The notes beneath the pieces are model-generated. The model was not told where the DNA came from. It saw nothing but the letters and a program-made list of their open reading frames with translations, and did no database searches. Positions 1 to 64,000 of a DNA stretch of 64,000 nucleotides are shown here, in pieces (the stretch's first letter is position 1; each line of letters starts with the position of its first letter). Source of the DNA: an uncultured cyanobacterium (lineage in GTDB: Bacteria; Cyanobacteriota; Cyanobacteriia; Cyanobacteriales; CAWUOF01); the NCBI GenBank assembly GCA_963744145.1, contig CAVUSO010000001.1, positions 3,904,001 to 3,968,000 on the forward strand, read 5' to 3'. Made by a program: the position numbers and the translations under genes.

Positions 1-197
1 TCATAATCAGTCTGTTGAATTAATAGTTCGGCTAGGTAATGACCGATACATCCACTAGCACCTGTCAGAAAAACTCGCTTGGATTCCATAAAATCGCCCA
101 TCACTAAGCTTGGCTAGAGCGGGAGTTGGGAATAATGAATAATCAGGATATTCTTTTTTCCTTACCCATACTCCCAATTTTCCTCTATCCCGTTGAT

Positions 198-1262
198 TTA
201 GGCATGAACAGCTAATAATTGATCAGCTTGTTTTGCAGTTTCAAAGAAGAAAGCCACATTTTCTTCAGGAGTAGAGGGTAAAACACCGTGACCCAAGTTC
301 AGAATATGACCGCGATTACCAGCTTTCCGAATCGTGTCGAGAATGCGATCGCGGATGAATGGTTGGGGACCAAATAAGACACAGGGGTCCATATTCCCTT
401 GGACTCCGAGATTGGGTCCTAGTCTGGTTCGCGCTTCGGCTAGATCTACTGTCCAGTCTACACTAATTAGGTCTGCACCGCTTAAAGCCATGCGCTCAAG
501 AATACCAGCACTGCCATTAATATAAAGTATTAATGGTGTATCGGGGTGAGTAGCTTTCACCTGCTTGAATACTAGCTGCTGATATGGCATTGCAAAGGTT
601 TCATAATCTTGGGGGCTTAATTGACCAGCCCAAGAATCGAACATTTGCACTACTTGAGCTCCTGAATTGATTTGATAACGCACATAGGTCGCGATCGCAT
701 CGGCCAGTTTGCCTAAAAATTCATGTAATATTTCTGGATGACTGAATGCCATACTCTTAATGAGAGCGTAGTCTTTAGAGGACTTACCTTCGATCGCATA
801 AGCTGCTAAAGTCCATGGGGCACCAACAAACCCTAATACCGTCGCTTTATTACCTACTTCTTGTCTTAAAGTTTGCAAAATTTGGGCAATAAAGGGTAGA
901 CTTGCTTCTGGTTCGAGGGGGAAAAGTGCTTTGACTTGCTCTAAACTGCGGATTGGTGGATCGATGATCGGTCCTTTACTTTCCACAATCTCAAAAGGAA
1001 TACCGATCCCTGGTAAGGGGGTGAGAATATCAGAAAATAAGATCACCCCATCTGGTGCAAAAGCTCGGAAAGGTTGTAAAGATATTTCAATTGCTAGTTC
1101 TGGATTTTCTGAGCGATCGCGAAACGAAGGATATTTATTTCGTAACTCTCGATAAGACTTCATATAGCGACCTGCTTGTCGCATCATCCAGACCGGTGGA
1201 CGCTTTAGCACTTCACCACGAGTTGCTCTCAAGAGATAAGGAAGTTCGGTTGACCCAGCCAT
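198..1262 (-). CDS. hemE: Uroporphyrinogen decarboxylase
   Basis: [23 protein letters not shown] and ILNLGHG signatures; 354 aa. Confidence 0.97.
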
Positions 1263-1516
1263 CTAAACGTGATCCAAATAGATTTTTTTTTATGTCCTTG
1301 TTAGCTTACCATGCTGGGGTAACCAAAATAGAAATTTTTGATCAAATTGTTTTGACCATATGGGGAGATTTTTTGATAGGCTTGATCAGATCATCTCTAA
1401 TTAATGATTAGAGCAGAAATTTCATCTTGGTTTCATGCTCTTGAGCCAAATTAGACATAGGACTAAAAACCTGGTTTTTTTTGGTAAGTCTTACCTCCTT
1501 TAATTATCTGAATATT

Positions 1517-3004
1517 ATGTTTCTAATTAATCGTCGCAAATTTATCTTTTTTAGTGCTGGTACTGCTGGATCTGTATTATTAAGCCAATGTAGTCGAAAT
1601 AATACTTCTACTCCATTAGTTAAACCAGCGAATGGTAATGTATTAACAAGCAAAAGCAATGGATTACTAGAAACAACATTAGTAGCGCGTTCTAGTCTGC
1701 TTCAACTGGGACAACAAAAGGGTACATTAATGTCCTACAATGGGCAAATTCCTGGTCCTCGTCTGGAAGCAAAACCTGGAGACACAGTTAAAATTAACTT
1801 TACCAATCAACTTTCCCAACCAACAAATCTTCATTATCATGGGTTGCATATCTCCCCAACGGAAAACGCTGATAACATTTTTCTGAGTGTTGCTCCAGGT
1901 CAAACTCAAGTCTACGAATTTACTCTACCAAAAAACCATCCTGGGGGCACATTTTTCTATCACCCTCATTTGCATGAGTTTGTAGCTGAACAGGTTTTTG
2001 GTGGATTAGGTGGTATTTTTGTAGTCCGAGGTGAATTAGATGAAATTCCTGAAATTAAAGCAGCTCAAGAAGAATTTCTATTTTTGAAAGACTTTGCTCT
2101 AGATGCTAATGGACAGATTCCCGAACCTGGACATATGGATTTGATGCGCGGAAGAGAAGGGTCAATTTTATCTGTAAACGGACAGATCAATCCTACCATT
2201 AACATCCCCTCCCAAGGATTATTGCGACTTCGGATTGTGAATGCTTCTTCCTCTCGGTTTTATCGTCTGAATCTGGAAGAACATCCGTTTTACTTAATTG
2301 CTACCTCTGGAGGTGTGATCGCAAAACCGATCGAATTAACAGAACTATTATTATCCCCTGGTGAACGAGCAGAAGTATTGGTTCAAGGAAATCGTCCACC
2401 GGGAAATTATCGTTTACTGAATCTACCCTATGATCGTGGAGGTGACATGGGAATGATGGGAGGGAAAATGGGTCACGGAGCGATGGGAAATTCAACTGCA
2501 ATTTCTAGTCCACCAGAAGTGTTAGCAACTTTAACCTATAAAGATTCTGTCTCTAAACAAATTCCTATACCAGAAAAACTGATTACCGTTGAAACTCTCC
2601 CTGAACCTAGTCAAACCCGTCGGATTGAGATGTCAATGTTTATGGGAATGAAACCAGGAATGGGAATGCAAATGGAATTTTTGTTTAATCAAAAATCCTT
2701 TGATATGAATCGAGTTGATGCGAATGTTAAATTAGGGAGTATTGAAGATTGGGAATTGGTAAATGTTGATCCGGATGGAATGGAACACTCCTTTCATATA
2801 CATACTAACCGATTTCAAGTCATCAGTCGCAATGGTAAACCCGATCCCTATCAAGCATGGGAAGATACCCTCAGAATTCGTGCTAAGGAAACAGTTGTGA
2901 TTCGGATTCCTTTCCGGGATTTTGTCGGAAAAACTGTCTATCATTGTCATGTTCTTGATCATGAGGATCTGGGGATGATGGGTATAGTTGAGATGAAAGC
3001 ATAA
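1517..3004 (+). CDS. Multicopper oxidase (CueO/SufI-like), Tat-exported, probable lipoprotein
   Basis: RRKF Tat motif and LSQC lipobox-like site; Cu motifs HYHG, YHPH, HSFHIH, HCHVLDHEDLGMM; Met-rich inserts. ATG at 1517 preferred to TTG at 1481. Confidence 0.9.
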   Translation: MFLINRRKFIFFSAGTAGSVLLSQCSRNNTSTPLVKPANGNVLTSKSNGLLETTLVARSSLLQLGQQKGTLMSYNGQIPGPRLEAKPGDTVKINFTNQLSQPTNLHYHGLHISPTENADNIFLSVAPGQTQVYEFTLPKNHPGGTFFYHPHLHEFVAEQVFGGLGGIFVVRGELDEIPEIKAAQEEFLFLKDFALDANGQIPEPGHMDLMRGREGSILSVNGQINPTINIPSQGLLRLRIVNASSSRFYRLNLEEHPFYLIATSGGVIAKPIELTELLLSPGERAEVLVQGNRPPGNYRLLNLPYDRGGDMGMMGGKMGHGAMGNSTAISSPPEVLATLTYKDSVSKQIPIPEKLITVETLPEPSQTRRIEMSMFMGMKPGMGMQMEFLFNQKSFDMNRVDANVKLGSIEDWELVNVDPDGMEHSFHIHTNRFQVISRNGKPDPYQAWEDTLRIRAKETVVIRIPFRDFVGKTVYHCHVLDHEDLGMMGIVEMKA

Positions 3005-3264
3005 CTAATTAGTTTAAGTTTGGACAATCAGCCATAGAATTCATTCTCAGATATATGATTAAACTGGAGGGGCGGGTTCACCGATCAATTTCGTTACTCA
3101 CAGATGAGCATCATAAACCCGTCCCGTCTAGTTAATAAGCGTGTAATTTTCTGGTAAATTGGGATTGACTTTTTAGATGTATTTGCTATAATCCGGGTAT
3201 AATTCACTTTTATGATTGAAGAATTATATTTTTTTGCTTCAAAATTAGCTCCTCTATTTCTTGA

Positions 3265-3864
3265 GTATGTCCGATCCACCAAGTAGTAATCTTTTTACAG
3301 GAGACAAGTTCAGAACAAGCTTGGATCTCCGAGTACGAAGATATCAATACCCGACACAGCTATCAGGTCATTCGTCTCTGGGAACAAGACCCTACTTTAT
3401 TGTTGTCTATTCCCGGTTTGCTACCACTGGCGACATTATCTCAAACTAACACACCGGAAAGGTTACTAGAACAAATAGCTACTCAGATTGCTACTATTGA
3501 AGAACCAAATCAACAAGCAGATGTACTTGCTTGCACCCAAGTGTTGGCAGGTTTGAGATTTGAAAAAGACCTAATCAGACAAATATTTAGGAAAGAAACT
3601 ATGCGCGAGTCAGTTATTTACCAAGAAATTCACGAAGATGGTGTGCAAGAGGGTCTTCAAGAAGGCATTCAAGAAGGAAAGCAATTGGAGGCGCGGTCGT
3701 TTGTTACTCGCCTGTTGACTCGACGCCTTGGTGCGATCGCTCCCCCATTACAAGAGCAAATTCAGACTTTATCGTTAGAACAATTAGAGAACTTAGGGGA
3801 AGCACTACTAGATTTTTCTGAAGAAACAGATTTAGTAAATTGGTTGAATACTGGCATTAATTGA
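3265..3864 (+). pseudogene. 5'-truncated Rpn/YhgA-like (DUF4351 C-terminus) protein
   Basis: The frame of ORF 3400-3864 stays open upstream as QVVIFLQETSS...TRHSYQVIRLWEQDP back to a TGA near 3262, with no family N-terminus. C-terminus MRESVIYQEI...LENLGEALLDF is typical of DUF4351. Confidence 0.75.
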
Positions 3865-4832
3865 TGATCGCGATCGCATTAAAACTTCAACATAAAGTTA
3901 TGGATAATTATCAAAAGCTGCGGACAGAATTAGCAACTCTAGCGAAATCCCAAAAGCTCCTCTTGAGGGAACCTAAATTAATTAAACAACAAATTGAGCA
4001 AATCAATAATGTTCAAGCTAAACTGGATGATTTGCATCTAAAAGCTATCTATAAACCTAATACCTTTAATCGGATCTTAGAGTTTATTGGTCTTGGTTAT
4101 CAATCTCAAGCTAAACGAAAATTAGCGATCGAACTAACTGAACGAATTTATCAGATGATTATTCAATGCGAACAATTAAAATTAATGGCAACATTTTTAA
4201 TTAATCATCCTAATTTGCTCCAAGAATTAACTGATAAACATAAATGCTATTCTCTCACTCGTCAAGGTGTTCGTTTTGGTAATTTATTTGCTTATGTTCA
4301 TCATCTAGAAAAGATAATCACGACTAGCTTAGATCAACAAGATAGTAATTTAATCTCAGACCAAATGACTCAAATTGTTCAAGCTAAAGAGGAACTAAAA
4401 TGGATTAAATTAGATATTAATCAGACTGATATCTTTATGAATATTACTAATATTTCCTCTGCTAATATTTATGCTATTATTAATTTGGTTGCTTTGTTAG
4501 GAGAATATATTAGTGGGATAGGATTTAATGAACTTAATGAGGTTTCTTTTATTAATTATCAGGGTAAACAGTCATCGATTAAGTCTGTTTTACAGGAAAT
4601 TTCTAAGTTAATTTTGAAGATTGATAGTTTATTATTAAAATCTAATCAACAGTTAGTTCAGTCTCAAGAAAATATTGATAGAATACCGAAAGATAAAAAA
4701 ATCTCAAAAAAATCTTCACCTATATTTTGGCTAGTTGCTCTATTAATTATCGCTGTTGTTGTTTTTGGAGGTTGGTATCAATTTTCTCAGTCCCAGTTAA
4801 ATTTATTTCCTCCTGCTCCAGCCAAGAATTGA
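3861..4832 (+). CDS. Hypothetical coiled-coil protein with a C-terminal TM helix
   Basis: 323-aa ORF; hydrophobic IFWLVALLIIAVVVFGGW near the end. Confidence 0.6.
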   Translation: MMIAIALKLQHKVMDNYQKLRTELATLAKSQKLLLREPKLIKQQIEQINNVQAKLDDLHLKAIYKPNTFNRILEFIGLGYQSQAKRKLAIELTERIYQMIIQCEQLKLMATFLINHPNLLQELTDKHKCYSLTRQGVRFGNLFAYVHHLEKIITTSLDQQDSNLISDQMTQIVQAKEELKWIKLDINQTDIFMNITNISSANIYAIINLVALLGEYISGIGFNELNEVSFINYQGKQSSIKSVLQEISKLILKIDSLLLKSNQQLVQSQENIDRIPKDKKISKKSSPIFWLVALLIIAVVVFGGWYQFSQSQLNLFPPAPAKN

Positions 4833-4928
4833 ATCTCACTTAAATTCCTCACACCCGATCAGCATCCAAATAAACTAGAGAAAATTGAGTTGAATTGCAT
4901 GGTTCATTATTCATAGTTTTAAAGTTCT

Positions 4929-4952
4929 AACCATGAACCATGAACCATGAAC
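4929..4952. repeat. Heptamer short tandem repeat (AACCATG)x3
   Basis: aaccatg aaccatg aaccatg aac just downstream of petA; STRR-like. Confidence 0.7.
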
Positions 4953-4959
4953 TAGGAGC

Positions 4960-5946
4960 TTAGAAATTCATTTCTACAGCTTGAATTTTTTCTACCTGTT
5001 TCTTCTTGAGAACTAGGAAGATTTGGGTCAGCATACAAGCAGCAAAAAATGCTAACAACCATTGAATTCGAGTAGAACTTTGTAAGACGATTTCTGTATC
5101 GCGCTGACCAAAACCACCAACATTGGGGTCAGAGGTTAAAGGAGCAGCAGCTTTTACTTCATCACCTTCAGCAACAATTAATTCCGGTCCGGGAGGAATA
5201 GTATTAACCACACTATCACCAGATGCGGGTTGAATAGTTACTTCATAACCACCATCTTCAGTTTTGGTGATTTTCGTAATTTGCCCAGCTACAGATGCGG
5301 TATAGCTAGTATTATTACTTTTTTCACCAGTGGGTAAAACTTGTCCACGTCCCCGATTACCACCGACATGAATCGCATATTTACCATAATGGATGGATTT
5401 GTCAGTTTCTGGATTCGGAGAGAGGACGGGAAAGACAATTTCTTGATATTGCTCACCAGGTAAAGGTCCGATGATGACAATATTTTCTTGATCATCACTG
5501 TAGGGTTGGTAATATAAATCGCTGATTTTTTCCTCAAGTTCTTCGGAAATTCGTTCAGGAGGTGCAATTTTAAAGCCTTCTGGCAAAATTAATACAGCAC
5601 CTACATTTAAACCACCTTTACTACCATCTCCTAATACTTGCTCGGTGCTAGTGTCATAGGGAATTTTGACTACAGCTTCAAATACTGTATCAGGAAGAAC
5701 CGACTGCGGAACTTCAATTTCGGTGGTTTTAGAACCTAAATGACAGTTAGCACAGACAATCCGACCGGTAGCTTCACGGGGATTTGCGAAGCTTGCTTGG
5801 GCCCAGAATGGATATGCTGCTGCTGATTGAGGTAGGGCGATATCACTAGCAAAGAATACTAGCACAGTTGCGATCGCGATTAACGTTACCCTGGCAATTT
5901 TTAGCTTACTATGATGCCAAATTGCCGACAATAATTTTTTTTTCAT
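4960..5946 (-). CDS. petA: Apocytochrome f
   Basis: AYPFWAQ mature N-terminus, CANCH haem motif, C-terminal [17 protein letters not shown]. Confidence 0.98.
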
Positions 5947-6033
5947 CTGTAAACGAGACTATTTCAGTAACAAAGCTCAAATTAGGTTGGGGTGGTCTGG
6001 GAATCTCTGACCTAAACTAATATGTTGAAAAAC

Positions 6034-6574
6034 TTAACTCCACCAAGGTTTTTCACCAGTGCGGAAGTCAGTTTCTGTCCAGGGAGTCAAGCTAATTTTA
6101 GTGTCTTCGACCTTAACGTGTGCTAGTGCTAAGGATAAAGGAGCTGGTCCGCGGATTACTTTTCCGGTGTTGTCATACTGAGATCCGTGACAGGGACACT
6201 TAAATTTATTCTCAGCGGTATTCCAAGGTACGACACAACCTAAATGGGTGCAAACTGCATTGATCCCATAGTCAGCGATCGCTTCTTTGGTTTCGACCAC
6301 AATGTAAGTAGGGTCACCTTTTAAACCTTGGGCCAATACATGATCGCCCACATTATGATTGGTTAAAAAGTCGCTGATGACAATATCGTTTCCTAGAGCA
6401 TCCTTAGCAGTTGTAGCACCACCAGCACCAGCTTTGATGGGGGGGATAAAATATTTGATGACAGGATATAGCGATCCCAGTGCTACACCTGTAGCTGAAC
6501 CAAACGCGAGAAAGTTCAGAAATTGGCGACGTCCCCATATTGGGCACATCTGCCGATCCAGAAAGTTGAGCCAT
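6034..6574 (-). CDS. petC: Cytochrome b6f Rieske Fe-S subunit, with an apparent +1 frameshift in the G4 run at 6533-6536
   Basis: CTHLGC and CPCHGS Rieske motifs. ATG at 6574 gives [14 protein letters not shown], which joins RRQFLN only if one G is removed (541 bp = 180 codons + 1). Confidence 0.95.
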
Positions 6575-6785
6575 GACCTATGCTTGTTATGTGTGAAGAA
6601 GTTATTTCTCTTAGCTAGTTTAGGTGGAACGGGGACGATCGCGGATTATTTCCGTGATTTTCGCCAGTTCAACTGTTAAGCTAAGACTATCGGTATCCAA
6701 ACTTTACCGTTTTTTACAGCGCATTATTCCACTTTATTTAATTTCCGTTCCGATTTTTCCCCTTGGTCTTGAACATTTAAAATGT

Positions 6786-7094
6786 ATGACGGGAAAAGAC
6801 TTACATCAACTCCTGCTCTGGAAGTGGGGTCGTTCCTATGATGTCCAATTACGTCGCTTTCAGGACAAAATTTTTGTTCAGGTAATGTGGAAATATTTGG
6901 AACAAGCTTCTTTTCCTCTCTCCCAGGGAGAATACATGGCCCATCTTGATCAAGTGGCCAATTATTTGGTAGCTTGGGGGAGTACAACTCAGGTGCAAAC
7001 CTATATTGAACAGACTCGCGATCGCCCCCGTCTTGGTAAAGTGGTGAGTATCCCTTTAGATTTAGGTGAAAAAGCTTCTGAATGGATTTTATGA
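6786..7094 (+). CDS. DUF3067 family protein
   Basis: MTGKDLHQLLLWKWGRSYDVQL...QVMWKYLEQASFPL; conserved cyanobacterial gene divergent from petC. Confidence 0.85.
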   Translation: MTGKDLHQLLLWKWGRSYDVQLRRFQDKIFVQVMWKYLEQASFPLSQGEYMAHLDQVANYLVAWGSTTQVQTYIEQTRDRPRLGKVVSIPLDLGEKASEWIL

Positions 7095-7822
7095 AAGCAC
7101 TAATCCCCTCTAATCTGAAAGTAAGTTTAAAAGTTGGGCAAAGATATTTAAAAGATTGGTCAAGTGGTCAAATCAGTAAATTTACCAGTATCAATCATCA
7201 GCTTAATCCAGAGCAAAAGCTGCTTTTTTATCCCCAAATTACCATTACTCAAGCTTTATTACCTACTGCGTTTTCAGCCAATAAAAAACATAATTTAGCC
7301 TTAGCAATTGGGCAGATTCAAGATGTAGAAATTAAACCAGAGGCAATTTTTTCTTTTTGGTATTTAGTCGGGAAACCCAGCCGAGAAAATGGTTATTTAG
7401 AGGGGCGATCGCTAGTTAATAACCAACTCAAACCAGAAGTTGGGGGTGGTTTATGTCAATTATCAGGGCTGATTTATCTCTTAAGTTTAAAAGCTGGACT
7501 AACTATTTTAGAACGACATTCTCATTCCCAAGATATCTATACTGAAGAAACTCGATTTGCTCCCCTAGGTGCTGATGCTACTATTGTCTATGGATATAAA
7601 GATTTGCGGGTTAAAAATAATTTGCTCAGTTCAATTTGTTATCGATTTTTAATTGAAGAACACCAAATTAGTGCCATTTTATGTTCTCCCCAGTCAATTC
7701 CAGAGTTTACTATTGATTTTCAAGTTCAACCCATGACCGATCAAGTCAAAGTTGATACAGTCCGATTAAATTGCGATCGGCAATTTGAAATAATTAATTC
7801 TACTTTTTATCAAAAATTTTAG
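7082..7822 (+). CDS. VanW family protein
   Basis: FSFW..VG, GGGLCQLS, ERHSHS and DATIVYGYKDLR motifs. Confidence 0.85.
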   Translation: MDFMKALIPSNLKVSLKVGQRYLKDWSSGQISKFTSINHQLNPEQKLLFYPQITITQALLPTAFSANKKHNLALAIGQIQDVEIKPEAIFSFWYLVGKPSRENGYLEGRSLVNNQLKPEVGGGLCQLSGLIYLLSLKAGLTILERHSHSQDIYTEETRFAPLGADATIVYGYKDLRVKNNLLSSICYRFLIEEHQISAILCSPQSIPEFTIDFQVQPMTDQVKVDTVRLNCDRQFEIINSTFYQKF

Positions 7823-7873
7823 ATATTTTTGAGATTCTCGGCTTGAGAAGAAGGGTTTACCCTGAGCGTAGTC

Positions 7874-8272
7874 GAAGGGTGAAGCATTCGGATCTGATGT
7901 TACTCGTTTGAGCGCTCAATTGTCGCCCGAATGCTTCACCCCTACAAGGAAATGACCTGTATTCAACTATATATTTATTTAAACTAAAATCCTACTTCAG
8001 CGATCGGAGTTGTAGTATAATCTTACCTATCTAGGAAATAATTAAATAGAAATACTGGCAAACCGGATCTAAGAAGGGTGAAGCATTCGGATCTGATGTT
8101 ACTCGTTTGAGCGCTCAATTGTCGCCCGAATGCTTCACCCCTACAAGGAAATGACCTGTATTCAACTATATATTTATTTAAACTAAAATCCTACTTCAGC
8201 GATCGGAGTTGTAGTATAATCTTACCTATCTAGGAAATAATTAAATAGAAATACTGGCAAACCGGATCTAAG
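7874..8272. repeat. Tandem duplication of a 199-bp unit containing a REP-like hairpin
   Basis: gaagggtgaagcattcgg...ggatctaag starts at 7874 and again at 8073; the copies look identical by eye. Confidence 0.9.
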
Positions 8273-8311
8273 TTAAAGATTTCTTAACTAAAAATTAGTC
8301 ATAACATAATT

Positions 8312-10713
8312 ATGACCAAGAACTGGAATTTTATTGGCGATCGGCAAACAATCGGGCAAATAGTATTATTCACAATTCTTCATATTTGGGTTTCCGAGAT
8401 TTCACTTTCTTTATCCTATATCCCTGGAGCTGCAACTCCAATTTGGATTGCTTCGGGGACAGATTTTGCGGCTGTATTATTAGGATATCGTCTTTGGCCC
8501 AGTATTTTTTTTGGTGAATTAATCCATTATATTTTGACCCAAGGATTAACACCAACACATATACTTGTGGGGATGGGTTTTGGGATTGCAGATACAATCG
8601 ATCGACTTTTAGCGATGTATCTCATGAATAAATATGCCAAAGGTCGATATTTCCTGAATTATGTTCAGGATATATTTTATTTTATTCTATTTGTAGTTAT
8701 ACTAACACCAATAATTAGTTCCACCATTGGAGCAATAACTATTTGTTTATTTAACCAAGCTCCCTGGACTGAATATGCAGTAGTTTGGTGGACTTGGTGG
8801 ACGGGGGTCGCAATCGGTGGACTAGTATTTGCACCAATTATCTTAGCTTGGAGTCGAGGTCTAAGACAACTGAAGTTACGTTTTCAACCCAAAGCTTTAG
8901 AAGCAATTCTCTTATTATTGTTAGTAATTACTATCAGCGAAATTAGTTTTGGTGGTGGTTATCCAATTATCTATATGTTGATTCCCCTTCTAGTATGGTC
9001 AGCTTTTCGATTTGGTCATAAAGGAGCAACATTATTAATTGTCATCATCTCGATTATTTCCATGGTAGGAACAGCTCGCGACTTCGGTCCATTTGTGCGT
9101 CCTTCTCGGAATGAATCTCTTTTATTATTACAATCATTTATGGGTGTGATTGCGCTAACTACATTAATTTTATCTGCGGTAATCGCGGAAAACAAGGAAG
9201 CTCAAAAAAATCTAAAAAAGAACAATGAAGAACTCGAAAAACGAGTGGAAGAGCGCACATTAGAACTTAAAAAAGCTAAAGAAATTGCCGAAACAGCGAA
9301 CAAAGCTAAAAGCGAATTTTTAGCGAATATGAGTCACGAATTAAGAACTCCCTTGAATGGGATTCTCGGATATACCCAAATCATGCAACGCAGTTCCGAC
9401 TTAAACGAGCATAAAAATAATATTAATATTATTCACCAATGTGGGAGTCACTTACTAGATTTAATTAATGATATCCTAGACCTGTCTAAAATTGAAGCTA
9501 GGAAAATGGAATTAGTAGTCAAAGATTTTGACTTTGCTTATTTTCTGAATAGTATTACCGAAATATCTCGAATTCGTGCCCAACAAAAGGGAATTAACTT
9601 TCATTATCGACCTGACTCAAATCTCCCCAAAATAGTTAAAGCTGACGATAAACGTCTACGTCAAGTATTAATTAATCTGTTGGGTAACGCGATTAAATTT
9701 ACAGATTTTGGTAGTGTAACTTTTCAGGTAATCACATTAGCAGTAACATCACCAATATCGACAACAGAGTCAATTGTTACGATCCGGTTTTTGATTCAAG
9801 ATACAGGAATCGGAATGACCTTAGCACAAATCCAAAAACTATTTTCTCCCTTTGAACAAGTTGGTACAACATTTCATCATACCGAAGGGACAGGATTAGG
9901 ATTAGCAATTAGTCAAAAAATTGTCAACTTAATGGATAGCAATATTGAAGTTAAAAGTATTCTGGGAGAAGGAAGCATTTTTTGGTTTGATTTAAACTTA
10001 CCTATAGGTAGTAAATCCAAAAATGAGGTTACGATTGATCATAAAGGTAAAATTATTGGCTATACCGGTCAACACCGAAAAATTTTAATCGTTGATGATC
10101 TACTTGTCAATCGTTCCATCTTGCTAGGAATTCTTAATCCTTTGGGTTTTGATTGTCTGGAAGCTACTAATGGAGAAGAAGGATTAATTAAAACCCAAGA
10201 ATTTCAGCCACATTTGATTATAACTGACTTAGTAATGCCCATTTTAGATGGATTTGATTTTACCCGTCGCTTACGTCAATTATCTGAAGGAAAAGATTCA
10301 TTATCATTGCTTCTAGTGCTAGCGTATTAGCGGAAAATCAAGTTACTAGTATTGAAGCTGGATGTAATGACTTCCTCCCGAAACCAATTGAAATCGAAAA
10401 ACTATTAATTTGTCTCCAGAAATATCTAAAGTTAGAATGGATTTATGAAGCAGAATCCCCACCTAAAAATATTATAACAAGTTTAGATTTAGTTGAAAAT
10501 AAACCGATTATTATTCCACCTGCTGCTGAATTAACTCAAATTTATGCAGCAGCTAAAATTGGTGATATTACCGCGATCGAAACTGAAGCTAAACGTTTAC
10601 AAAAACTTGATCCTCAATATAAGTCTTTTGTTCAGCAAATATTAATTCTGGTGGAAATTTTTGAAGATCAAAAAATTTTAGACTTACTTGAATCCTGGTT
10701 ACCAAAAGAGTAA
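8312..10713 (+). CDS. Hybrid sensor histidine kinase (MASE1-HisKA-HATPase-REC), frameshifted near 10298
   Basis: N-terminal multi-TM region; [24 protein letters not shown] and GTGLGL motifs. The receiver domain continues in another frame (IIIASSASV...GCNDFLPKP) to TAA at 10711-10713. Confidence 0.88.
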
Positions 10714-10849
10714 TTTTGGTTGAGCAGAATCAACTCTCCCATTTGACCTTTCCCCCAACCCCTCTCCTCAGAGGAAAGGGGAGCAGAATTAATCCGATTA
10801 AATCTCAAATAAATTTAATTATCTTAATTACTCCCCCTTCCCTCCTAGG

Positions 10850-12567
10850 CTATCCATTAGTCACATCTTTCTTAACAATCCTGAAACTATTACCTAGTAA
10901 CGGTTTCAGGATTCATGGCCGCAGGTGGAGTTGACTAATTGCACAGAATATGCAATTGAGAGCTGCGGGCGGACTAGGAGTGAGCTATACAGCAGTGGTC
11001 GCTCAGAAGAAAAGTCTTGATGAGTATAGTATAGAGAGGAAAAGAAGAAGTAAGGTGGAAGGAAAAAATGGAAAAGTGGGCAGAGCAAGAATTAGCCACA
11101 GTAGACTTGGGAGATGCGAGGAGAAACAAGCGATTAATTCGGTTGGTGGAAGATTTAGCCGCACAACCAACCAGCAGCGTCCCACAAGCTTGTGGCAATA
11201 GTGCAGCTACTAGTGCGGCTTATGACTTGTGGAAGTCGCCCTATTTTCAGCCATCAGATATCCGACAGGCACATACAGCCAGCACGATCGAAAGAATTAA
11301 AGCGCATCAGACAGTATTAGCAATACAAGATACCACAAATATCGATTTAACCAATCATCCTAGCACGAGAGGGATTGGTTATTTAGATCACCGAAAATCA
11401 GCCGGAATAAAAGTACATTCAACGCTAGCTGTAACCACTTCAGGAGTACCATTAGGGATAATTGAGCAACAGGTATGGACTAGAGAGCTGGCGAATTTGG
11501 GGATAGCCAAAAAACGGCGGGAAAGAGAAATTAAAGAAAAGGAAAGCCACCGCTGGTTGGCAGGATTAAAAGTTACAGAAAATTTAATCCCAAGTGATAT
11601 TCAAGTAGTAACCGTGGCGGATTCAGAAGCTGACATATTTGAGCTATTTAGCCAGCCTCGTGCCGCCAATTCCCATTTACTAATTCGCGGTACTCATAAT
11701 CGGAAAGTAGACCATTCTGCCCAATATTTACATCAAGCGATCCGTCAAACTCCCGCAGCAGGAGAATTAAGTATAGAAGTCAAAAGAAATCCGACACATC
11801 AAGCTAGAACTGCCGTTCTGACAGTACGATTCGCCACTTTAGAGATTCAAGTTCCAGCACACCATATCGGGCGAAAGCAACTCCAACCAGTCAAATTACA
11901 AGTAATTCTAGCATTAGAAGAAAACCCAGAACCCGGAGTTAAACCGATTAGTTGGTTGTTAATTACCAGTCTGGAAGTTAATGACTTAGCAGCGGCAGTC
12001 CAATGTGTAGAATGGTATACATACCGTTGGTTAATAGAACGCTATCATTACACTCTAAAAAGTGGGTGTGGAATTGAGAAATTACAACTAGAAACCGTGC
12101 GAAGAATCGAAATGGCCTTAGCGACTTATACGATTGTAAGTTGGCGTTTATTATGGCTTACATATTCGGCTAGAACGAATCCAATGGCATCGAGTGCTGA
12201 GGTTTTAGAAACTCATGAATGGCAATCTTTATGTGCGACTATTACTAAAAATCCTATCCCTCCAAAAACTCCACCTTCTTTACAAGAAGCCGTCCGTATG
12301 ATCGCGATGTTGGGGGGATTTTTAGGTCGAAAAGGTGATGGTGAACCGGGAGTAAAAACGATTTGGAGAGGATTAAGAAGATTACATGATATTGCAGCTA
12401 CCTGGAAATTATGTACTTAAATTGGCTGGTGTATAGTTATTACTCTCCAACTCGTTACCAGATCATATTCTGGATCATTTTGTCAAGTAGCTTAATTACT
12501 ATTAATCCTGAAACCGTTACGGGGTAATAGTTTCAGGATTGTTAAGAAAGATGTGACTAATGGATAG
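10850..12567 (+). mobile_element. IS4-family (IS50/Tn5-like) insertion sequence, complete
   Basis: 64-bp terminal IRs (10850-10913 and 12504-12567, 2 mismatches); 10-bp target duplication CCCTCCTAGG at 10840-10849 and 12568-12577. Confidence 0.95.
11068..12420 (+). CDS. IS4-family transposase
   Basis: WAEQEL..DLGDARR, IQDTT, VADSEAD, YREK-type WYTYRWLIERYHYTLKSG, C-terminal LGGFLGRKGDGEPG. Confidence 0.95.
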   Translation: MEKWAEQELATVDLGDARRNKRLIRLVEDLAAQPTSSVPQACGNSAATSAAYDLWKSPYFQPSDIRQAHTASTIERIKAHQTVLAIQDTTNIDLTNHPSTRGIGYLDHRKSAGIKVHSTLAVTTSGVPLGIIEQQVWTRELANLGIAKKRREREIKEKESHRWLAGLKVTENLIPSDIQVVTVADSEADIFELFSQPRAANSHLLIRGTHNRKVDHSAQYLHQAIRQTPAAGELSIEVKRNPTHQARTAVLTVRFATLEIQVPAHHIGRKQLQPVKLQVILALEENPEPGVKPISWLLITSLEVNDLAAAVQCVEWYTYRWLIERYHYTLKSGCGIEKLQLETVRRIEMALATYTIVSWRLLWLTYSARTNPMASSAEVLETHEWQSLCATITKNPIPPKTPPSLQEAVRMIAMLGGFLGRKGDGEPGVKTIWRGLRRLHDIAATWKLCT

Positions 12568-12629
12568 CCCTCCTAGGGAAGGGGGTTGGGAGGTTAGGTC
12601 TAATCACTGAGCAGAGTTTGAAACCGAAT

Positions 12630-13256
12630 CTATTCCTTAGAGCTTTCAACTTGACGAGATTCTAACCAAATTGGGATCGCAATCCACGCAACTACTATAA
12701 CCAAAGCAACTAGAGCAAATTTAGCAGCTAAATTAATTAATTGCTCTAAGGGGATAATTTGCCCAACAAAGAATGATAATGTTACCATGACTGTTGCCCA
12801 AGATACAGCTCCAGCCAAGTTATAAATGCTAAATTTGAGATAGGGCATTTCCACAATTCCTGCTAATGGACTAGCAAAAACTCGTAATAAAGCCAGAAAA
12901 CGACCAAGAAATACAGTTTTACCAGCGTTTTCACTGAATTGTGTCTTTAAACTCTCTAGTTTTTCTTCTTTAATGCGAAAAAAACTTCCTGCTGTTACTA
13001 GTAATTTCCATCCACCAGCTCTACCAATCCAATAACCAAAATTACCTCCTAGAACGGCTCCAGCGATCGCACAACCAAGTACAATCCAGTAATTTAGTTC
13101 TTTGCTCCCTGCTAAAAACCCACCCACGATGGTAATAGTTTCACCAGGTAGGGGTAACCCAAGATTCTCTAACATAATTCCCAAAAAAATTGCCCAATAG
13201 CCATATTGGTGGGCAATTTCCTGGATATTCTCCAGTGAAATGAATTCCAAAGACAT
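12630..13256 (-). CDS. DedA family membrane protein
   Basis: LENLGLPLPGE and GRFLALLR motifs. Confidence 0.92.
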   Translation of the reverse strand: MSLEFISLENIQEIAHQYGYWAIFLGIMLENLGLPLPGETITIVGGFLAGSKELNYWIVLGCAIAGAVLGGNFGYWIGRAGGWKLLVTAGSFFRIKEEKLESLKTQFSENAGKTVFLGRFLALLRVFASPLAGIVEMPYLKFSIYNLAGAVSWATVMVTLSFFVGQIIPLEQLINLAAKFALVALVIVVAWIAIPIWLESRQVESSKE

Positions 13257-13331
13257 TGCCGAGAACCTTTACAAAATTTAATTACTTCTTTCATCTTGCG
13301 GCGATCGAGAGCAAAATGTCAATCTGGTCAA

Positions 13332-14048
13332 TTAGGGAATTATCTGGAGATCCACCAAAGGTAATGCTTGTAAACAGTACCAATGACAGACAAATAAATT
13401 AGGCTGCTGGACACCAATGCTAGCGATCGCAGGAGGAGCAGGAAAAGGCCATAATCGGTCAAAATAGATCTGATCAGCTACACCAAACTGGAGCAAATAG
13501 GTGGCGGGTGGGGCATTTAGCGATCGCAACAATCGATAAGCTAATTTATATAAATCCTGACGAGTCGCATCGGATAAATGCCAGGGTTGAGTATACTTCC
13601 ATTCCGATGAGCCTAAATCCAGCTCTATTTGGGTCGGTAAACTTCCCTCTCCTAAAGCGATCGCTTCTCCATAGAGTGGACCTTTAGCTGTTAAGACCAC
13701 AGGTAACCAAAGCTGACCATTTCCGGTCTGGTATCCCATCTGCACTACTTTGGTGCGTAGACCGATCACATCTTGACAAGCTTGATAAATATCTTTTCCC
13801 TGAAAAGAGATATTTTCTGGCAAATTTAAGGTGAACGGGCAAATCAGCAAATTTTGGTCAGCACCCTGATGATTGGCACTTTTTTCTAAGCGATCGCGAG
13901 CTGTTTGGGGAGATAATACCGTTACTGAGGTAGATTCAGAGCCAGGACTATTAATAATTGCTGCTTGGAAAGCAGAGAGCATAGAACTTACCGTAGTAGA
14001 AAGTTCTGCCTGAGCTTCTACCACAATCCATAGATCAAGCATTACCAA
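13332..14048 (-). CDS. Conserved cyanobacterial hypothetical protein
   Basis: WLPVVLTAKGPLYGEAI and FDRLWPFPAPPAIAS blocks; overlaps the upstream gene's stop. Confidence 0.7.
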   Translation of the reverse strand: MVMLDLWIVVEAQAELSTTVSSMLSAFQAAIINSPGSESTSVTVLSPQTARDRLEKSANHQGADQNLLICPFTLNLPENISFQGKDIYQACQDVIGLRTKVVQMGYQTGNGQLWLPVVLTAKGPLYGEAIALGEGSLPTQIELDLGSSEWKYTQPWHLSDATRQDLYKLAYRLLRSLNAPPATYLLQFGVADQIYFDRLWPFPAPPAIASIGVQQPNLFVCHWYCLQALPLVDLQIIP

Positions 14049-14589
14049 AATTAGGTAAATTTAAAGAATCACCATCAGCTGCTGGGAAACTGGGCAAATC
14101 TAGTTTAGTAGCACGACGGTTTCTGATTGCTAATCGATAACTCACACTTTGTAATTCTGCATGAAGTTGACGATTTTCCCGTTGTAACATGGCTACTTTT
14201 TCTTTAACTGGCTCAATTCTTTCTGCAAACTTCTCGCGATAAACATTTGGTAGCTCTTGCACCGCTTGTTCTAACATCCGCGATCGCTCAGTTAATTCTT
14301 GCACAGATTGACGGAGTTGATAAATTTCCTGATCCCGTTCGGCAATCTGTTCTTGGTAAAATTTCACCTGTTGCTCGACTGCTTCTAGTTGTTCGCGCAA
14401 AGCTTTGAGCTGGGCTTCATAATTTTCACTATTTTCGGAATTAGGAATAAAAGTTGTATTACCCTTAACCAATCGAAACAGTTCTTGAGACAGTTGCTGG
14501 ACTAGCTGATCTCTTGTTTGTAACGCTTCCTGGAGACGAGAAACTTCTGCTTGCTGGGATTGTAGGCTAAAAGAATTGCTTGGATTCAC
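14035..14589 (-). CDS. Coiled-coil protein (Npun_F5560-like family)
   Basis: RDQLVQQLSQELFRLVKGN; heptad-rich; lies downstream of rpsF. Confidence 0.7.
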   Translation of the reverse strand: MNPSNSFSLQSQQAEVSRLQEALQTRDQLVQQLSQELFRLVKGNTTFIPNSENSENYEAQLKALREQLEAVEQQVKFYQEQIAERDQEIYQLRQSVQELTERSRMLEQAVQELPNVYREKFAERIEPVKEKVAMLQRENRQLHAELQSVSYRLAIRNRRATKLDLPSFPAADGDSLNLPNFGNA

Positions 14590-14680
14590 TTTGGCTCTCC
14601 TAACTTTCAGGGGATATAGGCGCTAATTTAACATTTTACTATAATGGGTAACAGCTAATTTGCTATTACCCATCATCAAT

Positions 14681-15013
14681 CTAAGCTTCTACTACCTCAG
14701 CTACTGGTTTAGCTTTAGGTATTTCTTGCTTCACCGTGAGATAACGAATCACTTCATCACTCAAGCGCATGGCCCGTTCTAAGATCGCGATCGCCCCACC
14801 ATTGCTGGTTTGATAGTTCATCTGAATATAAATACCGTCTCGCTGACGTTTAATTTCATAAGCGAGCCGTCTTTTACCGCGATGTTGGATTTCTATTTCT
14901 TCGACACCTTGCTCACGTAAGAGCGTTTGATATTTCTGGATTGCCTTATCTGCGGTTTCTTCTCCGAGATCAGGACGCAAAATGTACATCGTTTCGTAAA
15001 CGTAGTTCATCAA
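14681..15013 (-). CDS. rpsF: 30S ribosomal protein S6
   Basis: [19 protein letters not shown] and VIRYL motifs; AAGGAG Shine-Dalgarno upstream. Confidence 0.97.
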
Positions 15014-15019
15014 TAAAAT

Positions 15020-15098
15020 CTCCTTTTGGACTAGACCGCTCAGTTGCTCTGGACAGTTGTCAAACTAACTCTGACCCATTGCTTGAGTAGCAAGGATT
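15020..15098 (-). promoter_or_regulatory. Putative rpsF leader (S6:S18-type autoregulatory RNA)
   Basis: On the minus strand, aatccttgc...ccaaaaggag can pair TCCTT with AAGGA, occluding the SD, as in known rpsF leaders. Not folded computationally. Confidence 0.4.
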
Positions 15099-15319
15099 TA
15101 CGGTAGATCTAACTTAGTCTTTAGTTTAACGCGATCAGAGGGGTAAACATTCATCACTCAAACTTCGACCCACAAGCAAAATCTTTGGTAAAATCGCAAA
15201 TGCCTGGTGAAAAACTGGCGATCGCTATCTTATAACAAAATGTTATTTTCGACTACTAGGAAACCTGGGTAACAATCGGATCTGATTTCTGACCCCAATC
15301 TCCCACATTTCACCCATTT

Positions 15320-16129
15320 ATGGCACAATTGAAGGCTATGGCACATCGCTACGTCCGCATTCAAACAGCCCAAGGACAGATTTATTATGGGTTTTTGCAA
15401 CTAAGTCGAGGAGTTCAAGTTTTTGATGCTCCCCCTTGGTTAAAAGGACAACCCACGGATCTCCAATTAGAACCTGATAGCTATCAACTCTTAGCTCCCT
15501 GTTCTCCTTCTAAAATTATCGCTGTTGGCAAAAATTATACTAATCACGCTGCCGAAATGGGGACACCTGTACCCACTGAACCACTGCTATTTCTCAAACC
15601 ACCCACATCAGTAATTGCGGTGGGAAGTCCAATTAAGTATCCACCCCAATCCCAACGAGTAGATTATGAAGGAGAACTCGCGATCGTGATTGGTGATCGT
15701 TGTACTGATTGTACTCCCGAACAAGCCCAAACCAAAATTTGGGGTTATACGATCGCTAATGATGTCACGGCTCGGGATTTACAACAGCGCGATGGACAAT
15801 GGACTAGAGGTAAAGGTTTTGATACATTTTGTCCTCTGGGTCCCTGGATTGTCCGTGAATTAAGTCCAGGAGCCCGTTTACAGACATTTTTAAATGATCA
15901 CTCTGAACCAGTGCAATCCGCAACTATTGAGGAAATGGTATTTGCACCAGATTTTTTAGTCTCCTATATTAGTCAGGTCATGACCTTATTACCAGGAGAT
16001 GTAATTTTAACCGGAACACCAGCAGGAATCGGACCAATGCAAATTGGCGATCGGGTGCGGGTAGAAATTGAGGGAATTGGTTCTTTAGATAATCCGGTTG
16101 TTGCTCGACAGGAGCCAATTAAAACTTAA
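15320..16129 (+). CDS. Fumarylacetoacetate hydrolase family protein
   Basis: KIIAVGKNY, VDYEGEL, NDVTARD, GKGFDTFCP and GDVILTGTP motifs. Confidence 0.93.
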   Translation: MAQLKAMAHRYVRIQTAQGQIYYGFLQLSRGVQVFDAPPWLKGQPTDLQLEPDSYQLLAPCSPSKIIAVGKNYTNHAAEMGTPVPTEPLLFLKPPTSVIAVGSPIKYPPQSQRVDYEGELAIVIGDRCTDCTPEQAQTKIWGYTIANDVTARDLQQRDGQWTRGKGFDTFCPLGPWIVRELSPGARLQTFLNDHSEPVQSATIEEMVFAPDFLVSYISQVMTLLPGDVILTGTPAGIGPMQIGDRVRVEIEGIGSLDNPVVARQEPIKT

Positions 16130-16136
16130 CTCTAAA

Positions 16137-16634
16137 TTAAGGTACTTGGGTATTAGCCGCATCGGAAATTGTGGGGATTGTAGCATAATTTCCTAATGCT
16201 GATTGAAAAATTGAATATCCGCAGGCTGCGACAATACCTAAAAATACCATATTAGAAAGTGTTTCCATGATTAATCCGCTAGTTCCAAAAACAGGAGTAA
16301 TTAGATATTGTGCAATTAAGCCGGCTATTGATACTACAATATCTAACAAAATAGCCTGCATTGTATTAAACCGAATAAAACGAGAAATATCCGGATTTCT
16401 GACAACTAAGAGTAACAAAGCTAATAAAATTAACAAATCTCCAAATCCGGCTAACAATGAGTTTAATTGTCCTATAATTAACACAAAAGGAGCTAAAGGT
16501 AAAAAAAGGATTTGGAGGATTGGTAACTGTTTAAACAAAAATATTCCGAATCCCAGCACAGATATTAAGGGAATTATGTAAGGTAAACAAGCAAAAACTC
16601 GATCTAAAACTGTAGTTGAGCGATTCCAACTCAT
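16137..16634 (-). CDS. Tic20 family membrane protein
   Basis: DRVFACLPY, FIRFNTMQAILLD and IPTISDA motifs. Confidence 0.88.
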   Translation of the reverse strand: MSWNRSTTVLDRVFACLPYIIPLISVLGFGIFLFKQLPILQILFLPLAPFVLIIGQLNSLLAGFGDLLILLALLLLVVRNPDISRFIRFNTMQAILLDIVVSIAGLIAQYLITPVFGTSGLIMETLSNMVFLGIVAACGYSIFQSALGNYATIPTISDAANTQVP

Positions 16635-16774
16635 AAGTAAGACTCCTGAGATTAGGGAAAATACATAACAATGGCAATCTGATCTCAGGATAGCGCAGAG
16701 ACGGGGCTATGATGAAATTTTTACCTAAATCTAATCAGTTAAGGATAACTAATACTTCAGAGCCGGATTTCTAA

Positions 16775-16972
16775 TTATTCAATATTAGCGATCCGGAAGC
16801 CCATCTGACACTGGTATTGTTCTGGTTGTTGGTTAACAGCTTTGGGAAGTGCTTGACCACAGCATAAATGGCCCTGACGCCAGCGAGGTTGACCACTATG
16901 ATCAGCCAGTAAACAAGTTTGACAAACTGTCTGAGGGGCAATAACTTGGTTTTCCATAATTACGACTAACAT
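16775..16972 (-). CDS. Small conserved Cys-rich cyanobacterial protein
   Basis: VCQTCLLAD..GQPRW..G.LC and YQCQMGFRIA; four spaced Cys. Confidence 0.7.
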   Translation of the reverse strand: MLVVIMENQVIAPQTVCQTCLLADHSGQPRWRQGHLCCGQALPKAVNQQPEQYQCQMGFRIANIE

Positions 16973-17308
16973 TTTCTACCTCCAATTACTTGGCCTATCC
17001 CCTTTATTTCTATTTTAGTTACCGATTTACAAAAAGAAAGAAAATTAACATTTAGCTTAATGATATCTGCTCGAAAAATCAGTAGCTTATGGCTCAAAAC
17101 TACCAAACCATTACAGAATTTAGGCACTTTGAGATCATCAACCCAGCTCGATCCAGACAAGCGAGTTAGTTATGGCCACAATTCAATTCAGGAAAAACAG
17201 AGTTAAAATCATTTATTCAGGACAAGCTGGCCAAAAAAGTCTGCTGGTTCGATCAAGCAGTTAATCTGAGCAATATCTGACTCAAATATTTTTACCGAGG
17301 TGTGGTTG

Positions 17309-18592
17309 ATGAATAAAACTAACTTGGACTTCCTCATTAATAATGATCCAGCGATCGCAGAGTTAATCGGACAGGAACTCAAACGTCAACGGGATCACAT
17401 TGAACTAATTGCCAGCGAAAACTTTACCTCAGCAGCAGTTCTAGCTGCTCAAGGATCAGTTTTAACGAATAAGTATGCCGAAGGATTGCCCGGTAAACGC
17501 TACTATGGTGGCTGTCAATATATAGATGAAATTGAACAGTTAGCGATCGATCGAGCTAAAGAACTATTTGGGGCTGCCCATGCTAACGTCCAACCCCATT
17601 CGGGAGCCCAAGCTAATTTTGCGGTTTTTCTTACCCTGCTCGCACCAGGAGATACCATCATGGGGATGGATTTATCCCACGGTGGACATCTGACCCATGG
17701 TTCACCAGTAAATGTTTCGGGCAAGTGGTTTAAAGTTTGTCATTATGGTGTTAGTCCAGAAACCGAACAACTTGACTATGACTTAATTAGAGACTTAGCC
17801 AAGCAGCACCGACCGAAATTGTTAATTTGCGGTTATTCCGCTTATCCTCGTGTGATTGCATTTGATAAATTTCGGGCGATCGCTGATGAAGTTGGAGCCT
17901 ATTTACTTGCAGATATCGCTCATATTGCTGGATTAGTAGTCACCGGACATCACCCCAATCCGATCGCCTATTGTGATGTAGTCACTACAACTACCCATAA
18001 AACCTTGCGTGGACCGCGAGGTGGCTTAATTATGACTTGTGATGCTGAACTAGGAAAAAAAATCGACAAAGCGGTTTTTCCTGGTACTCAAGGTGGGCCA
18101 CTTGAACATGTCATTGCTGGAAAAGCGGTAGCATTTGGAGAAGCACTGAAGCCAGAATTTAAAACTTATTCTGCCCAAGTGATTGAAAATGCCCGTGCTT
18201 TAGCAGATCAGTTACAAAAAAGAGGTTTTAAGATCGTTTCTGGGGGTACAGATAATCACTTAATGTTGGTTGATTTGCGATCGATCAAGATGACGGGCAA
18301 ACGAGGCGATTTACTGTTGGGTGAAGTTAAGATCACCGCGAATAAAAATACAGTTCCCTTTGATCCAGAATCGCCCTTTGTCACTAGTGGTATACGCTTA
18401 GGTACACCAGCGATGACAACTCGCGGCATGGGAATTGCTGAGTTTATGGAAATTGGTGATATTATTGCCGATCGACTACTCCATCCGGAAGATGAAGCGA
18501 TCGCCCAAAATTGTCGTCTGCGAGTAGCCAAACTTTGCGATCGCTTTCCGCTTTATCCACATCTGGGCAGTTCTCTACCAGCTTTTGCTTAA
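17309..18592 (+). CDS. glyA: Serine hydroxymethyltransferase
   Basis: LIASENF, NKYAEG, GGHLTHG and [13 protein letters not shown] (PLP lysine). Confidence 0.98.
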
Positions 18593-18708
18593 AAAAACTG
18601 GGGACTGGGTTTTTGGGCCAATCGGCTCAAGACCAATAACTAATTCCCACCCCAGATTTAGATTTCTTGGCGGAGAACCGTCTGAAATGTAGTAAAAGTA
18701 GGTAGACT

Positions 18709-19812
18709 TTGCTTGACCTTGCTTTAAGTTCGCACCCTACATCCTTTCAGATGTTTTACCCACAGATGTACCATCTGGTTGCCTTTTTCGTCTCCGCAGG
18801 AGTTGTCCTCTGGAGTACCCCCATCGTTAAAAAAATCGGCCTCAAAAGTGGACGCGTGGATCTTCCCGGTGGACGAAAGGTTCACCAACAGCCTATGGTG
18901 CGCCTGGGAGGTGTGTCTATTTTTGCCGGCACTTTAATTGCGCTGTTGCTAGTTTGGGCGTTGGGCGGGTTTCTGGATGCTAGTGGCCATCCCCTGGGTC
19001 CGGATAAAGAATATGAAGTCTGGGGCGTTACTATTGGTGGTATTGCCTTTTTTCTGATTGGTTTAGCAGATGACCTCTTTAGTCTTTCGGCTACCACCAG
19101 ATTAATTATGCAGGCAATTGTGGCCAGTATTGCCTGGAAAGTTGGTGTTCAAATCGATTTCTTGAGTATTCCTTTGGCTGGTTTGGTGACTTTACCAGAC
19201 TGGATTGGAATGCCCATCACTGTCATTTGGTTAGTCGGGATGGCTAATGCGATTAACTGGATTGATGGTTTAGATGGGTTAGCCGCAGGAGTATCGGGGA
19301 TCGCTGCGGTAGTCATGCTGATTGTGAGCTTGTTTATGCACCAACCCTCCGCAGCTCTAATTGCCGCAGCAATGGCGGGAGGTGCTTTAGGATTTCTGCG
19401 CTATAACTTTAATCCAGCTCAGATATTTATGGGTGATGGTGGTGCTTATTTTATGGGGTTTACTTTAGCTGGAGTTGGTGTGATTGGTTTAGTCAAAACC
19501 ACCGCAGTGACTTCCGTTTTATTACCCTATTTAATTTTAGCTGTGCCGATCGTCGATATGTCAGCAGTGATTTTAGCTCGTCTACGTCACGGTAAGTCTC
19601 CGTTTATTTCTGATAAACGTCACTTACATCACCGATTATTAGAAGCAGGACTTTCTCATCGATTGACAGTTTTGTTTATTTATTCTTTAACTCTGTGGGT
19701 TGGTAGTTTAGCACTAGCTTTTGCAGGTATTCCCAGCGGATTAGCTTATGCAATGGGGGCAACTTTGTTATTAAGTTACACTAGTTGGAAAGTGAAAAAA
19801 CACGCTCGTTAG
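18709..19812 (+). CDS. MraY/WecA-family undecaprenyl-phosphate GlcNAc-1-P transferase
   Basis: GLADD, NWIDGLDGL, FMGDGG and HLHHRL motifs; multi-TM. Confidence 0.9.
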   Translation: MLDLALSSHPTSFQMFYPQMYHLVAFFVSAGVVLWSTPIVKKIGLKSGRVDLPGGRKVHQQPMVRLGGVSIFAGTLIALLLVWALGGFLDASGHPLGPDKEYEVWGVTIGGIAFFLIGLADDLFSLSATTRLIMQAIVASIAWKVGVQIDFLSIPLAGLVTLPDWIGMPITVIWLVGMANAINWIDGLDGLAAGVSGIAAVVMLIVSLFMHQPSAALIAAAMAGGALGFLRYNFNPAQIFMGDGGAYFMGFTLAGVGVIGLVKTTAVTSVLLPYLILAVPIVDMSAVILARLRHGKSPFISDKRHLHHRLLEAGLSHRLTVLFIYSLTLWVGSLALAFAGIPSGLAYAMGATLLLSYTSWKVKKHAR

Positions 19813-19823
19813 GTTAAAATAAA

Positions 19824-20663
19824 ATGCAACATCAGGTAGAAATAAATGAATATAAACAACAAATAGCCGATATGTATACGCGTCGGAGTGCTACTTATGA
19901 TCAGTCAGATTGGCACCATTCGATCGCTCATCGTCTAGTTGAATATGCTCAAGTTCAACCGCAACAGCAGCTATTAGATATTGCAACAGGAACAGGAATA
20001 GTCGCGATCGCAGCAGCTCAAATTATCGGAAATGAAGGTAAAGTGATCGGGATAGATATATCTCAGGGAATGCTAGAACAAGCTCAACAAAAAGTTGACA
20101 AATTAGGATTAACTAATATTGAATTTCACTTTGCTGATGCTGAAAATTTACCTTTTCCCGAAAACAGCTTTGACTGTATTTTATGTTCCTCTGCTTTTAT
20201 TTGGATGTTTGATTTAGTGGGGGTATTAAAACACTGGTATAGATTTCTGAAACCAGGTGGTTTACTAGGATTTCATGCTTTTGCTGAAACTTCTTTTGTG
20301 AGTGGAACAGTAGCACAAAATATCTTCAAAAAATATGGAATATCTTTGCTATTGAATCAACCAACAGGGACAATAGAAAAATGTCATAATTTACTTCAAA
20401 CTGCTGGATATAGCCAAATTGAAATTAAAACCGAGCAAGAAGGTACTTATCAGAAGTTAGAAAACGTCAAAGATATGTGGTGTGCTAACACAAATTCTTA
20501 TCCATTCCCTGGACAATTTCCCAATCCATTATTACAGATGACACCAGAACAGTTAGCACAAGCAAAAATAGAATTTGATGCTCAAGTAGATCAGTTGGAA
20601 ACCGAACAGGGAGTTTGGAATGATGTGACTATTTTTTATGTATTTGCCCGGAAAAATATCTAA
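19824..20663 (+). CDS. Class I SAM-dependent methyltransferase
   Basis: LLDIATGTG, GIDIS, ADAENLPF and LKPGG motifs. Confidence 0.9.
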   Translation: MQHQVEINEYKQQIADMYTRRSATYDQSDWHHSIAHRLVEYAQVQPQQQLLDIATGTGIVAIAAAQIIGNEGKVIGIDISQGMLEQAQQKVDKLGLTNIEFHFADAENLPFPENSFDCILCSSAFIWMFDLVGVLKHWYRFLKPGGLLGFHAFAETSFVSGTVAQNIFKKYGISLLLNQPTGTIEKCHNLLQTAGYSQIEIKTEQEGTYQKLENVKDMWCANTNSYPFPGQFPNPLLQMTPEQLAQAKIEFDAQVDQLETEQGVWNDVTIFYVFARKNI

Positions 20664-20674
20664 TTATTAGTATC

Positions 20675-21949
20675 TTACCACTCTTGCAAGGCGATCGCAA
20701 TCCCCCTGCTTAAATTTGCTGGCAAATTTTCAGTCTTGAGTAAATCTTGCAATTGCTGATATGCTAAGGAAACATCAATTTTTTTCAAAGCTGCGATCGT
20801 GTGTAATCTGACCCGAGCATCTGATGCTCCCAATAACTCAATTAATGATTCTATTCCTCTGGGATCTCCCAACTGTCCTAATCCTAACGCGATCGCTAGC
20901 TGGATCTTGACATCTGGAAGGAGAATAGATCCTGAATTGATAAAATTTAGCAAAATATCGACTATTTTTGGTTGTAAATCTGGTTCGGTCACTCTTCCTA
21001 AAACCGCAATTATTTCCTCACATAAGTTAGGATCTAAAGCAATATCTAAAAATAAAGCTTTTTCTAAATACTCAATTGCTGTTGTTGTTCCCATCCAACC
21101 TAATGTACGGATAGTATCGATTCGTAAAGAATCCGGGGTAGAAGTTGCGATTAATACGTCAAATAATTCTGTAACACTGGAATTTGTTCCGAATCTTCCC
21201 AGTGCGATCGCAGCTTGTTGACAAACTTCTAAATTTAGGTCTTTTAATAACGGTGCAATCTGATTCACTAAATCTAATTCTAATAATAAGTCTTTTCTGA
21301 CACTTAAACCAATAATAGCTTCTTTTCTCACTATTGCCGCAGGATCTTTTAATGCTTCTAATAATCTGGGGGGAATCCGCTGATCTGGAAAACTAGATAG
21401 AGCTTCAATTGCAGTTGCTCGAACTAAATGATGTTGATCTTTAATAATTGTTAATAAGGGTTCAATCGTTTCTGGATGACGAATATGTGCGATCGCTTGG
21501 GTAGCAATTAATCGAGTATCTTCAGATTTTAAGAAATTAACTAGAGGAGAAAGAGCAGTGATCCCAAAATTGGTTAATGTCGTACCTACCATCGTCGCTA
21601 ACTCTTCATTATCATTATTTTTTAACACCTCTACTAAAGCGGTAATTACTGCTGGATCACCAAAGTCCCCTAAAATCCGTACAGCAAACCAACGAGTATC
21701 TAAATCTGCATCTTGATTTTGTAAAACTTCAATTAATGGTGCGATCGCTGTTTTTCCTAAACTCCGAAATATTTTGGCAATTTCCCATTTTTCTTGAAAT
21801 TCTCCTGACTCCAATACTTCCAATGCTAATTTTAAGACTGATGCTAAATCTACCTCGGTGGTCGCGATCGCTTCATCACTGAAATCAAAATGGGACCCGG
21901 AATATTCTTCTGCTTTTTCAAAAAAATTTGACATGATTATCTTTCCCAT
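20675..21949 (-). CDS. nirB: HEAT/PBS-lyase repeat protein, probable NirB
   Basis: Tandem HEAT repeats (VRATAIEAL, VRKEAIIGL, VCQQAAIALG); divergent from nirA, as nirB is in other cyanobacteria. The symbol rests on context. Confidence 0.65.
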   Translation of the reverse strand: MGKIIMSNFFEKAEEYSGSHFDFSDEAIATTEVDLASVLKLALEVLESGEFQEKWEIAKIFRSLGKTAIAPLIEVLQNQDADLDTRWFAVRILGDFGDPAVITALVEVLKNNDNEELATMVGTTLTNFGITALSPLVNFLKSEDTRLIATQAIAHIRHPETIEPLLTIIKDQHHLVRATAIEALSSFPDQRIPPRLLEALKDPAAIVRKEAIIGLSVRKDLLLELDLVNQIAPLLKDLNLEVCQQAAIALGRFGTNSSVTELFDVLIATSTPDSLRIDTIRTLGWMGTTTAIEYLEKALFLDIALDPNLCEEIIAVLGRVTEPDLQPKIVDILLNFINSGSILLPDVKIQLAIALGLGQLGDPRGIESLIELLGASDARVRLHTIAALKKIDVSLAYQQLQDLLKTENLPANLSRGIAIALQEW

Positions 21950-22030
21950 TACCCTATTTTTCGCTTTTAGATTAATTCTACTTATTTATTAACCAAGTTT
22001 AACTCATCTTCCCATCATCATACCTTGATT

Positions 22031-22045
22031 ATGCACAAACTGCAT
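22031..22045 (+). promoter_or_regulatory. Putative NtcB (LysR) binding site
   Basis: ATGCACAAACTGCAT fits TGCA-N5-TGCA / AT-N11-AT, upstream of the NtcA box. Confidence 0.7.
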
Positions 22046-22082
22046 CTTTTCTATGCGTTAATATCATTGCTTGAAATTTTTG

Positions 22083-22124
22083 GTAACAACCGATACGAAC
22101 TAATTCGATTTATCTTCTTAAAGT
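22083..22124 (+). promoter_or_regulatory. NtcA-activated nirA promoter
   Basis: GTA-acaaccga-TAC (GTAN8TAC, 22083-22096), a 22-nt spacer, then TAAAGT (TAN3T) at 22119-22124. Confidence 0.88.
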
Positions 22125-22168
22125 ATGTGCATCAGAGTCAAGGTTTAATACATACAGTGGACAAACTG

Positions 22169-23719
22169 ATGACAACAGTAGAGGTATCAAGAACTACCTT
22201 AAATAAGTTTGAAAAATTCAAACAGGAAAAAGATGGATTAGAAGTAAAAACCCAACTAGAAGATTTTGCTCGGATTGGTTGGGAAGCGATCGACGAAACG
22301 GATCGAGATCATCGGTTAAAATGGATGGGGATATTTTTTCGACCCGTAACTCCAGGTAAGTTTATGATGCGGATGCGAATTCCTGGTGGTATCCTTACCA
22401 GTAAGCAAATGCGGGTATTAGCAGAAATCGTCCAACGCTATGGAGATGATGGTAATGCAGATATTACGACTAGACAAAATCTGCAACTACGGGGTATCCG
22501 GATTGAAGATATACCGAATATATTCAATCAGCTTAAACAAGTTGATTTAACTAGTATTCAATCCGGGATGGATAATGTTCGCAATATCACTTGTTCCCCC
22601 GTTACCGGAATTGATCGGGATGAGTTAATTGATACTAGAGAATTAGTTCGTCAAGTCCAAGATAAAATTACTAACCAAGGTGAAGGTAACCGTGCTTTTA
22701 GTAATTTACCCCGCAAATTTAATATTGCGATCGCTGGTTGTCGGGATAACTCAGTCCATGCAGAAATCAATGATATTGCTTTTATACCTGCTTATCAACA
22801 GGAGAAAATTGGGTTTAATGTAATTGTCGGTGGTTTTTTCTCCGCTAAACGTTGTGAAGCAGCAATTCCTTTAAATGTTTGGGTGACACCTGAAGATGTG
22901 GTGGGTTTGTGTGAAGCAATTCTACTTGTTTATCGCGATCATGGGTTACGAGCTAATCGACAAAAATCTCGATTGATGTGGTTAATTGATGAATGGGGGA
23001 TGGAAAAATTCCGAGCTGAAGTGGAAAAACAATTTGGTCATTCCCTTCTAGGAGCAGCACCAAAAGATGAAATTATTTGGGATAAACGTGATCATATTGG
23101 AGTCTATCCTCAAAAACAGTCTGGGTTAAACTATGTGGGGTTAAATATCCCGATCGGTCGTTTATATTCCGGGGATATGTTTGATTTAGCTAATCTAGCT
23201 GAAGTTTATGGGGATGGAGAAATTCGGTTAACTGTCGAGCAAAATGTGATTATTGCTAATATCCCCGATTCCCGTTTAACTGCTTTTTTACAAGAACCTC
23301 TGTTAGAACGGTTTTCTCCTGATCCAGCGATCTTAACGCGATCGCTAGTTTCTTGTACGGGTGCCCAATTTTGCAATTTTGCTTTGATTGAAACTAAGAA
23401 TCGTGCTTTGACTTTAGTGAAAGAATTAGAAGCAGAATTATGCTTTTCTCAACCAGTCCGAATTCACTGGACTGGTTGTCCTAATTCCTGTGGACAACCT
23501 CAAGTTGCTGATATTGGTTTAATGGGTACTAAAACTCGCAAAAATGGCAAAACTGTGGAAGGGGTAGACCTTTATCTTGGGGGAAAAGTTGGTAAAGATG
23601 CTCATTTAGGTACTTGTGTACAAAAAGGTATTCCCTGTGATGATCTGAAACCATTTTTACAGGATTTATTGGTGGAAAAATTTGGGGCTAAGTTACGGTC
23701 AGAAGTTTTGGTTAATTAG
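22169..23719 (+). CDS. nirA: Ferredoxin-nitrite reductase
   Basis: LNKFEKFK, TTRQNLQ, NLPRKF, sirohaem/4Fe-4S ligands CTGAQFC and GCPNSCG. ATG at 22169 lies downstream of the promoter. Confidence 0.97.
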   Translation: MTTVEVSRTTLNKFEKFKQEKDGLEVKTQLEDFARIGWEAIDETDRDHRLKWMGIFFRPVTPGKFMMRMRIPGGILTSKQMRVLAEIVQRYGDDGNADITTRQNLQLRGIRIEDIPNIFNQLKQVDLTSIQSGMDNVRNITCSPVTGIDRDELIDTRELVRQVQDKITNQGEGNRAFSNLPRKFNIAIAGCRDNSVHAEINDIAFIPAYQQEKIGFNVIVGGFFSAKRCEAAIPLNVWVTPEDVVGLCEAILLVYRDHGLRANRQKSRLMWLIDEWGMEKFRAEVEKQFGHSLLGAAPKDEIIWDKRDHIGVYPQKQSGLNYVGLNIPIGRLYSGDMFDLANLAEVYGDGEIRLTVEQNVIIANIPDSRLTAFLQEPLLERFSPDPAILTRSLVSCTGAQFCNFALIETKNRALTLVKELEAELCFSQPVRIHWTGCPNSCGQPQVADIGLMGTKTRKNGKTVEGVDLYLGGKVGKDAHLGTCVQKGIPCDDLKPFLQDLLVEKFGAKLRSEVLVN

Positions 23720-23844
23720 GTTCTCTCTAAATTGCTAGGGATATTTAATCTGATCAACAGTAAATAATTAGGTAGAGAAAATATATTTGCTGTTGTAATT
23801 ATTGTCGTTTCCGAATTAAAAGCTTTCCCGAAAAATAGGTGATC

Positions 23845-24110
23845 TGCGAGGCGGGTTTTAATACCTCGACTACCCTTCGACTTCGCTCAGGGCAAGCGCT
23901 CGGCACAAGGGTTATTTGTGTGTAGCAAATTCATCGGTAACCCTACAGGTGATCAACCAGGAGCTGGGATTGTTTGCTAAAAAGTCGATGAATTTATGGT
24001 GACAATCAACCAGGATTTGTAGGGGCAGGTTCACCAATCAATTCTGATCCAAACAGATCATGGACAGGCAAGATGCCTGTCCCACTTATAAAACTGCCCA
24101 ACCAAACGAG
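23845..24110. repeat. Composite REP-like element with nested mini-inserts
   Basis: Shares gttatttgtgtgt..caaattcatcgg and accaggatttgtagggg..ggttcaccaat blocks with 32750-33010; contains cccttcgacttcgctcaggg and ggacaggcaagatgcctgtcccac. Confidence 0.7.
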
Positions 24111-24149
24111 ATAACTGACTGTACTGTATTTCATAAAGGAGAAGAGTAG

Positions 24150-25676
24150 ATGTTAAAGGGATTGTTTTCTTTCCAGAGAAGATACCAGATATTACACCTG
24201 AGTTGGTTAGCATTTTTTCTAACTTTTGCTGATTGGTTTAATTTTTCACCATTTGCTAGTACGATCGGGAAAGAGTTAAATTTAGTCGATCCCCAAATTA
24301 AAACTTTGTTGATTTGTAATCTAGCACTGACAATTCCAGCCCGGATTATTATTGGGATGGTGTTAGATCGTTTTGGTCCGCGGATTACCTATTCCGCTTT
24401 ATTAATCTTTTCACTGATCCCTTGTTTAGCAACAGCAATGTCTCAAAGCTTTAATGATTTAGTCATTGCTCGTTTATTAATGGGAATTGTTGGTGCAGGA
24501 TTTGTAGTCGGAATTCGGATGGTATCAGAATGGTTTCCACCGAAAGAAATTGGAATAGCAGAAGGAATCTATGGAGGTTGGGGTAATTTCGGTGCTTTTG
24601 GAGCTGAATTTACCTTACCAATTATTGGTTTATCCACTGCTTTCTTAGCAGGAGGAACAAGTAATTGGCGTTTTGCGATCGCGTTTACGGGAATTATTTC
24701 CGCTATCTACGGATTTATTTACTACCGCAATGCTGAAGATACTCCTCCTGGTAAAACCTACAAAAAACCTCAGCGGAGTGGGGGAATGGAAGTAACCAGT
24801 GTGCGGAGTTTTTATGCTATGAGCATCATGAACTTTGGGTTAATTTTTGCTCTAGGTTTATTAGCATGGAGATTAGCGCAACCCCAAATACATTTCTTCA
24901 GCATAGATCAAATGTTAATAGTTTGGTTACTGTTAGGTTGGTTGTACGGTTATCAAACTTATAAAGCTTGGGAAGTAAATCGAGAACTTCTCGAAGGAAC
25001 AAAAACCTATTCTCCCTCTCAACGCTATCAATTTCGTCAAGTTGCGATCTTACAACTCACTTACGCTGTTACTTTTGGCTCGGAAATTGCCGCAGTTTCC
25101 ATGTTACCTGGATTTTTTGAGAAAACTTTTGGTCTTGATCATCATTTCGCTTCCATGATTGCAGCTTGTTATCCATTTTTTAATCTAGTTTCTCGTCCTA
25201 GTGGTGGCTTAATTTCTGATAAATTTGGTAGTCGGAAATGGACGCTGACAATTATTGCTGCTGGGGTGGGAATTGGTTATTTATTAGCTTACGGAATTAA
25301 GGGAACTTGGGCTTTACCAGCAGCGATCGCTGTGACTATGTTAGCTGCTTATTTTGCTCAAGCTGGTTGTGGTGCTACTTACGGAATTGTACCTTTAATT
25401 AAAAAGGAAATAACTGGACAAATCTCTGGAAATGTTGGTGCTTACGGCAATTTTGGTGGTGTGATTTATCTCACTGTATTTAGTTTTACTGATGCACCAA
25501 CTTTATTTGAAACAATGGGAATAGGTGCTTTAATTTGTGCTTGTATGTGTGCTTTCTTCCTCAAAGAACCAAAAGGTTCCTTTGCTGAACATCATATAGA
25601 AGAAGAAATTACCGATACTCCACTAATTAATCCCGTGACAGTTTTAGCAGGAAATTCGGAATTGGTAGAAGAATAA
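24150..25676 (+). CDS. nrtP: MFS nitrate/nitrite permease
   Basis: NNP-family signatures (GAGFVVGIRMVSEWFP, GGWGNFG, GAYGNFGG); between nirA and narB. Confidence 0.92.
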   Translation: MLKGLFSFQRRYQILHLSWLAFFLTFADWFNFSPFASTIGKELNLVDPQIKTLLICNLALTIPARIIIGMVLDRFGPRITYSALLIFSLIPCLATAMSQSFNDLVIARLLMGIVGAGFVVGIRMVSEWFPPKEIGIAEGIYGGWGNFGAFGAEFTLPIIGLSTAFLAGGTSNWRFAIAFTGIISAIYGFIYYRNAEDTPPGKTYKKPQRSGGMEVTSVRSFYAMSIMNFGLIFALGLLAWRLAQPQIHFFSIDQMLIVWLLLGWLYGYQTYKAWEVNRELLEGTKTYSPSQRYQFRQVAILQLTYAVTFGSEIAAVSMLPGFFEKTFGLDHHFASMIAACYPFFNLVSRPSGGLISDKFGSRKWTLTIIAAGVGIGYLLAYGIKGTWALPAAIAVTMLAAYFAQAGCGATYGIVPLIKKEITGQISGNVGAYGNFGGVIYLTVFSFTDAPTLFETMGIGALICACMCAFFLKEPKGSFAEHHIEEEITDTPLINPVTVLAGNSELVEE

Positions 25677-25734
25677 AAATCCACCAGGGGTATAGCAATA
25701 TACCCCCACTATCATCATTTATTAACGACTAAAT

Positions 25735-27918
25735 ATGACTGATTCAACTCGAACTTTATGTCCTTATTGTGGGGTTGGTTGTGGATTAGAAGTCTCTCCA
25801 CCAGCTCAATTAGGTAAACCAACTAATCGCGATCATCAAGGAACTCCGATTTGGAAAGTAAAGGGCGATCGGGAACATCCTTCTAGTCAAGGATTGGTTT
25901 GTGTTAAAGGAGCAACTGTAACAGAATCTCTCGATCAAGATCGTCTGAAATATCCTATGGTACGCGATAGTTTAGATCAACCATTTCGTCAGACTACTTG
26001 GGATGAAGCATTTAATCTGATTGTTAATCGCATTCAAACTGTCAGATTTAATCAAGGTCCAGATGCTATTTGTATGTATGGTTCTGGTCAATTTCAAACT
26101 GAAGATTATTATGTCGCTCAAAAACTCCTCAAAGGATGTTTAGGTACTAATAATTTTGATGCTAATTCTCGTTTATGTATGTCGAGTGCTGTCTCCGGTT
26201 ATCTCCAAAGTTTTGGGTCTGATGGTCCTCCCTGTTGTTATGATGACTTAGAGTTAACAGATTGTGCTTTTTTAATTGGTACAAATGCGGCTGAATGTCA
26301 TCCAATTATTTATAATCGTTTCCGTAAATATCATAAAAAGAATAAAAATGTCAAAATGATCGTAGTCGATCCCCGTCGAACTCTGACCGCAGCAGATGCA
26401 GATTTACATTTAGCAATTCGTCCTGGTACTGATATTGATTTAATGAATGGAATTGCTCATTTATTAATGCGTTGGGATCATATTGATCATTTATTTATTG
26501 ATGAATGTACTAAGAATTTTCCAGCTTTTACTGAAGTAATTCAATCCTATCCTCCCGAATTAGTAGCTAGACGGTGTGGGATTCGTTTAGATGACTTAGA
26601 ACAAGCAGCAAAATATTGGGCTCAATCTAACGCTGTCTTATCGATGTGGTCGATGGGAGTAAATCAATCTTCCGAAGGAACTGCTAAGGTAAGAAGTATT
26701 ATTAATTTACATTTACTGACAGGTCAAATTGGTAAACCGGGTGCGGGACCATTTTCTTTAACAGGTCAACCAAACGCAATGGGGGGAAGAGAAGCTGGGG
26801 GTTTAGCTCATATTCTACCTGGTTATCGTTTGGTAAAAAATCCTGAACATCGAGCCGAATTAGAACAATTGTGGGGATTACCACCAGGAAGAATTTCTCC
26901 AGAAAGGGGTATGTCTGTTTGGGAAATGATCCGCAGTTTAGAAACTGGAAATGTTGGATTATTCTGGATTGCTGCTACTAATCCAGCTGTCAGTTTACCC
27001 GATCTAGAAAGAACTAAAAAAGCTTTATTGCGATCGCCATTTACTGTTTATCAAGATGCTTATTATCCAACTGAAACTGCTGCTTATGCTCATGTTTTAT
27101 TACCCGCAGCTCAATGGAGTGAAAAAACTGGCACAATGACTAATTCTGAACGTCGAGTGACTCTATGTCCCGCGTTTCGACCAGCTCCAGGAGTAGCAAA
27201 AGCAGACTGGGAAATCTTTGCTGAAGTAGGAGTGAGATTAGGTTTTTCTGAACAATTTAATTTTGCTGATGCTCGAGCAGTTCATGCTGAATTTGTCAAG
27301 TTGACAAAAGGGCGTCCTTGTGATATGTCCGGGATGAGCTATGAGCGTTTCCAACAAGAAGGTCCGTTACAATGGCCTTGTCCCGATTCTGGGATCAATA
27401 AACCAGGACAACCAGCGCGTCTGTATACCGATTTAAAATTCCATACAGCTGATCAATGTGCTTATTTTGCCCCATATCATTCCCACGGATTAATGGAACC
27501 ACCTGATCCAAATTATCCGTTTATCTTAACTAATGGTAGAGTTTACGGACATTGGCACACTCAAACCCGCACCGGTAGAATTGACAAAATTCGTCAGATG
27601 CACCCCCATCCTTTTATTGAGATTCACCCCCGTGATGCTGAAAAATTAGAAATTGGGGAAGAAACTTTAGTCGAAGTGCGATCGCGTCGAGGAATTGCCC
27701 GTTTTCCAGCCAAAATCACTCAAGCGATCGCTCCTGGTACTGTATTTGTCCCGATGCACTGGGGGTCATTATGGGCTGATCAGGCTGAATGTAATAATCT
27801 GACCCATCCTGAATCTTGTCCCGATTCCCTCCAACCGGAATTAAAAGCTTGTGCTGTCCAATTAATTCCTGTAACTATTAAAACTCAGGTTAAGGATTAT
27901 ATGCTTCAGACACATTAG
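25735..27918 (+). CDS. narB: Ferredoxin-nitrate reductase (Mo-bisPGD)
   Basis: [28 protein letters not shown] and QPELKACAV motifs. Confidence 0.96.
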
Positions 27919-28041
27919 ACAAGAAAGCAAAAATAAATAGGACAGGCAAGATGCCTGTCCCACAAAAGTGATTTTTTCTGGTGGGACAGGCATCTTGCCT
28001 GTCAATAAATAGATCAATAAGGACTTTTGCTTTCTTGTCTA
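27916..28041. mobile_element. MITE-like element (17-bp TIR) enclosing a REP-like doublet
   Basis: tagacaagaaagcaaaa (27916-27932) and ttttgctttcttgtcta (28025-28041) are exact inverted repeats; inverted gacaggcaagatgcctgtcccac pair inside (27941-28003). Confidence 0.65.
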
Positions 28042-28134
28042 TTGATGTTAAACTGTGATCCGTACATGGTAATCATTCCCTTACCTTAGCCAGAGGTGAA
28101 GGAATAAATTACTTACTGAACATCAGTCAAATTT

Positions 28135-28602
28135 ATGTCGTTATGGAAGAAAATATCCAGGGAAATAAATACTGCCTTGAGTGATCATGCCTTTCTCCAT
28201 TATATCAAAAAGTTAGAGGGAATAGTTTCTAAAATTCTCTCTTTGCTGATGATTGTAGTGATTCTAGTTTCGATTTGGAATCTAGCATATTTTCTGTTTG
28301 AAACCTTATTGACTACACCTTTAGATTCCTTTCCGGAAACTTTATTCAAAGTATTCGGACTATTTTTAAACGTTTTGATTGCCCTAGAAATTTTAGAGAA
28401 TATCACAGCTTATTTAAAGAAGCACGTCATTCAGGTGGAATTGGTGATTGTAACTTCTTTAATTGCGGTGTCTCGGAAGATTATTATTTTAGATTTAAAA
28501 AAAATTGATGGTCAAGAAATAATTGGTTTAGGGGTAGCTGTTCTCTCTTTGTCAATTAGCTATTGGATTATTCGTCACTTGAACAGTCAAACTCATGAGT
28601 AA
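28135..28602 (+). CDS. Phosphate-starvation-inducible PsiE-like membrane protein
   Basis: FGLFLNVLIALEILENIT and IAVSRKIIILD motifs. Confidence 0.8.
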   Translation: MSLWKKISREINTALSDHAFLHYIKKLEGIVSKILSLLMIVVILVSIWNLAYFLFETLLTTPLDSFPETLFKVFGLFLNVLIALEILENITAYLKKHVIQVELVIVTSLIAVSRKIIILDLKKIDGQEIIGLGVAVLSLSISYWIIRHLNSQTHE

Positions 28603-29056
28603 AATGTCTCCATTCTTTGAATTTGAATTAGAATTCGTCGATTCATTACGCTGTATACCTATGCAAGTAAGATTAAAGCTAGATACTTGTGGAGTGAAGT
28701 TAAAGCTAACTCAATGGTCTAAATTTAATCAAGCAGAACGTCAAGAATTAGTAGATCGTCCTTGTGCTACTCCTGAAGAAGTTAAATCCTATCGGGATTG
28801 GTTACAAGCATTAATTTTACAACGAACTGGAGCGATCGCAACTGAGCTAGCGATCGCTTTAAATCCCCCTTGGTTAGATGAAACAATTATCCCGGAAATG
28901 ATTCACCAAAAAGCTACAGAATTGGGGATTAATTTGACCTTAGAACAGTGGCAATCTTTAACTCCTTTACAAAGATTTGCTTTAATTAAACTGAGTCAAT
29001 CTGGACATGAAAACAGCAATTTCTTACCAGCTTTAAAAGAATTTAAAATTGCTTAA
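28595..29056 (+). CDS. narM: Nitrate reductase maturation protein
   Basis: FEFELEFVDSLRCIPMQVRLKLD and LTPLQRFALIKL..GHEN; downstream of narB. Confidence 0.88.
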   Translation: MSKMSPFFEFELEFVDSLRCIPMQVRLKLDTCGVKLKLTQWSKFNQAERQELVDRPCATPEEVKSYRDWLQALILQRTGAIATELAIALNPPWLDETIIPEMIHQKATELGINLTLEQWQSLTPLQRFALIKLSQSGHENSNFLPALKEFKIA

Positions 29057-29158
29057 TTGTGGATCGCTAATTAACTGAGAAAATCGCGATCACCCTGTGC
29101 CTCAAAATGATACTATACTCTTAAAGAGAATGACAAAACTTAGCTGAAGGAAATTGAT

Positions 29159-29992
29159 ATGGAAAAAAGAAATTATCAGCCACCAGTAGATCAGCTCCTC
29201 AATTACGGTAGCTGTCAGGAAATGGATTATGATGATTGGCCCAATTATTCCGAAGAACTGGGTATTACATCAGAATTTATTCCTGATTTAATTTTAATGG
29301 CTACAGATGAAGCCTTGTTGCACAAAGATGATGAAGACAGTTTGGATATCTGGGCACCAATTCATGCTTGTCGTACATTAGGACAACTTCAAGCTCAAGA
29401 AGCAATTGAACCACTCCTAAAACTATTTGACGAAAGCGATAATGATTGGTTCGGTGAAGACTTACCAAAAATCTACGCGATGATTGGTGTGAATGCGATT
29501 CCAGCTTTGAGCGATTATTTTACGAAAACTGACAACGAAATGGTTGCTCGAGTAACTGCGCTGGATTGCTTGCAACACATAGCACAACTTTATCCCGATC
29601 ACCGTTCCGAGTGTATTGCCATTATCACCCAGGAATTAGAAAAATTTAACGAAAATGATCCAGAATTGAATGCTTTTTTAGTCTCTACATTAACTGATTT
29701 AAAAGTAGTAGAAGCTGCACCACTGATGGAGCGTGTTTTTGCCAGCGATCGCATCGCCACCCTGCTCACCGGAGATTGGGATAATATTCAAGTAGAATTA
29801 GGATTGAAGTCGATTTCAGAATTACCTCCAAGAAAATCTTATCTATCTGAACTTTTCACAGAACTATCAAGCACTCCTTCCATAGAAGAAATCTCTAGAG
29901 AACCTGTCTCACGTCGTTCAGCGAAACAAAAAACTAAAGCCAAACGAAAACAAGCGGCTCAATCTCGCAAGAAAAACCGGAAGAAAAAGTAA
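29159..29992 (+). CDS. HEAT-like/DUF1186-type protein with a basic C-terminal tail
   Basis: WAPIHACRTLGQL..EAIEPLL; KRKQAAQSRKKNRKKK tail. Confidence 0.65.
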   Translation: MEKRNYQPPVDQLLNYGSCQEMDYDDWPNYSEELGITSEFIPDLILMATDEALLHKDDEDSLDIWAPIHACRTLGQLQAQEAIEPLLKLFDESDNDWFGEDLPKIYAMIGVNAIPALSDYFTKTDNEMVARVTALDCLQHIAQLYPDHRSECIAIITQELEKFNENDPELNAFLVSTLTDLKVVEAAPLMERVFASDRIATLLTGDWDNIQVELGLKSISELPPRKSYLSELFTELSSTPSIEEISREPVSRRSAKQKTKAKRKQAAQSRKKNRKKK

Positions 29993-30117
29993 TTTAGTAT
30001 GGCTCTGGTTTAAATTGAACGATCTGACAAGAGCGATCACACTAAGCAACCACCCACACCACTAGCAACAGTAATTGCTAGTAAGTATGGCATTTAAAAT
30101 AACTTTGGTTAAAATCT

Positions 30118-30663
30118 ATGATAGACGCAATTCCATCTCAACAAAAAATTCTGGAGCATCTGCAATCTCTTTTTCAAGAGTCAGGACAGGAAACCCTCTT
30201 AGGACATCCTAGTGATCATCCAGCGATCGATATTCTGGCTGTACGTTTTGATTCTATTGGTGGGAAAGATATTTGTTTGGATTTGAATATTAATTTCATC
30301 CCCTTAGATGAGCTTTCTCCCTTCTACCTCTTACAATTCTTCCTGATTGTCAGTGATCACATTGTCCCTGAAGCAGCCCAGGAATTATATATTTTAATCA
30401 ATGCAATTAGTGAGAAAATTCCGATTGGGGCATTTGGTTATTTACCCGATCGGCAAGTTTGCTATTTCAAACACAACTACATGATACCTACAAATTTTGA
30501 AGAAAATATTGGCTTATATTTAAGCATGATTCACCATCAATGTACCTTATTGAGCGGAATCCTTAATAATTTTGCTGATTCTATCCTAGCTGTTGTTGAG
30601 CAAAAATTAACGGCTCAGGAAGCATTACAGTCGAGTCAATTGGCTCAATTTTTTAGCAACTAA
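30118..30663 (+). CDS. Hypothetical protein
   Basis: 181-aa ORF with ATG start; no family recognised. Confidence 0.55.
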   Translation: MIDAIPSQQKILEHLQSLFQESGQETLLGHPSDHPAIDILAVRFDSIGGKDICLDLNINFIPLDELSPFYLLQFFLIVSDHIVPEAAQELYILINAISEKIPIGAFGYLPDRQVCYFKHNYMIPTNFEENIGLYLSMIHHQCTLLSGILNNFADSILAVVEQKLTAQEALQSSQLAQFFSN

Positions 30664-32533
30664 AACCGCTCGTTAAATGCCATAATTTTATTGTCTGATC
30701 TTTACTACCACTAGCGATAACTTCACCATTAGAACTAATACAGACTGCGGAAACAGAGTCTGAATGTCCACACAAAGTAGTGATTTCTTGTCCAGTTTTA
30801 ATTTGCCATAGTTTGATTGTTTTATCCCAACTACCACTTACTAAAGTTTCTCCATTAGGAGTAAAAGCTACTGCTACCACTGACCAGGAATGACCCAAAA
30901 AAGTGAAGAGCGATCGCTTACTATTTAGATCCCATAATTTAATTGTTTTATCATTACTTCCCGTCGCTAAAAATTTTCCATCGGGGCTAAAAGCAACAGT
31001 AAGAACGGGCCATAAATGTCCAGAAAAAATATAACATAATTGAGGACAAAATTCATTGTTTAAGCAAGAAGATATATCCCATAAACGTACAGTTCGATCA
31101 AAACTAGCACTTGCTAAGAAATTACCACAGGGACTAAATGCAACGGAAGTTACTTGTAATAAATGACCAGCGATCGCGACGATTTCTTTACCTGTACTTA
31201 CCTCCCACAATTTAATAGTTTTATCCCAGCTACTACTAGCTAAAATTTTACCATCAGGACTAAAAGCAACGGATTTCACTCCTTGTAAATGTCCGGAAAG
31301 AGTACATATTTCCTGATTTAACTTCCACAGTTTGATAGTTTTATCATCACTACCACTAGCTAAAATTGTCCCATCAAAATTCCAAGCAACTGTCTTGACA
31401 AAATGAGAATGTCCAGTTAAAATATAAATAACTTTGCCACTAGTTAAATCCCACAACCGAACAGTTTTGTCATCACTACCACTAGCGATCATATTACCTT
31501 CAGGATGAATTGCAACTGAATTAACATGAGCCAATAAACTTTCCGGTTCACCTAGAGTAGCAAAACATTGCCAAGGACAAGGATTTATGATATTAACTGA
31601 AGGAGATATATCCTCAGTATAGTTGAATTTGACTCCGGCTTTTTTGATAGCTTGGATGACTTCATCCGCAGATTTAAAGCGAAGACTAAGGGAATTTTGG
31701 AGCAGTTTGTCTAAAATTTGACTCAAGCGATCGCTAGGTTTATTAATTAGATAATCGCGCCAAACCCAAGTATCATTGACAACATCAAACAAATCAAAGG
31801 GAGAAATCCCCGTAAGCAAATAAATACAAGTAACACCTAAACTATAAAGATCACTAGCAAAAACTGCTTGACCTTTTGCTTGTTCCGGAGCAACATATTC
31901 CGCACTACCGATAGAAGTTACTGTTTGTAACTGGTTAATTTCTGTCCCCAATTTAGCAGCAGCGAAGTCAACTAAGATCAGATTACTTTTTTGCTCTCCC
32001 TTTGGATCAATAACCAATTGACGAATAATATTTGCTGGTTTGATGTCGCGGTGAATAATTTGTTGAGCATGAATAAATTTTAAAACTGGTAATAAACTTT
32101 CTAAAACTTGCCAAATTTGAGCTTCGTTAAATATCCCTTCTGCTTCGATCACCTTAGCTAAATTCATCCCATCAATATATTCCCGGACTGAATAAAAGTA
32201 TTGTTCTTGAGTAAAATGTGCTATTAAGGTGGGAATTTGGGGATGTTTACCTAATAGTTCAAGTTGGAGGGATTCTTGATGAAATAAAGCGATCGCTTTG
32301 TCTAATATCTGGCGATCGGAAGTAACAGGACAAAATTGTTTAATCGCACAAAAAAAAGAGGGAGATTGACTTTCATCCACAGCTAAAAAAGTTCTACTAA
32401 ATCCCCCGCGAGCAATTAACTTGATCAGATGAAAACGCTCTTGCAAATGTAAAATAGAACCGCAATTCTGACAATATTTATGATCATCAGGGTTTTGCGG
32501 GTTTTTACAATCTGGACTAGGACAATAGATCAT
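30653..32533 (-). CDS. Ser/Thr protein kinase with N-terminal Zn-ribbon and WD40 repeats
   Basis: C-x4-C...C-x2-C, IHRDIKPAN, DFA (for DFG), APE; about 7 GH...WD repeats. Confidence 0.93.
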   Translation of the reverse strand: MIYCPSPDCKNPQNPDDHKYCQNCGSILHLQERFHLIKLIARGGFSRTFLAVDESQSPSFFCAIKQFCPVTSDRQILDKAIALFHQESLQLELLGKHPQIPTLIAHFTQEQYFYSVREYIDGMNLAKVIEAEGIFNEAQIWQVLESLLPVLKFIHAQQIIHRDIKPANIIRQLVIDPKGEQKSNLILVDFAAAKLGTEINQLQTVTSIGSAEYVAPEQAKGQAVFASDLYSLGVTCIYLLTGISPFDLFDVVNDTWVWRDYLINKPSDRLSQILDKLLQNSLSLRFKSADEVIQAIKKAGVKFNYTEDISPSVNIINPCPWQCFATLGEPESLLAHVNSVAIHPEGNMIASGSDDKTVRLWDLTSGKVIYILTGHSHFVKTVAWNFDGTILASGSDDKTIKLWKLNQEICTLSGHLQGVKSVAFSPDGKILASSSWDKTIKLWEVSTGKEIVAIAGHLLQVTSVAFSPCGNFLASASFDRTVRLWDISSCLNNEFCPQLCYIFSGHLWPVLTVAFSPDGKFLATGSNDKTIKLWDLNSKRSLFTFLGHSWSVVAVAFTPNGETLVSGSWDKTIKLWQIKTGQEITTLCGHSDSVSAVCISSNGEVIASGSKDQTIKLWHLTSGFSC

Positions 32534-32555
32534 CGCTAATAACTAAATTATTGAC

Positions 32556-33135
32556 GGCGTTGCTGATTTACGGTATGAATAAATTTGTAGAGCATATTGC
32601 CATATAGAGGGCGCAAGAGCCATACGTCCCTACGGGGTTTTCCAATTATACAGCCTATTCCAGGTTTATAAAGTATAGCAGTGTTATCTGTGATGTCAGA
32701 TGGGATGAGTTCATCCATGTGATCTGTGGGGTTGGGCGGGTTCATTAAAGTTATTTGTGTGTGGCAAATTCATCGGTGAACCCGCCCCTACAAGTGATCT
32801 AATTGCCGATGTTTAAACAGATTTTCTGCCCGTCAGATTCATCAAATTTGCTCGGTTTGGCGGTGACTAAACCTAGACAATCAAGATTAAATTAGATCAT
32901 CAAAATCGATGGTCGATCAATTTATGATCACAATTAACCAGGATTTGTAGGGGCGGGTTCACCAATTAATTTTGCACCAAATCGATCACTATCAAAAACC
33001 CGCCCAACCAACACAGATCAATCACAATCAACTTTAACTGACAAATTGATCGGACAGGCAAGATGCCTGTCCCACAATCTTCCTGTACTTCATCAATATA
33101 GAATCTGCTGTATCATACCCTGATTAAGCAACGCC
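32556..33135. mobile_element. 580-bp MITE with GGCGTTG termini, filled with REP-like hairpins
   Basis: Left end ggcgttgctgatttacggtatg, right end cataccctgattaagcaacgcc; flanks ttattgac and ctattgac (7/8 target duplication). Same ends as 36894-36985. Confidence 0.75.
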
Positions 33136-35265
33136 CTATTGACCATTATCGGATGAAGTTAGCTTGACATTTTCTTCCTGGGGAAGAGTAACTTTTTTAT
33201 CCTTTTTATCTGTTTGATTCCACAAAATCATCGTTAACAATCCATCAACTAAACTATTACCACTACCATTAGCACCACCATTGACTAGAATATCTGGAAT
33301 TAACCGAACTTCGCGATCGCCAATAATTTGCATCAACTGCATCGCGGTATAACCTTGCGTTCCCAAAGCTTCCACCCCAGCGCGATAGCTTTCTGCTTTT
33401 GCATTACCTGTAGCGCGAATTCCTTCCGCTTCCCCAACTGCGCGTAACTTAGTAGATTCTGCTTCACCCGTCGCTTGTTGAATTTGCGCTTTAGCTTTTA
33501 ATTGAGCAATAGTTACACCCTGCTCAGATTTAACCATTTCTTGCTGAATATCAGCTAAAGAAGTTTCCCTGACTAATTGCTGACGCTGAGTTTGTGCTTG
33601 TTGCTGAACCTCATAAGTTTTCCGTTGTTCCTCAGCTAATTTACGTTCAGTTTGGGTTTGCATCAGAGACTCTGGTGGTTGAATATCACCAATCAGAGTA
33701 TCAATCGCTTGAACATCATAACTCCGCAACGCTATTTTAATATATTCTGCTGCTTCTGCTTGACGTTCACTACGAGCATTGAGAAAATCTAACACTGAAT
33801 AATCTTGAGCAGAGTTGCGGAAATAATTACCAATACTTGGCTCTAATACATTATCTACCAAATTTTGCATTGCGCCAACTCGTGAGATTACTTTAGGTGC
33901 ATCCAAAGCACCAACATGAATAATTTGAGAGACTTCCAAATCGAAGGCAAAACCATCACTAGAACGTACCGTTAAAGCGGCTAAATTAGCATCATATTTG
34001 TGTCGTTCTATCCGTGCTGACCAATTTAGAACAATGTTGATAGTTGGTACTAATTCGACTTTCATTACCCTTGTATTGAGTGGATGTTTACCAGGATAAA
34101 GAGGCTCAACCCATACACCCTTATTCCCTGGTTTAACCAAATTACCGTGGGTAAAAGCAGCACCACTAACATCTTCTTGAGAGCTACCCACAAAAGAAAT
34201 GACTACTCCCACATAGCCAATCGGAATTTCGGTCATCGGTACTTGTTCAACTTGTACAAACCAAGGATTTAAGTTCCAAGAACCAGATAAAAGAATTTGC
34301 TCTTGTAAACCCCGTCTACCGCGATTTTCGATAAATTTTTGACCATTTTGAAAGTTATCATGATCGGGAACTTGGGCACCCGCAAGTTCTCCTGGTGCAA
34401 TGGGAATACCATCTAAAGCAGTAACAATACCAACTTTATCGGGAGTAAGTGAGTATACTTGTAGCCGCTCTGGACTAATGCCATTCTTAGTGCTATTAGC
34501 TGTCGTAATAACGCTGAATAAAGCTGTGTTAATGCGATAAGTTCCGGCGGTAAGAAAGCCTAGTTGACGACCTCTTTCACCACCGTTAAGTAGAAATTTG
34601 CGAGCATTTTGAAAATCATCACAGTCTACTATTAATTTACCGAGAATTCTTTCTGGTGGAATGGGTGCCCCATCTGCGGCTACGAGCAGAGCAATTTCAC
34701 CTTGGGGTATGACGATCATCGATTCTTTGCGGATCTCATATTGCCAATGCCAAAGGCCCCAATGCCATCCTGGTGCGAGGGTATCTGCTTGATAACCAGC
34801 TTCACCATTAAGAGCAATTAAGCGACCGGGAGGTAGACTGTTTTTTGCAAATTTTTTGGCTACTATTCCCACTTCTCGTTCACTAATTATTACCAGTCCC
34901 GAACCAAAAGCAACAATCCCAACACCACCGATTAAAATAATCGGGAATATGAGCCAAATCAATCCTCCCATATCCATTGCTTGGTATTGAATCTGGTTAT
35001 TTTGTGGTTCGGTTGTGTTGGTTTGGGGGCGATCGCTACTAACTAGATCCGCTGTTTGGGTAATTGGATTTGGTTGGTTTGGGCTAGGTATTTGAGCTGA
35101 AGTCGGTTTGACACCAATAGCACAAATAGTTAAGGTTAATACTAAAGATGCTACTAGCTGTGGTTGACCGTGATTTTTGCTGTCAGAATAATGTTTAATC
35201 TTTGGTAAAAACTTTGTTAAACTTTTCATATTTTTGATCATCAAAAAAAGTTGTTTGTTGGTCAA
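33136..35265 (-). CDS. SPFH/band-7 (flotillin-like) membrane protein
   Basis: TM helix, repeated GxQ..L.PG units, SPFH domain (VRSSDGF...YFRNSAQ), Ala/Glu-rich coiled tail. Confidence 0.85.
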   Translation of the reverse strand: MTNKQLFLMIKNMKSLTKFLPKIKHYSDSKNHGQPQLVASLVLTLTICAIGVKPTSAQIPSPNQPNPITQTADLVSSDRPQTNTTEPQNNQIQYQAMDMGGLIWLIFPIILIGGVGIVAFGSGLVIISEREVGIVAKKFAKNSLPPGRLIALNGEAGYQADTLAPGWHWGLWHWQYEIRKESMIVIPQGEIALLVAADGAPIPPERILGKLIVDCDDFQNARKFLLNGGERGRQLGFLTAGTYRINTALFSVITTANSTKNGISPERLQVYSLTPDKVGIVTALDGIPIAPGELAGAQVPDHDNFQNGQKFIENRGRRGLQEQILLSGSWNLNPWFVQVEQVPMTEIPIGYVGVVISFVGSSQEDVSGAAFTHGNLVKPGNKGVWVEPLYPGKHPLNTRVMKVELVPTINIVLNWSARIERHKYDANLAALTVRSSDGFAFDLEVSQIIHVGALDAPKVISRVGAMQNLVDNVLEPSIGNYFRNSAQDYSVLDFLNARSERQAEAAEYIKIALRSYDVQAIDTLIGDIQPPESLMQTQTERKLAEEQRKTYEVQQQAQTQRQQLVRETSLADIQQEMVKSEQGVTIAQLKAKAQIQQATGEAESTKLRAVGEAEGIRATGNAKAESYRAGVEALGTQGYTAMQLMQIIGDREVRLIPDILVNGGANGSGNSLVDGLLTMILWNQTDKKDKKVTLPQEENVKLTSSDNGQ

Positions 35266-35500
35266 TCTAGCAATGCCCCTAAACTTTTAGAGGCTGTTTC
35301 CAGAATTATAACCAATTTGTTAAACAACTGTCGATGATGTAAAAATGCCTTTACTGCCAATTTAAAGTTTTTTCTTCATATTTGTAAACTTTTGTTGCAG
35401 AAAAACCTGTTTATTTGCCTATCCTACTTAAATTTAGGACAAGGTTTTTTTTGAGCAAAGGTTTAAAAGTTTATAGTTAGATTATAGCCACGATAATAAT

Positions 35501-35530
35501 GTAGGGGCGCAAGAGCTTTTGCGCCCCTAC
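35501..35530. repeat. GTAG-type REP-like hairpin (possible terminator)
   Basis: gtaggggcgcaa gagctt ttgcgcccctac. Confidence 0.75.
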
Positions 35531-35534
35531 TATG

Positions 35535-36200
35535 TTAGTGATTAGGTTTTGTTTCTTGTGTTTGAACAGCAATAACTGAACTCCAGTCATCATTTTTTAC
35601 TGCTGCTTCTAAATTACGACGCTGTTCATCTTCATTAAGTACGATCGCTTCCGTTTCTTTAGTTAGAGTAGTATCAGCCATTGCTTTACGCAATTTGAGT
35701 TTTTTCTCTTCATAAACTTGGCGTTCCGCTTCGGTCATTGCTGCTTTAGCAATTTCACCAATTGTACTAACCCATGTTCCGTTTACATCAGCATTACCTG
35801 GGGGAATATAATCTAATTCTGCTAACCAGCGATCGCGCACTTTTTCCATTTCCTCTCGTTTGGGAAATTTGAAGGTCTGTACTTGCACAAAAGCACATTT
35901 TTCTACCCCATTTTCAGCTAGATGTCCATTGAGAGACAAGAGAACGTTTCTGGAATAGTTTATATACTGAGTATGGCGCTTACTATCTAAAACCGCATAA
36001 ACCCCAGCCACCTTTGCATTGGTACTGCGATCGCGCCAAACATCAATCGGTAATACTTCTGTGCCACCATTATTTTCTCCATCGAGAACAGTCACAGTAG
36101 CACTATGTTCATCATCAGAACTATATAAAAAACCATGTAGTCCTTGATGGGCGATCGGGACATTTTGGTGTTCTATTGACAAATCTTTATTTGTTTCCAT
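35535..36200 (-). CDS. GIY-YIG-like domain protein
   Basis: AGVYAVLD...QYINYSRNV motif and PPGN. Confidence 0.7.
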   Translation of the reverse strand: METNKDLSIEHQNVPIAHQGLHGFLYSSDDEHSATVTVLDGENNGGTEVLPIDVWRDRSTNAKVAGVYAVLDSKRHTQYINYSRNVLLSLNGHLAENGVEKCAFVQVQTFKFPKREEMEKVRDRWLAELDYIPPGNADVNGTWVSTIGEIAKAAMTEAERQVYEEKKLKLRKAMADTTLTKETEAIVLNEDEQRRNLEAAVKNDDWSSVIAVQTQETKPNH

Positions 36201-36381
36201 TTGTTTAGATTTTTTACACTGAAAAATATTTTATCATTACTTGTCATTTTTATTCCCATTGGCGGCAAGCGAATATAAGAAAAAAAATCTCTAAATCCTC
36301 CCAAATCTCAACCTGTATGCTACAATATAATTGTGAGAAAAAATCACAAGGCACTATCGATAAACCCTATCTAAACAGGGG

Positions 36382-36729
36382 ATGAAAATAATGCTAACGA
36401 ACAAAATTTGCATCCAGACTGGTTGGCTTGGATACGCTGATTACCACTTCAATCGTTTTAGCCCACGGGTAGCAACTCTATCAAGTGCCTCAAATCCAAA
36501 CCACTGGAAATATGGCTTTCTTACTTATATTGCTTATCCCAATAAAGTAGCAGCTACAAACGCAATGAAACATCTACTCAAATCGGGTTTAGTTGATGAT
36601 GTAGATATGCGTAAAGCTGATCGGATGAAAGTTAAGGGAATGCGTTGGGAACTAAAAATCCGAGGAATGTCCCTAGAACAAGTAATCGAGCTAGCTCAAC
36701 GAGACAAACCAGTGAAGGTTGCGGCTTAA
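36382..36729 (+). CDS. Hypothetical basic protein
   Basis: 115-aa ORF; TACAAT -10-like box near 36321. Confidence 0.5.
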   Translation: MKIMLTNKICIQTGWLGYADYHFNRFSPRVATLSSASNPNHWKYGFLTYIAYPNKVAATNAMKHLLKSGLVDDVDMRKADRMKVKGMRWELKIRGMSLEQVIELAQRDKPVKVAA

Positions 36730-36893
36730 ATTTAACATCGGTTTGACGAAGCTAAAAGATAGGTAGTCCCTGGACAACAAAAGAAGGGCGAAGCATTCGG
36801 ATATAAATATTAACCGCCCTTCGACTTCGCTCAGGGTAAAATTTGAGTAATAAATTGTCGCCCGAATGCTTCGCCCCTACACTTAACCGAACC

Positions 36894-36985
36894 GGCGTTG
36901 TTGATTTACGGTATGAATAAATAATTTGTAGGGGCGTATTGCCATACGCCCCTACAGGATTTTCATACCCCGATTAAGCAACGCC
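36894..36985. mobile_element. 92-bp MITE with GGCGTTG termini and one REP hairpin
   Basis: Termini ggcgttg...caacgcc; perfect 8-bp target duplication ACCGAACC at 36886-36893 and 36986-36993; internal gtaggggcgtat...atacgcccctac. Confidence 0.85.
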
Positions 36986-37002
36986 ACCGAACCCTATTGG
37001 TG

Positions 37003-39375
37003 CTAGTCCGACCAATTATCACCTGTGTTAGAATAGATGTGAGCATCCAAGCGCATCCCTAAACGCTCAAACGCTTCAGAAGCTTCTGCTGCCCACTTCT
37101 GAAATTGAGTAAAATTTCCCTTTAACCTTTCTAGCCTAGCAAAAGACCGCTGATGCAAAGCAATAGAACGCCGATCGTTTTTCCTTTCAGCAATAGGCAA
37201 ACTAATCTTTAATAACCGCTCCGCTTCATCAGGATCATTTTGAGCGATCGCGACTTCTGCTAACCAATTCAAAATATAAACTTCCATCTGTTGCCATTGA
37301 ATAAAACCCGCCTGTTTCAATGCCTCCTGATAAACCAATTTAGCATCTGCCAAATCCCCCGTTTTCAATAGTACCTGAGCCTCATAATATAAAATTCTTA
37401 CCAACTGACAATAATACTTTCCCTCTTCAATCTGCCCTTGTTTTAACAACTCTTTCTCTACATTTAGCCAATAACGCGCTCTTTCAAATTGTTGCTGATG
37501 GATAGCAAGCACCGCTCGATTAATCGCTAATTCCAATTGAAAAATTAGATTATTCTCATCTTTTAATTGCCAAGATTTTTCCAACAAAACCTCAGCATCT
37601 ACTAAATGTTCTGGCTGTTCCATTAATGTTAGTGTCCAACCTTTATCGCCCAAAGCTTCTGCTTGTACAGGCAAATCATTTTGCTCTGTTGCTGCCATTA
37701 ATAACCAATCACTCCAAGTTAAACGCTCGTGCCAATATCCGCAAACATAAGTGTAACCCTTTACTCGCTGCCAAAATTTCTTAAAAGGTTCATATAAGTG
37801 GTGAGCCATACAATATTCGATCGCAGTAGTTAAGTTCTCCCACTCTTGCTCTAAATTTCCATATTCGTTCCACTGTTTCCAATCTAATTGAGCATCAACT
37901 TCAGTAAATTTTAGATACCAATTCACCCAACGCGATCGCGCCTTGTGTTCAAATTCTGGTAATTCTTTCAGTTCATTTACTACATATTCGCGAGTTAGAG
38001 GTAGCATACTATAACGTCCCTCTCGCTGGGTAACTAAACACAATTTATAGAGTTGTTCTAAGCCATTATTCGACTTAGTTTCTATTTCCGAAAAAGCTAC
38101 CGCGTATATTGCCTCTGGCACGACTGAATGAGAAAATATAGCTAGTGCCATCAGCAATTGATAAGCTAAAGTTCCCCGTAGTAGCCGCACTGAATCTTCA
38201 AAACAATAGCGAGAAAAATCGCCGACTGTATCAGCTAATCGTGCTGAGATCACCTCCGGTGAAAAACCGTAAACGGATACTTGACCAATTGCGTAAACAG
38301 CAGCAAGGGGTAGTCCTCCTGTTTTTAAGTAGAGAGTTTGTAACTGTTCTAAGCTTAAATTAACTCCTTTTTCTTCAGCGTGTAATTGAATCAGATTCTT
38401 TCCTTCTTCTTCCGGTAAGCAATCTAAATGAATGGGAACTCCTACCCCGATGCGGACGCGACTTGTGAGTACCACTTTTACTGACGGTGGGAGTTCTCCG
38501 ATAAAAGAAAGAACATCCTCTTGATCTTCAATTGTTTCTAAATTGTCGATAATTAATAAAGTTTGCTGCTGGTTTAAACAGGTTCTAATCCACTCTAACT
38601 GCGCCTCAAAATCTGGAGGAATACTGTCAAGGTAATCTAAAGTACGAAAAATTGTTTTGAAGATATCGCGCAAAGTTCGCTCTCTTTGAAGTCGCCGTGA
38701 GATGTTGATACCGATAAAATGTTGAGTTTTGGCACAGGTGAAAATTATGGCATTAAAAGCGGGTGAATCCGTTGTAGTTATAGAAATTTGACTCGAATTT
38801 AAACAATAGTAAGCTGCTTCTAAAACTAAAGCTGTTTTGCCAACACCTCCTACACCTTCAATGCTGATAATAGGGGTGGGATGTTTAAAGGAAAGTAATT
38901 CTAAGAGTCGCGATAGATATTGTTGTTGACCCAAAAAAGTGGTGTGGTAACGAGATGGCAGGTTGTGGTAAAGATGGTTTTTTGCTACAGCTTTGTCTAA
39001 TGGTGTTCTTGTTAGTTGGGAAGTGGAGGCGATCGCCATCTGTACCAACTCTGCATTGATGGTATTAGTGGTGCGATCGCCTACTAATTCCGGCTTATAT
39101 TCAGCGATCAGGTGCATTAATTTCTCTCGCTGCGAGAAACGTTCCCCCTGTAAGTTTTTCAAGCCAAAGGCGCTGCATATCTCCTCAATGTGTTTCCGTA
39201 CTGTTGAGGGGGTGATGCAGAGTTCGGAGGCGATCGCCGCATCTGTTTTGCCAGCTAACAGGTGTGTGAGTACCTCTCTCCTGCGAACTGTCAAGCCATA
39301 AAATGTTGCCTGGAATTTTTCTAAATTCATGCCTTTGTCGCTGTTATTGGTCATATTTGTGTACTCTGCATACAC
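37003..39375 (-). CDS. LuxR-type HTH / NB-ARC (STAND) ATPase / TPR-like protein
   Basis: LTVRRREVL...IASELCITPSTVRKH helix-turn-helix; Walker A GVGGVGKT, Walker B LLIIDNLE, GGLPLA; helical C-terminal repeats. Confidence 0.88.
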   Translation of the reverse strand: MYAEYTNMTNNSDKGMNLEKFQATFYGLTVRRREVLTHLLAGKTDAAIASELCITPSTVRKHIEEICSAFGLKNLQGERFSQREKLMHLIAEYKPELVGDRTTNTINAELVQMAIASTSQLTRTPLDKAVAKNHLYHNLPSRYHTTFLGQQQYLSRLLELLSFKHPTPIISIEGVGGVGKTALVLEAAYYCLNSSQISITTTDSPAFNAIIFTCAKTQHFIGINISRRLQRERTLRDIFKTIFRTLDYLDSIPPDFEAQLEWIRTCLNQQQTLLIIDNLETIEDQEDVLSFIGELPPSVKVVLTSRVRIGVGVPIHLDCLPEEEGKNLIQLHAEEKGVNLSLEQLQTLYLKTGGLPLAAVYAIGQVSVYGFSPEVISARLADTVGDFSRYCFEDSVRLLRGTLAYQLLMALAIFSHSVVPEAIYAVAFSEIETKSNNGLEQLYKLCLVTQREGRYSMLPLTREYVVNELKELPEFEHKARSRWVNWYLKFTEVDAQLDWKQWNEYGNLEQEWENLTTAIEYCMAHHLYEPFKKFWQRVKGYTYVCGYWHERLTWSDWLLMAATEQNDLPVQAEALGDKGWTLTLMEQPEHLVDAEVLLEKSWQLKDENNLIFQLELAINRAVLAIHQQQFERARYWLNVEKELLKQGQIEEGKYYCQLVRILYYEAQVLLKTGDLADAKLVYQEALKQAGFIQWQQMEVYILNWLAEVAIAQNDPDEAERLLKISLPIAERKNDRRSIALHQRSFARLERLKGNFTQFQKWAAEASEAFERLGMRLDAHIYSNTGDNWSD

Positions 39376-39469
39376 AAATTATAAGCCTGTGAGTCTTTCT
39401 TTCGCACCTTCACTGTTCCCCAAAAGTTTGTGATTTATTGAAATTATAGAACTCCCAGGGAAAACGCCT

Positions 39470-39685
39470 ATGAACAACTCATTTACTGTTGACAAACCAG
39501 AGATATTTTCAGAACCTCTGATTGGTATTGTCGATGAAGCGATCGCCCCCCAACAACCAGAACGCATTAGGTCTCACTCTAGTTATTGGCCTGCGAAGTT
39601 ATTCCCATCTAATTCTCCTATTATCTTATCACCTGAAAAAAACGTAAAGGTAGTGGGAGTACAAGGAATTACGCTGCTCGTTTAA
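39470..39685 (+). CDS. Small hypothetical protein
   Basis: 71-aa ATG ORF fitting between the NB-ARC and VOC genes. Confidence 0.4.
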   Translation: MNNSFTVDKPEIFSEPLIGIVDEAIAPQQPERIRSHSSYWPAKLFPSNSPIILSPEKNVKVVGVQGITLLV

Positions 39686-39723
39686 CCCTTTTGACTTCAA
39701 TCAATATCTAATCTTAGTTTACC

Positions 39724-40152
39724 ATGAATCCAGTTTTATTTCACATCGCTTTTCCTGTTACCAACATTCACGAAACTAAAACTTTCTATGTTGATGGTTT
39801 AGGCTGTCAAGAAGGTCGAGAAATGGCTAAGGCTCTCATATTAAACCTATACGATCATCAGATTGTAGCTCACGTTGTTTCTGAACCAATCCCAGAGCAA
39901 AAAGGTATTTATCCTAGACATTTTGGCTTATTATTTACTGCGGAATCTGATTGGGAGTGCTTGTTAAATAAGGTGCGATCGCAACGATTAAAGTTTTATC
40001 AAGAACCCCGTTGTCGATTTTCTGGTTCTTTGATTGAACATCGCACTTTTTTCCTAGAAGACCCCTTTAAAAATTTCCTAGAGTTTAAATATTATTGTCA
40101 CTCTGAAGCAATTTTTGAGACTCGCGAATTGAGTTTGATAGGTGATGTCTAA
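39724..40152 (+). CDS. VOC/glyoxalase family protein
   Basis: FHIAFPV, FYVDGLGC, PRHFG and FLEDPFKNFLEFK motifs. Confidence 0.9.
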   Translation: MNPVLFHIAFPVTNIHETKTFYVDGLGCQEGREMAKALILNLYDHQIVAHVVSEPIPEQKGIYPRHFGLLFTAESDWECLLNKVRSQRLKFYQEPRCRFSGSLIEHRTFFLEDPFKNFLEFKYYCHSEAIFETRELSLIGDV

Positions 40153-40193
40153 GCTAGATATTCCTCATTATTCATCCGATTAGGAGATTTATT

Positions 40194-40466
40194 ATGTGTC
40201 CATATCAAAATAATAACAACCTCAAAAAATTGCCCTGTAGTTGGAATCCGCACCCTCAAGATCCTAATATTCGTATTTGCGATGTGTGCCAGAAATATTA
40301 CGAAGTTGATAAACTGATTAATTCTTTTCAAGGAGTACATTCATGGATTGTTTTGGCGATTATTTTCTTACTATTTGTGAATATTTTTTCCTCTCAATCG
40401 TCTAAAGAAAATGGGCCCAGAGATTCTAATCCGATTCAGCAGATGAAATCGCAGCTACACAAATAA
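40194..40466 (+). CDS. Small Cys-motif membrane protein
   Basis: MCP...PC...CDVC followed by one hydrophobic helix. Confidence 0.5.
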   Translation: MCPYQNNNNLKKLPCSWNPHPQDPNIRICDVCQKYYEVDKLINSFQGVHSWIVLAIIFLLFVNIFSSQSSKENGPRDSNPIQQMKSQLHK

Positions 40467-40580
40467 TGTTCGATCCTACGCGGACTAAATACACTAAAGA
40501 AACCGGGTATTTATAATTTACCCGGTTTGTTATTTAGAGCAACTTAGTAATGACAAATAAATAACTTGACAGTTTGGTTC

Positions 40581-40614
40581 GTAGTAAGCGCTTTAGCGCT
40601 AAAGCGCTTACTAC
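40581..40614. repeat. Perfect 34-bp palindrome (GTAG-type REP; possible bidirectional terminator)
   Basis: gtagtaagcgctttagc|gctaaagcgcttactac between convergent genes. Confidence 0.8.
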
Positions 40615-40671
40615 AAGCAAGCAAATTATTTAATTTCTATTCCTTACTGCAAGCAAGCTAGTTATTTAATT

Positions 40672-41839
40672 TCAATCCCTATAGATGACATAATCTTCTG
40701 TGAAACAGTCATCTCCTAGAACTGTTTTAACAGTAAAAGTCTCTCCGGGTTCCCCCTGGAAATTTAGTTGAATCCAATTATCAGCAGTTCTCGATTTAGC
40801 TTCGAGAAAAACCTCTCCTGAGTGATCGAGTACAATCAGTTGCAAATCTGGCGGGAGGTAAGTTGATTCACCAGTCGGATAAATCTGTAAAAGAATATCG
40901 CGCTTTTCATCTGCTTCTAATTCAATATCGTTAATCAAAGCCAGTGGTGCTTCTTGATCGCCTAATTCAACAAGTTTTACTACTCTTATTTTGGCTTTTG
41001 GGCTTTCAGCATCAGCGCCACGACCGCGGGTTGTTGATGCAAATCTGTACCTTAAATTAGGGCTGAAAGCTTGAGCATACTGGGGCGAATTTAAGGTTGA
41101 TTCAATTTCTTGCAAGAAGGATTCAACGGTTTGCCGACCAGCATCTAAGGTCTTTTTTCCGAACTCTAAAACGTCCTGAAATAATTTATTGATATTGACA
41201 AATTGCTGAACATGATTTGCAATCTGAGGGGTGAGGATGACTTTGTTGCCCAGGTTTCGCAGCCGTGGGGAGTTACGCAGGGACTCGGTATCGTAAACAT
41301 CGAGGGCTGCACCAGCAATTTTACCTGTTTCTAAGGCGTCAATTAATGCCGCTTCATCTACCAGTTTTTTGTCTGTACAATTGATTAAGCGAGCAGTGTT
41401 TTTCATCTTGGCAAATGCTTCTGCATTGATGAAGTTTACTCGCTCTGGGGTGAGGGGCAAGTGGAGGGTGATATAGTCGGATTGTGTGAGGAGGGAGTCT
41501 AAACTAACGGCGCGATCGCCTAGTATTTGCTCTTCTTCATCGGGAGAGTAAACTAGCACTTCCATGTCCAAATGCTTGTGCCACATTTGCCACATGGGAA
41601 CCTACTTCGCCAAAACCAATAATACCGAGGGTTTGACCGGAAATTGTCCCACCAGTGAATTTCTCTGGCTGCCATTGACCGTTTAATATGGATTGGTGGG
41701 CTTCTGGGAGTTGGTAGGATAGGGACAATAACAGACCGATGACGTATTCGGCTGTCGATGTGGTTGAGGGGTTGGCTTTTTGCAGGATGGGCTTTGGCAT
41801 AGTTACAGAAGTGGTAGTTTCAATCAAATTCGTAGGCAT
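40672..41839 (-). CDS. Inactive D-2-hydroxyacid dehydrogenase NAD-binding domain fused to a DUF1822-type C-terminal domain; +1 frameshift near 41568
   Basis: Two ORFs join at AF-(G/D)-MEVLVY (1168 bp = 389 codons + 1). GIIGFGEVG is retained. The C-terminus YLPPDLQLIVLD..GEVFLEAKSRTADNWIQLNFQGEPGE matches that of 59574-60935. Confidence 0.8.
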
Positions 41840-41999
41840 TTGTGCCCACACTTAAGCTGTGCGGATTTGCAGGTTTGTCAACGAATTTGTAGCTTTTTCT
41901 AGCTGCTCTTTAAGTTTAGCATAAAATACTTGGATTTTGACGATAGATAGATAATAGTGTTTAGTGTCTTTACCTGTTCTCAGAATTTTTAATCAGGTT

Positions 42000-42962
42000 A
42001 TGCAGAAAAAAGTTTTGGTCATCAGCAAAATCCACCCAGAGGGGATTACCGAGTTAGAAAAGTTTGCCTTAGTAGATGAAAAAATTGGTTTGTCCTTTGA
42101 CAAAATTTCAGAAATTATTGATCAATATGATGCTGTGGTTTTGCGATCGGGGACAGATCATTTAAAGCATGCAACCGTGTTGGAGGCGGGAAAGAGGGGA
42201 AAATTGCGAGTTGTAGGATTGGCGCAGACAGGGACAGATAATGTTGATCTTGAAACTGCCGAACGGTTAGGGATTAGGGTGCTTAATTCTAATGCTAATG
42301 ATATTTCTACGGCTGAATTAGTTTTAGGTCTGATGTTCAATTTAGCTCGACATATTATCGCGGCACAACAAGCACTATTAAATGGAGACTGGGAGGACCG
42401 TAATGGCAGTTTATTGGGAATAGAACTTTCTGGAAAAACACTGGGAATTATTGGGTTAGGCAATATCGGTCAAAAGGTGGCAAAAAGAGCGAAAGGAGGT
42501 ATTGAAATGAAGATTATGGCATATAATCGTAATCGTGAAAATGTGGCGAATTTAGCTAGCGAAAGGGGTTATATTTTATCGAGTTTAGATGAACTGTTGG
42601 AAAAATCTGATATTATTACTTTACACATTCCTTTGACAGAGGAAACGAGGAATTTAATTAATGCAGCAGCTATAGATAGGATGAAACCAACTGCTTTTAT
42701 TATCAATTGTGCTCGCGGTGGAATTGTGAATGAGGCAGATTTGTTGAAGGCGTTGGAGTCTAATCGAATTGCGGGTGCTGCTTTGGATGTTTTTGAGCAG
42801 GAACCTCTGCCAGATAATTCGCCTTTGAGAGAGTTTGCTAGGAGGAGTAATAAATTGTATTTGAGTCCGCATTTGGGTTCGGGTACATACGATGCACAGC
42901 GGAAAGTTGCGATCGATGTGGTCAGGCAGATTTGTAGATATTTATGCGGGGAAGATTTGTAA
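42000..42962 (+). CDS. D-3-phosphoglycerate dehydrogenase-like hydroxyacid dehydrogenase without ACT domain
   Basis: GTDNVD, GIIGLGNIG, and catalytic NCARGG, DVFEQEP, SPHLG; about 320 aa. Confidence 0.88.
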   Translation: MQKKVLVISKIHPEGITELEKFALVDEKIGLSFDKISEIIDQYDAVVLRSGTDHLKHATVLEAGKRGKLRVVGLAQTGTDNVDLETAERLGIRVLNSNANDISTAELVLGLMFNLARHIIAAQQALLNGDWEDRNGSLLGIELSGKTLGIIGLGNIGQKVAKRAKGGIEMKIMAYNRNRENVANLASERGYILSSLDELLEKSDIITLHIPLTEETRNLINAAAIDRMKPTAFIINCARGGIVNEADLLKALESNRIAGAALDVFEQEPLPDNSPLREFARRSNKLYLSPHLGSGTYDAQRKVAIDVVRQICRYLCGEDL

Positions 42963-43179
42963 GTATTTATATGGTCGGGTAAAAATGTGATATTTTATAC
43001 TAAATAGTATCACTTATTCATTTCTATCTTAAACGTCAAGAAAATGGCCCTAAATATTTACTTCTAACTCCACCGATTGCAATATTTCAGCTAATTAAAC
43101 AGGTAAACTTAGAAAAATTTAGCGGATGCACTAATCCTAACCCTTACCTTTGATAGGAGTCAGGGAAAGTCCAATGATT

Positions 43180-45369
43180 TTAGCGTATTCTCACAAAACC
43201 AGCTTTTTCAATTAACTTTTGTCCCTGAGCTGTTAACAATAAATTAGCATAAGCTTCTCCTGCTTGTTGCTGAACCTCACCATTTTGTTTAACAATTACA
43301 AATAAGTTCCGGGTAAGTGGGTATTTACCATTTTCAAATGCCGTCACATTAATTTCATTATGGTGTTGCTCAGAACATTCGGAAGGAGGTATGAACGGTT
43401 CTTTATAAGGAGCAACCGTTTCAACTTTTAAAGATTTAACTCTACATTGGGTCACTATTTCAGAAGCAGAATCATAATATATACCACCATTATCTTCCGC
43501 CACTTTTCTCACAGCTTCAGTAGCACTATTAACAAACTTAATCTGCAAGCCCAGAGTATTCTCGTTTATCTTTGACAGCAAAAACTTTGTCGAACTTGGA
43601 CCAGGAAGAGAGTAAGCGGTAATTTTTTGGTCCTGACCGCCTAATTTTTTCCAGTTGGTAATTTTGCCAGTATAAATATCTTTAATCTGAGCTAAAGTTA
43701 AACCAGTAATATTTAAATTCGGGTTAACTATAAACGCTATTCCCTCAATAGCTATCGGGATTTCTTTGAGGGAAAGTCTCTTTTTTTCAGCAGGTTTTTT
43801 GTCGTCATCATCCACAGGGTAAGAAGACTGAAAAAATGCTAAATCCTTATTATCTAAAAGCATTTGAATCCCATCAGTTGATTCAGGAGGGGGAGTTTTA
43901 GCTGATGGAAAAGGCAACAATCCAAACTGAGGCCATACCTTTTTAATTTCAGTATTTACAACGTAATTAATTCGTACCCAATCGGCACTTCCTGCATAAT
44001 AAAATGTTGCGGAGGGAACATTGCGCACTTTCTGAAAAGTATCAGGCGGCATATGCCACCACCAGTAAGCGAATCCTAACACTGCTAGAATTAATAAAAA
44101 TAAGATTACTGGAATTTTAATTATCTTTCTCCGAAACTTGTTAATACGTCGAAATAGAGTTTTAATCCTCTCACAAATAAGTGTTTGGCGAGGAGGTGGG
44201 TCAGGAACTTCAGGTTCGGGAATTGGGGGTGGATCTCCCCCTGGAGCGATTGGGGGTCCTGGTATTTTTGCTTCAATTCGCCGTAAATTTTCCCAAGTGG
44301 GGGGTATAATAGCAGGATTTTGGTGGATAACAGGCAACCAAGACGCACAGGGAAAATCGTTTTCTATTCTATCATGTAACATTTGTCGCGCTTCTCTAAA
44401 AGCAAGATATAAAGATTCACCATTAGAAAACGAACTTAAAAAAGATTTCAAGAATGTTTTAGCAACTAAATCGGGAACTGGTTCCCGCATGACAATAATC
44501 TGAGGAATCTGTAACCCGGCTAAATATCTCGCAAGTCCCAACCCATCGCAGGAATTGAAAATCGCCAGTTGCAACCCTCGTTCAATCGCCTTTTGTAAAG
44601 CGAACCTTAAACGTGATATTAGCAATCTTTCTGTAGGATTGATATGAATTTCCCCAGTAGTCGCATCCGATTGACTACTACTATGTCCGGCAAAAAATAA
44701 AATATCCCATCCGTTGTTATCCCGAAGTTGATCGATAAATTCATCTGGGGTTGGTTCCACCCGAAAAACCGTTTCAGCATCGGGTAACTTCTCCAAAATC
44801 TGCCTGTCTGCCTCAATGTCAATCGGGATACCAGTTTGAGGGTCAGATCGATCGCCTAAAATAGCCAATATCCTCACCTTCGCTCTGGGTTGCACTTGAT
44901 AATCAATCTGCCCAAATTCAGGCAAAGAAAGAGCTACTTCTGCGTTACCGTAACTGTCAAATAAATTCCACAAACACCAAGGTAGTCGCCGCAATTTGGT
45001 ATCTTCCGTCTGAATAATCACCCTGACCGTTTCATTTATGTTTAAATTTTGCTGAAACGCATTTGTAATTCGGCGAAATGTCCCCGAATCGAGCCAGTCA
45101 TTTAACTCTTTTTTTAAACGATCACTGCTATCTCTTAAATTCTCATCTGAAACGTTTGTGACTTGCTCTGGTGGTGCTGTCAGTCTTCCTCGCACAAATG
45201 TGCGATATTCTGATTGCCATTTTTCATAAAATGAATCAATCAGATGGGGAGATAGTTCACCACTACGGGATATGTGGGAGGAATAGCCCTCTTCCGAAAT
45301 GTACAATGTCACCGGAAACCCTAGTTCAAAGCTACCTTGCCCAATTTTGATAACTACTAACTTTCCCAT
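43180..45369 (-). CDS. CHAT protease - Pro-rich linker - TM - PstS-like periplasmic binding domain
   Basis: FFAGHS and FNSCDG dyad; TM IPVILFLLILAVLGFAYWWW; PBP motifs IKDIYTGKITNW and YPLTRNLFVIV. Confidence 0.87.
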   Translation of the reverse strand: MGKLVVIKIGQGSFELGFPVTLYISEEGYSSHISRSGELSPHLIDSFYEKWQSEYRTFVRGRLTAPPEQVTNVSDENLRDSSDRLKKELNDWLDSGTFRRITNAFQQNLNINETVRVIIQTEDTKLRRLPWCLWNLFDSYGNAEVALSLPEFGQIDYQVQPRAKVRILAILGDRSDPQTGIPIDIEADRQILEKLPDAETVFRVEPTPDEFIDQLRDNNGWDILFFAGHSSSQSDATTGEIHINPTERLLISRLRFALQKAIERGLQLAIFNSCDGLGLARYLAGLQIPQIIVMREPVPDLVAKTFLKSFLSSFSNGESLYLAFREARQMLHDRIENDFPCASWLPVIHQNPAIIPPTWENLRRIEAKIPGPPIAPGGDPPPIPEPEVPDPPPRQTLICERIKTLFRRINKFRRKIIKIPVILFLLILAVLGFAYWWWHMPPDTFQKVRNVPSATFYYAGSADWVRINYVVNTEIKKVWPQFGLLPFPSAKTPPPESTDGIQMLLDNKDLAFFQSSYPVDDDDKKPAEKKRLSLKEIPIAIEGIAFIVNPNLNITGLTLAQIKDIYTGKITNWKKLGGQDQKITAYSLPGPSSTKFLLSKINENTLGLQIKFVNSATEAVRKVAEDNGGIYYDSASEIVTQCRVKSLKVETVAPYKEPFIPPSECSEQHHNEINVTAFENGKYPLTRNLFVIVKQNGEVQQQAGEAYANLLLTAQGQKLIEKAGFVRIR

Positions 45370-45686
45370 AGCTGGTATTTTGTAATCGCTGATACCCAAA
45401 AAAGGGCGGTTAGATAAAATCCGGTGGCATCATAATTATAGCGTGGGGCGATCCGGAAAGCCCGCTATCCCTACAGAATCGCGGCATTTCCAGCCCGCAC
45501 CACAAAATACATAATTCCCATATACTCGGAAATAGTATTATTCCATATTCCGAGAATTTCTCCTAGATTTCTACCATAGAATATAATTATAGTAGAAAGC
45601 TCCAGCGGAAAGAAAAACTTCCCCTGGGCGCTGGGCGCTCGCGGGTAAACCAGATGGTGTACGTTACCAAATAAAGGAGGTTAACG

Positions 45687-47192
45687 GTGACAAAACTTGG
45701 AAATTTGCGATTACCAGTTTTCCGACGAGATGTTTTCATATTTGCTGTATTAGGGTTACTAGCACTGATCCTATTTAGCTGTTCCTCTCAATCCAATTCA
45801 GTAACGCTTTCAGGGGGTTTTCAAGATGGGTTCTACAGTCTTCTGAGCGAACAAGTACGTGATTCTGGGAAAGAAGTCGTTAATATGACAGTCAATATTG
45901 ACAAATCACAGGGATCGCAAGACAATCTGCAACGGTTAAATAATAATCAAGCTGAATTTGCATTAGTCCAGTTGGATGTTGCTAGTAAAGCAATGAAAGA
46001 CAATAAAGTCCAAGCAATGGTAGTTTTAGCAAAAGAATACGTCTATGTAATTGTTCAGAACAATTCAGGTATTAAAACCTTCACAGATTTAGAGGGTAAA
46101 CGAGTTGCAGTAGGTCCTGATAATAGTGGTATTTCTTTTACAGCTAATAATTTATTTGAAGCAGCTCAGTTAAATATTATTCGTGATAAGGCTGAGTTTG
46201 ATGATGCTTTAAAAAAATTGAAGAAAGGACTAGTTGATGCGGTAGTTTATGTTGGTATTTTGGGAAAAAAAATAAAAGATAAATTTGACACAATTCCTGG
46301 ATGGCAGTTATTAGCAATACCACCTAATTTGGTTAACTATCTTGTTACTGTAAATCCTGGTGATTATCAACCTGCTGTTATTCCCGTTGGGAGCTATAAA
46401 AATAATCCAACAATTCCTGCTGAAGATATGTCTACCTTATCGACAGCAACGGTTTTAGTAACTCGATCTCATGATAATACTAATTCTCAAAAAGTAGCTT
46501 TGCTTACTTGGTCAGTTCTATCAACTGCTCGTCAGTATTCTCAATTTTATCCAGAATTAGCAACGGGAGATGCAAAAGTTTTGTTAGAGCGGGGTTTGTT
46601 TTATGTACATCCTAGCACTCAGACGGTTTTTAATCAAGGAGATCCGCGATCTCCTTGGATATACTATTTACAACAGGAAAATCAGCCCTTACAAGGAGGG
46701 GTAATTATATTGACTCTGACGAGTTTAATTGGATATTTAATTCATCGTTGGCAAAAACAACAGTCAGAAAAGCTACTCAAAGCAACTCGCAAAGCTGTTA
46801 GTGAGTGGCGATCGCTAATCCAACAAGATGCAGGACAAGTTTTAACAAATATTGAACAATTGCGTCAGCAACATCGCATGATGCTTCTGGATGGTGCTAT
46901 TACTCCTGAAATTTATGATCGTGCAGGACGGATGACTCAAGCTTTGGCAGATCAGTGTCGAATTTTGCAACAGCAACAACACCAAGAATTGCTTCAAAAA
47001 ATGTTGCTTCTAATTGATGAATGGCAAAACATATTATATTCTCAACCAGAAGCAGCTTTGGAAAAAATTCAGGCAGCTCAAGAAAATTATCGTGAACTGC
47101 TTTTATCTGACCAAATTGATATCCAAACCTATCTTCAGCTCAAGCAAATGATTCTGATTTCTTTGATTAAGTTTAACCTGAGTTCGGGATAA
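45687..47192 (+). CDS. TAXI-family solute-binding protein with TM and cytoplasmic helical tail; 3' end runs into the IS982 relic
   Basis: Lipobox-like LFSC, SQGSQDNL, FALVQLD, DLEGKRVAVG; last codons NLSSG* are IS sequence. Confidence 0.8.
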   Translation: MTKLGNLRLPVFRRDVFIFAVLGLLALILFSCSSQSNSVTLSGGFQDGFYSLLSEQVRDSGKEVVNMTVNIDKSQGSQDNLQRLNNNQAEFALVQLDVASKAMKDNKVQAMVVLAKEYVYVIVQNNSGIKTFTDLEGKRVAVGPDNSGISFTANNLFEAAQLNIIRDKAEFDDALKKLKKGLVDAVVYVGILGKKIKDKFDTIPGWQLLAIPPNLVNYLVTVNPGDYQPAVIPVGSYKNNPTIPAEDMSTLSTATVLVTRSHDNTNSQKVALLTWSVLSTARQYSQFYPELATGDAKVLLERGLFYVHPSTQTVFNQGDPRSPWIYYLQQENQPLQGGVIILTLTSLIGYLIHRWQKQQSEKLLKATRKAVSEWRSLIQQDAGQVLTNIEQLRQQHRMMLLDGAITPEIYDRAGRMTQALADQCRILQQQQHQELLQKMLLLIDEWQNILYSQPEAALEKIQAAQENYRELLLSDQIDIQTYLQLKQMILISLIKFNLSSG

Positions 47193-47868
47193 GGAAGGGA
47201 CAAGCAAGTAAGCTAGAAGTCATCACACCATCGAATGGATGCCCTCCACCAGACAAGCCTTTGAGCATCTATCGGCACAGTTGTTTTGGCAAATGTACAG
47301 GGGTGTCGGTCATGGACTCCACCAAGATTCAGGTGTGTCACAACCGAAGGATTAAAAAGCACAAGGTCTTCAAGGATATCGGACAACGAGGCAAGACTTC
47401 TGTGGATTGGTTTTTCGGGTTTAAGCTCCATCTGGTTTGTAATGAGCTTGGGGAACTGCTGAATATCGCTGTGACTCCGGGGAATACAGATGACCGGAAA
47501 CCTGTGCTGAATCTGCTCCAAGGCTTGTCTGGTAAGGTGATAGCTGACCGAGGCTAAATCTCCCAAAAGTTGTTTGAGCAACTGTTAACCCAGATGGGGA
47601 TTCAACTGATTACCAAGCCGAAACGGAATATGAAAAATAAGCTGATGCCACTGATGGATCAGCTACTGACACGCCAACGCTCAATCATTGAGACAATTAT
47701 TGACCAACTGAAAAACATCTCTCAGATTGAGCATTCCAGGAATCGCATTCCAGTGAACTTTTTGGTGAATTTGGTCGGTGGGCTGATTGCCTATTGCCAT
47801 CAGCCGAAGAAGCCTTCTCTCAATATCAATGCCTTTTTCCTCCCTTCGGCTTAACCCGAACTCAGGTT
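47175..47868 (+). mobile_element. IS982-family relic (694 bp, internally deleted, transposase with a premature stop)
   Basis: IRs aacctgagttcgggataag and cttaacccgaactcaggtt; MDSTKIQVC, WFFGFKLH, DRG then TAA (47555-47557), then RSIIETI...IEHSR. The transposase N-terminal half is absent. Confidence 0.88.
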
Positions 47869-48170
47869 TTATTAAGTTGCTTATTTTCTTTCAATAGAGG
47901 CTCATAACAATTGTAAGCTTCAGCATCAAAATTAATTACCCTAACCTCCTTAAAATATTCCAAATTTGTCCATAATTTGGTGTAAAGTCTCAATAAATCT
48001 GTGGATTCAGAAGCACTGTTAATTTTAACAATCCATCCGTTAAAAATTTCCTGAACTGTAACAACTGTAATAGCTAAATTTGGCAAGACTCGATCTACCC
48101 GAGAACTTACAACCTTGTTTCCTTGGAGTAGGTGTGAAACATGATCTGTATCAAGTATCCAAATTGTCAT
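47862..48170 (-). pseudogene. VapC-type PIN toxin truncated by IS982
   Basis: MTIWILDTDHVS...VTVQE; the stop lies within the IS IR and the C-terminal PIN acidic motifs are missing. Confidence 0.78.
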
Positions 48171-48199
48171 TATTTCTCTGATTATCAATAGTTCTCTAA

Positions 48200-48556
48200 C
48201 TAAACTTCTGTAATTTCATCATCGTTAGCTAAACGCTCTTTTCTAAGACTTTCTGCAATCTCATTGAAGTCGGGATCGTCTTGAAAAACGCCTGCAAATT
48301 TTACCCAAGGATTCTCCGGTTTTTGAGCGGTTTGCCATTCAATTTCTACTGGAATAATCTCTAGTTTTTCCAAAGAAATATGTAAGATTTCGTTCAATTT
48401 TTCGATCGCTTCTTCTTGTGTTGAAGCTTCTACTTGGTAGTTAGGAAGTTCCAGAAAAGATGCGCTTATTTTTGTTTCATTAGAGCGATCGAGCAAAATA
48501 TGAAACTTCAGGGGAATTGACGAAGATATTTTTCCTGTTGACACTTTGCTAATCAT
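48200..48556 (-). CDS. HicB-like putative antitoxin
   Basis: ASFLELP..VEASTQEEAI; ENPWVKFAGVFQDDPDF; directly upstream of the PIN gene. Confidence 0.7.
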   Translation of the reverse strand: MISKVSTGKISSSIPLKFHILLDRSNETKISASFLELPNYQVEASTQEEAIEKLNEILHISLEKLEIIPVEIEWQTAQKPENPWVKFAGVFQDDPDFNEIAESLRKERLANDDEITEV

Positions 48557-48575
48557 AAAGTCCTCATTTACTTGA

Positions 48576-48938
48576 TTAAATTTTTGGTAAATAAACGATC
48601 TGATCTTGATACTCATTGTCAAAAGAGGCTTCAGCAATAAAAATTAGTTGATTGATATTTTCACCAATACTAAGTTTAGGACCCAAAATAAAAATTCCTG
48701 GGACATGACCCCCACATTCAATATGTTCAGCCAAGTAAACTGGCATTGATTTACGATTGTTTGTCACTAAGACAAAATTGTGTTCTTCACACCAGCACAA
48801 AATCTCTGGGTCTAAAGTGCTTAAAGGAGGTACATTAGGTTCGCCTATTTTCCAGACAACAAAATTAGGATTGTTTTCGATTAATTGTCTTTTATAAATC
48901 GGGTCTAAATTTTCATCAAGCAAGTATTTTAGACTCAT
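48576..48938 (-). CDS. DUF5615 PIN-like toxin (VapC45-like)
   Basis: LKYLLDEN, DPEILCWC, LVTNNRKSM and H.PGI motifs. Confidence 0.82.
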   Translation of the reverse strand: MSLKYLLDENLDPIYKRQLIENNPNFVVWKIGEPNVPPLSTLDPEILCWCEEHNFVLVTNNRKSMPVYLAEHIECGGHVPGIFILGPKLSIGENINQLIFIAEASFDNEYQDQIVYLPKI

Positions 48939-49266
48939 TGGCTTTCTGTTGAGATTCTAATTCAGCTTTAAGCTTTCTGAGTCGAATAATTCCTGGTGGG
49001 GGATTTAGTTCTTGAGCTTTCCATTGTTGGTGACTCCATTCTAACCAATCAGCTAGATAGGCGCTAACGGCTTCTTTGTTATGTAAATAATAAGTGATAG
49101 TTGCATAAATTTGTTCCAAAGTTAAAGAAGGATAAGATTGGAGAATTTGCTCGGGAGTGCGGGCGCGATGGATAAAATCATAAAGGATGGTTTCAATGCC
49201 AATCCGTGTCCCTTTTACCCGAATGTCATCTGGGCGTAAAAAGTTGAAGTAGTCTTCTAGTTGCAT
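48916..49266 (-). CDS. DUF433 antitoxin (VapB45-like)
   Basis: IRVKGTRIGIE and YPSLTLEQIYATITYY motifs. Confidence 0.85.
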   Translation of the reverse strand: MQLEDYFNFLRPDDIRVKGTRIGIETILYDFIHRARTPEQILQSYPSLTLEQIYATITYYLHNKEAVSAYLADWLEWSHQQWKAQELNPPPGIIRLRKLKAELESQQKANESKILA

Positions 49267-49482
49267 GAGAGCTAACTCCTGTTAATTTTTAGCACTCGAT
49301 CGTGTTTAAGTTGGGTCAATCCAACTTTGCCTCGTCCTTAACAAATTATCCTGACTGGGGGGAAACCCGCGCAGAGGCGCTTCGAGGGGTTCGTCGGTGA
49401 TCCAGAGGATGTGCAAACCCATTTTAGCATCGGCGATCGCTACTTCCACCGCTTTGCTAACGACATTTTTTTACATTTGACT

Positions 49483-49758
49483 TCAATTAATTACAACTGT
49501 TTTTGGACTCGCTTTGGCTAACTCTACAGAATTTACTAATGTTGTAAATTGTGTGGGATTAAGAATGAAATTTTCATCCTCAAATCCCCCTACCAATTTG
49601 TCGTTAGGAATATCTAGATTCACTGCATATAATTCTGGATTTTCGTAGCATTCGACGATTGAGCCTGACGTACCTTTGGGAATAATGCGATCGCGGCGAT
49701 CGAAATCAGCATTAATATCAACTAAAGTTTGAATGGTGTCGTAAAGTTGGGCTTACAT
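49483..49758 (-). pseudogene. DUF4926-like gene with a stop at codon 2
   Basis: ATG TAA then open frame AQLYDTIQTLVDI...IPKGTSGSIVECYENPELYAV...ENFILNPTQF to TGA; absent from the ORF track. Confidence 0.55.
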
Positions 49759-49809
49759 GTTTGACCTTCTCTAGTTATCGGTCTACTTCTAACCATTTAA
49801 GAGATGCTA

Positions 49810-51702
49810 TTAACTTAAGATTCTTTTTAGACCTTCCCATGCCTGTTTCCATTTACCTTCTTGTAGCGATTTTGCGAGTTGAATATAACCTACCCTTCGA
49901 GCTTTATTAAGAAATTCTTGCCAAGTGGGGGGTATAATAGCAGGATTTTGGTAGATAACAGGCAACCAAGACGCACAGGGAAAATTGTTTTCTATTACCT
50001 GTAACCTTTCCCGCGCTTTTCTAACAGCAAGATATAAAGATTCACCACTAGAAAAGGAATTCAAGAAATATTCTAAGAAGTCTTGAGCAACTAAATCCGG
50101 TACTGTTTCCCGCATGACAATAAGCTGAGGAATTTGTGACTCGGCTAAATATCTCGCAATTTCTAACCCATCGCAGGAATTAAAAATCGCTAATTGCAAT
50201 CCTCGTTCAATCGCATTTTGTAGAGCATATTTTAATTCAGGAATCGTCAAACTTTCCCTAGCATTGATATACATTTTCCCAGTAGTCGCATCCGATTGAC
50301 TACTAATATTATGTCCGTCAAACAATAAAATATCCCATCCGTTGTTATCCCGAAGTTTATCGATAAATTCATCTCGGTTTGGTTCCACCAGAAAAACCGT
50401 TTCAGCATCGCGTAAACTCTCCAAAATCCGCATGTATGCGTCAATGTCAATCAGGATACCAGTCTGAGGGTAAGATAGAGCGCGTAAAATCAATATCCTC
50501 ACCTTCGCTCTGGGTTGCACTAGCGGCTCAACCCTGTTAAATTCAGGCAAAGAAAGAGCTACTTCTGCCTTACGGTAAATGTCAAATAAATCCCACAAAT
50601 GCCAAGGTAGTCGCTGCAATCTTGGATCTTCCGTCTGAATAATCACCCTTACCGTTTCATTTGTGTTTAAATAGTGCTTAAACTTATCTGTAATTGGGCG
50701 AAATGTCTCCGAATTGAGCCATTTATTTAACTCTTGTTGTAAAAGATTACTGCTTTCTATTAAATCACGATATGAAACGTTTTTGACTTGTTCTCGTGCT
50801 GCGGTCAGTCTTCCTGAAACGCTCTTGACTTGTTCTGGTGCTGCGGTCAGTCTTCCTGACACATTTATGCGATATGTTGACTGCCATTTTTCATAAAATG
50901 AATCAATCTGAGAGGGAGGTAGTCTACCATCACGGGCTGTGTGGTAGTGATGGCCCTCTTTCCCAATGTACAATGTCACCGGAAACCCTAGTTCAAAGCT
51001 ACCTTCCCCAATTTTGATAACTACTAACTTTCCCATAGCTGGTATTTTGTAATCGCTGATATCCCTCTCTCCTAATTCCGGGCTAACTTCAGGATCAGCA
51101 ATCGCTGGGCCACTCGGTTGAATATCCCCTATCTTACGCGCATAAACCAATAGCGGCTTAAATTCAGCCAGAGGTTCTACAAAAGTTTCTATCAATGACA
51201 CTAACCGCATTTGTTCTGACTTATCTTTATAAGTCCGTTCGAGCGCCGATCGTAACTCCTGTGCAGCCTCATTCGGTCTTAGATAAGCCAAAGCAGTCCA
51301 CCGCTGCGCCTGAGCAAAATCTCGCACTTCCTGGTCATTACTCTGAAGTTGCTGCCGCACATAAACTAACAAAAAATCCGACAATTCATTAATCCGAAGC
51401 TGCCCAAAATTCTCATCCTCTTTCAACCGATTCAATAGCGAATTTCGCACCGCCGTATCCATCTCATAAAGTTCTCGTCCCACCTCATCGCACAAACTCG
51501 AAAGCAGCAAATCTGCCACAGCAACCCAAGGAATTCCCAATACTTTCCCGTGAATATCCCGCTGGAAATTCGCCCACAATTTGTATAACAAATCCGGCGT
51601 TAACGCCAAAGGAAACGCACCGTGACACGCAAAAATTAAGTGCGTTCTTCCAAAACGCCTCTCAAAAGCTTCAATCCGTTTGCGGACCACTTCAGGTTTC
51701 AT
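49810..51702 (-). CDS. MoxR/vWA-associated helical domain fused to a CHAT protease
   Basis: N-terminal HGAFPLALTPDLLY..WANF...ELYEMD; CHAT with LFDGH and FNSCDG; start overlaps the vWA gene stop. Confidence 0.8.
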   Translation of the reverse strand: MKPEVVRKRIEAFERRFGRTHLIFACHGAFPLALTPDLLYKLWANFQRDIHGKVLGIPWVAVADLLLSSLCDEVGRELYEMDTAVRNSLLNRLKEDENFGQLRINELSDFLLVYVRQQLQSNDQEVRDFAQAQRWTALAYLRPNEAAQELRSALERTYKDKSEQMRLVSLIETFVEPLAEFKPLLVYARKIGDIQPSGPAIADPEVSPELGERDISDYKIPAMGKLVVIKIGEGSFELGFPVTLYIGKEGHHYHTARDGRLPPSQIDSFYEKWQSTYRINVSGRLTAAPEQVKSVSGRLTAAREQVKNVSYRDLIESSNLLQQELNKWLNSETFRPITDKFKHYLNTNETVRVIIQTEDPRLQRLPWHLWDLFDIYRKAEVALSLPEFNRVEPLVQPRAKVRILILRALSYPQTGILIDIDAYMRILESLRDAETVFLVEPNRDEFIDKLRDNNGWDILLFDGHNISSQSDATTGKMYINARESLTIPELKYALQNAIERGLQLAIFNSCDGLEIARYLAESQIPQLIVMRETVPDLVAQDFLEYFLNSFSSGESLYLAVRKARERLQVIENNFPCASWLPVIYQNPAIIPPTWQEFLNKARRVGYIQLAKSLQEGKWKQAWEGLKRILS

Positions 51703-52931
51703 TTCATCCCCCTCAACTCAGTTCCAACAAAAACCGAATTCTGACTCTTGCCCCGCAACACTGCGATCGCATCCTGCAACCCCCGCCGCGCCATCTCAAA
51801 CATCGGCACTAAACGCGCCACCTCACCCGCAGTCCCCTGCCAGCGGGACTCTGGCATCGGATTTAGCCAAGCTACATACCGCACTTTCGCCTTAATCTGC
51901 TGGAGAAACGCCGCCGTCAATTCCACCCTTTCCTTACTGTAACCCCCGCGAGCCGCCCCAGCATCGCTAAAAATTAACATAACAGACATCTGATGCCGCA
52001 ATTTAGCCAGTAAGTCCTCAATTTTCTCGGCTTCCAAATGATAGGGGTCATGGTATAAATAATCCACCGGACAATTGTGAAAATAATAAATGCCAGCATT
52101 ACCCAAACGCCCACCTCGCACCGCTGTTTCTGCTAACCGCTGTGATAAATCGTGAAACGGAACCATCGAACCGTCGCGATCTATTAATAATAGCAATTCC
52201 GACCGATTCACCCGGCGCGGCATCAACACCGGATTTAATAAAATCCCCTGTTGCCCAATCTGATTAACTGTCGCTTCTACATCCAATTCTATAGGCGGCC
52301 CTTCCCGCACGAAACGGCGCAAATAACGCCAACTTTGCTTCATCTGTCGCTGCGTCACCGGAAAATATTCGGATGTCAGGATAAAATTACGCTCGGAAAT
52401 TTCCTCATATTTACTGGTAGCTTGCATCACTGCTTTTGCAGCTTGCACTTCATCTGCCATTATCTCTGTTAATTCAGGAGGTGGAGGAGATACAATAGGT
52501 TCTCTTATTGGCTCAATTACTTCTGGTTCTGTTTTAATTATACTAGGATTTTCGGCGTTGCTGATCCAGGGAATGAATCGACGGCTGAAAGCGGTGAAAA
52601 TTCCTCTGAAAAATTGGGAAATCATCCTGCCATTATGCAACGCCGGATTTTCTGTTGCCGGCTCAGAAATCTCTGGTTGTTCTGGAATTGCTGGTACTTC
52701 CTCCTGACTTTCTTTAACCACAAGATTGAAGTGATAGTCTAACAGACGTTTATCCTCAGTAGATTTTACCCATAAAGTTTTGCACAAGCGGTATAAGGAA
52801 TCGCGATCGCTTGCCCCAAATCCCTTTTGCAAAGCTTCTAATAAAAGCTTATATTCACCAATCCCAAGCGGAAACCCTGCCTCTCGCAGTTGACTAAAAA
52901 GCTCAATCAGGGGCAGTTCATCGACGATCAC
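51699..52931 (-). CDS. vWA (CoxE-like) protein of the MoxR system
   Basis: LDVEATV, MIDAS-like LLIDRDGSM, IFSDAG and AWLNP motifs. Confidence 0.85.
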   Translation of the reverse strand: MIVDELPLIELFSQLREAGFPLGIGEYKLLLEALQKGFGASDRDSLYRLCKTLWVKSTEDKRLLDYHFNLVVKESQEEVPAIPEQPEISEPATENPALHNGRMISQFFRGIFTAFSRRFIPWISNAENPSIIKTEPEVIEPIREPIVSPPPPELTEIMADEVQAAKAVMQATSKYEEISERNFILTSEYFPVTQRQMKQSWRYLRRFVREGPPIELDVEATVNQIGQQGILLNPVLMPRRVNRSELLLLIDRDGSMVPFHDLSQRLAETAVRGGRLGNAGIYYFHNCPVDYLYHDPYHLEAEKIEDLLAKLRHQMSVMLIFSDAGAARGGYSKERVELTAAFLQQIKAKVRYVAWLNPMPESRWQGTAGEVARLVPMFEMARRGLQDAIAVLRGKSQNSVFVGTELRGMK

Positions 52932-53866
52932 AATTCACCCCCAGAACGCTTTGGTTTACCATAGCGATTATAATCATCCCAACTTTTCAACAACACGCCG
53001 GGATACAAAAGTTTTTTCCTTAAATCATCAAGCACCTGATCTTCAGGATATTGGAGAAGTATCCGCAACCAATCCCTTAATTCACTGGTACTAACTTTTT
53101 TACCAGATTCTCCCTTATCTTTACGCATCTCTTCCCGTAACTGTAAAAACCTATCAATGATTTCGGTCACTGTTTCCGGTGAATCGGGAAAATGAGCTTT
53201 GACAATTTCAATTAATTTCGAGCGTTGGGGAAACTCAACATAGTGAAATAAGCACCGCCGCAAGAAAGCATCGGGCAAATCTTTCTCATCATTGCTAGTA
53301 ATAAAAACTATCGGTGCTGCCTTAGCTTGAATTTTATCTCCCGTCTCCTCAATCGTAAATCGTTGTTCGTCAAGTTCCAAGAGCAAATCATTAGGAAAAT
53401 CAATATCAGCCTTGTCGATTTCATCAATCAGCAGCACTGTCCTTTGTTCGTTCAGAAAAGCTTGCCCCAAGGGTCCCCATTTAATATAAGTTTCATCTTT
53501 GTCAATTTTCTGAATTTTCTCCTCATTAAGACGACCAGCAGCCGCTAATTGAGCATCCCGCAAACGCCCGACAACATCATAAGTATAAAGTCCATCTTTT
53601 GCCCTGGTTGTAGACTTAATATTCCAAGGTTCATAAGGCAGTCCCAACTCATAAGCAACAGCACGAGCTAACTTAGTTTTGCCACACCCTGGTTCTCCTT
53701 TAATTAGCAGGGGACGTTCTAATTGAATTGCTAAGTTAACAGCTTCAATTAAATCATCTTCAGGGAGATAAGGATAAAGCAGTTGACCGTTTTCATCCCG
53801 TTCTCTTGGTTGGGGTTGTACCTTACCCGTGTATTTCAATCCTTCTCTGTTTAGTATTTCAGCCAT
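52928..53866 (-). CDS. MoxR-family AAA+ ATPase
   Basis: GEPGCGKT, LLIDEIDKAD and ITSNDEKDLPDAFLRRC motifs. Confidence 0.93.
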   Translation of the reverse strand: MAEILNREGLKYTGKVQPQPRERDENGQLLYPYLPEDDLIEAVNLAIQLERPLLIKGEPGCGKTKLARAVAYELGLPYEPWNIKSTTRAKDGLYTYDVVGRLRDAQLAAAGRLNEEKIQKIDKDETYIKWGPLGQAFLNEQRTVLLIDEIDKADIDFPNDLLLELDEQRFTIEETGDKIQAKAAPIVFITSNDEKDLPDAFLRRCLFHYVEFPQRSKLIEIVKAHFPDSPETVTEIIDRFLQLREEMRKDKGESGKKVSTSELRDWLRILLQYPEDQVLDDLRKKLLYPGVLLKSWDDYNRYGKPKRSGGEL

Positions 53867-55743
53867 TGTTCCTCCCGATCATACCAATCACAATCACATT
53901 CAGCACAAATTTTGATAAGTGCTTTTTCTGGTAAAAGTGTTTCACCGTTTGTGAAAATTTTTTGAACTGTTTCCTCCCTCTGATTAGTAAACTTAAGCGG
54001 TAAGTTATCACCAAACGATTTAGCCCAATTAATTAAATCACTTGGTTCTATAGGATCAATTTTGGGAAGCTTAATGGGTATGTGTGGTTCCCAATCAGGG
54101 TTTACCTCCATAGCGAAAACAATATTACACTTCTCCACAGCAGAACCATCATGGTCAATTAAAAACATTAACAAGCGGTACTCAGATTGAGAAATGCGAT
54201 CGCGCACTCCTTGCATCAAAGGCAACCAAAGTTCGACCAGCAATTTATCCAGATATTCATCCAGCAATTGCTCTTTGATACAATTGAGTTTATCAAATAT
54301 TAAAATGACGGTTTGAGTTTGACACCATTGAGAAACTTTATCTATGATTTCTGTCTGTGAAGGGTCATTAATTAAACCAACGCGACCACCTAGTTCTTGC
54401 CAGCAACCTTTTATATCGGTAGGGCGAGTTTTTCGACTGAAATCGACTACAATTTTCTTAACATTTTTATAATTCTCTTTGATAATTTTTATCAGCCGCG
54501 TCGTCAACCATTGTTGACCGCTGTTCTCTTCCCCATGAATCAAATAAGCACTAATGGGGTACTGTTCAAAAAATGTTCGGAACAATCCAACTTGATCAGT
54601 ATAATTTAACCCCTGTAAAGCTTGGTGAAGTTTATCGTGAGATTGTTGAGGGATAGGTGAAGGTGATTCAGTAGTGGGTAGCATTTTTTGTTCTGGTGGA
54701 ATGCTCCGTAACTCTTCCCAAGTGGGGGGTATAATAGCAGGATTTTGGTAGATAACAGGCAACCATTTGGCACAAGGAAACTCTCTACCTAGTTCTTCTT
54801 GCAGTTTGTTTTTAGCTTCTTTGACTGCTAAATATAAAGTTTGACCGTTATGGGAAAAAGCTGTTAAAAAATGTTTCAAAAACTCTTGAGCTAATTTATC
54901 TGCGATCGGTTGACGCATTACGATCGCTTGTGGAAGATTTAAAGCTGCTAAACTCCTACCTAATCCTAAGCCATCACAAGAATTGAAAATTGCTAACTTC
55001 AGTCCTCGCTCAATAGCATTTCTGAGTCCTTCCTGTAACTCTTCCAGGCTTAAAAATTCATGTTCGTTTATGTAAATACGTCCGGTTCCTTGCTCAGTTC
55101 TACTATGTCCCGCAAAAAAAAGAATATCCCAATTTTGCTGCCAAATCTGAGCACTAATTTCTGAACGAGGGCGTTGACATAAAATTTTAGGTTCTTCTAC
55201 ATTAGGGAGTTGCTTAATTAATACTATGTCTGGTTCGAGATTAATCCCTGTACTATCGCCGATAATGGCTAAAATCCTAATTTTGTCATTCAGAACACTT
55301 TTGATAAATCCATATTCTGGTAAACTTAAAGCCATTTCTGTTTGTGGGTAAATTTCAAAAAAATCCCAAAACTGCCAAGGTATCCGTTCCAGATCCCTCA
55401 ATTCAGTCTGAAAAATTACGCGGATTTTATCTTGGTGAGTACAGGAGGATAACAGTCTGTTCCAATCTGAACAAAAGGGTTCTGATTTCAACCAATCATT
55501 AAGAGTGTTCTTGAAAGCTTCAGAGACTTTATTCCAAGACATTGAGGGGACTGGAAAGCATTTATCCAGCCATTTGCTATAATCGCGAACAATCTCTGGT
55601 TTTTGTGGCAGCCTAGTACGCAGTTCCCTTCGTTCCCTTTGATAAGACTTATTATCATCTTCTATCCGCAATATTATGCTGTCAAAACCTATATTGAGGT
55701 TTCCCGCTCCAAAATTGATAACAATTAACTTTCCTATGCCCAT
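53851..55743 (-). CDS. CHAT protease fused to an inactive STAND (iSTAND-like) domain
   Basis: FFAGHS and FNSCDG dyad; C-terminal LNYTDQ...LIHGEENSGQQWL (degenerate Walker A) and VILIFD; first gene of the MoxR-vWA operon. Confidence 0.78.
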   Translation of the reverse strand: MGIGKLIVINFGAGNLNIGFDSIILRIEDDNKSYQRERRELRTRLPQKPEIVRDYSKWLDKCFPVPSMSWNKVSEAFKNTLNDWLKSEPFCSDWNRLLSSCTHQDKIRVIFQTELRDLERIPWQFWDFFEIYPQTEMALSLPEYGFIKSVLNDKIRILAIIGDSTGINLEPDIVLIKQLPNVEEPKILCQRPRSEISAQIWQQNWDILFFAGHSRTEQGTGRIYINEHEFLSLEELQEGLRNAIERGLKLAIFNSCDGLGLGRSLAALNLPQAIVMRQPIADKLAQEFLKHFLTAFSHNGQTLYLAVKEAKNKLQEELGREFPCAKWLPVIYQNPAIIPPTWEELRSIPPEQKMLPTTESPSPIPQQSHDKLHQALQGLNYTDQVGLFRTFFEQYPISAYLIHGEENSGQQWLTTRLIKIIKENYKNVKKIVVDFSRKTRPTDIKGCWQELGGRVGLINDPSQTEIIDKVSQWCQTQTVILIFDKLNCIKEQLLDEYLDKLLVELWLPLMQGVRDRISQSEYRLLMFLIDHDGSAVEKCNIVFAMEVNPDWEPHIPIKLPKIDPIEPSDLINWAKSFGDNLPLKFTNQREETVQKIFTNGETLLPEKALIKICAECDCDWYDREEQWLKY

Positions 55744-55872
55744 ATTTTGTTAAAGACGGTTCTGTTCAAGAGCGATCGCCCTTTTTACCCCATATTCCGA
55801 GAATTTCCTTCCCACCTCTACCATACTATATAATTGCAGCAGAAAGCCTTGGAGGAAAAATCAATTTCTACC

Positions 55873-57329
55873 CAGGGTTAGCGCATCTAATTTTGTCACC
55901 GAGGATACAGAATATTTTCATCAAATATGAAATATAGCCATCGAGATCAGAACATCACAAATCTGGTAGAGAAAATAGTTGACAAAAGAGCATAGAGAGT
56001 GGTAGGTGAAAAACTATACCGTCCAACTCATAATCTCCAGGAATATTCAAATGTCTCAAGGGTTCGATATCAATATAGCTAATGCTAAACAAAACTCCCA
56101 TTCTGCTAGGAAAAACCAAGTAGTAGCTGACTTGATGGAAATACAACAGAGTTTAGTCAAGCATTTTGAAGATGTTGAAGACCCGAGAGTAAACCGAACA
56201 AAAAAACACTTATTGATAGACATTTTAGTGATGGCAATTCTGGCCATAATAGCTGGAGCACAAGGCTGGGAAGACATTGAGAATTATGGGATTAGTAAAC
56301 AAATTTGGCTAGAAGAGTTTTTAGAATTACCCAATGGTATTCCCTCAGATGATACCTTTCGTCGAGTATTTGAAAGTATTAACCCCAACCAATTGGAGCA
56401 ATGTTTTCAAGCTTGGGTAAACACCTTAGTTACTCAAATGGGAGGAGAAGTAATTGCCATAGATGGGAAGACTGTCAGAGGTTCCTATGACCGAAATCAA
56501 GGACAATCAGCATTACATTTGATTAGTGCGTGGGCTAGTGAACAACGATTAGTTTTAGCACAAATGAAAGTCCAAGATAAATCCAATGAAATTACAGCTA
56601 TTCCAGCATTACTAGAGTTACTTGATATCGCTGGCTCAATTATTACTATTGATGCGATGGGGACCCAAACCGAAATTGCTCAAAAGATTATTGATAAAAA
56701 AGCTGATTATATTCTGACACTTAAAGCCAATCATCCAACTTTACATAATCAGGTACAACAATTCTTCCAAACTGCACAGAAAAATAATTTTTCAGGAATT
56801 GATTTCACTCATGACAAACGGATTGAGAAAGGGCATCATCGGGTGGAAATTCGTGAAGTTTGGGTGCTCCCTATTACGGCCATTCCTGACCTTTACCAAC
56901 CCAAATTATGGGCAGGTTTAAAAAGTATTGTCATCATTCATCGTATCCGTCATCTTTGGAACAAAACTACTTGCGAGACTCAATACTATCTTACTTCTTT
57001 AGACAACAATGCTGAATTCATAGGTCGAGCTATTCGTCAACATTGGGAAATCGAAAATTCTGCACACTGGACTTTAGATTGTACTTTTTTTGAAGATAGC
57101 TGTCGCATTCGTTCTTTTCACAGTCCTCGTAACTTTTCTCTGCTCAGACGATTAGCTCTCAACGCTCTTAATCGCGAGTCAACTTACAAACGCAGTTTAC
57201 GCCAGAAAAGTAAACGCGCTGCTATGGATAATAATTATATGCTCCAAATCCTCCTTTCTTGTTTCTCTGAGTCTACATTAGATCCTTCTTAATCCTTGTG
57301 TCAAGCCTAATTGAGATGCTCTTACCCTG
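55873..57329 (+). mobile_element. ISAs1-family insertion sequence, complete
   Basis: Termini CAGGGT... and ...ACCCTG; 10-bp target duplication AATTTCTACC at 55863-55872 and 57330-57339. Confidence 0.93.
56006..57292 (+). CDS. ISAs1-family transposase
   Basis: DPR..KH.L, IAIDGKT.RGS, KSNEITAIP, TIDAMGTQ and HWEIENSAHW motifs. Confidence 0.95.
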   Translation: MKNYTVQLIISRNIQMSQGFDINIANAKQNSHSARKNQVVADLMEIQQSLVKHFEDVEDPRVNRTKKHLLIDILVMAILAIIAGAQGWEDIENYGISKQIWLEEFLELPNGIPSDDTFRRVFESINPNQLEQCFQAWVNTLVTQMGGEVIAIDGKTVRGSYDRNQGQSALHLISAWASEQRLVLAQMKVQDKSNEITAIPALLELLDIAGSIITIDAMGTQTEIAQKIIDKKADYILTLKANHPTLHNQVQQFFQTAQKNNFSGIDFTHDKRIEKGHHRVEIREVWVLPITAIPDLYQPKLWAGLKSIVIIHRIRHLWNKTTCETQYYLTSLDNNAEFIGRAIRQHWEIENSAHWTLDCTFFEDSCRIRSFHSPRNFSLLRRLALNALNRESTYKRSLRQKSKRAAMDNNYMLQILLSCFSESTLDPS

Positions 57330-57365
57330 AATTTCTACCCACTTGAAAATTAGGAATATTCACCG

Positions 57366-57465
57366 ATGCAACTGGAAGACTATTTTGATTTTCAACGACC
57401 CGATGATATTGGTGACTAATAACCGTAAATCTATGCCGGTCCACTTGATAGATCATATTAACGAA
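57366..57465 (+). pseudogene. Collapsed DUF433/DUF5615 operon remnant
   Basis: ATG CAA CTG GAA GAC TAT (MQLEDYFDFQRPDDI, cf. 49266) joined directly to LVTNNRKSMPVHLIDHI (cf. DUF5615). Confidence 0.7.
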
Positions 57466-57605
57466 TTACTGAAATTAGCCCCTCGGATATCTGCGTGGGA
57501 GAAGTTTGCACCTGTGAGGTCTTTACCTTTAAAATTGCGACCTTGGAGATTTTGATCAGAGAAGTCTTGACCTTGGAGATTTTGATCAGAGAAGTCTTGA
57601 GGCAT
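57453..57605 (-). pseudogene. N-terminal fragment of a pentapeptide-repeat protein with a 30-bp tandem duplication
   Basis: MPQDFSDQNLQGQDFSDQNLQGRNFKGKDLTGANFSHADIRGANFSNSLI*; repeat units 57541-57570 and 57571-57600. Confidence 0.7.
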
Positions 57606-57650
57606 ATTTAGTTACCAATTGGTATGTAATATAAGCAGTTCGCACAGTTA

Positions 57651-58016
57651 TTAAGAATCATCTCGATCGCACTCGGCTAAAATGCTAAAAACCTGATTAG
57701 GACTAATATCTTCTCGGTCTGATTTAGAGTAAATAGTGAGGAGAAGTACGCTAATTGGTGATTCAACTTGATAGATAAGTCGATAACCAGCACTTTTCCC
57801 TTTTTGGATATCGCTATTTTTAACTCTCACCTTAAAGATGACATAATTTTCACCCATCCCGGCAAGGCGATCGCCTATAAAGTTCCCACCTTGTAATTGC
57901 TCAATAATTGACTGAGTATCTAACCGGATATTGCGATATTTTTTGGATAATTCCCGTAAATTCCGTTTATACTCAGGTGTTAAATCAATCTGGACAAAAG
58001 GCGTGTCATTCGATAT
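57651..58016 (-). CDS. RelE/ParE (HigB-like) toxin; the expected start codon reads ATA
   Basis: The frame extends upstream of the tracked ORF (SNDTPFVQIDLTPEYKRNLRELSKKYR...) to ATA at 58016, preceded by TAG; KVRVKNSD..KGKSAGYRLIY motif. Confidence 0.75.
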   Translation of the reverse strand: MSNDTPFVQIDLTPEYKRNLRELSKKYRNIRLDTQSIIEQLQGGNFIGDRLAGMGENYVIFKVRVKNSDIQKGKSAGYRLIYQVESPISVLLLTIYSKSDREDISPNQVFSILAECDRDDS

Positions 58017-58260
58017 CTATTCCCTCCCACATTTCCGCAAGAGGGATGCGTTGTCCTGATTTAGCTTGCTTTAATGCTCGTCGGAGACTCGCTTTTACTT
58101 CTTCAATGGGAGTATCATCAGGATCGGTTTCAACTTCCTCAGTTACTTCGGGAAAAAGTACGATCACTCGCACTCGACTAGAGGGGAATTTTTCAATGGG
58201 ATAGTCGAGGGACAATTGACCTTTTTCATCCAGGGTTCCTGTGACTTCAACGGCTTTCAT
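58006..58260 (-). CDS. Putative antitoxin of the RelE pair
   Basis: MKAVEVTGTLDEKGQL...SLRRALKQAKSGQRIPLAEMWEG; overlaps the toxin start. Confidence 0.75.
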   Translation of the reverse strand: MKAVEVTGTLDEKGQLSLDYPIEKFPSSRVRVIVLFPEVTEEVETDPDDTPIEEVKASLRRALKQAKSGQRIPLAEMWEGIDIE

Positions 58261-58280
58261 CTAGTTGTCCTCAAATTTGC

Positions 58281-58349
58281 ATCTATTATTATATTACATT
58301 CAAAGTTATTGAAATCTATTATTATATTACATTCAAAGTTATTGAAATC
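58281..58349. repeat. 33-bp tandem duplication in the TA promoter region
   Basis: atctattattatattacattcaaagttattgaa at 58281 and 58314. Confidence 0.85.
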
Positions 58350-59550
58350 ATTTCCTAAGTTGAGAGCCGCAGGCTTCACAAAACATAACACCTGCCACAT
58401 TTTCATGGCTGCAACTACTACAAATTATCATTCTTGAAGAAGATGGCGCAACCGCCGATTTTAGTCCACACAACTCCCGCCAACTCACCGGCTCCTCAGC
58501 AGGATTCTGACAAATAACCGGCAACCAAGTCGCACAAGGAAATTCACGCTGCACGCTTTCCAATCTTTCTCGCGCTTCCCGCACCGCCAAATACAAAGAT
58601 TCACCGCGAGCAAACGCCTCAAGAAAATACTTCAAAAACTCTTGAGCCACCATATCCGGCACCGGCTCTCGCATCACAATAACTTGCGGCATATTCAAAT
58701 CAGCTAACTGCTTGGCAATTCCCAACCCATCACAAGAGTTAAAAATTGCCAACTTTAACCCTCTCGCTATTGCCCTTCTCAGAGTTAACTTTAAATCCCC
58801 AATTTCTAAACTTTTACCATTTTTAATAAAAAGCTTTCCCATAGTAGCATCAGGTTCACTAATACTGTGACCAGCAAAAAACAAAATATCCCATCCCTGC
58901 GAATCCCAAATCACCTCAAAAACCTTTTCTTTTTCCGGTTCCCTAACAAAAACAATTTCTGCCTCTGGTAACTTTTCTTCTAATTCACGCTGATCCCTCT
59001 CTGAATTAATTCCCGTACTGTCACCAATAATCGCCAAAATCCTCACCTTTTTTCTATTTTTCAGTGAGTTTGATTGCTGACAGACAGGAGAACTCAAAGC
59101 TACTTCTGCATTTAGGTAATGATTAAAAAACTCCCACAAATGCCAAGGTAAGCGCCGCAAGTGGGAGTCTTCAGTTTGAACGATTACGCGCACTTCTTCA
59201 TTTTGCCTAACGTTCATTAGTAAACCCTGCATGACAGGGAAAAAATCAGGTGATTTAAGCCAATCATTAAGCTGCTGTTTTAAAGCATCACTGTCTACTT
59301 CTAAATCGCGACTAGAAAAATTTTGTACCCCTGATATCTTTTCCAATTCTCGAAACCTCGACCCCATTAGACGATATCTGGATTGCCAAGTAGTATATAG
59401 CTGTGGAATGTGCGGTGCAGGTGGCAATTTGCCAATAAATGCTCCTAACAAATACTGATTATCTTCCTTAATTTCCAGCCTGACTTGCTGAAAACCCTGC
59501 TGGCAATTACCAGTGATGAAACTCAATACAGCTATCTTACCCATTGGCAT
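58348..59550 (-). CDS. CHAT protease with a C-terminal zinc ribbon
   Basis: FFAGHS and FNSCDG dyad; CSSC...FCEACG. Confidence 0.87.
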   Translation of the reverse strand: MPMGKIAVLSFITGNCQQGFQQVRLEIKEDNQYLLGAFIGKLPPAPHIPQLYTTWQSRYRLMGSRFRELEKISGVQNFSSRDLEVDSDALKQQLNDWLKSPDFFPVMQGLLMNVRQNEEVRVIVQTEDSHLRRLPWHLWEFFNHYLNAEVALSSPVCQQSNSLKNRKKVRILAIIGDSTGINSERDQRELEEKLPEAEIVFVREPEKEKVFEVIWDSQGWDILFFAGHSISEPDATMGKLFIKNGKSLEIGDLKLTLRRAIARGLKLAIFNSCDGLGIAKQLADLNMPQVIVMREPVPDMVAQEFLKYFLEAFARGESLYLAVREARERLESVQREFPCATWLPVICQNPAEEPVSWRELCGLKSAVAPSSSRMIICSSCSHENVAGVMFCEACGSQLRK

Positions 59551-59573
59551 TCCCTATAAATTTTGAGTTGAAA

Positions 59574-60935
59574 TTAGATCGCAAAATCCTCAGTAATATT
59601 GACATCCTCCAACACTACTTTAACACTAAAATGTTCTCCCGCTTCCCCTCTAAACTCCAATTGAATCCAATTATCCGCACTTCGAGATTGCGATTCTAAA
59701 AACACTTCTCCAGATTCACCAAGGATAATCAATTGCGCTCCCTGTGGTAAATAAGTTTGTTCTTCCTTACTCGGATACAATCTGACAAGTATATCCCGTC
59801 TTCCATCACTTTCTAGCTGACAATTGATAATTAGCGCAACAGGATGATCTGGCAAGGCGATTTCTCTCACCCTACTCACACTTAAATTAGGTGTTTCAGT
59901 GTCAGCACTGCGGGAACGGGGGGCGCCGGCAAATCTAAAAATTAGATTCCCTTCTTGATTACTTAAAAATGATTCAAGAGGCTGCCAATTGTATTGAGAA
60001 CCTTCAAGATTTTGCAACCATTCACTTAGATTGATTACCCCGGCTGTAGATTGGGATATCGGAGCGATCGCAGGTTGTTTAAGTTGCGGTATTGGTGAAC
60101 TACTTTCATTAGTTAAAGACTCGGAATCAACCGATTTATCTGCGTCATCATCTCCCCATATCTCATCTAACTTTTCTAGCAATTCTTCAGCTAAATTTTG
60201 GAGTTCAGTTTGTTGTAAATCATCAAACTCTTCTCGATTCATAACAGTTGTGCCACCTCGGAAAGCAACATCTTTTACTTTTGGCAAATAACTAGCTAAA
60301 AACTCCCCGCCAGCATAGCGTCGCTCGTATTTGTTATAGGTGCGATAGATGCGTTCTAGTTGAGCAGCAATCTCTAAAATTGATTGGTCTGCTAATCTTT
60401 CCCTAACCTTAATTGCTACCTCTTCATCGCTTTGTAAAAAATCATGTGCTGATTCCAAGCGATCGATATAATCAATCAATGTTTCTATCGGTTGAAGACT
60501 GGCAATTTCTATTTCGTCCGGCGGTGCTTGTGGGTCTATTGTTGGATGAAATCCTAACAGTTGCACCTCATTCAAATGTTCTTGGAATTGTACCCCAATA
60601 TAGGCAATTCTATCCTCAGTTACCTTTGGAGGTAGAGAAATAACTGTTTGTCCAGATAAAACCGGACGACATTCGAGTTTACCTAAATTGGGAATTACTA
60701 AATCCGCTACGTCTTGGAAACATCGGACAACAGAATGCCAACTGTCCCCTGCGTTTAAATTAGTTTCAATTCCTAGCCAGTCTAAAAAACTGCGAACGCC
60801 TAAAATAGCCAGAGTGTTTAAGTAAACTTGCTTACCTTTTTCAACTGTATCTTGTTGCACAGAGAATTTCCGCGCAGTTTCATGGTTTTCTCTGCTTAAA
60901 GGCATCGTCAAAAAGTTGGTTTTTGTGGTATCCAT
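59574..60935 (-). CDS. DUF1822 family protein
   Basis: KGKQVYLNTLA, ADLVIPNLGKLECRPV and DRIAYIGV N-terminal motifs; INLSEWL and YLPQGAQL...DNWIQLEFRGEAGE C-terminal motifs. Confidence 0.87.
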   Translation of the reverse strand: MDTTKTNFLTMPLSRENHETARKFSVQQDTVEKGKQVYLNTLAILGVRSFLDWLGIETNLNAGDSWHSVVRCFQDVADLVIPNLGKLECRPVLSGQTVISLPPKVTEDRIAYIGVQFQEHLNEVQLLGFHPTIDPQAPPDEIEIASLQPIETLIDYIDRLESAHDFLQSDEEVAIKVRERLADQSILEIAAQLERIYRTYNKYERRYAGGEFLASYLPKVKDVAFRGGTTVMNREEFDDLQQTELQNLAEELLEKLDEIWGDDDADKSVDSESLTNESSSPIPQLKQPAIAPISQSTAGVINLSEWLQNLEGSQYNWQPLESFLSNQEGNLIFRFAGAPRSRSADTETPNLSVSRVREIALPDHPVALIINCQLESDGRRDILVRLYPSKEEQTYLPQGAQLIILGESGEVFLESQSRSADNWIQLEFRGEAGEHFSVKVVLEDVNITEDFAI

Positions 60936-60947
60936 AAGATTCTCCTT

Positions 60948-61661
60948 TTATTTCTCGTATCCTAATTCTCTAGCAATTGTTCTAAGTAAAGGAAGACAGT
61001 AGTTTCGCCAGCGATCGTACAATGTTTGTTCGGAAATAACTGTTTCGGCAGTGGTTAACTCTCTGGCAATTTGTCTGGGGTTAAGAGGAGGTTCTTTAAG
61101 CAGTATTTTTTGACTTAAAATTTGGCAATTAAGATGGGAATTATTACGCGGGTGACAATTTCTCAATCTAATTTCTGGATCTTCTTCAATATAGCGCCTC
61201 ATTGTCCTAGCAAGTAAATGAAGTTCTTCTATCAAAAGACACTCAATGCCAGTGATAGTTAAATCATCTGCTATCGTTTCTTCGATTGTTAAGCCGTCTT
61301 CTCCTCTATTTATACTAACAGTTCTAGGTTGCCTGTCTCGCCGACGTTTCACATCTTTGCAATCGCACTTAAGAATCATATTTACCCACTTAATAAAGCA
61401 TTCCCGGACATTAGCAGCCTCAGAAGAGTTTTGACAGTTAACGCTTTCCAAGTTCAAAGAATACCTTTGAGGAAACTCATTAATATTTTGCTGAATGTCC
61501 CTCATTGTCACTGGGAGCGCTTCATCATAATAGGGTAGCCAACCGTTACCGAGATAATTCTTGATTTTTGGCAAATGATCGATCGCGTATGCTAGTACCT
61601 CTGCCTTGTTAGGATCATGCAAGGCTTCTTGAATTAATTTACATAACGACGCATCATTCAT
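60948..61661 (-). CDS. Divergent sigma-70-like factor
   Basis: FIKWVNMIL region-2-like segment, YIEEDPE..LRNCH, IARELT HTH, WRNYCLPLLR; upstream of DUF1822, the usual arrangement for this family. Confidence 0.65.
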   Translation of the reverse strand: MNDASLCKLIQEALHDPNKAEVLAYAIDHLPKIKNYLGNGWLPYYDEALPVTMRDIQQNINEFPQRYSLNLESVNCQNSSEAANVRECFIKWVNMILKCDCKDVKRRRDRQPRTVSINRGEDGLTIEETIADDLTITGIECLLIEELHLLARTMRRYIEEDPEIRLRNCHPRNNSHLNCQILSQKILLKEPPLNPRQIARELTTAETVISEQTLYDRWRNYCLPLLRTIARELGYEK

Positions 61662-62056
61662 AGGAGCGTGAATCAAAGCAAAAAAGAGGGATACTCTGGA
61701 TTTTATACCCAAAAGCACCATCCACCTCATCCATCCCCTATTCTCTTAAGCTGCATCGCCCAAGTTCCAGAATCCTCGGGAGCATTCCAGTTTGGAACTA
61801 AGCAGAAATACTCAAGCAGGATGAATTGTTAAGATAAGCACAACGAAGTCGGAGCATCCGAGGGACATTTTGCCGTTTCCACATGGTACCACTAATCTTG
61901 ACCCTGGCAATGGCCTGGGAAATATCCCGATTTTTGATCACCTCCACTGTTTTCCTCCGGACTACCATTTTTTGGGTGCGATCGCTACTCGCTTTGATGA
62001 TATGATGACGGAATGGTAATCAACACTACCTGGTTAAGCATTTTCGTGGCTATGAT

Positions 62057-62123
62057 ATGTCAGCTAAAGATATCTTTCATTTTTGATGCTATTCAAGAGG
62101 AAATACTTTTATGGAAAGAGTAG
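62057..62123 (+). pseudogene. XisH-family remnant (only the two ends remain)
   Basis: MSAKDIFH start joined to FDAIQEEILLWKE*, overlapping the XisI start. Confidence 0.7.
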
Positions 62124-62440
62124 AATACAGAGAATTAGTCCAAACAATTCTGTCTCAACACTCAAGAAATGACTTGGATACTGAGACAGAAGTACAATTA
62201 CTTTTTGATACGGAAAGGGAGCATTATCAAGTAGTTCATTTAGGCTGGGAGGGTCAAAAAAGGGTTTATGGTTGCGTGATTCACGTCGATATAAAAAATG
62301 GTAAAATCTGGATTCAGAGGGATAGAACGGAAGCAGGAATAGGGAATGAATTAGTAGCCGCCGGAGTTCCTAAAGAGGATATTGTTTTAGCTTTTAAAGC
62401 TCCTTATGTGCGTCAATTCACTGAATTTGCAGTGGGGTAA
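62111..62440 (+). CDS. XisI family protein
   Basis: FDTEREHYQ, IHVDIKNGKIWIQRD.TE.G and LVAAGVPKEDIVLAF motifs. Confidence 0.9.
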   Translation: MERVEYRELVQTILSQHSRNDLDTETEVQLLFDTEREHYQVVHLGWEGQKRVYGCVIHVDIKNGKIWIQRDRTEAGIGNELVAAGVPKEDIVLAFKAPYVRQFTEFAVG

Positions 62441-62703
62441 ATAGTCATTGTTGGGCAACAAGCGAGGGAATTGAGGTAGGTAAAGATGCGGTCAAGTTCC
62501 CCTATGGCATTGAGTTCTGCCTCTTCTTCTAGGGTCAGCAAACCTGTCTTGTTTTTTTCTAGCAGGTCTTCAAGGTTAGATTGTAACTCGTCGGTAAATT
62601 TGAAGAGTCGAAGGCTATCAACCTTCTCAACTTTAATGCCTGTTTCTAGTAAAGAGTGTGGGCTAATCACTACTTGAATCATAATTTTGCTGCTCCAGTA
62701 CAA
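62413..62703 (-). CDS. Small antitoxin-like hypothetical protein (3' end probably degenerate)
   Basis: FKFTDELQSNLEDLLEKNK.G.LT.EEEAEL..I.ELDRIFT. Confidence 0.55.
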   Translation of the reverse strand: MYWSSKIMIQVVISPHSLLETGIKVEKVDSLRLFKFTDELQSNLEDLLEKNKTGLLTLEEEAELNAIGELDRIFTYLNSLACCPTMTIYPTANSVN

Positions 62704-62766
62704 AGGACTAACTTAACTTAATTTACGTCTATTTAATGAGTTTGCAGGAGATACAAGCAACACACT

Positions 62767-63129
62767 TTATGGCAAAGGTAAATAAACTATTCGGTCTTGA
62801 TATTCATACTCCTCAGAGGTCAGGGCAACTAAAATCAATTCTTCAAGGTTTTCGCCAATACTTAAATTAGGATTGAGGATAAAAATCCCTGGTATATGAT
62901 GATCTAGCGCGATATGATCTGCCAAGTGAACTGGCATTGAAGTACGGTTATTAGTCACAAGCACAAATTGATGATCTTCGCACCAATAGAGAATGTCTGG
63001 ATCGAGTGTTCCTTTTGGTGGTGTTTCCGGTTCTCCTACTACTTGGATTACGATACCAGGTTCTCGCTGTCTAATTTGATTGGGATACAGAGGATTTACA
63101 TTTTCATCAATTAGGTATTTTAGAGTCAT
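62767..63129 (-). CDS. DUF5615 PIN-like toxin (second copy)
   Basis: LKYLIDEN and LVTNNRTSMPVHL; paralogue of 48576-48938. Confidence 0.82.
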   Translation of the reverse strand: MTLKYLIDENVNPLYPNQIRQREPGIVIQVVGEPETPPKGTLDPDILYWCEDHQFVLVTNNRTSMPVHLADHIALDHHIPGIFILNPNLSIGENLEELILVALTSEEYEYQDRIVYLPLP

Positions 63130-63133
63130 CGGC

Positions 63134-63466
63134 TTATGTTTTGGCTTGTCTATCTGCTCTCAATTGACGAAGTTTTTCCGATACTGGTGGAGGGTTGAGT
63201 CGCTGTTGTTCTCTCATTTTGTGACCGTGTTCTATCCAATTTTTTATGTAATTGTTGATGGTTTCTTTGTTCTGTAGGTAATATAGAATTGTCGCATAGA
63301 CTTGTTCTAAGGTTAGCGAGGGGTAGGTTTGGGCAATTTCCTCTGGAGTGCGACTGCGATCGATGTATTCATAAAGGATGGTTTCGATGCCGATTCTTGT
63401 GCCTTTCAGTCGAATATCATCAGGGGTGAGAAAGTTGAAATAATCTGTTAGTTGTGCTGTTGACAT
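63134..63466 (-). CDS. DUF433 antitoxin (second copy)
   Basis: IRLKGTRIGIETILY and YPSLTLEQVYA; paralogue of 48916-49266. Confidence 0.85.
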   Translation of the reverse strand: MSTAQLTDYFNFLTPDDIRLKGTRIGIETILYEYIDRSRTPEEIAQTYPSLTLEQVYATILYYLQNKETINNYIKNWIEHGHKMREQQRLNPPPVSEKLRQLRADRQAKT

Positions 63467-63581
63467 GGTTAAGCCTCATTCAATAATAGTCATTGTTGGG
63501 CAACAAGCGAGGGAATTTACGTAGGTATTGATAGCGATCGCTTTCTACACCAATAGGTTAGAAAGCGATCACACTTGGTTT

Positions 63582-64000
63582 CTAGCTACTGCATAGTTGA
63601 TTCCAATTCGGGGGCGATTCTGCCAGATTTTGATAGATCATTGGCAACCAGCTAGCGCGGGAAAATTGATACTCAAAACCAGTCAACCTTTCTCGTGCTT
63701 CCCTGACTGACAAATATAAGGGTTTGCCAGTCGCAAAAGCTTGAAGAAAATACTTCAAGAATTCTTGAGCTACACGATCAGGTATTAGCTCTTGCATGAA
63801 AATGATTTGGGGGATCTGCAAAGAGGCTAACTCTTGCGCTAAACCCAAGCCGTCACAAGAGTTGAAAATTCCTAATTGTAGCCCTTGTGAAATTGCCTTC
63901 CGCAGCGGATGCTTTAAGTCGCCTATGGTAACGCTATCGGTTTCGTTGATATAAAACCGTCCTTTTTCTCCCTCAGTGCAGCTATGCCCACCAAGATAGA
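63582..64000 (-). CDS. CHAT protease, C-terminal part (5' end outside the window)
   Basis: Frame open from the window edge: YLGGHSCTEG...GLQLGIFNSCDGLGLA...SWLPMIYQN. Confidence 0.85.
   Translation of the reverse strand, partial: YLGGHSCTEGEKGRFYINETDSVTIGDLKHPLRKAISQGLQLGIFNSCDGLGLAQELASLQIPQIIFMQELIPDRVAQEFLKYFLQAFATGKPLYLSVREARERLTGFEYQFSRASWLPMIYQNLAESPPNWNQLCSS

Follow-up and report, generated by a model that had tools for sequence, protein, structure and literature searches.

Systems that join an EACC2+caspase protein of variable C-terminus to an ECF sigma factor and DUF1822 have been described in silico only, by Kaur, Iyer, Burroughs and Aravind in 2021 (PMC8195603), whose supplement also places proteins named DUF1822, of the form "TRADD-N+TPRs", beside EACC2+CASPASE. 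Caspase-like domains are found at the N-terminus of iSTAND proteins and as effectors (Kaur et al. 2020, PMC7159879). An inhibitor of a sigma factor is the substrate of the CHAT protease Csx29 (PMC10028731), the TPR-CHAT anti-sigma protein DdvA is found with the ECF sigma factor DdvS in Myxococcus xanthus (PMC11506125), and a second caspase that is activated by SAVED-CHAT cuts a putative sigma factor (10.1101/2023.06.23.546230).

The locus described here is a stretch of about 23 kb on the chromosome of a filamentous cyanobacterium, which carries protease genes, a sigma-like gene and two DUF1822 genes (Table 1); the window, that is the whole stretch of DNA analysed, has 64,000 nucleotides. The CHAT (caspase-like) island of the original prediction is confirmed, with Pfam CHAT present in five of five proteins, encoded by five minus-strand ORFs. 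The five paralogous modules (43180-64000) lie in open frames and all keep the His/Cys dyad. The region has somewhat better than an even chance of being a variable island that gathers several regulated-proteolysis systems on one EACC2-like + CHAT module, with sensor-gated cleavage as their mechanism. Its constituent systems are of kinds already described in silico (PMC7159879, PMC8195603), and what is new is the portability of the DUF1822 C-terminal module, its fusion to a dead SerA-type NAD domain and the recent copying of the protease module. A combinatorial network of five proteases, which had been predicted, is unproven.

Table 1. Features of the protease island, with positions in the window.
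Feature	Coordinates	Strand	Evidence or remark
Frameshifted SerA-type NAD-binding domain (catalytically dead) + DUF1822 C-terminal module (P0128 + P0008)	40672-41851	-	2-Hacid_dh_C; DUF1822 positions 221-368
Intact D-2-hydroxyacid dehydrogenase	41964-42962	+	2-Hacid_dh_C 2e-62 + catalytic domain
P0001: EACC2-like + CHAT + Pro-rich linker + TM helix + PstS-like periplasmic binding domain	43180-45399	-	CHAT 1.5e-11, PBP_like_2 6.3e-23
Copied protease module	44266-45399	-	Paralogous to 49894-51066
IS fragments	47261-47854		
DUF433/DUF5615 TA-like pair, downstream of P0002	48576-49266	-	Pfam
P0002: vWA-linked helical N-domain (~210 aa, vWA-L-like) + EACC2-like + CHAT, effector position	49810-51702	-	CHAT 6.3e-9
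vWA (CoxE-like) protein	51699-52931	-	VWA_CoxE 1.3e-9
MoxR-type AAA+ ATPase	52928-53866	-	AAA_5 6e-13, weak bpMoxR; 16 nt overlap with upstream gene
P0003: EACC2-like + CHAT + iSTAND, sensor ("third") component	53851-55743	-	iSTAND 8.6e-28, CHAT 2.9e-12
ISAs1-family transposase, separating operons A and B	56006-57292	+	NCBIfam transpos_ISAs1 3e-125
RelN antitoxin	58006-58260		
P0004: EACC2-like N-domain + CHAT + C-terminal Zn-ribbon	58348-59550	-	CHAT 4.5e-17, Zn_Ribbon_1 6.6e-5; dyad conserved
P0007: complete DUF1822 protein	59574-60935	-	Pfam DUF1822 7.5e-69, profile positions 1-369 of 370
P0006: putative divergent ECF-like sigma factor	60948-61730	-	Profile and fold matches
Second DUF433/DUF5615 pair, downstream of P0005	62767-63466	-	Pfam
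P0005: fifth CHAT module, C-terminal 138 residues	63582-64000	-	Pfam CHAT 6.9e-7; protein stops right after module

The alignment of the five modules supports the single CHAT subfamily with intact dyads that had been predicted. The His of the GH motif, FNSCDG and WLP are invariant in all five, as expected for the last two, while the WDIL..GH string expected in the four fully visible modules is found as WDILFFAGHS in three of them and the fourth reads WDILLFDGHN. The four other modules are 38-66% identical to that of P0001, and about 110 conserved residues N-terminal to CHAT are common to all four visible modules, so the proteins form one subfamily and not a chance grouping. This region is called EACC2-like by way of relatives of the CHASE2 form, which are labelled EACC2+CASPASE+CHASE2 in the supplement of PMC8195603. 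The visible part of P0005 is 51-56% identical to the other four modules. The differing partners also hold: TM with a PstS-like domain, a vWA-linked helical domain, iSTAND and a Zn-ribbon, the fifth N-terminus lying outside the window.

P0001, with its likely start at the ATG at 45369, matches the PstS family at 6.1e-29 and has a hydrophobic stretch in its translation. It is a membrane protein with CHAT in the cytoplasm and the PstS-like domain in the periplasm, and the CHAT+PBP_like_2 architecture is present in 100 of the 119 other clusters listed. Its module (44266-45399) and that of P0002 (49894-51066) share 85% nucleotide identity over 1126 aligned nucleotides, and the flanks are unrelated (21-23% ungapped identity). 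Judged from these identities, the protease module has recently been copied between P0001 and the effector gene of operon B.

Operon B (49810-55743) has four translationally coupled genes with overlaps of 4-16 nt, in the order CHAT-iSTAND, MoxR, vWA and vWA-L-like-CHAT, so that the MoxR and vWA genes stand between two CHAT genes and the sensor and effector positions carry the same protease module. It is a self-contained iSTAND MoxR-vWA system of the kind already described (PMC7159879). In P0003 the CHAT domain is N-terminal to iSTAND and the P-loop position reads GEENSGQQ, without Lys; its architecture is found in 22 other protein clusters. The MoxR protein matches a MadB-family ATPase at 2.1e-29, which is under the curated cut-off. 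The vWA protein matches its counterpart in the EAD8-iSTAND system on Nostoc carneum plasmid3 at 41.5% identity, with 97% of its length aligned; there the operon reads EAD8-trypsin / EAD8-iSTAND / MoxR / vWA / vWA-L-REC. P0002, which overlaps the vWA gene by 4 nt, is 49% identical in residues 4-197 to the N-terminus of the REC-bearing post-vWA gene of N. carneum; the vWA-L label of its N-domain is borrowed from PMC7159879, with the homology drawn through this gene.

The predicted TA-like pairs and IS elements between the modules are present by Pfam and NCBIfam. The two DUF433/DUF5615 pairs are 71-78% identical to each other in nucleotides, and the second lies between two direct repeats of 48 nt (62440-62487 and 63485-63532) that are 92% identical. 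A DUF5615 remnant is also present in the island.

The counts for related loci given here and below refer to the best 80 of 596 confirmed related cyanobacterial loci, which contain 94 CHAT ORFs. A single CHAT ORF is found in 69 of these 80 loci and three or more in only two; clustering in other genomes, which had been expected, is seen as multi-CHAT clusters in at least one other genome (L002, L005), but one CHAT per locus is usual. MoxR, vWA or iSTAND next to the protease module is found in none of the 80, so systems A and B need not interact. These counts bear on a rather unlikely alternative, in which independent paralogous systems are merely co-located in a recombination-prone island and each protease acts within its own operon or by autoprocessing, without cross-talk. 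Besides the rarity of multi-CHAT loci, it agrees with the wide occurrence of the CHAT+iSTAND and CHAT+PstS architectures on their own, with the IS elements, TA-like pairs and other conflict-type genes that fill the island, and with the internal coupling of operons A and B on either side of the ISAs1 element. The recent exchange of the shared module between genes of different systems speaks against it, as do the contigs of three other assemblies, on which CHAT-iSTAND occurs with other CHAT proteins, and Floridaenema, in which several CHATs are found together with several DUF1822-C proteins.

Operon A (58348-61730) is a tight three-gene operon that runs from an ECF-like sigma gene to DUF1822 and CHAT-Zn-ribbon. 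P0006, whose likely true start is the Met of MNDASL near 61661, has itself no Pfam or NCBIfam match. A profile of 20 homologues gives weak matches in PDB to RpoE/SigE (E=0.016), SigK (0.56) and SigH (1), and four of the 20 family members match TIGR02937 (sigma70-ECF), the best at 9.2e-5. With its AF2 model (pLDDT 78), ECF sigma factors are the top Foldseek hits in PDB (6dv9_F, E 0.032, prob 0.95), none at E<=1e-3. From these weak sequence and model matches, P0006 is likely a divergent ECF-like sigma factor, and such a gene upstream of DUF1822 makes the predicted transcriptional output plausible.

P0007 lies 12 nt past the sigma-like gene and 23 nt ahead of the CHAT gene. Two DUF1822 ORFs are indeed present, as the original prediction had it, but this one is a complete DUF1822 protein and not a C-part only, and the "different N-terminus" assigned to it is the separate upstream gene P0006. 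In its AF2 model (pLDDT 80) an alpha/beta domain at the N-terminus is followed by helices, by a pair of Trp helices and by a disordered, Arg-rich linker that leads to the beta-sandwich at the C-terminus; the low-confidence linker between the Trp helices and the sandwich (residues 327-351) is FRFAGAPRSRSAD. The fold search of PDB with P0007 gives nothing at E<=1e-3, and the sandwich weakly resembles ApaG/POLDIP2-type adaptor domains (6z9c, E 1.3e-3; 5hdw, E 2.6e-3).

A DUF1822-C gene stands directly upstream on the same strand of 69 of the 94 CHAT ORFs, in 64 of the 80 best related loci, and anywhere in the locus in 73; in the island, four of the five CHAT genes are without one directly upstream. 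A P0006-like gene is present in 27 of the 80 loci, and in 11 further loci Pfam finds Sigma70_r2 or Sigma70_r4 in the ORF that precedes DUF1822. The C-terminal module (two Trp helices, disordered linker and beta-sandwich) is portable by sequence comparison, being attached, in line with the prediction, to varied N-terminal cargos: DUF1822-N, SerA-like NAD, sigma-like, XRE-type HTH_3, LuxR-type GerE+TRADD-N, PIN and NACHT. Non-canonical N-termini of more than 110 aa are found in 13 of the best 150 of 2198 representative clusters, two of them the P0008 family; the scan of the other 11 gave TRADD-like_N in five (two also with GerE), HTH_3 in three, NACHT and PIN_3 in one each and an unclear one. 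A sigma-like::DUF1822-C fusion (L005:8469-9872) lies immediately 5' of a double-CHAT gene.

In the most likely mechanism, which we infer, proteases under the control of sensors would bind DUF1822-C proteins and cut them, so that the sigma factor is set free. The partner domain would gate each protease, through a periplasmic ligand in the case of PstS and through assembly under MoxR/vWA control in that of iSTAND. Once active, the protease would dock on the DUF1822-C beta-sandwich, probably via the constant EACC2-like domain, and cut the disordered Arg-rich linker ahead of the sandwich, which would free the N-terminal cargo or what the cargo holds. In operon A, the N-part of DUF1822 would hold the sigma factor, so that cleavage would turn on a transcriptional response, much as CASP-sigma is set free when Csx29 cuts Csx30. 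In operon B, the CHAT domain of the sensor may switch on that of the effector, through proximity or by cutting it, like a small caspase cascade.

It is unlikely that DUF1822 instead serves the CHAT protease in a securin-like way, as its cofactor, inhibitor or scaffold, or that it is an anti-sigma factor set free uncut, with CHAT cleaving itself or other targets. In favour of this reading, Kaur et al. predict autopeptidase activation and no DUF1822 cleavage (PMC8195603, section 9), the sandwich has its weak likeness to adaptors, and a single conserved cleavage column was not found: the F-x-F-R / F-R-F motif shifts between subgroups. Against it, the fusions of DUF1822-C to sigma-like, PIN and HTH cargos are easier to explain by cargo release or activation, and the AF2 model places a disordered linker ahead of the beta-sandwich.

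The second DUF1822 gene of the island is split by one 1-nt frameshift, an extra base between "gga" and "atg" near 41566, into a 5' part (41537-41851) and a 3' part (40672-41595). The 3' ORF carries only the DUF1822-C third behind a 2-Hacid_dh NAD domain and is itself a part of the gene. The SerA-NAD::DUF1822-C fusion is present in three genomes, with intact orthologues in two of them (P0009, 383 aa, 91% identity; P0010, 370 aa, 59%). In the three sequences GxGxxG is kept, the catalytic Arg is replaced in all and the His in two; the island copy has also lost both near-invariant Trp residues. With only the NAD-binding domain and these residues lost, a D-2-hydroxyacid/phosphoglycerate dehydrogenase is ruled out for 40672-41851. 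The intact dehydrogenase, which keeps Arg and His, is 43% identical to the NAD domain of the fusion and is transcribed divergently from it. From the interpretation first given to the island, the single subfamily, the differing partners and the portable DUF1822-C are retained and the metabolic substrate is dropped, the supposed enzyme being a catalytically dead, frameshifted pseudo-dehydrogenase.

This gene raises a doubtful explanation, in which the island is partly decaying, NAD::DUF1822-C and perhaps P0002 are pseudogenes or becoming so, and the richness of the region is evolutionary debris. It draws on the frameshift, on the lost catalytic and Trp residues, on the IS fragments and DUF5615 remnant, and on the module pair of P0001 and P0002, for which dN/dS is about 1.19 and the derived changes at paralogue-conserved sites number 13 in P0002 and 4 in P0001, some of those in P0002 adjoining the catalytic His; the changes in P0002 could be decay. 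Against this, a dN/dS close to 1 is also compatible with diversifying selection in conflict systems, and the five CHAT genes all have open frames and intact dyads. Both frameshifted halves are otherwise open and 91% identical to the intact orthologue, so the frameshift is recent or a sequencing error.

PADLOC-DB v2, which had been suggested as a check, has no family for the five CHAT proteins, both DUF1822 proteins or P0006 and gives only weak AAA matches for the MoxR protein; without a model for the core proteins, a defence role is suggested by analogy only. Other defence-like genes flank the island. A role in filament development or cell-cell signalling (HetF-like, with nutrient sensing via PstS) in place of defence or cell death is improbable. 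In its favour, this protease family is limited to cyanobacteria, mostly filamentous ones, in which it is abundant, CHASE2 (65 of 79 C-terminal regions of relatives) and PstS-like domains suggest small-molecule inputs, and a sigma factor would be the output. Against it, P0003 scores 17.4 bits against the HetF NCBIfam equivalog cut-off of 1200, defence-like genes lie beside the island, and iSTAND/MoxR/vWA, NACHT, nSTAND and TRADD-N are typical partners in conflict systems (PMC7159879, PMC8195603).

Among known systems, those of PMC8195603 share with the island a constant N-domain with a caspase/CHAT fold, a highly variable C-terminal partner, sigma-like and DUF1822 genes directly upstream, and filamentous cyanobacteria as hosts, and the commonest relative is the CHASE2 form named there. 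Other partners among relatives are WD40, nSTAND1, Trypsin_2, FHA, PsbP_2, Peripla_BP_6 and AAA_35. Unlike the CHASE2 forms, the island proteases have Zn-ribbon, PstS, iSTAND and vWA-L as partners. DUF1822 is a "TPR protein" in that paper, whereas in the AF2 model the N-domain is alpha/beta and the C-domain a beta-sandwich; neither the portable DUF1822-C module nor the SerA-NAD and sigma fusions were found in the main text of the paper. Operon B resembles the ternary system of PMC7159879 in that a single operon encodes iSTAND, MoxR and vWA, that the iSTAND protein carries an N-terminal peptidase and that the effector is on a separate post-vWA gene with a helical linker. It differs from the EAD pair described there in that the same EACC2-like + CHAT module is on sensor and effector, while the Nostoc carneum plasmid uses EAD8-trypsin and EAD8-iSTAND.

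Type III-E Craspase (Csx29/Csx30/CASP-sigma; PMC10028731, PMC9825189) has a gated CHAT, a sigma-inhibitor substrate and a transcriptional output, all of which are proposed here by analogy. Unlike Craspase, the island is without Cas7-11, crRNA and TPR (Pfam finds no TPR or Cas domain in its proteins, and no cas gene is among the scanned window ORFs), and DUF1822 is without a solved-structure match at E<=1e-3, so the resemblance is one of working principle and not of membership. In DdvA/DdvS, where a CHAT domain is tied to the freeing of the ECF sigma factor that controls a defence island, CHAT is periplasmic and fused to the anti-sigma domain (PMC11506125), whereas in the island CHAT lies in the cytoplasm and DUF1822, the putative anti-sigma, is a protein of its own. 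The SAVED-CHAT to PCaspase cascade of a type III-B CRISPR/CBASS hybrid (10.1101/2023.06.23.546230) is like the island in its two caspase-like proteases per system and, as would hold for the island, in the activation of the first protease by oligomerisation of the sensor domain; its sensor is a cyclic-nucleotide SAVED domain, whereas that of the island is iSTAND under MoxR/vWA control, at the head of a putative cascade.

In Craspase, SAVED-CHAT and gasdermin activation, for example, bacterial immunity is driven by caspase-like CHAT proteases. The ORF listing of the window, together with Pfam and NCBIfam scans, places a CHAT domain in five proteins encoded on the minus strand (P0001 to P0005), in which the catalytic His and Cys and the FNSCDG and WLP motifs are invariant (five-way alignment A1); the scans and the alignment bear out the motifs and partner domains that the original prediction had read from the sequence. 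The four complete proteins, P0001 to P0004, have in common a stretch of about 110 residues that precedes the caspase fold (alignment A2), and P0005 is the most divergent CHAT, with 51-56% identity over its visible part. No PADLOC model covers the CHAT, DUF1822 and sigma-like proteins of the island.

Features of the CHAT island and of the genes on its left side (window positions)
Feature	Position	Strand	Content
Kinase-WD40 gene	30653-32533	-	Ser/Thr kinase and WD40; strong PADLOC PD-T4-6 matches (2.9e-120)
STAND gene	37003-39375	-	GerE/LuxR HTH, NB-ARC STAND NTPase, TPR; conflict-type regulator just upstream of the island
P0008	40672-41595	-	C-terminal two-thirds of 2-Hacid_dh NAD domain, DUF1822 profile positions 221-368
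5' part of NAD::DUF1822-C gene	41537-41851	-	start of the NAD domain, other frame
P0001	43180-45399	-	CHAT, Pro-rich linker, hydrophobic helix, PstS-type PBP_like_2
TAXI-type protein	45687-47192	+	TRAP solute-binding protein with extra C-terminal region of ~190 aa; divergent from the CHAT-PstS gene
Transposase	47261-47854	+	two neighbouring ORFs, one frameshifted DDE_Tnp_1_3 transposase
Four-gene operon	49810-55743	-	CHAT-iSTAND, MoxR, vWA, N-domain-CHAT; overlaps of 4-16 nt
P0002	49810-51702	-	helical N-domain of ~210 aa, CHAT
P0003	53851-55743	-	CHAT, iSTAND
RelE-like short ORF	57651-57857		adjoins DUF5615 remnant
RelN antitoxin	58006-58260		adjoins DUF5615 remnant
Triad operon	58348-61730	-	P0006, P0007, P0004; intergenic gaps of 12 and 23 nt
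P0004	58348-59550	-	CHAT, Zn-ribbon
P0005	63582 to window end	-	CHAT; only the last 138 residues visible

A scan with A2 of one genome per species matched at least 609 stretches, of which at least 596 were confirmed, and the relatives are all from cyanobacteria, mostly filamentous ones. The best 80 loci, read over ±10 kb, contain 94 CHAT-module ORFs, and 69 of these ORFs, in 64 loci, have directly upstream on the same strand a gene with DUF1822-C, the C-terminal module of DUF1822 (local profile HMMs; a single-sequence phmmer count gives 66/94). Such a gene is present anywhere in the fetched flanks of 73 of the 80 loci. The C-terminal partner of the protease is CHASE2 in 65 of the 79 regions scanned, and the other 14 have WD40, nSTAND1 with or without WD40, COP23+Trypsin_2, FHA, PsbP_2, Peripla_BP_6, AAA_35 or nothing recognisable; pentapeptide repeats make up seven of the nine N-terminal extensions. 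One CHAT ORF is found in 69 loci, two in nine, three in one (L002) and four in one (L005), the last two loci lying on one Floridaenema contig, so five modules in 23 kb are unusual yet not unique. In the related loci L023, L028, L040, L045, L051, L052, L057, L058, L064 and L071, which are of Nostoc type, DUF1822 is directly preceded by a canonical TPR-CHAT gene (~900 aa), with a sigma-like gene further upstream in L023, L028, L045, L051 and L057. In these Nostoc-type loci a single operon encodes two CHAT proteases of different kinds.

DUF1822-C is attached to several different N-terminal regions. In P0007, the complete DUF1822 protein of the island (Pfam 7.5e-69), the AF2 model (pLDDT 80) predicts an N-domain of alpha/beta type at residues 9-145, helices at 150-260, an acidic stretch that is disordered, two short helices with the near-invariant Trp residues W306 and W317, a low-confidence linker that is probably disordered (327-351, FRFAGAPRSRSAD) and a confident beta-sandwich (352-452). 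Foldseek against solved structures returned no match to this model at E<=1e-3, the best being generic or ApaG-type beta-sandwiches. DUF1822 is labelled TPR in the relevant part of Kaur et al. (PMC8195603), but the predicted structure is unlike a TPR.

A profile of DUF1822-C only (A5) finds 2198 representative clusters. Among the best 150 of these 2198, the canonical N-domain is present in 111, and 13 have another N-terminus of more than 110 aa; the other 26 are short or fragmentary, three of them with a tandem pair of C-modules and no N-domain. Two of the 13 with another N-terminus belong to the P0008 family, and the other 11 carry TRADD-like_N (five, with GerE in two), HTH_3 (three), NACHT/NB-ARC (one), PIN_3 (one) or nothing clear (one). 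The single ORF L005:8469-9872 of Floridaenema flaviceps (NZ_JBHFNR010000015.1), which is followed directly by a tandem double-CHAT gene, matches the sigma-like profile at residues 85-317 (1.7e-27) and DUF1822-C at 323-467 (1e-33). The L005 locus, 21 kb long, has four CHAT-module ORFs and, apart from these, a TPR-CHAT. Homology of DUF1822-N with TRADD-N is not supported, the hhalign probability being only 0.14%. A few rows of the PMC8195603 supplement list proteins named DUF1822 as 'TRADD-N+TPRs' beside EACC2+CASPASE genes, so the pairing of DUF1822 with EACC2-CASPASE was already known; these few rows do not state a shared DUF1822 C-module or the cargos listed above.

The triad that contains P0007 has the arrangement described in the pertinent section of Kaur et al. 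(PMC8195603). P0006 is a 260-aa ORF without a Pfam match, whose family occurs in 27 of these 80 loci, and its relation to ECF sigma factors is indicated by several observations, with the caution that iterative and weak-profile matches could mislead. A 20-member profile of the family has weak matches to ECF sigma factors in the PDB (RpoE 0.016, SigK 0.56, SigH 1), and four of the 20 members reach TIGR02937 sigma70-ECF, the best at 9.2e-5. The AF2 model of P0006 (pLDDT 78) has SigL, sigma-32, sigma-E and AlgU as its top Foldseek matches, none at E<=1e-3, and another 11 loci have Pfam Sigma70_r2 or Sigma70_r4 in the ORF upstream of DUF1822. A shared ECF-type promoter before the sigma-like genes was discarded: by eye, 21 upstream regions hinted at GTAAC-N-CGTAA in a few loci, and the window has no match to it; a scan for sigma-70 promoters and terminators gave nothing informative beyond shuffled sequence. 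A perfect 33-nt tandem repeat (58281-58346) directly follows the stop of the CHAT-Zn-ribbon gene.

The other DUF1822-C protein of the island, P0008, is the 3' part of a frameshifted gene with intact orthologues. Protein searches found P0009 (383 aa, Kamptonema sp. UHCC 0994, 91% identity) and P0010 (370 aa, strain BLCC-F50, 59% identity), both with Pfam-confirmed architecture, and compared with them the gene in the window carries one additional base near 41566, between 'gga' and 'atg', and misses three codons. Members of this family have the NAD-binding domain only and keep GxGxxG, with the catalytic Arg lost in all three and the His in two of the three. The orthologues and the residue losses indicate a conserved fusion of a pseudo-enzyme to DUF1822-C, with the frameshift of the window copy being either a recent mutation or a sequencing error. 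An origin as a local junk chimera built out of the neighbouring dehydrogenase is rejected because intact orthologues exist and because the NAD domain is closer to cyanobacterial SerA (~50% identity) than to this intact neighbour (43%). A 36-nt tandem repeat (86%; 40607-40678) lies at the stop of the gene.

The operon encoding P0002 and P0003 is an iSTAND ternary system, as outlined in part of PMC7159879, because of its gene order and its Nostoc carneum homologies. The vWA protein leads by tblastn to N. carneum plasmid AP018183.1, with EAD8-trypsin, EAD8-iSTAND, MoxR, vWA and a REC protein, and the N-domain of P0002 is 49% identical to the first ~200 residues of this REC protein. Judged from its sequence, the N-domain is the predicted vWA-linked effector carrier, the 'vWA-L' of PMC8195603, and passages of the ternary-system literature (PMC7159879, PMC8195603) already mention caspase-like domains in both positions. 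A protein search of the Atlas with the N-domain gave nothing but unnamed cyanobacterial clusters. CHAT+iSTAND is found in 22 other protein clusters, and none of the 80 related loci has MoxR, vWA or iSTAND adjoining the CHAT module. In three other assemblies (P0130/P0310, P0131/P0306, P0137/P0307) a CHAT-iSTAND protein is encoded on one contig with a CHAT-NACHT protein, which hints that multi-CHAT iSTAND islands recur; in 'Phorm 6' the two have locus tags 00085 and 00115.

The DNA for residues 1-378 of P0001 is 85% identical over 1126 nt to that for residues 213-603 of P0002, with unrelated flanks, and since the homology begins ten codons before the Met of the module, the P0001 module derives from a P0002-like gene. 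The protein clusters agree with this origin, as among the 119 other clusters in the P0001 listing 100 are CHAT+PBP_like_2 proteins, at only 34-47% identity, and the protease half of P0001 shares 57-68% identity with CHATs that have other partners (NACHT, VMAP-C, kinase). Recent evolution has in this way exchanged protease modules between sensor scaffolds. The two copies have a dN/dS of ~1.19 (simple Nei-Gojobori, 372 codons), and where P0003 and P0004 agree with the other copy, P0002 has 13 derived changes, including FFAGHS to LFDGHN, and P0001 has 4; these values would fit either diversifying selection or relaxed constraint. P0002 has an in-frame 42-nt tandem duplication (50773-50856; 14 aa, SGRLTAAxEQVKxV twice) in the part similar to EACC2, the constant N-terminal domain before the caspase/CHAT fold, and the recent P0001 copy does not have it.

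The left half of the window carries ordinary chromosomal genes (hemE, petCA, glyA, nirA-nrtP-narB), and conflict-type genes, a Band7 protein among them, start at ~30.6 kb and are followed by the CHAT island. The kinase-WD40 gene, at the left edge of the variable region, is a candidate for a role in defence. When plasmids were searched by megablast with 40000-64000, the sole match was an IS fragment; the best DNA match of the transposase is a Nostoc plasmid element annotated as IS982 family, and no relative of the TAXI-type protein was seen in the 80 loci. Direct repeats of 48 nt (92% identical; 62440-62487 and 63485-63532) flank the second DUF433/DUF5615 toxin-antitoxin pair, as if they were the borders of an inserted cassette. 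A 47-nt inverted match (85%) between 57412-57458 and 62912-62958 marks what is left of a third DUF5615 gene beside the ISAs1 element.

In the proposed mechanism, the sensor partner would gate the protease, EACC2 would dock on DUF1822-C, and the protease would cut the DUF1822 linker, which would release the sigma factor or another cargo. A wider reading, which as a whole we consider possible but rather doubtful, is that filamentous cyanobacteria have in EACC2-CHAT and DUF1822-C a general, modular code of protease and tag, in which any cargo fused to the DUF1822-C sandwich would stay latent until its cognate sensor-gated protease cuts the linker. The cargos seen are a sigma factor, XRE or LuxR regulators, a TRADD-N adaptor, a PIN nuclease, a STAND NTPase and the dead SerA NAD-domain; under the same tentative reading, this dead domain could poison serine synthesis through inactive heterodimers, and several proteases of the island, with a periplasmic PstS-type ligand, MoxR/vWA/iSTAND assembly and the Zn-ribbon as their different inputs, would converge on the two tagged proteins. 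If true, many inputs would lead to few outputs, with a transcriptional and a metabolic arm. The EACC2-CHAT family is very large (at least 596 stretches, 2198 DUF1822-C clusters) and has no tested substrate; full-text literature searches (orthocaspase, CHAT, cyanobacteria, sigma) found no experimental study of an EACC2-CHAT/DUF1822 system, and no mention of PF08852 was found in full-text literature. The island and the fusions elsewhere point to DUF1822-C as a concrete candidate for substrate or docking module and to the divergent ECF-like sigma factor as a candidate output, and the computational prediction thereby becomes a simple question of co-expression and cleavage.

Instead of DUF1822 cleavage, the relevant passages of Kaur et al. 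(PMC8195603) propose autopeptidase activation. Experimental systems that are analogous to the proposed mechanism come from three other reports: Csx30, an inhibitor of a sigma factor, is cut by Csx29 (PMC10028731); PCaspase, once activated by SAVED-CHAT, cuts a putative sigma factor (10.1101/2023.06.23.546230); and DdvA, a TPR-CHAT anti-sigma protein, works with DdvS (PMC11506125).
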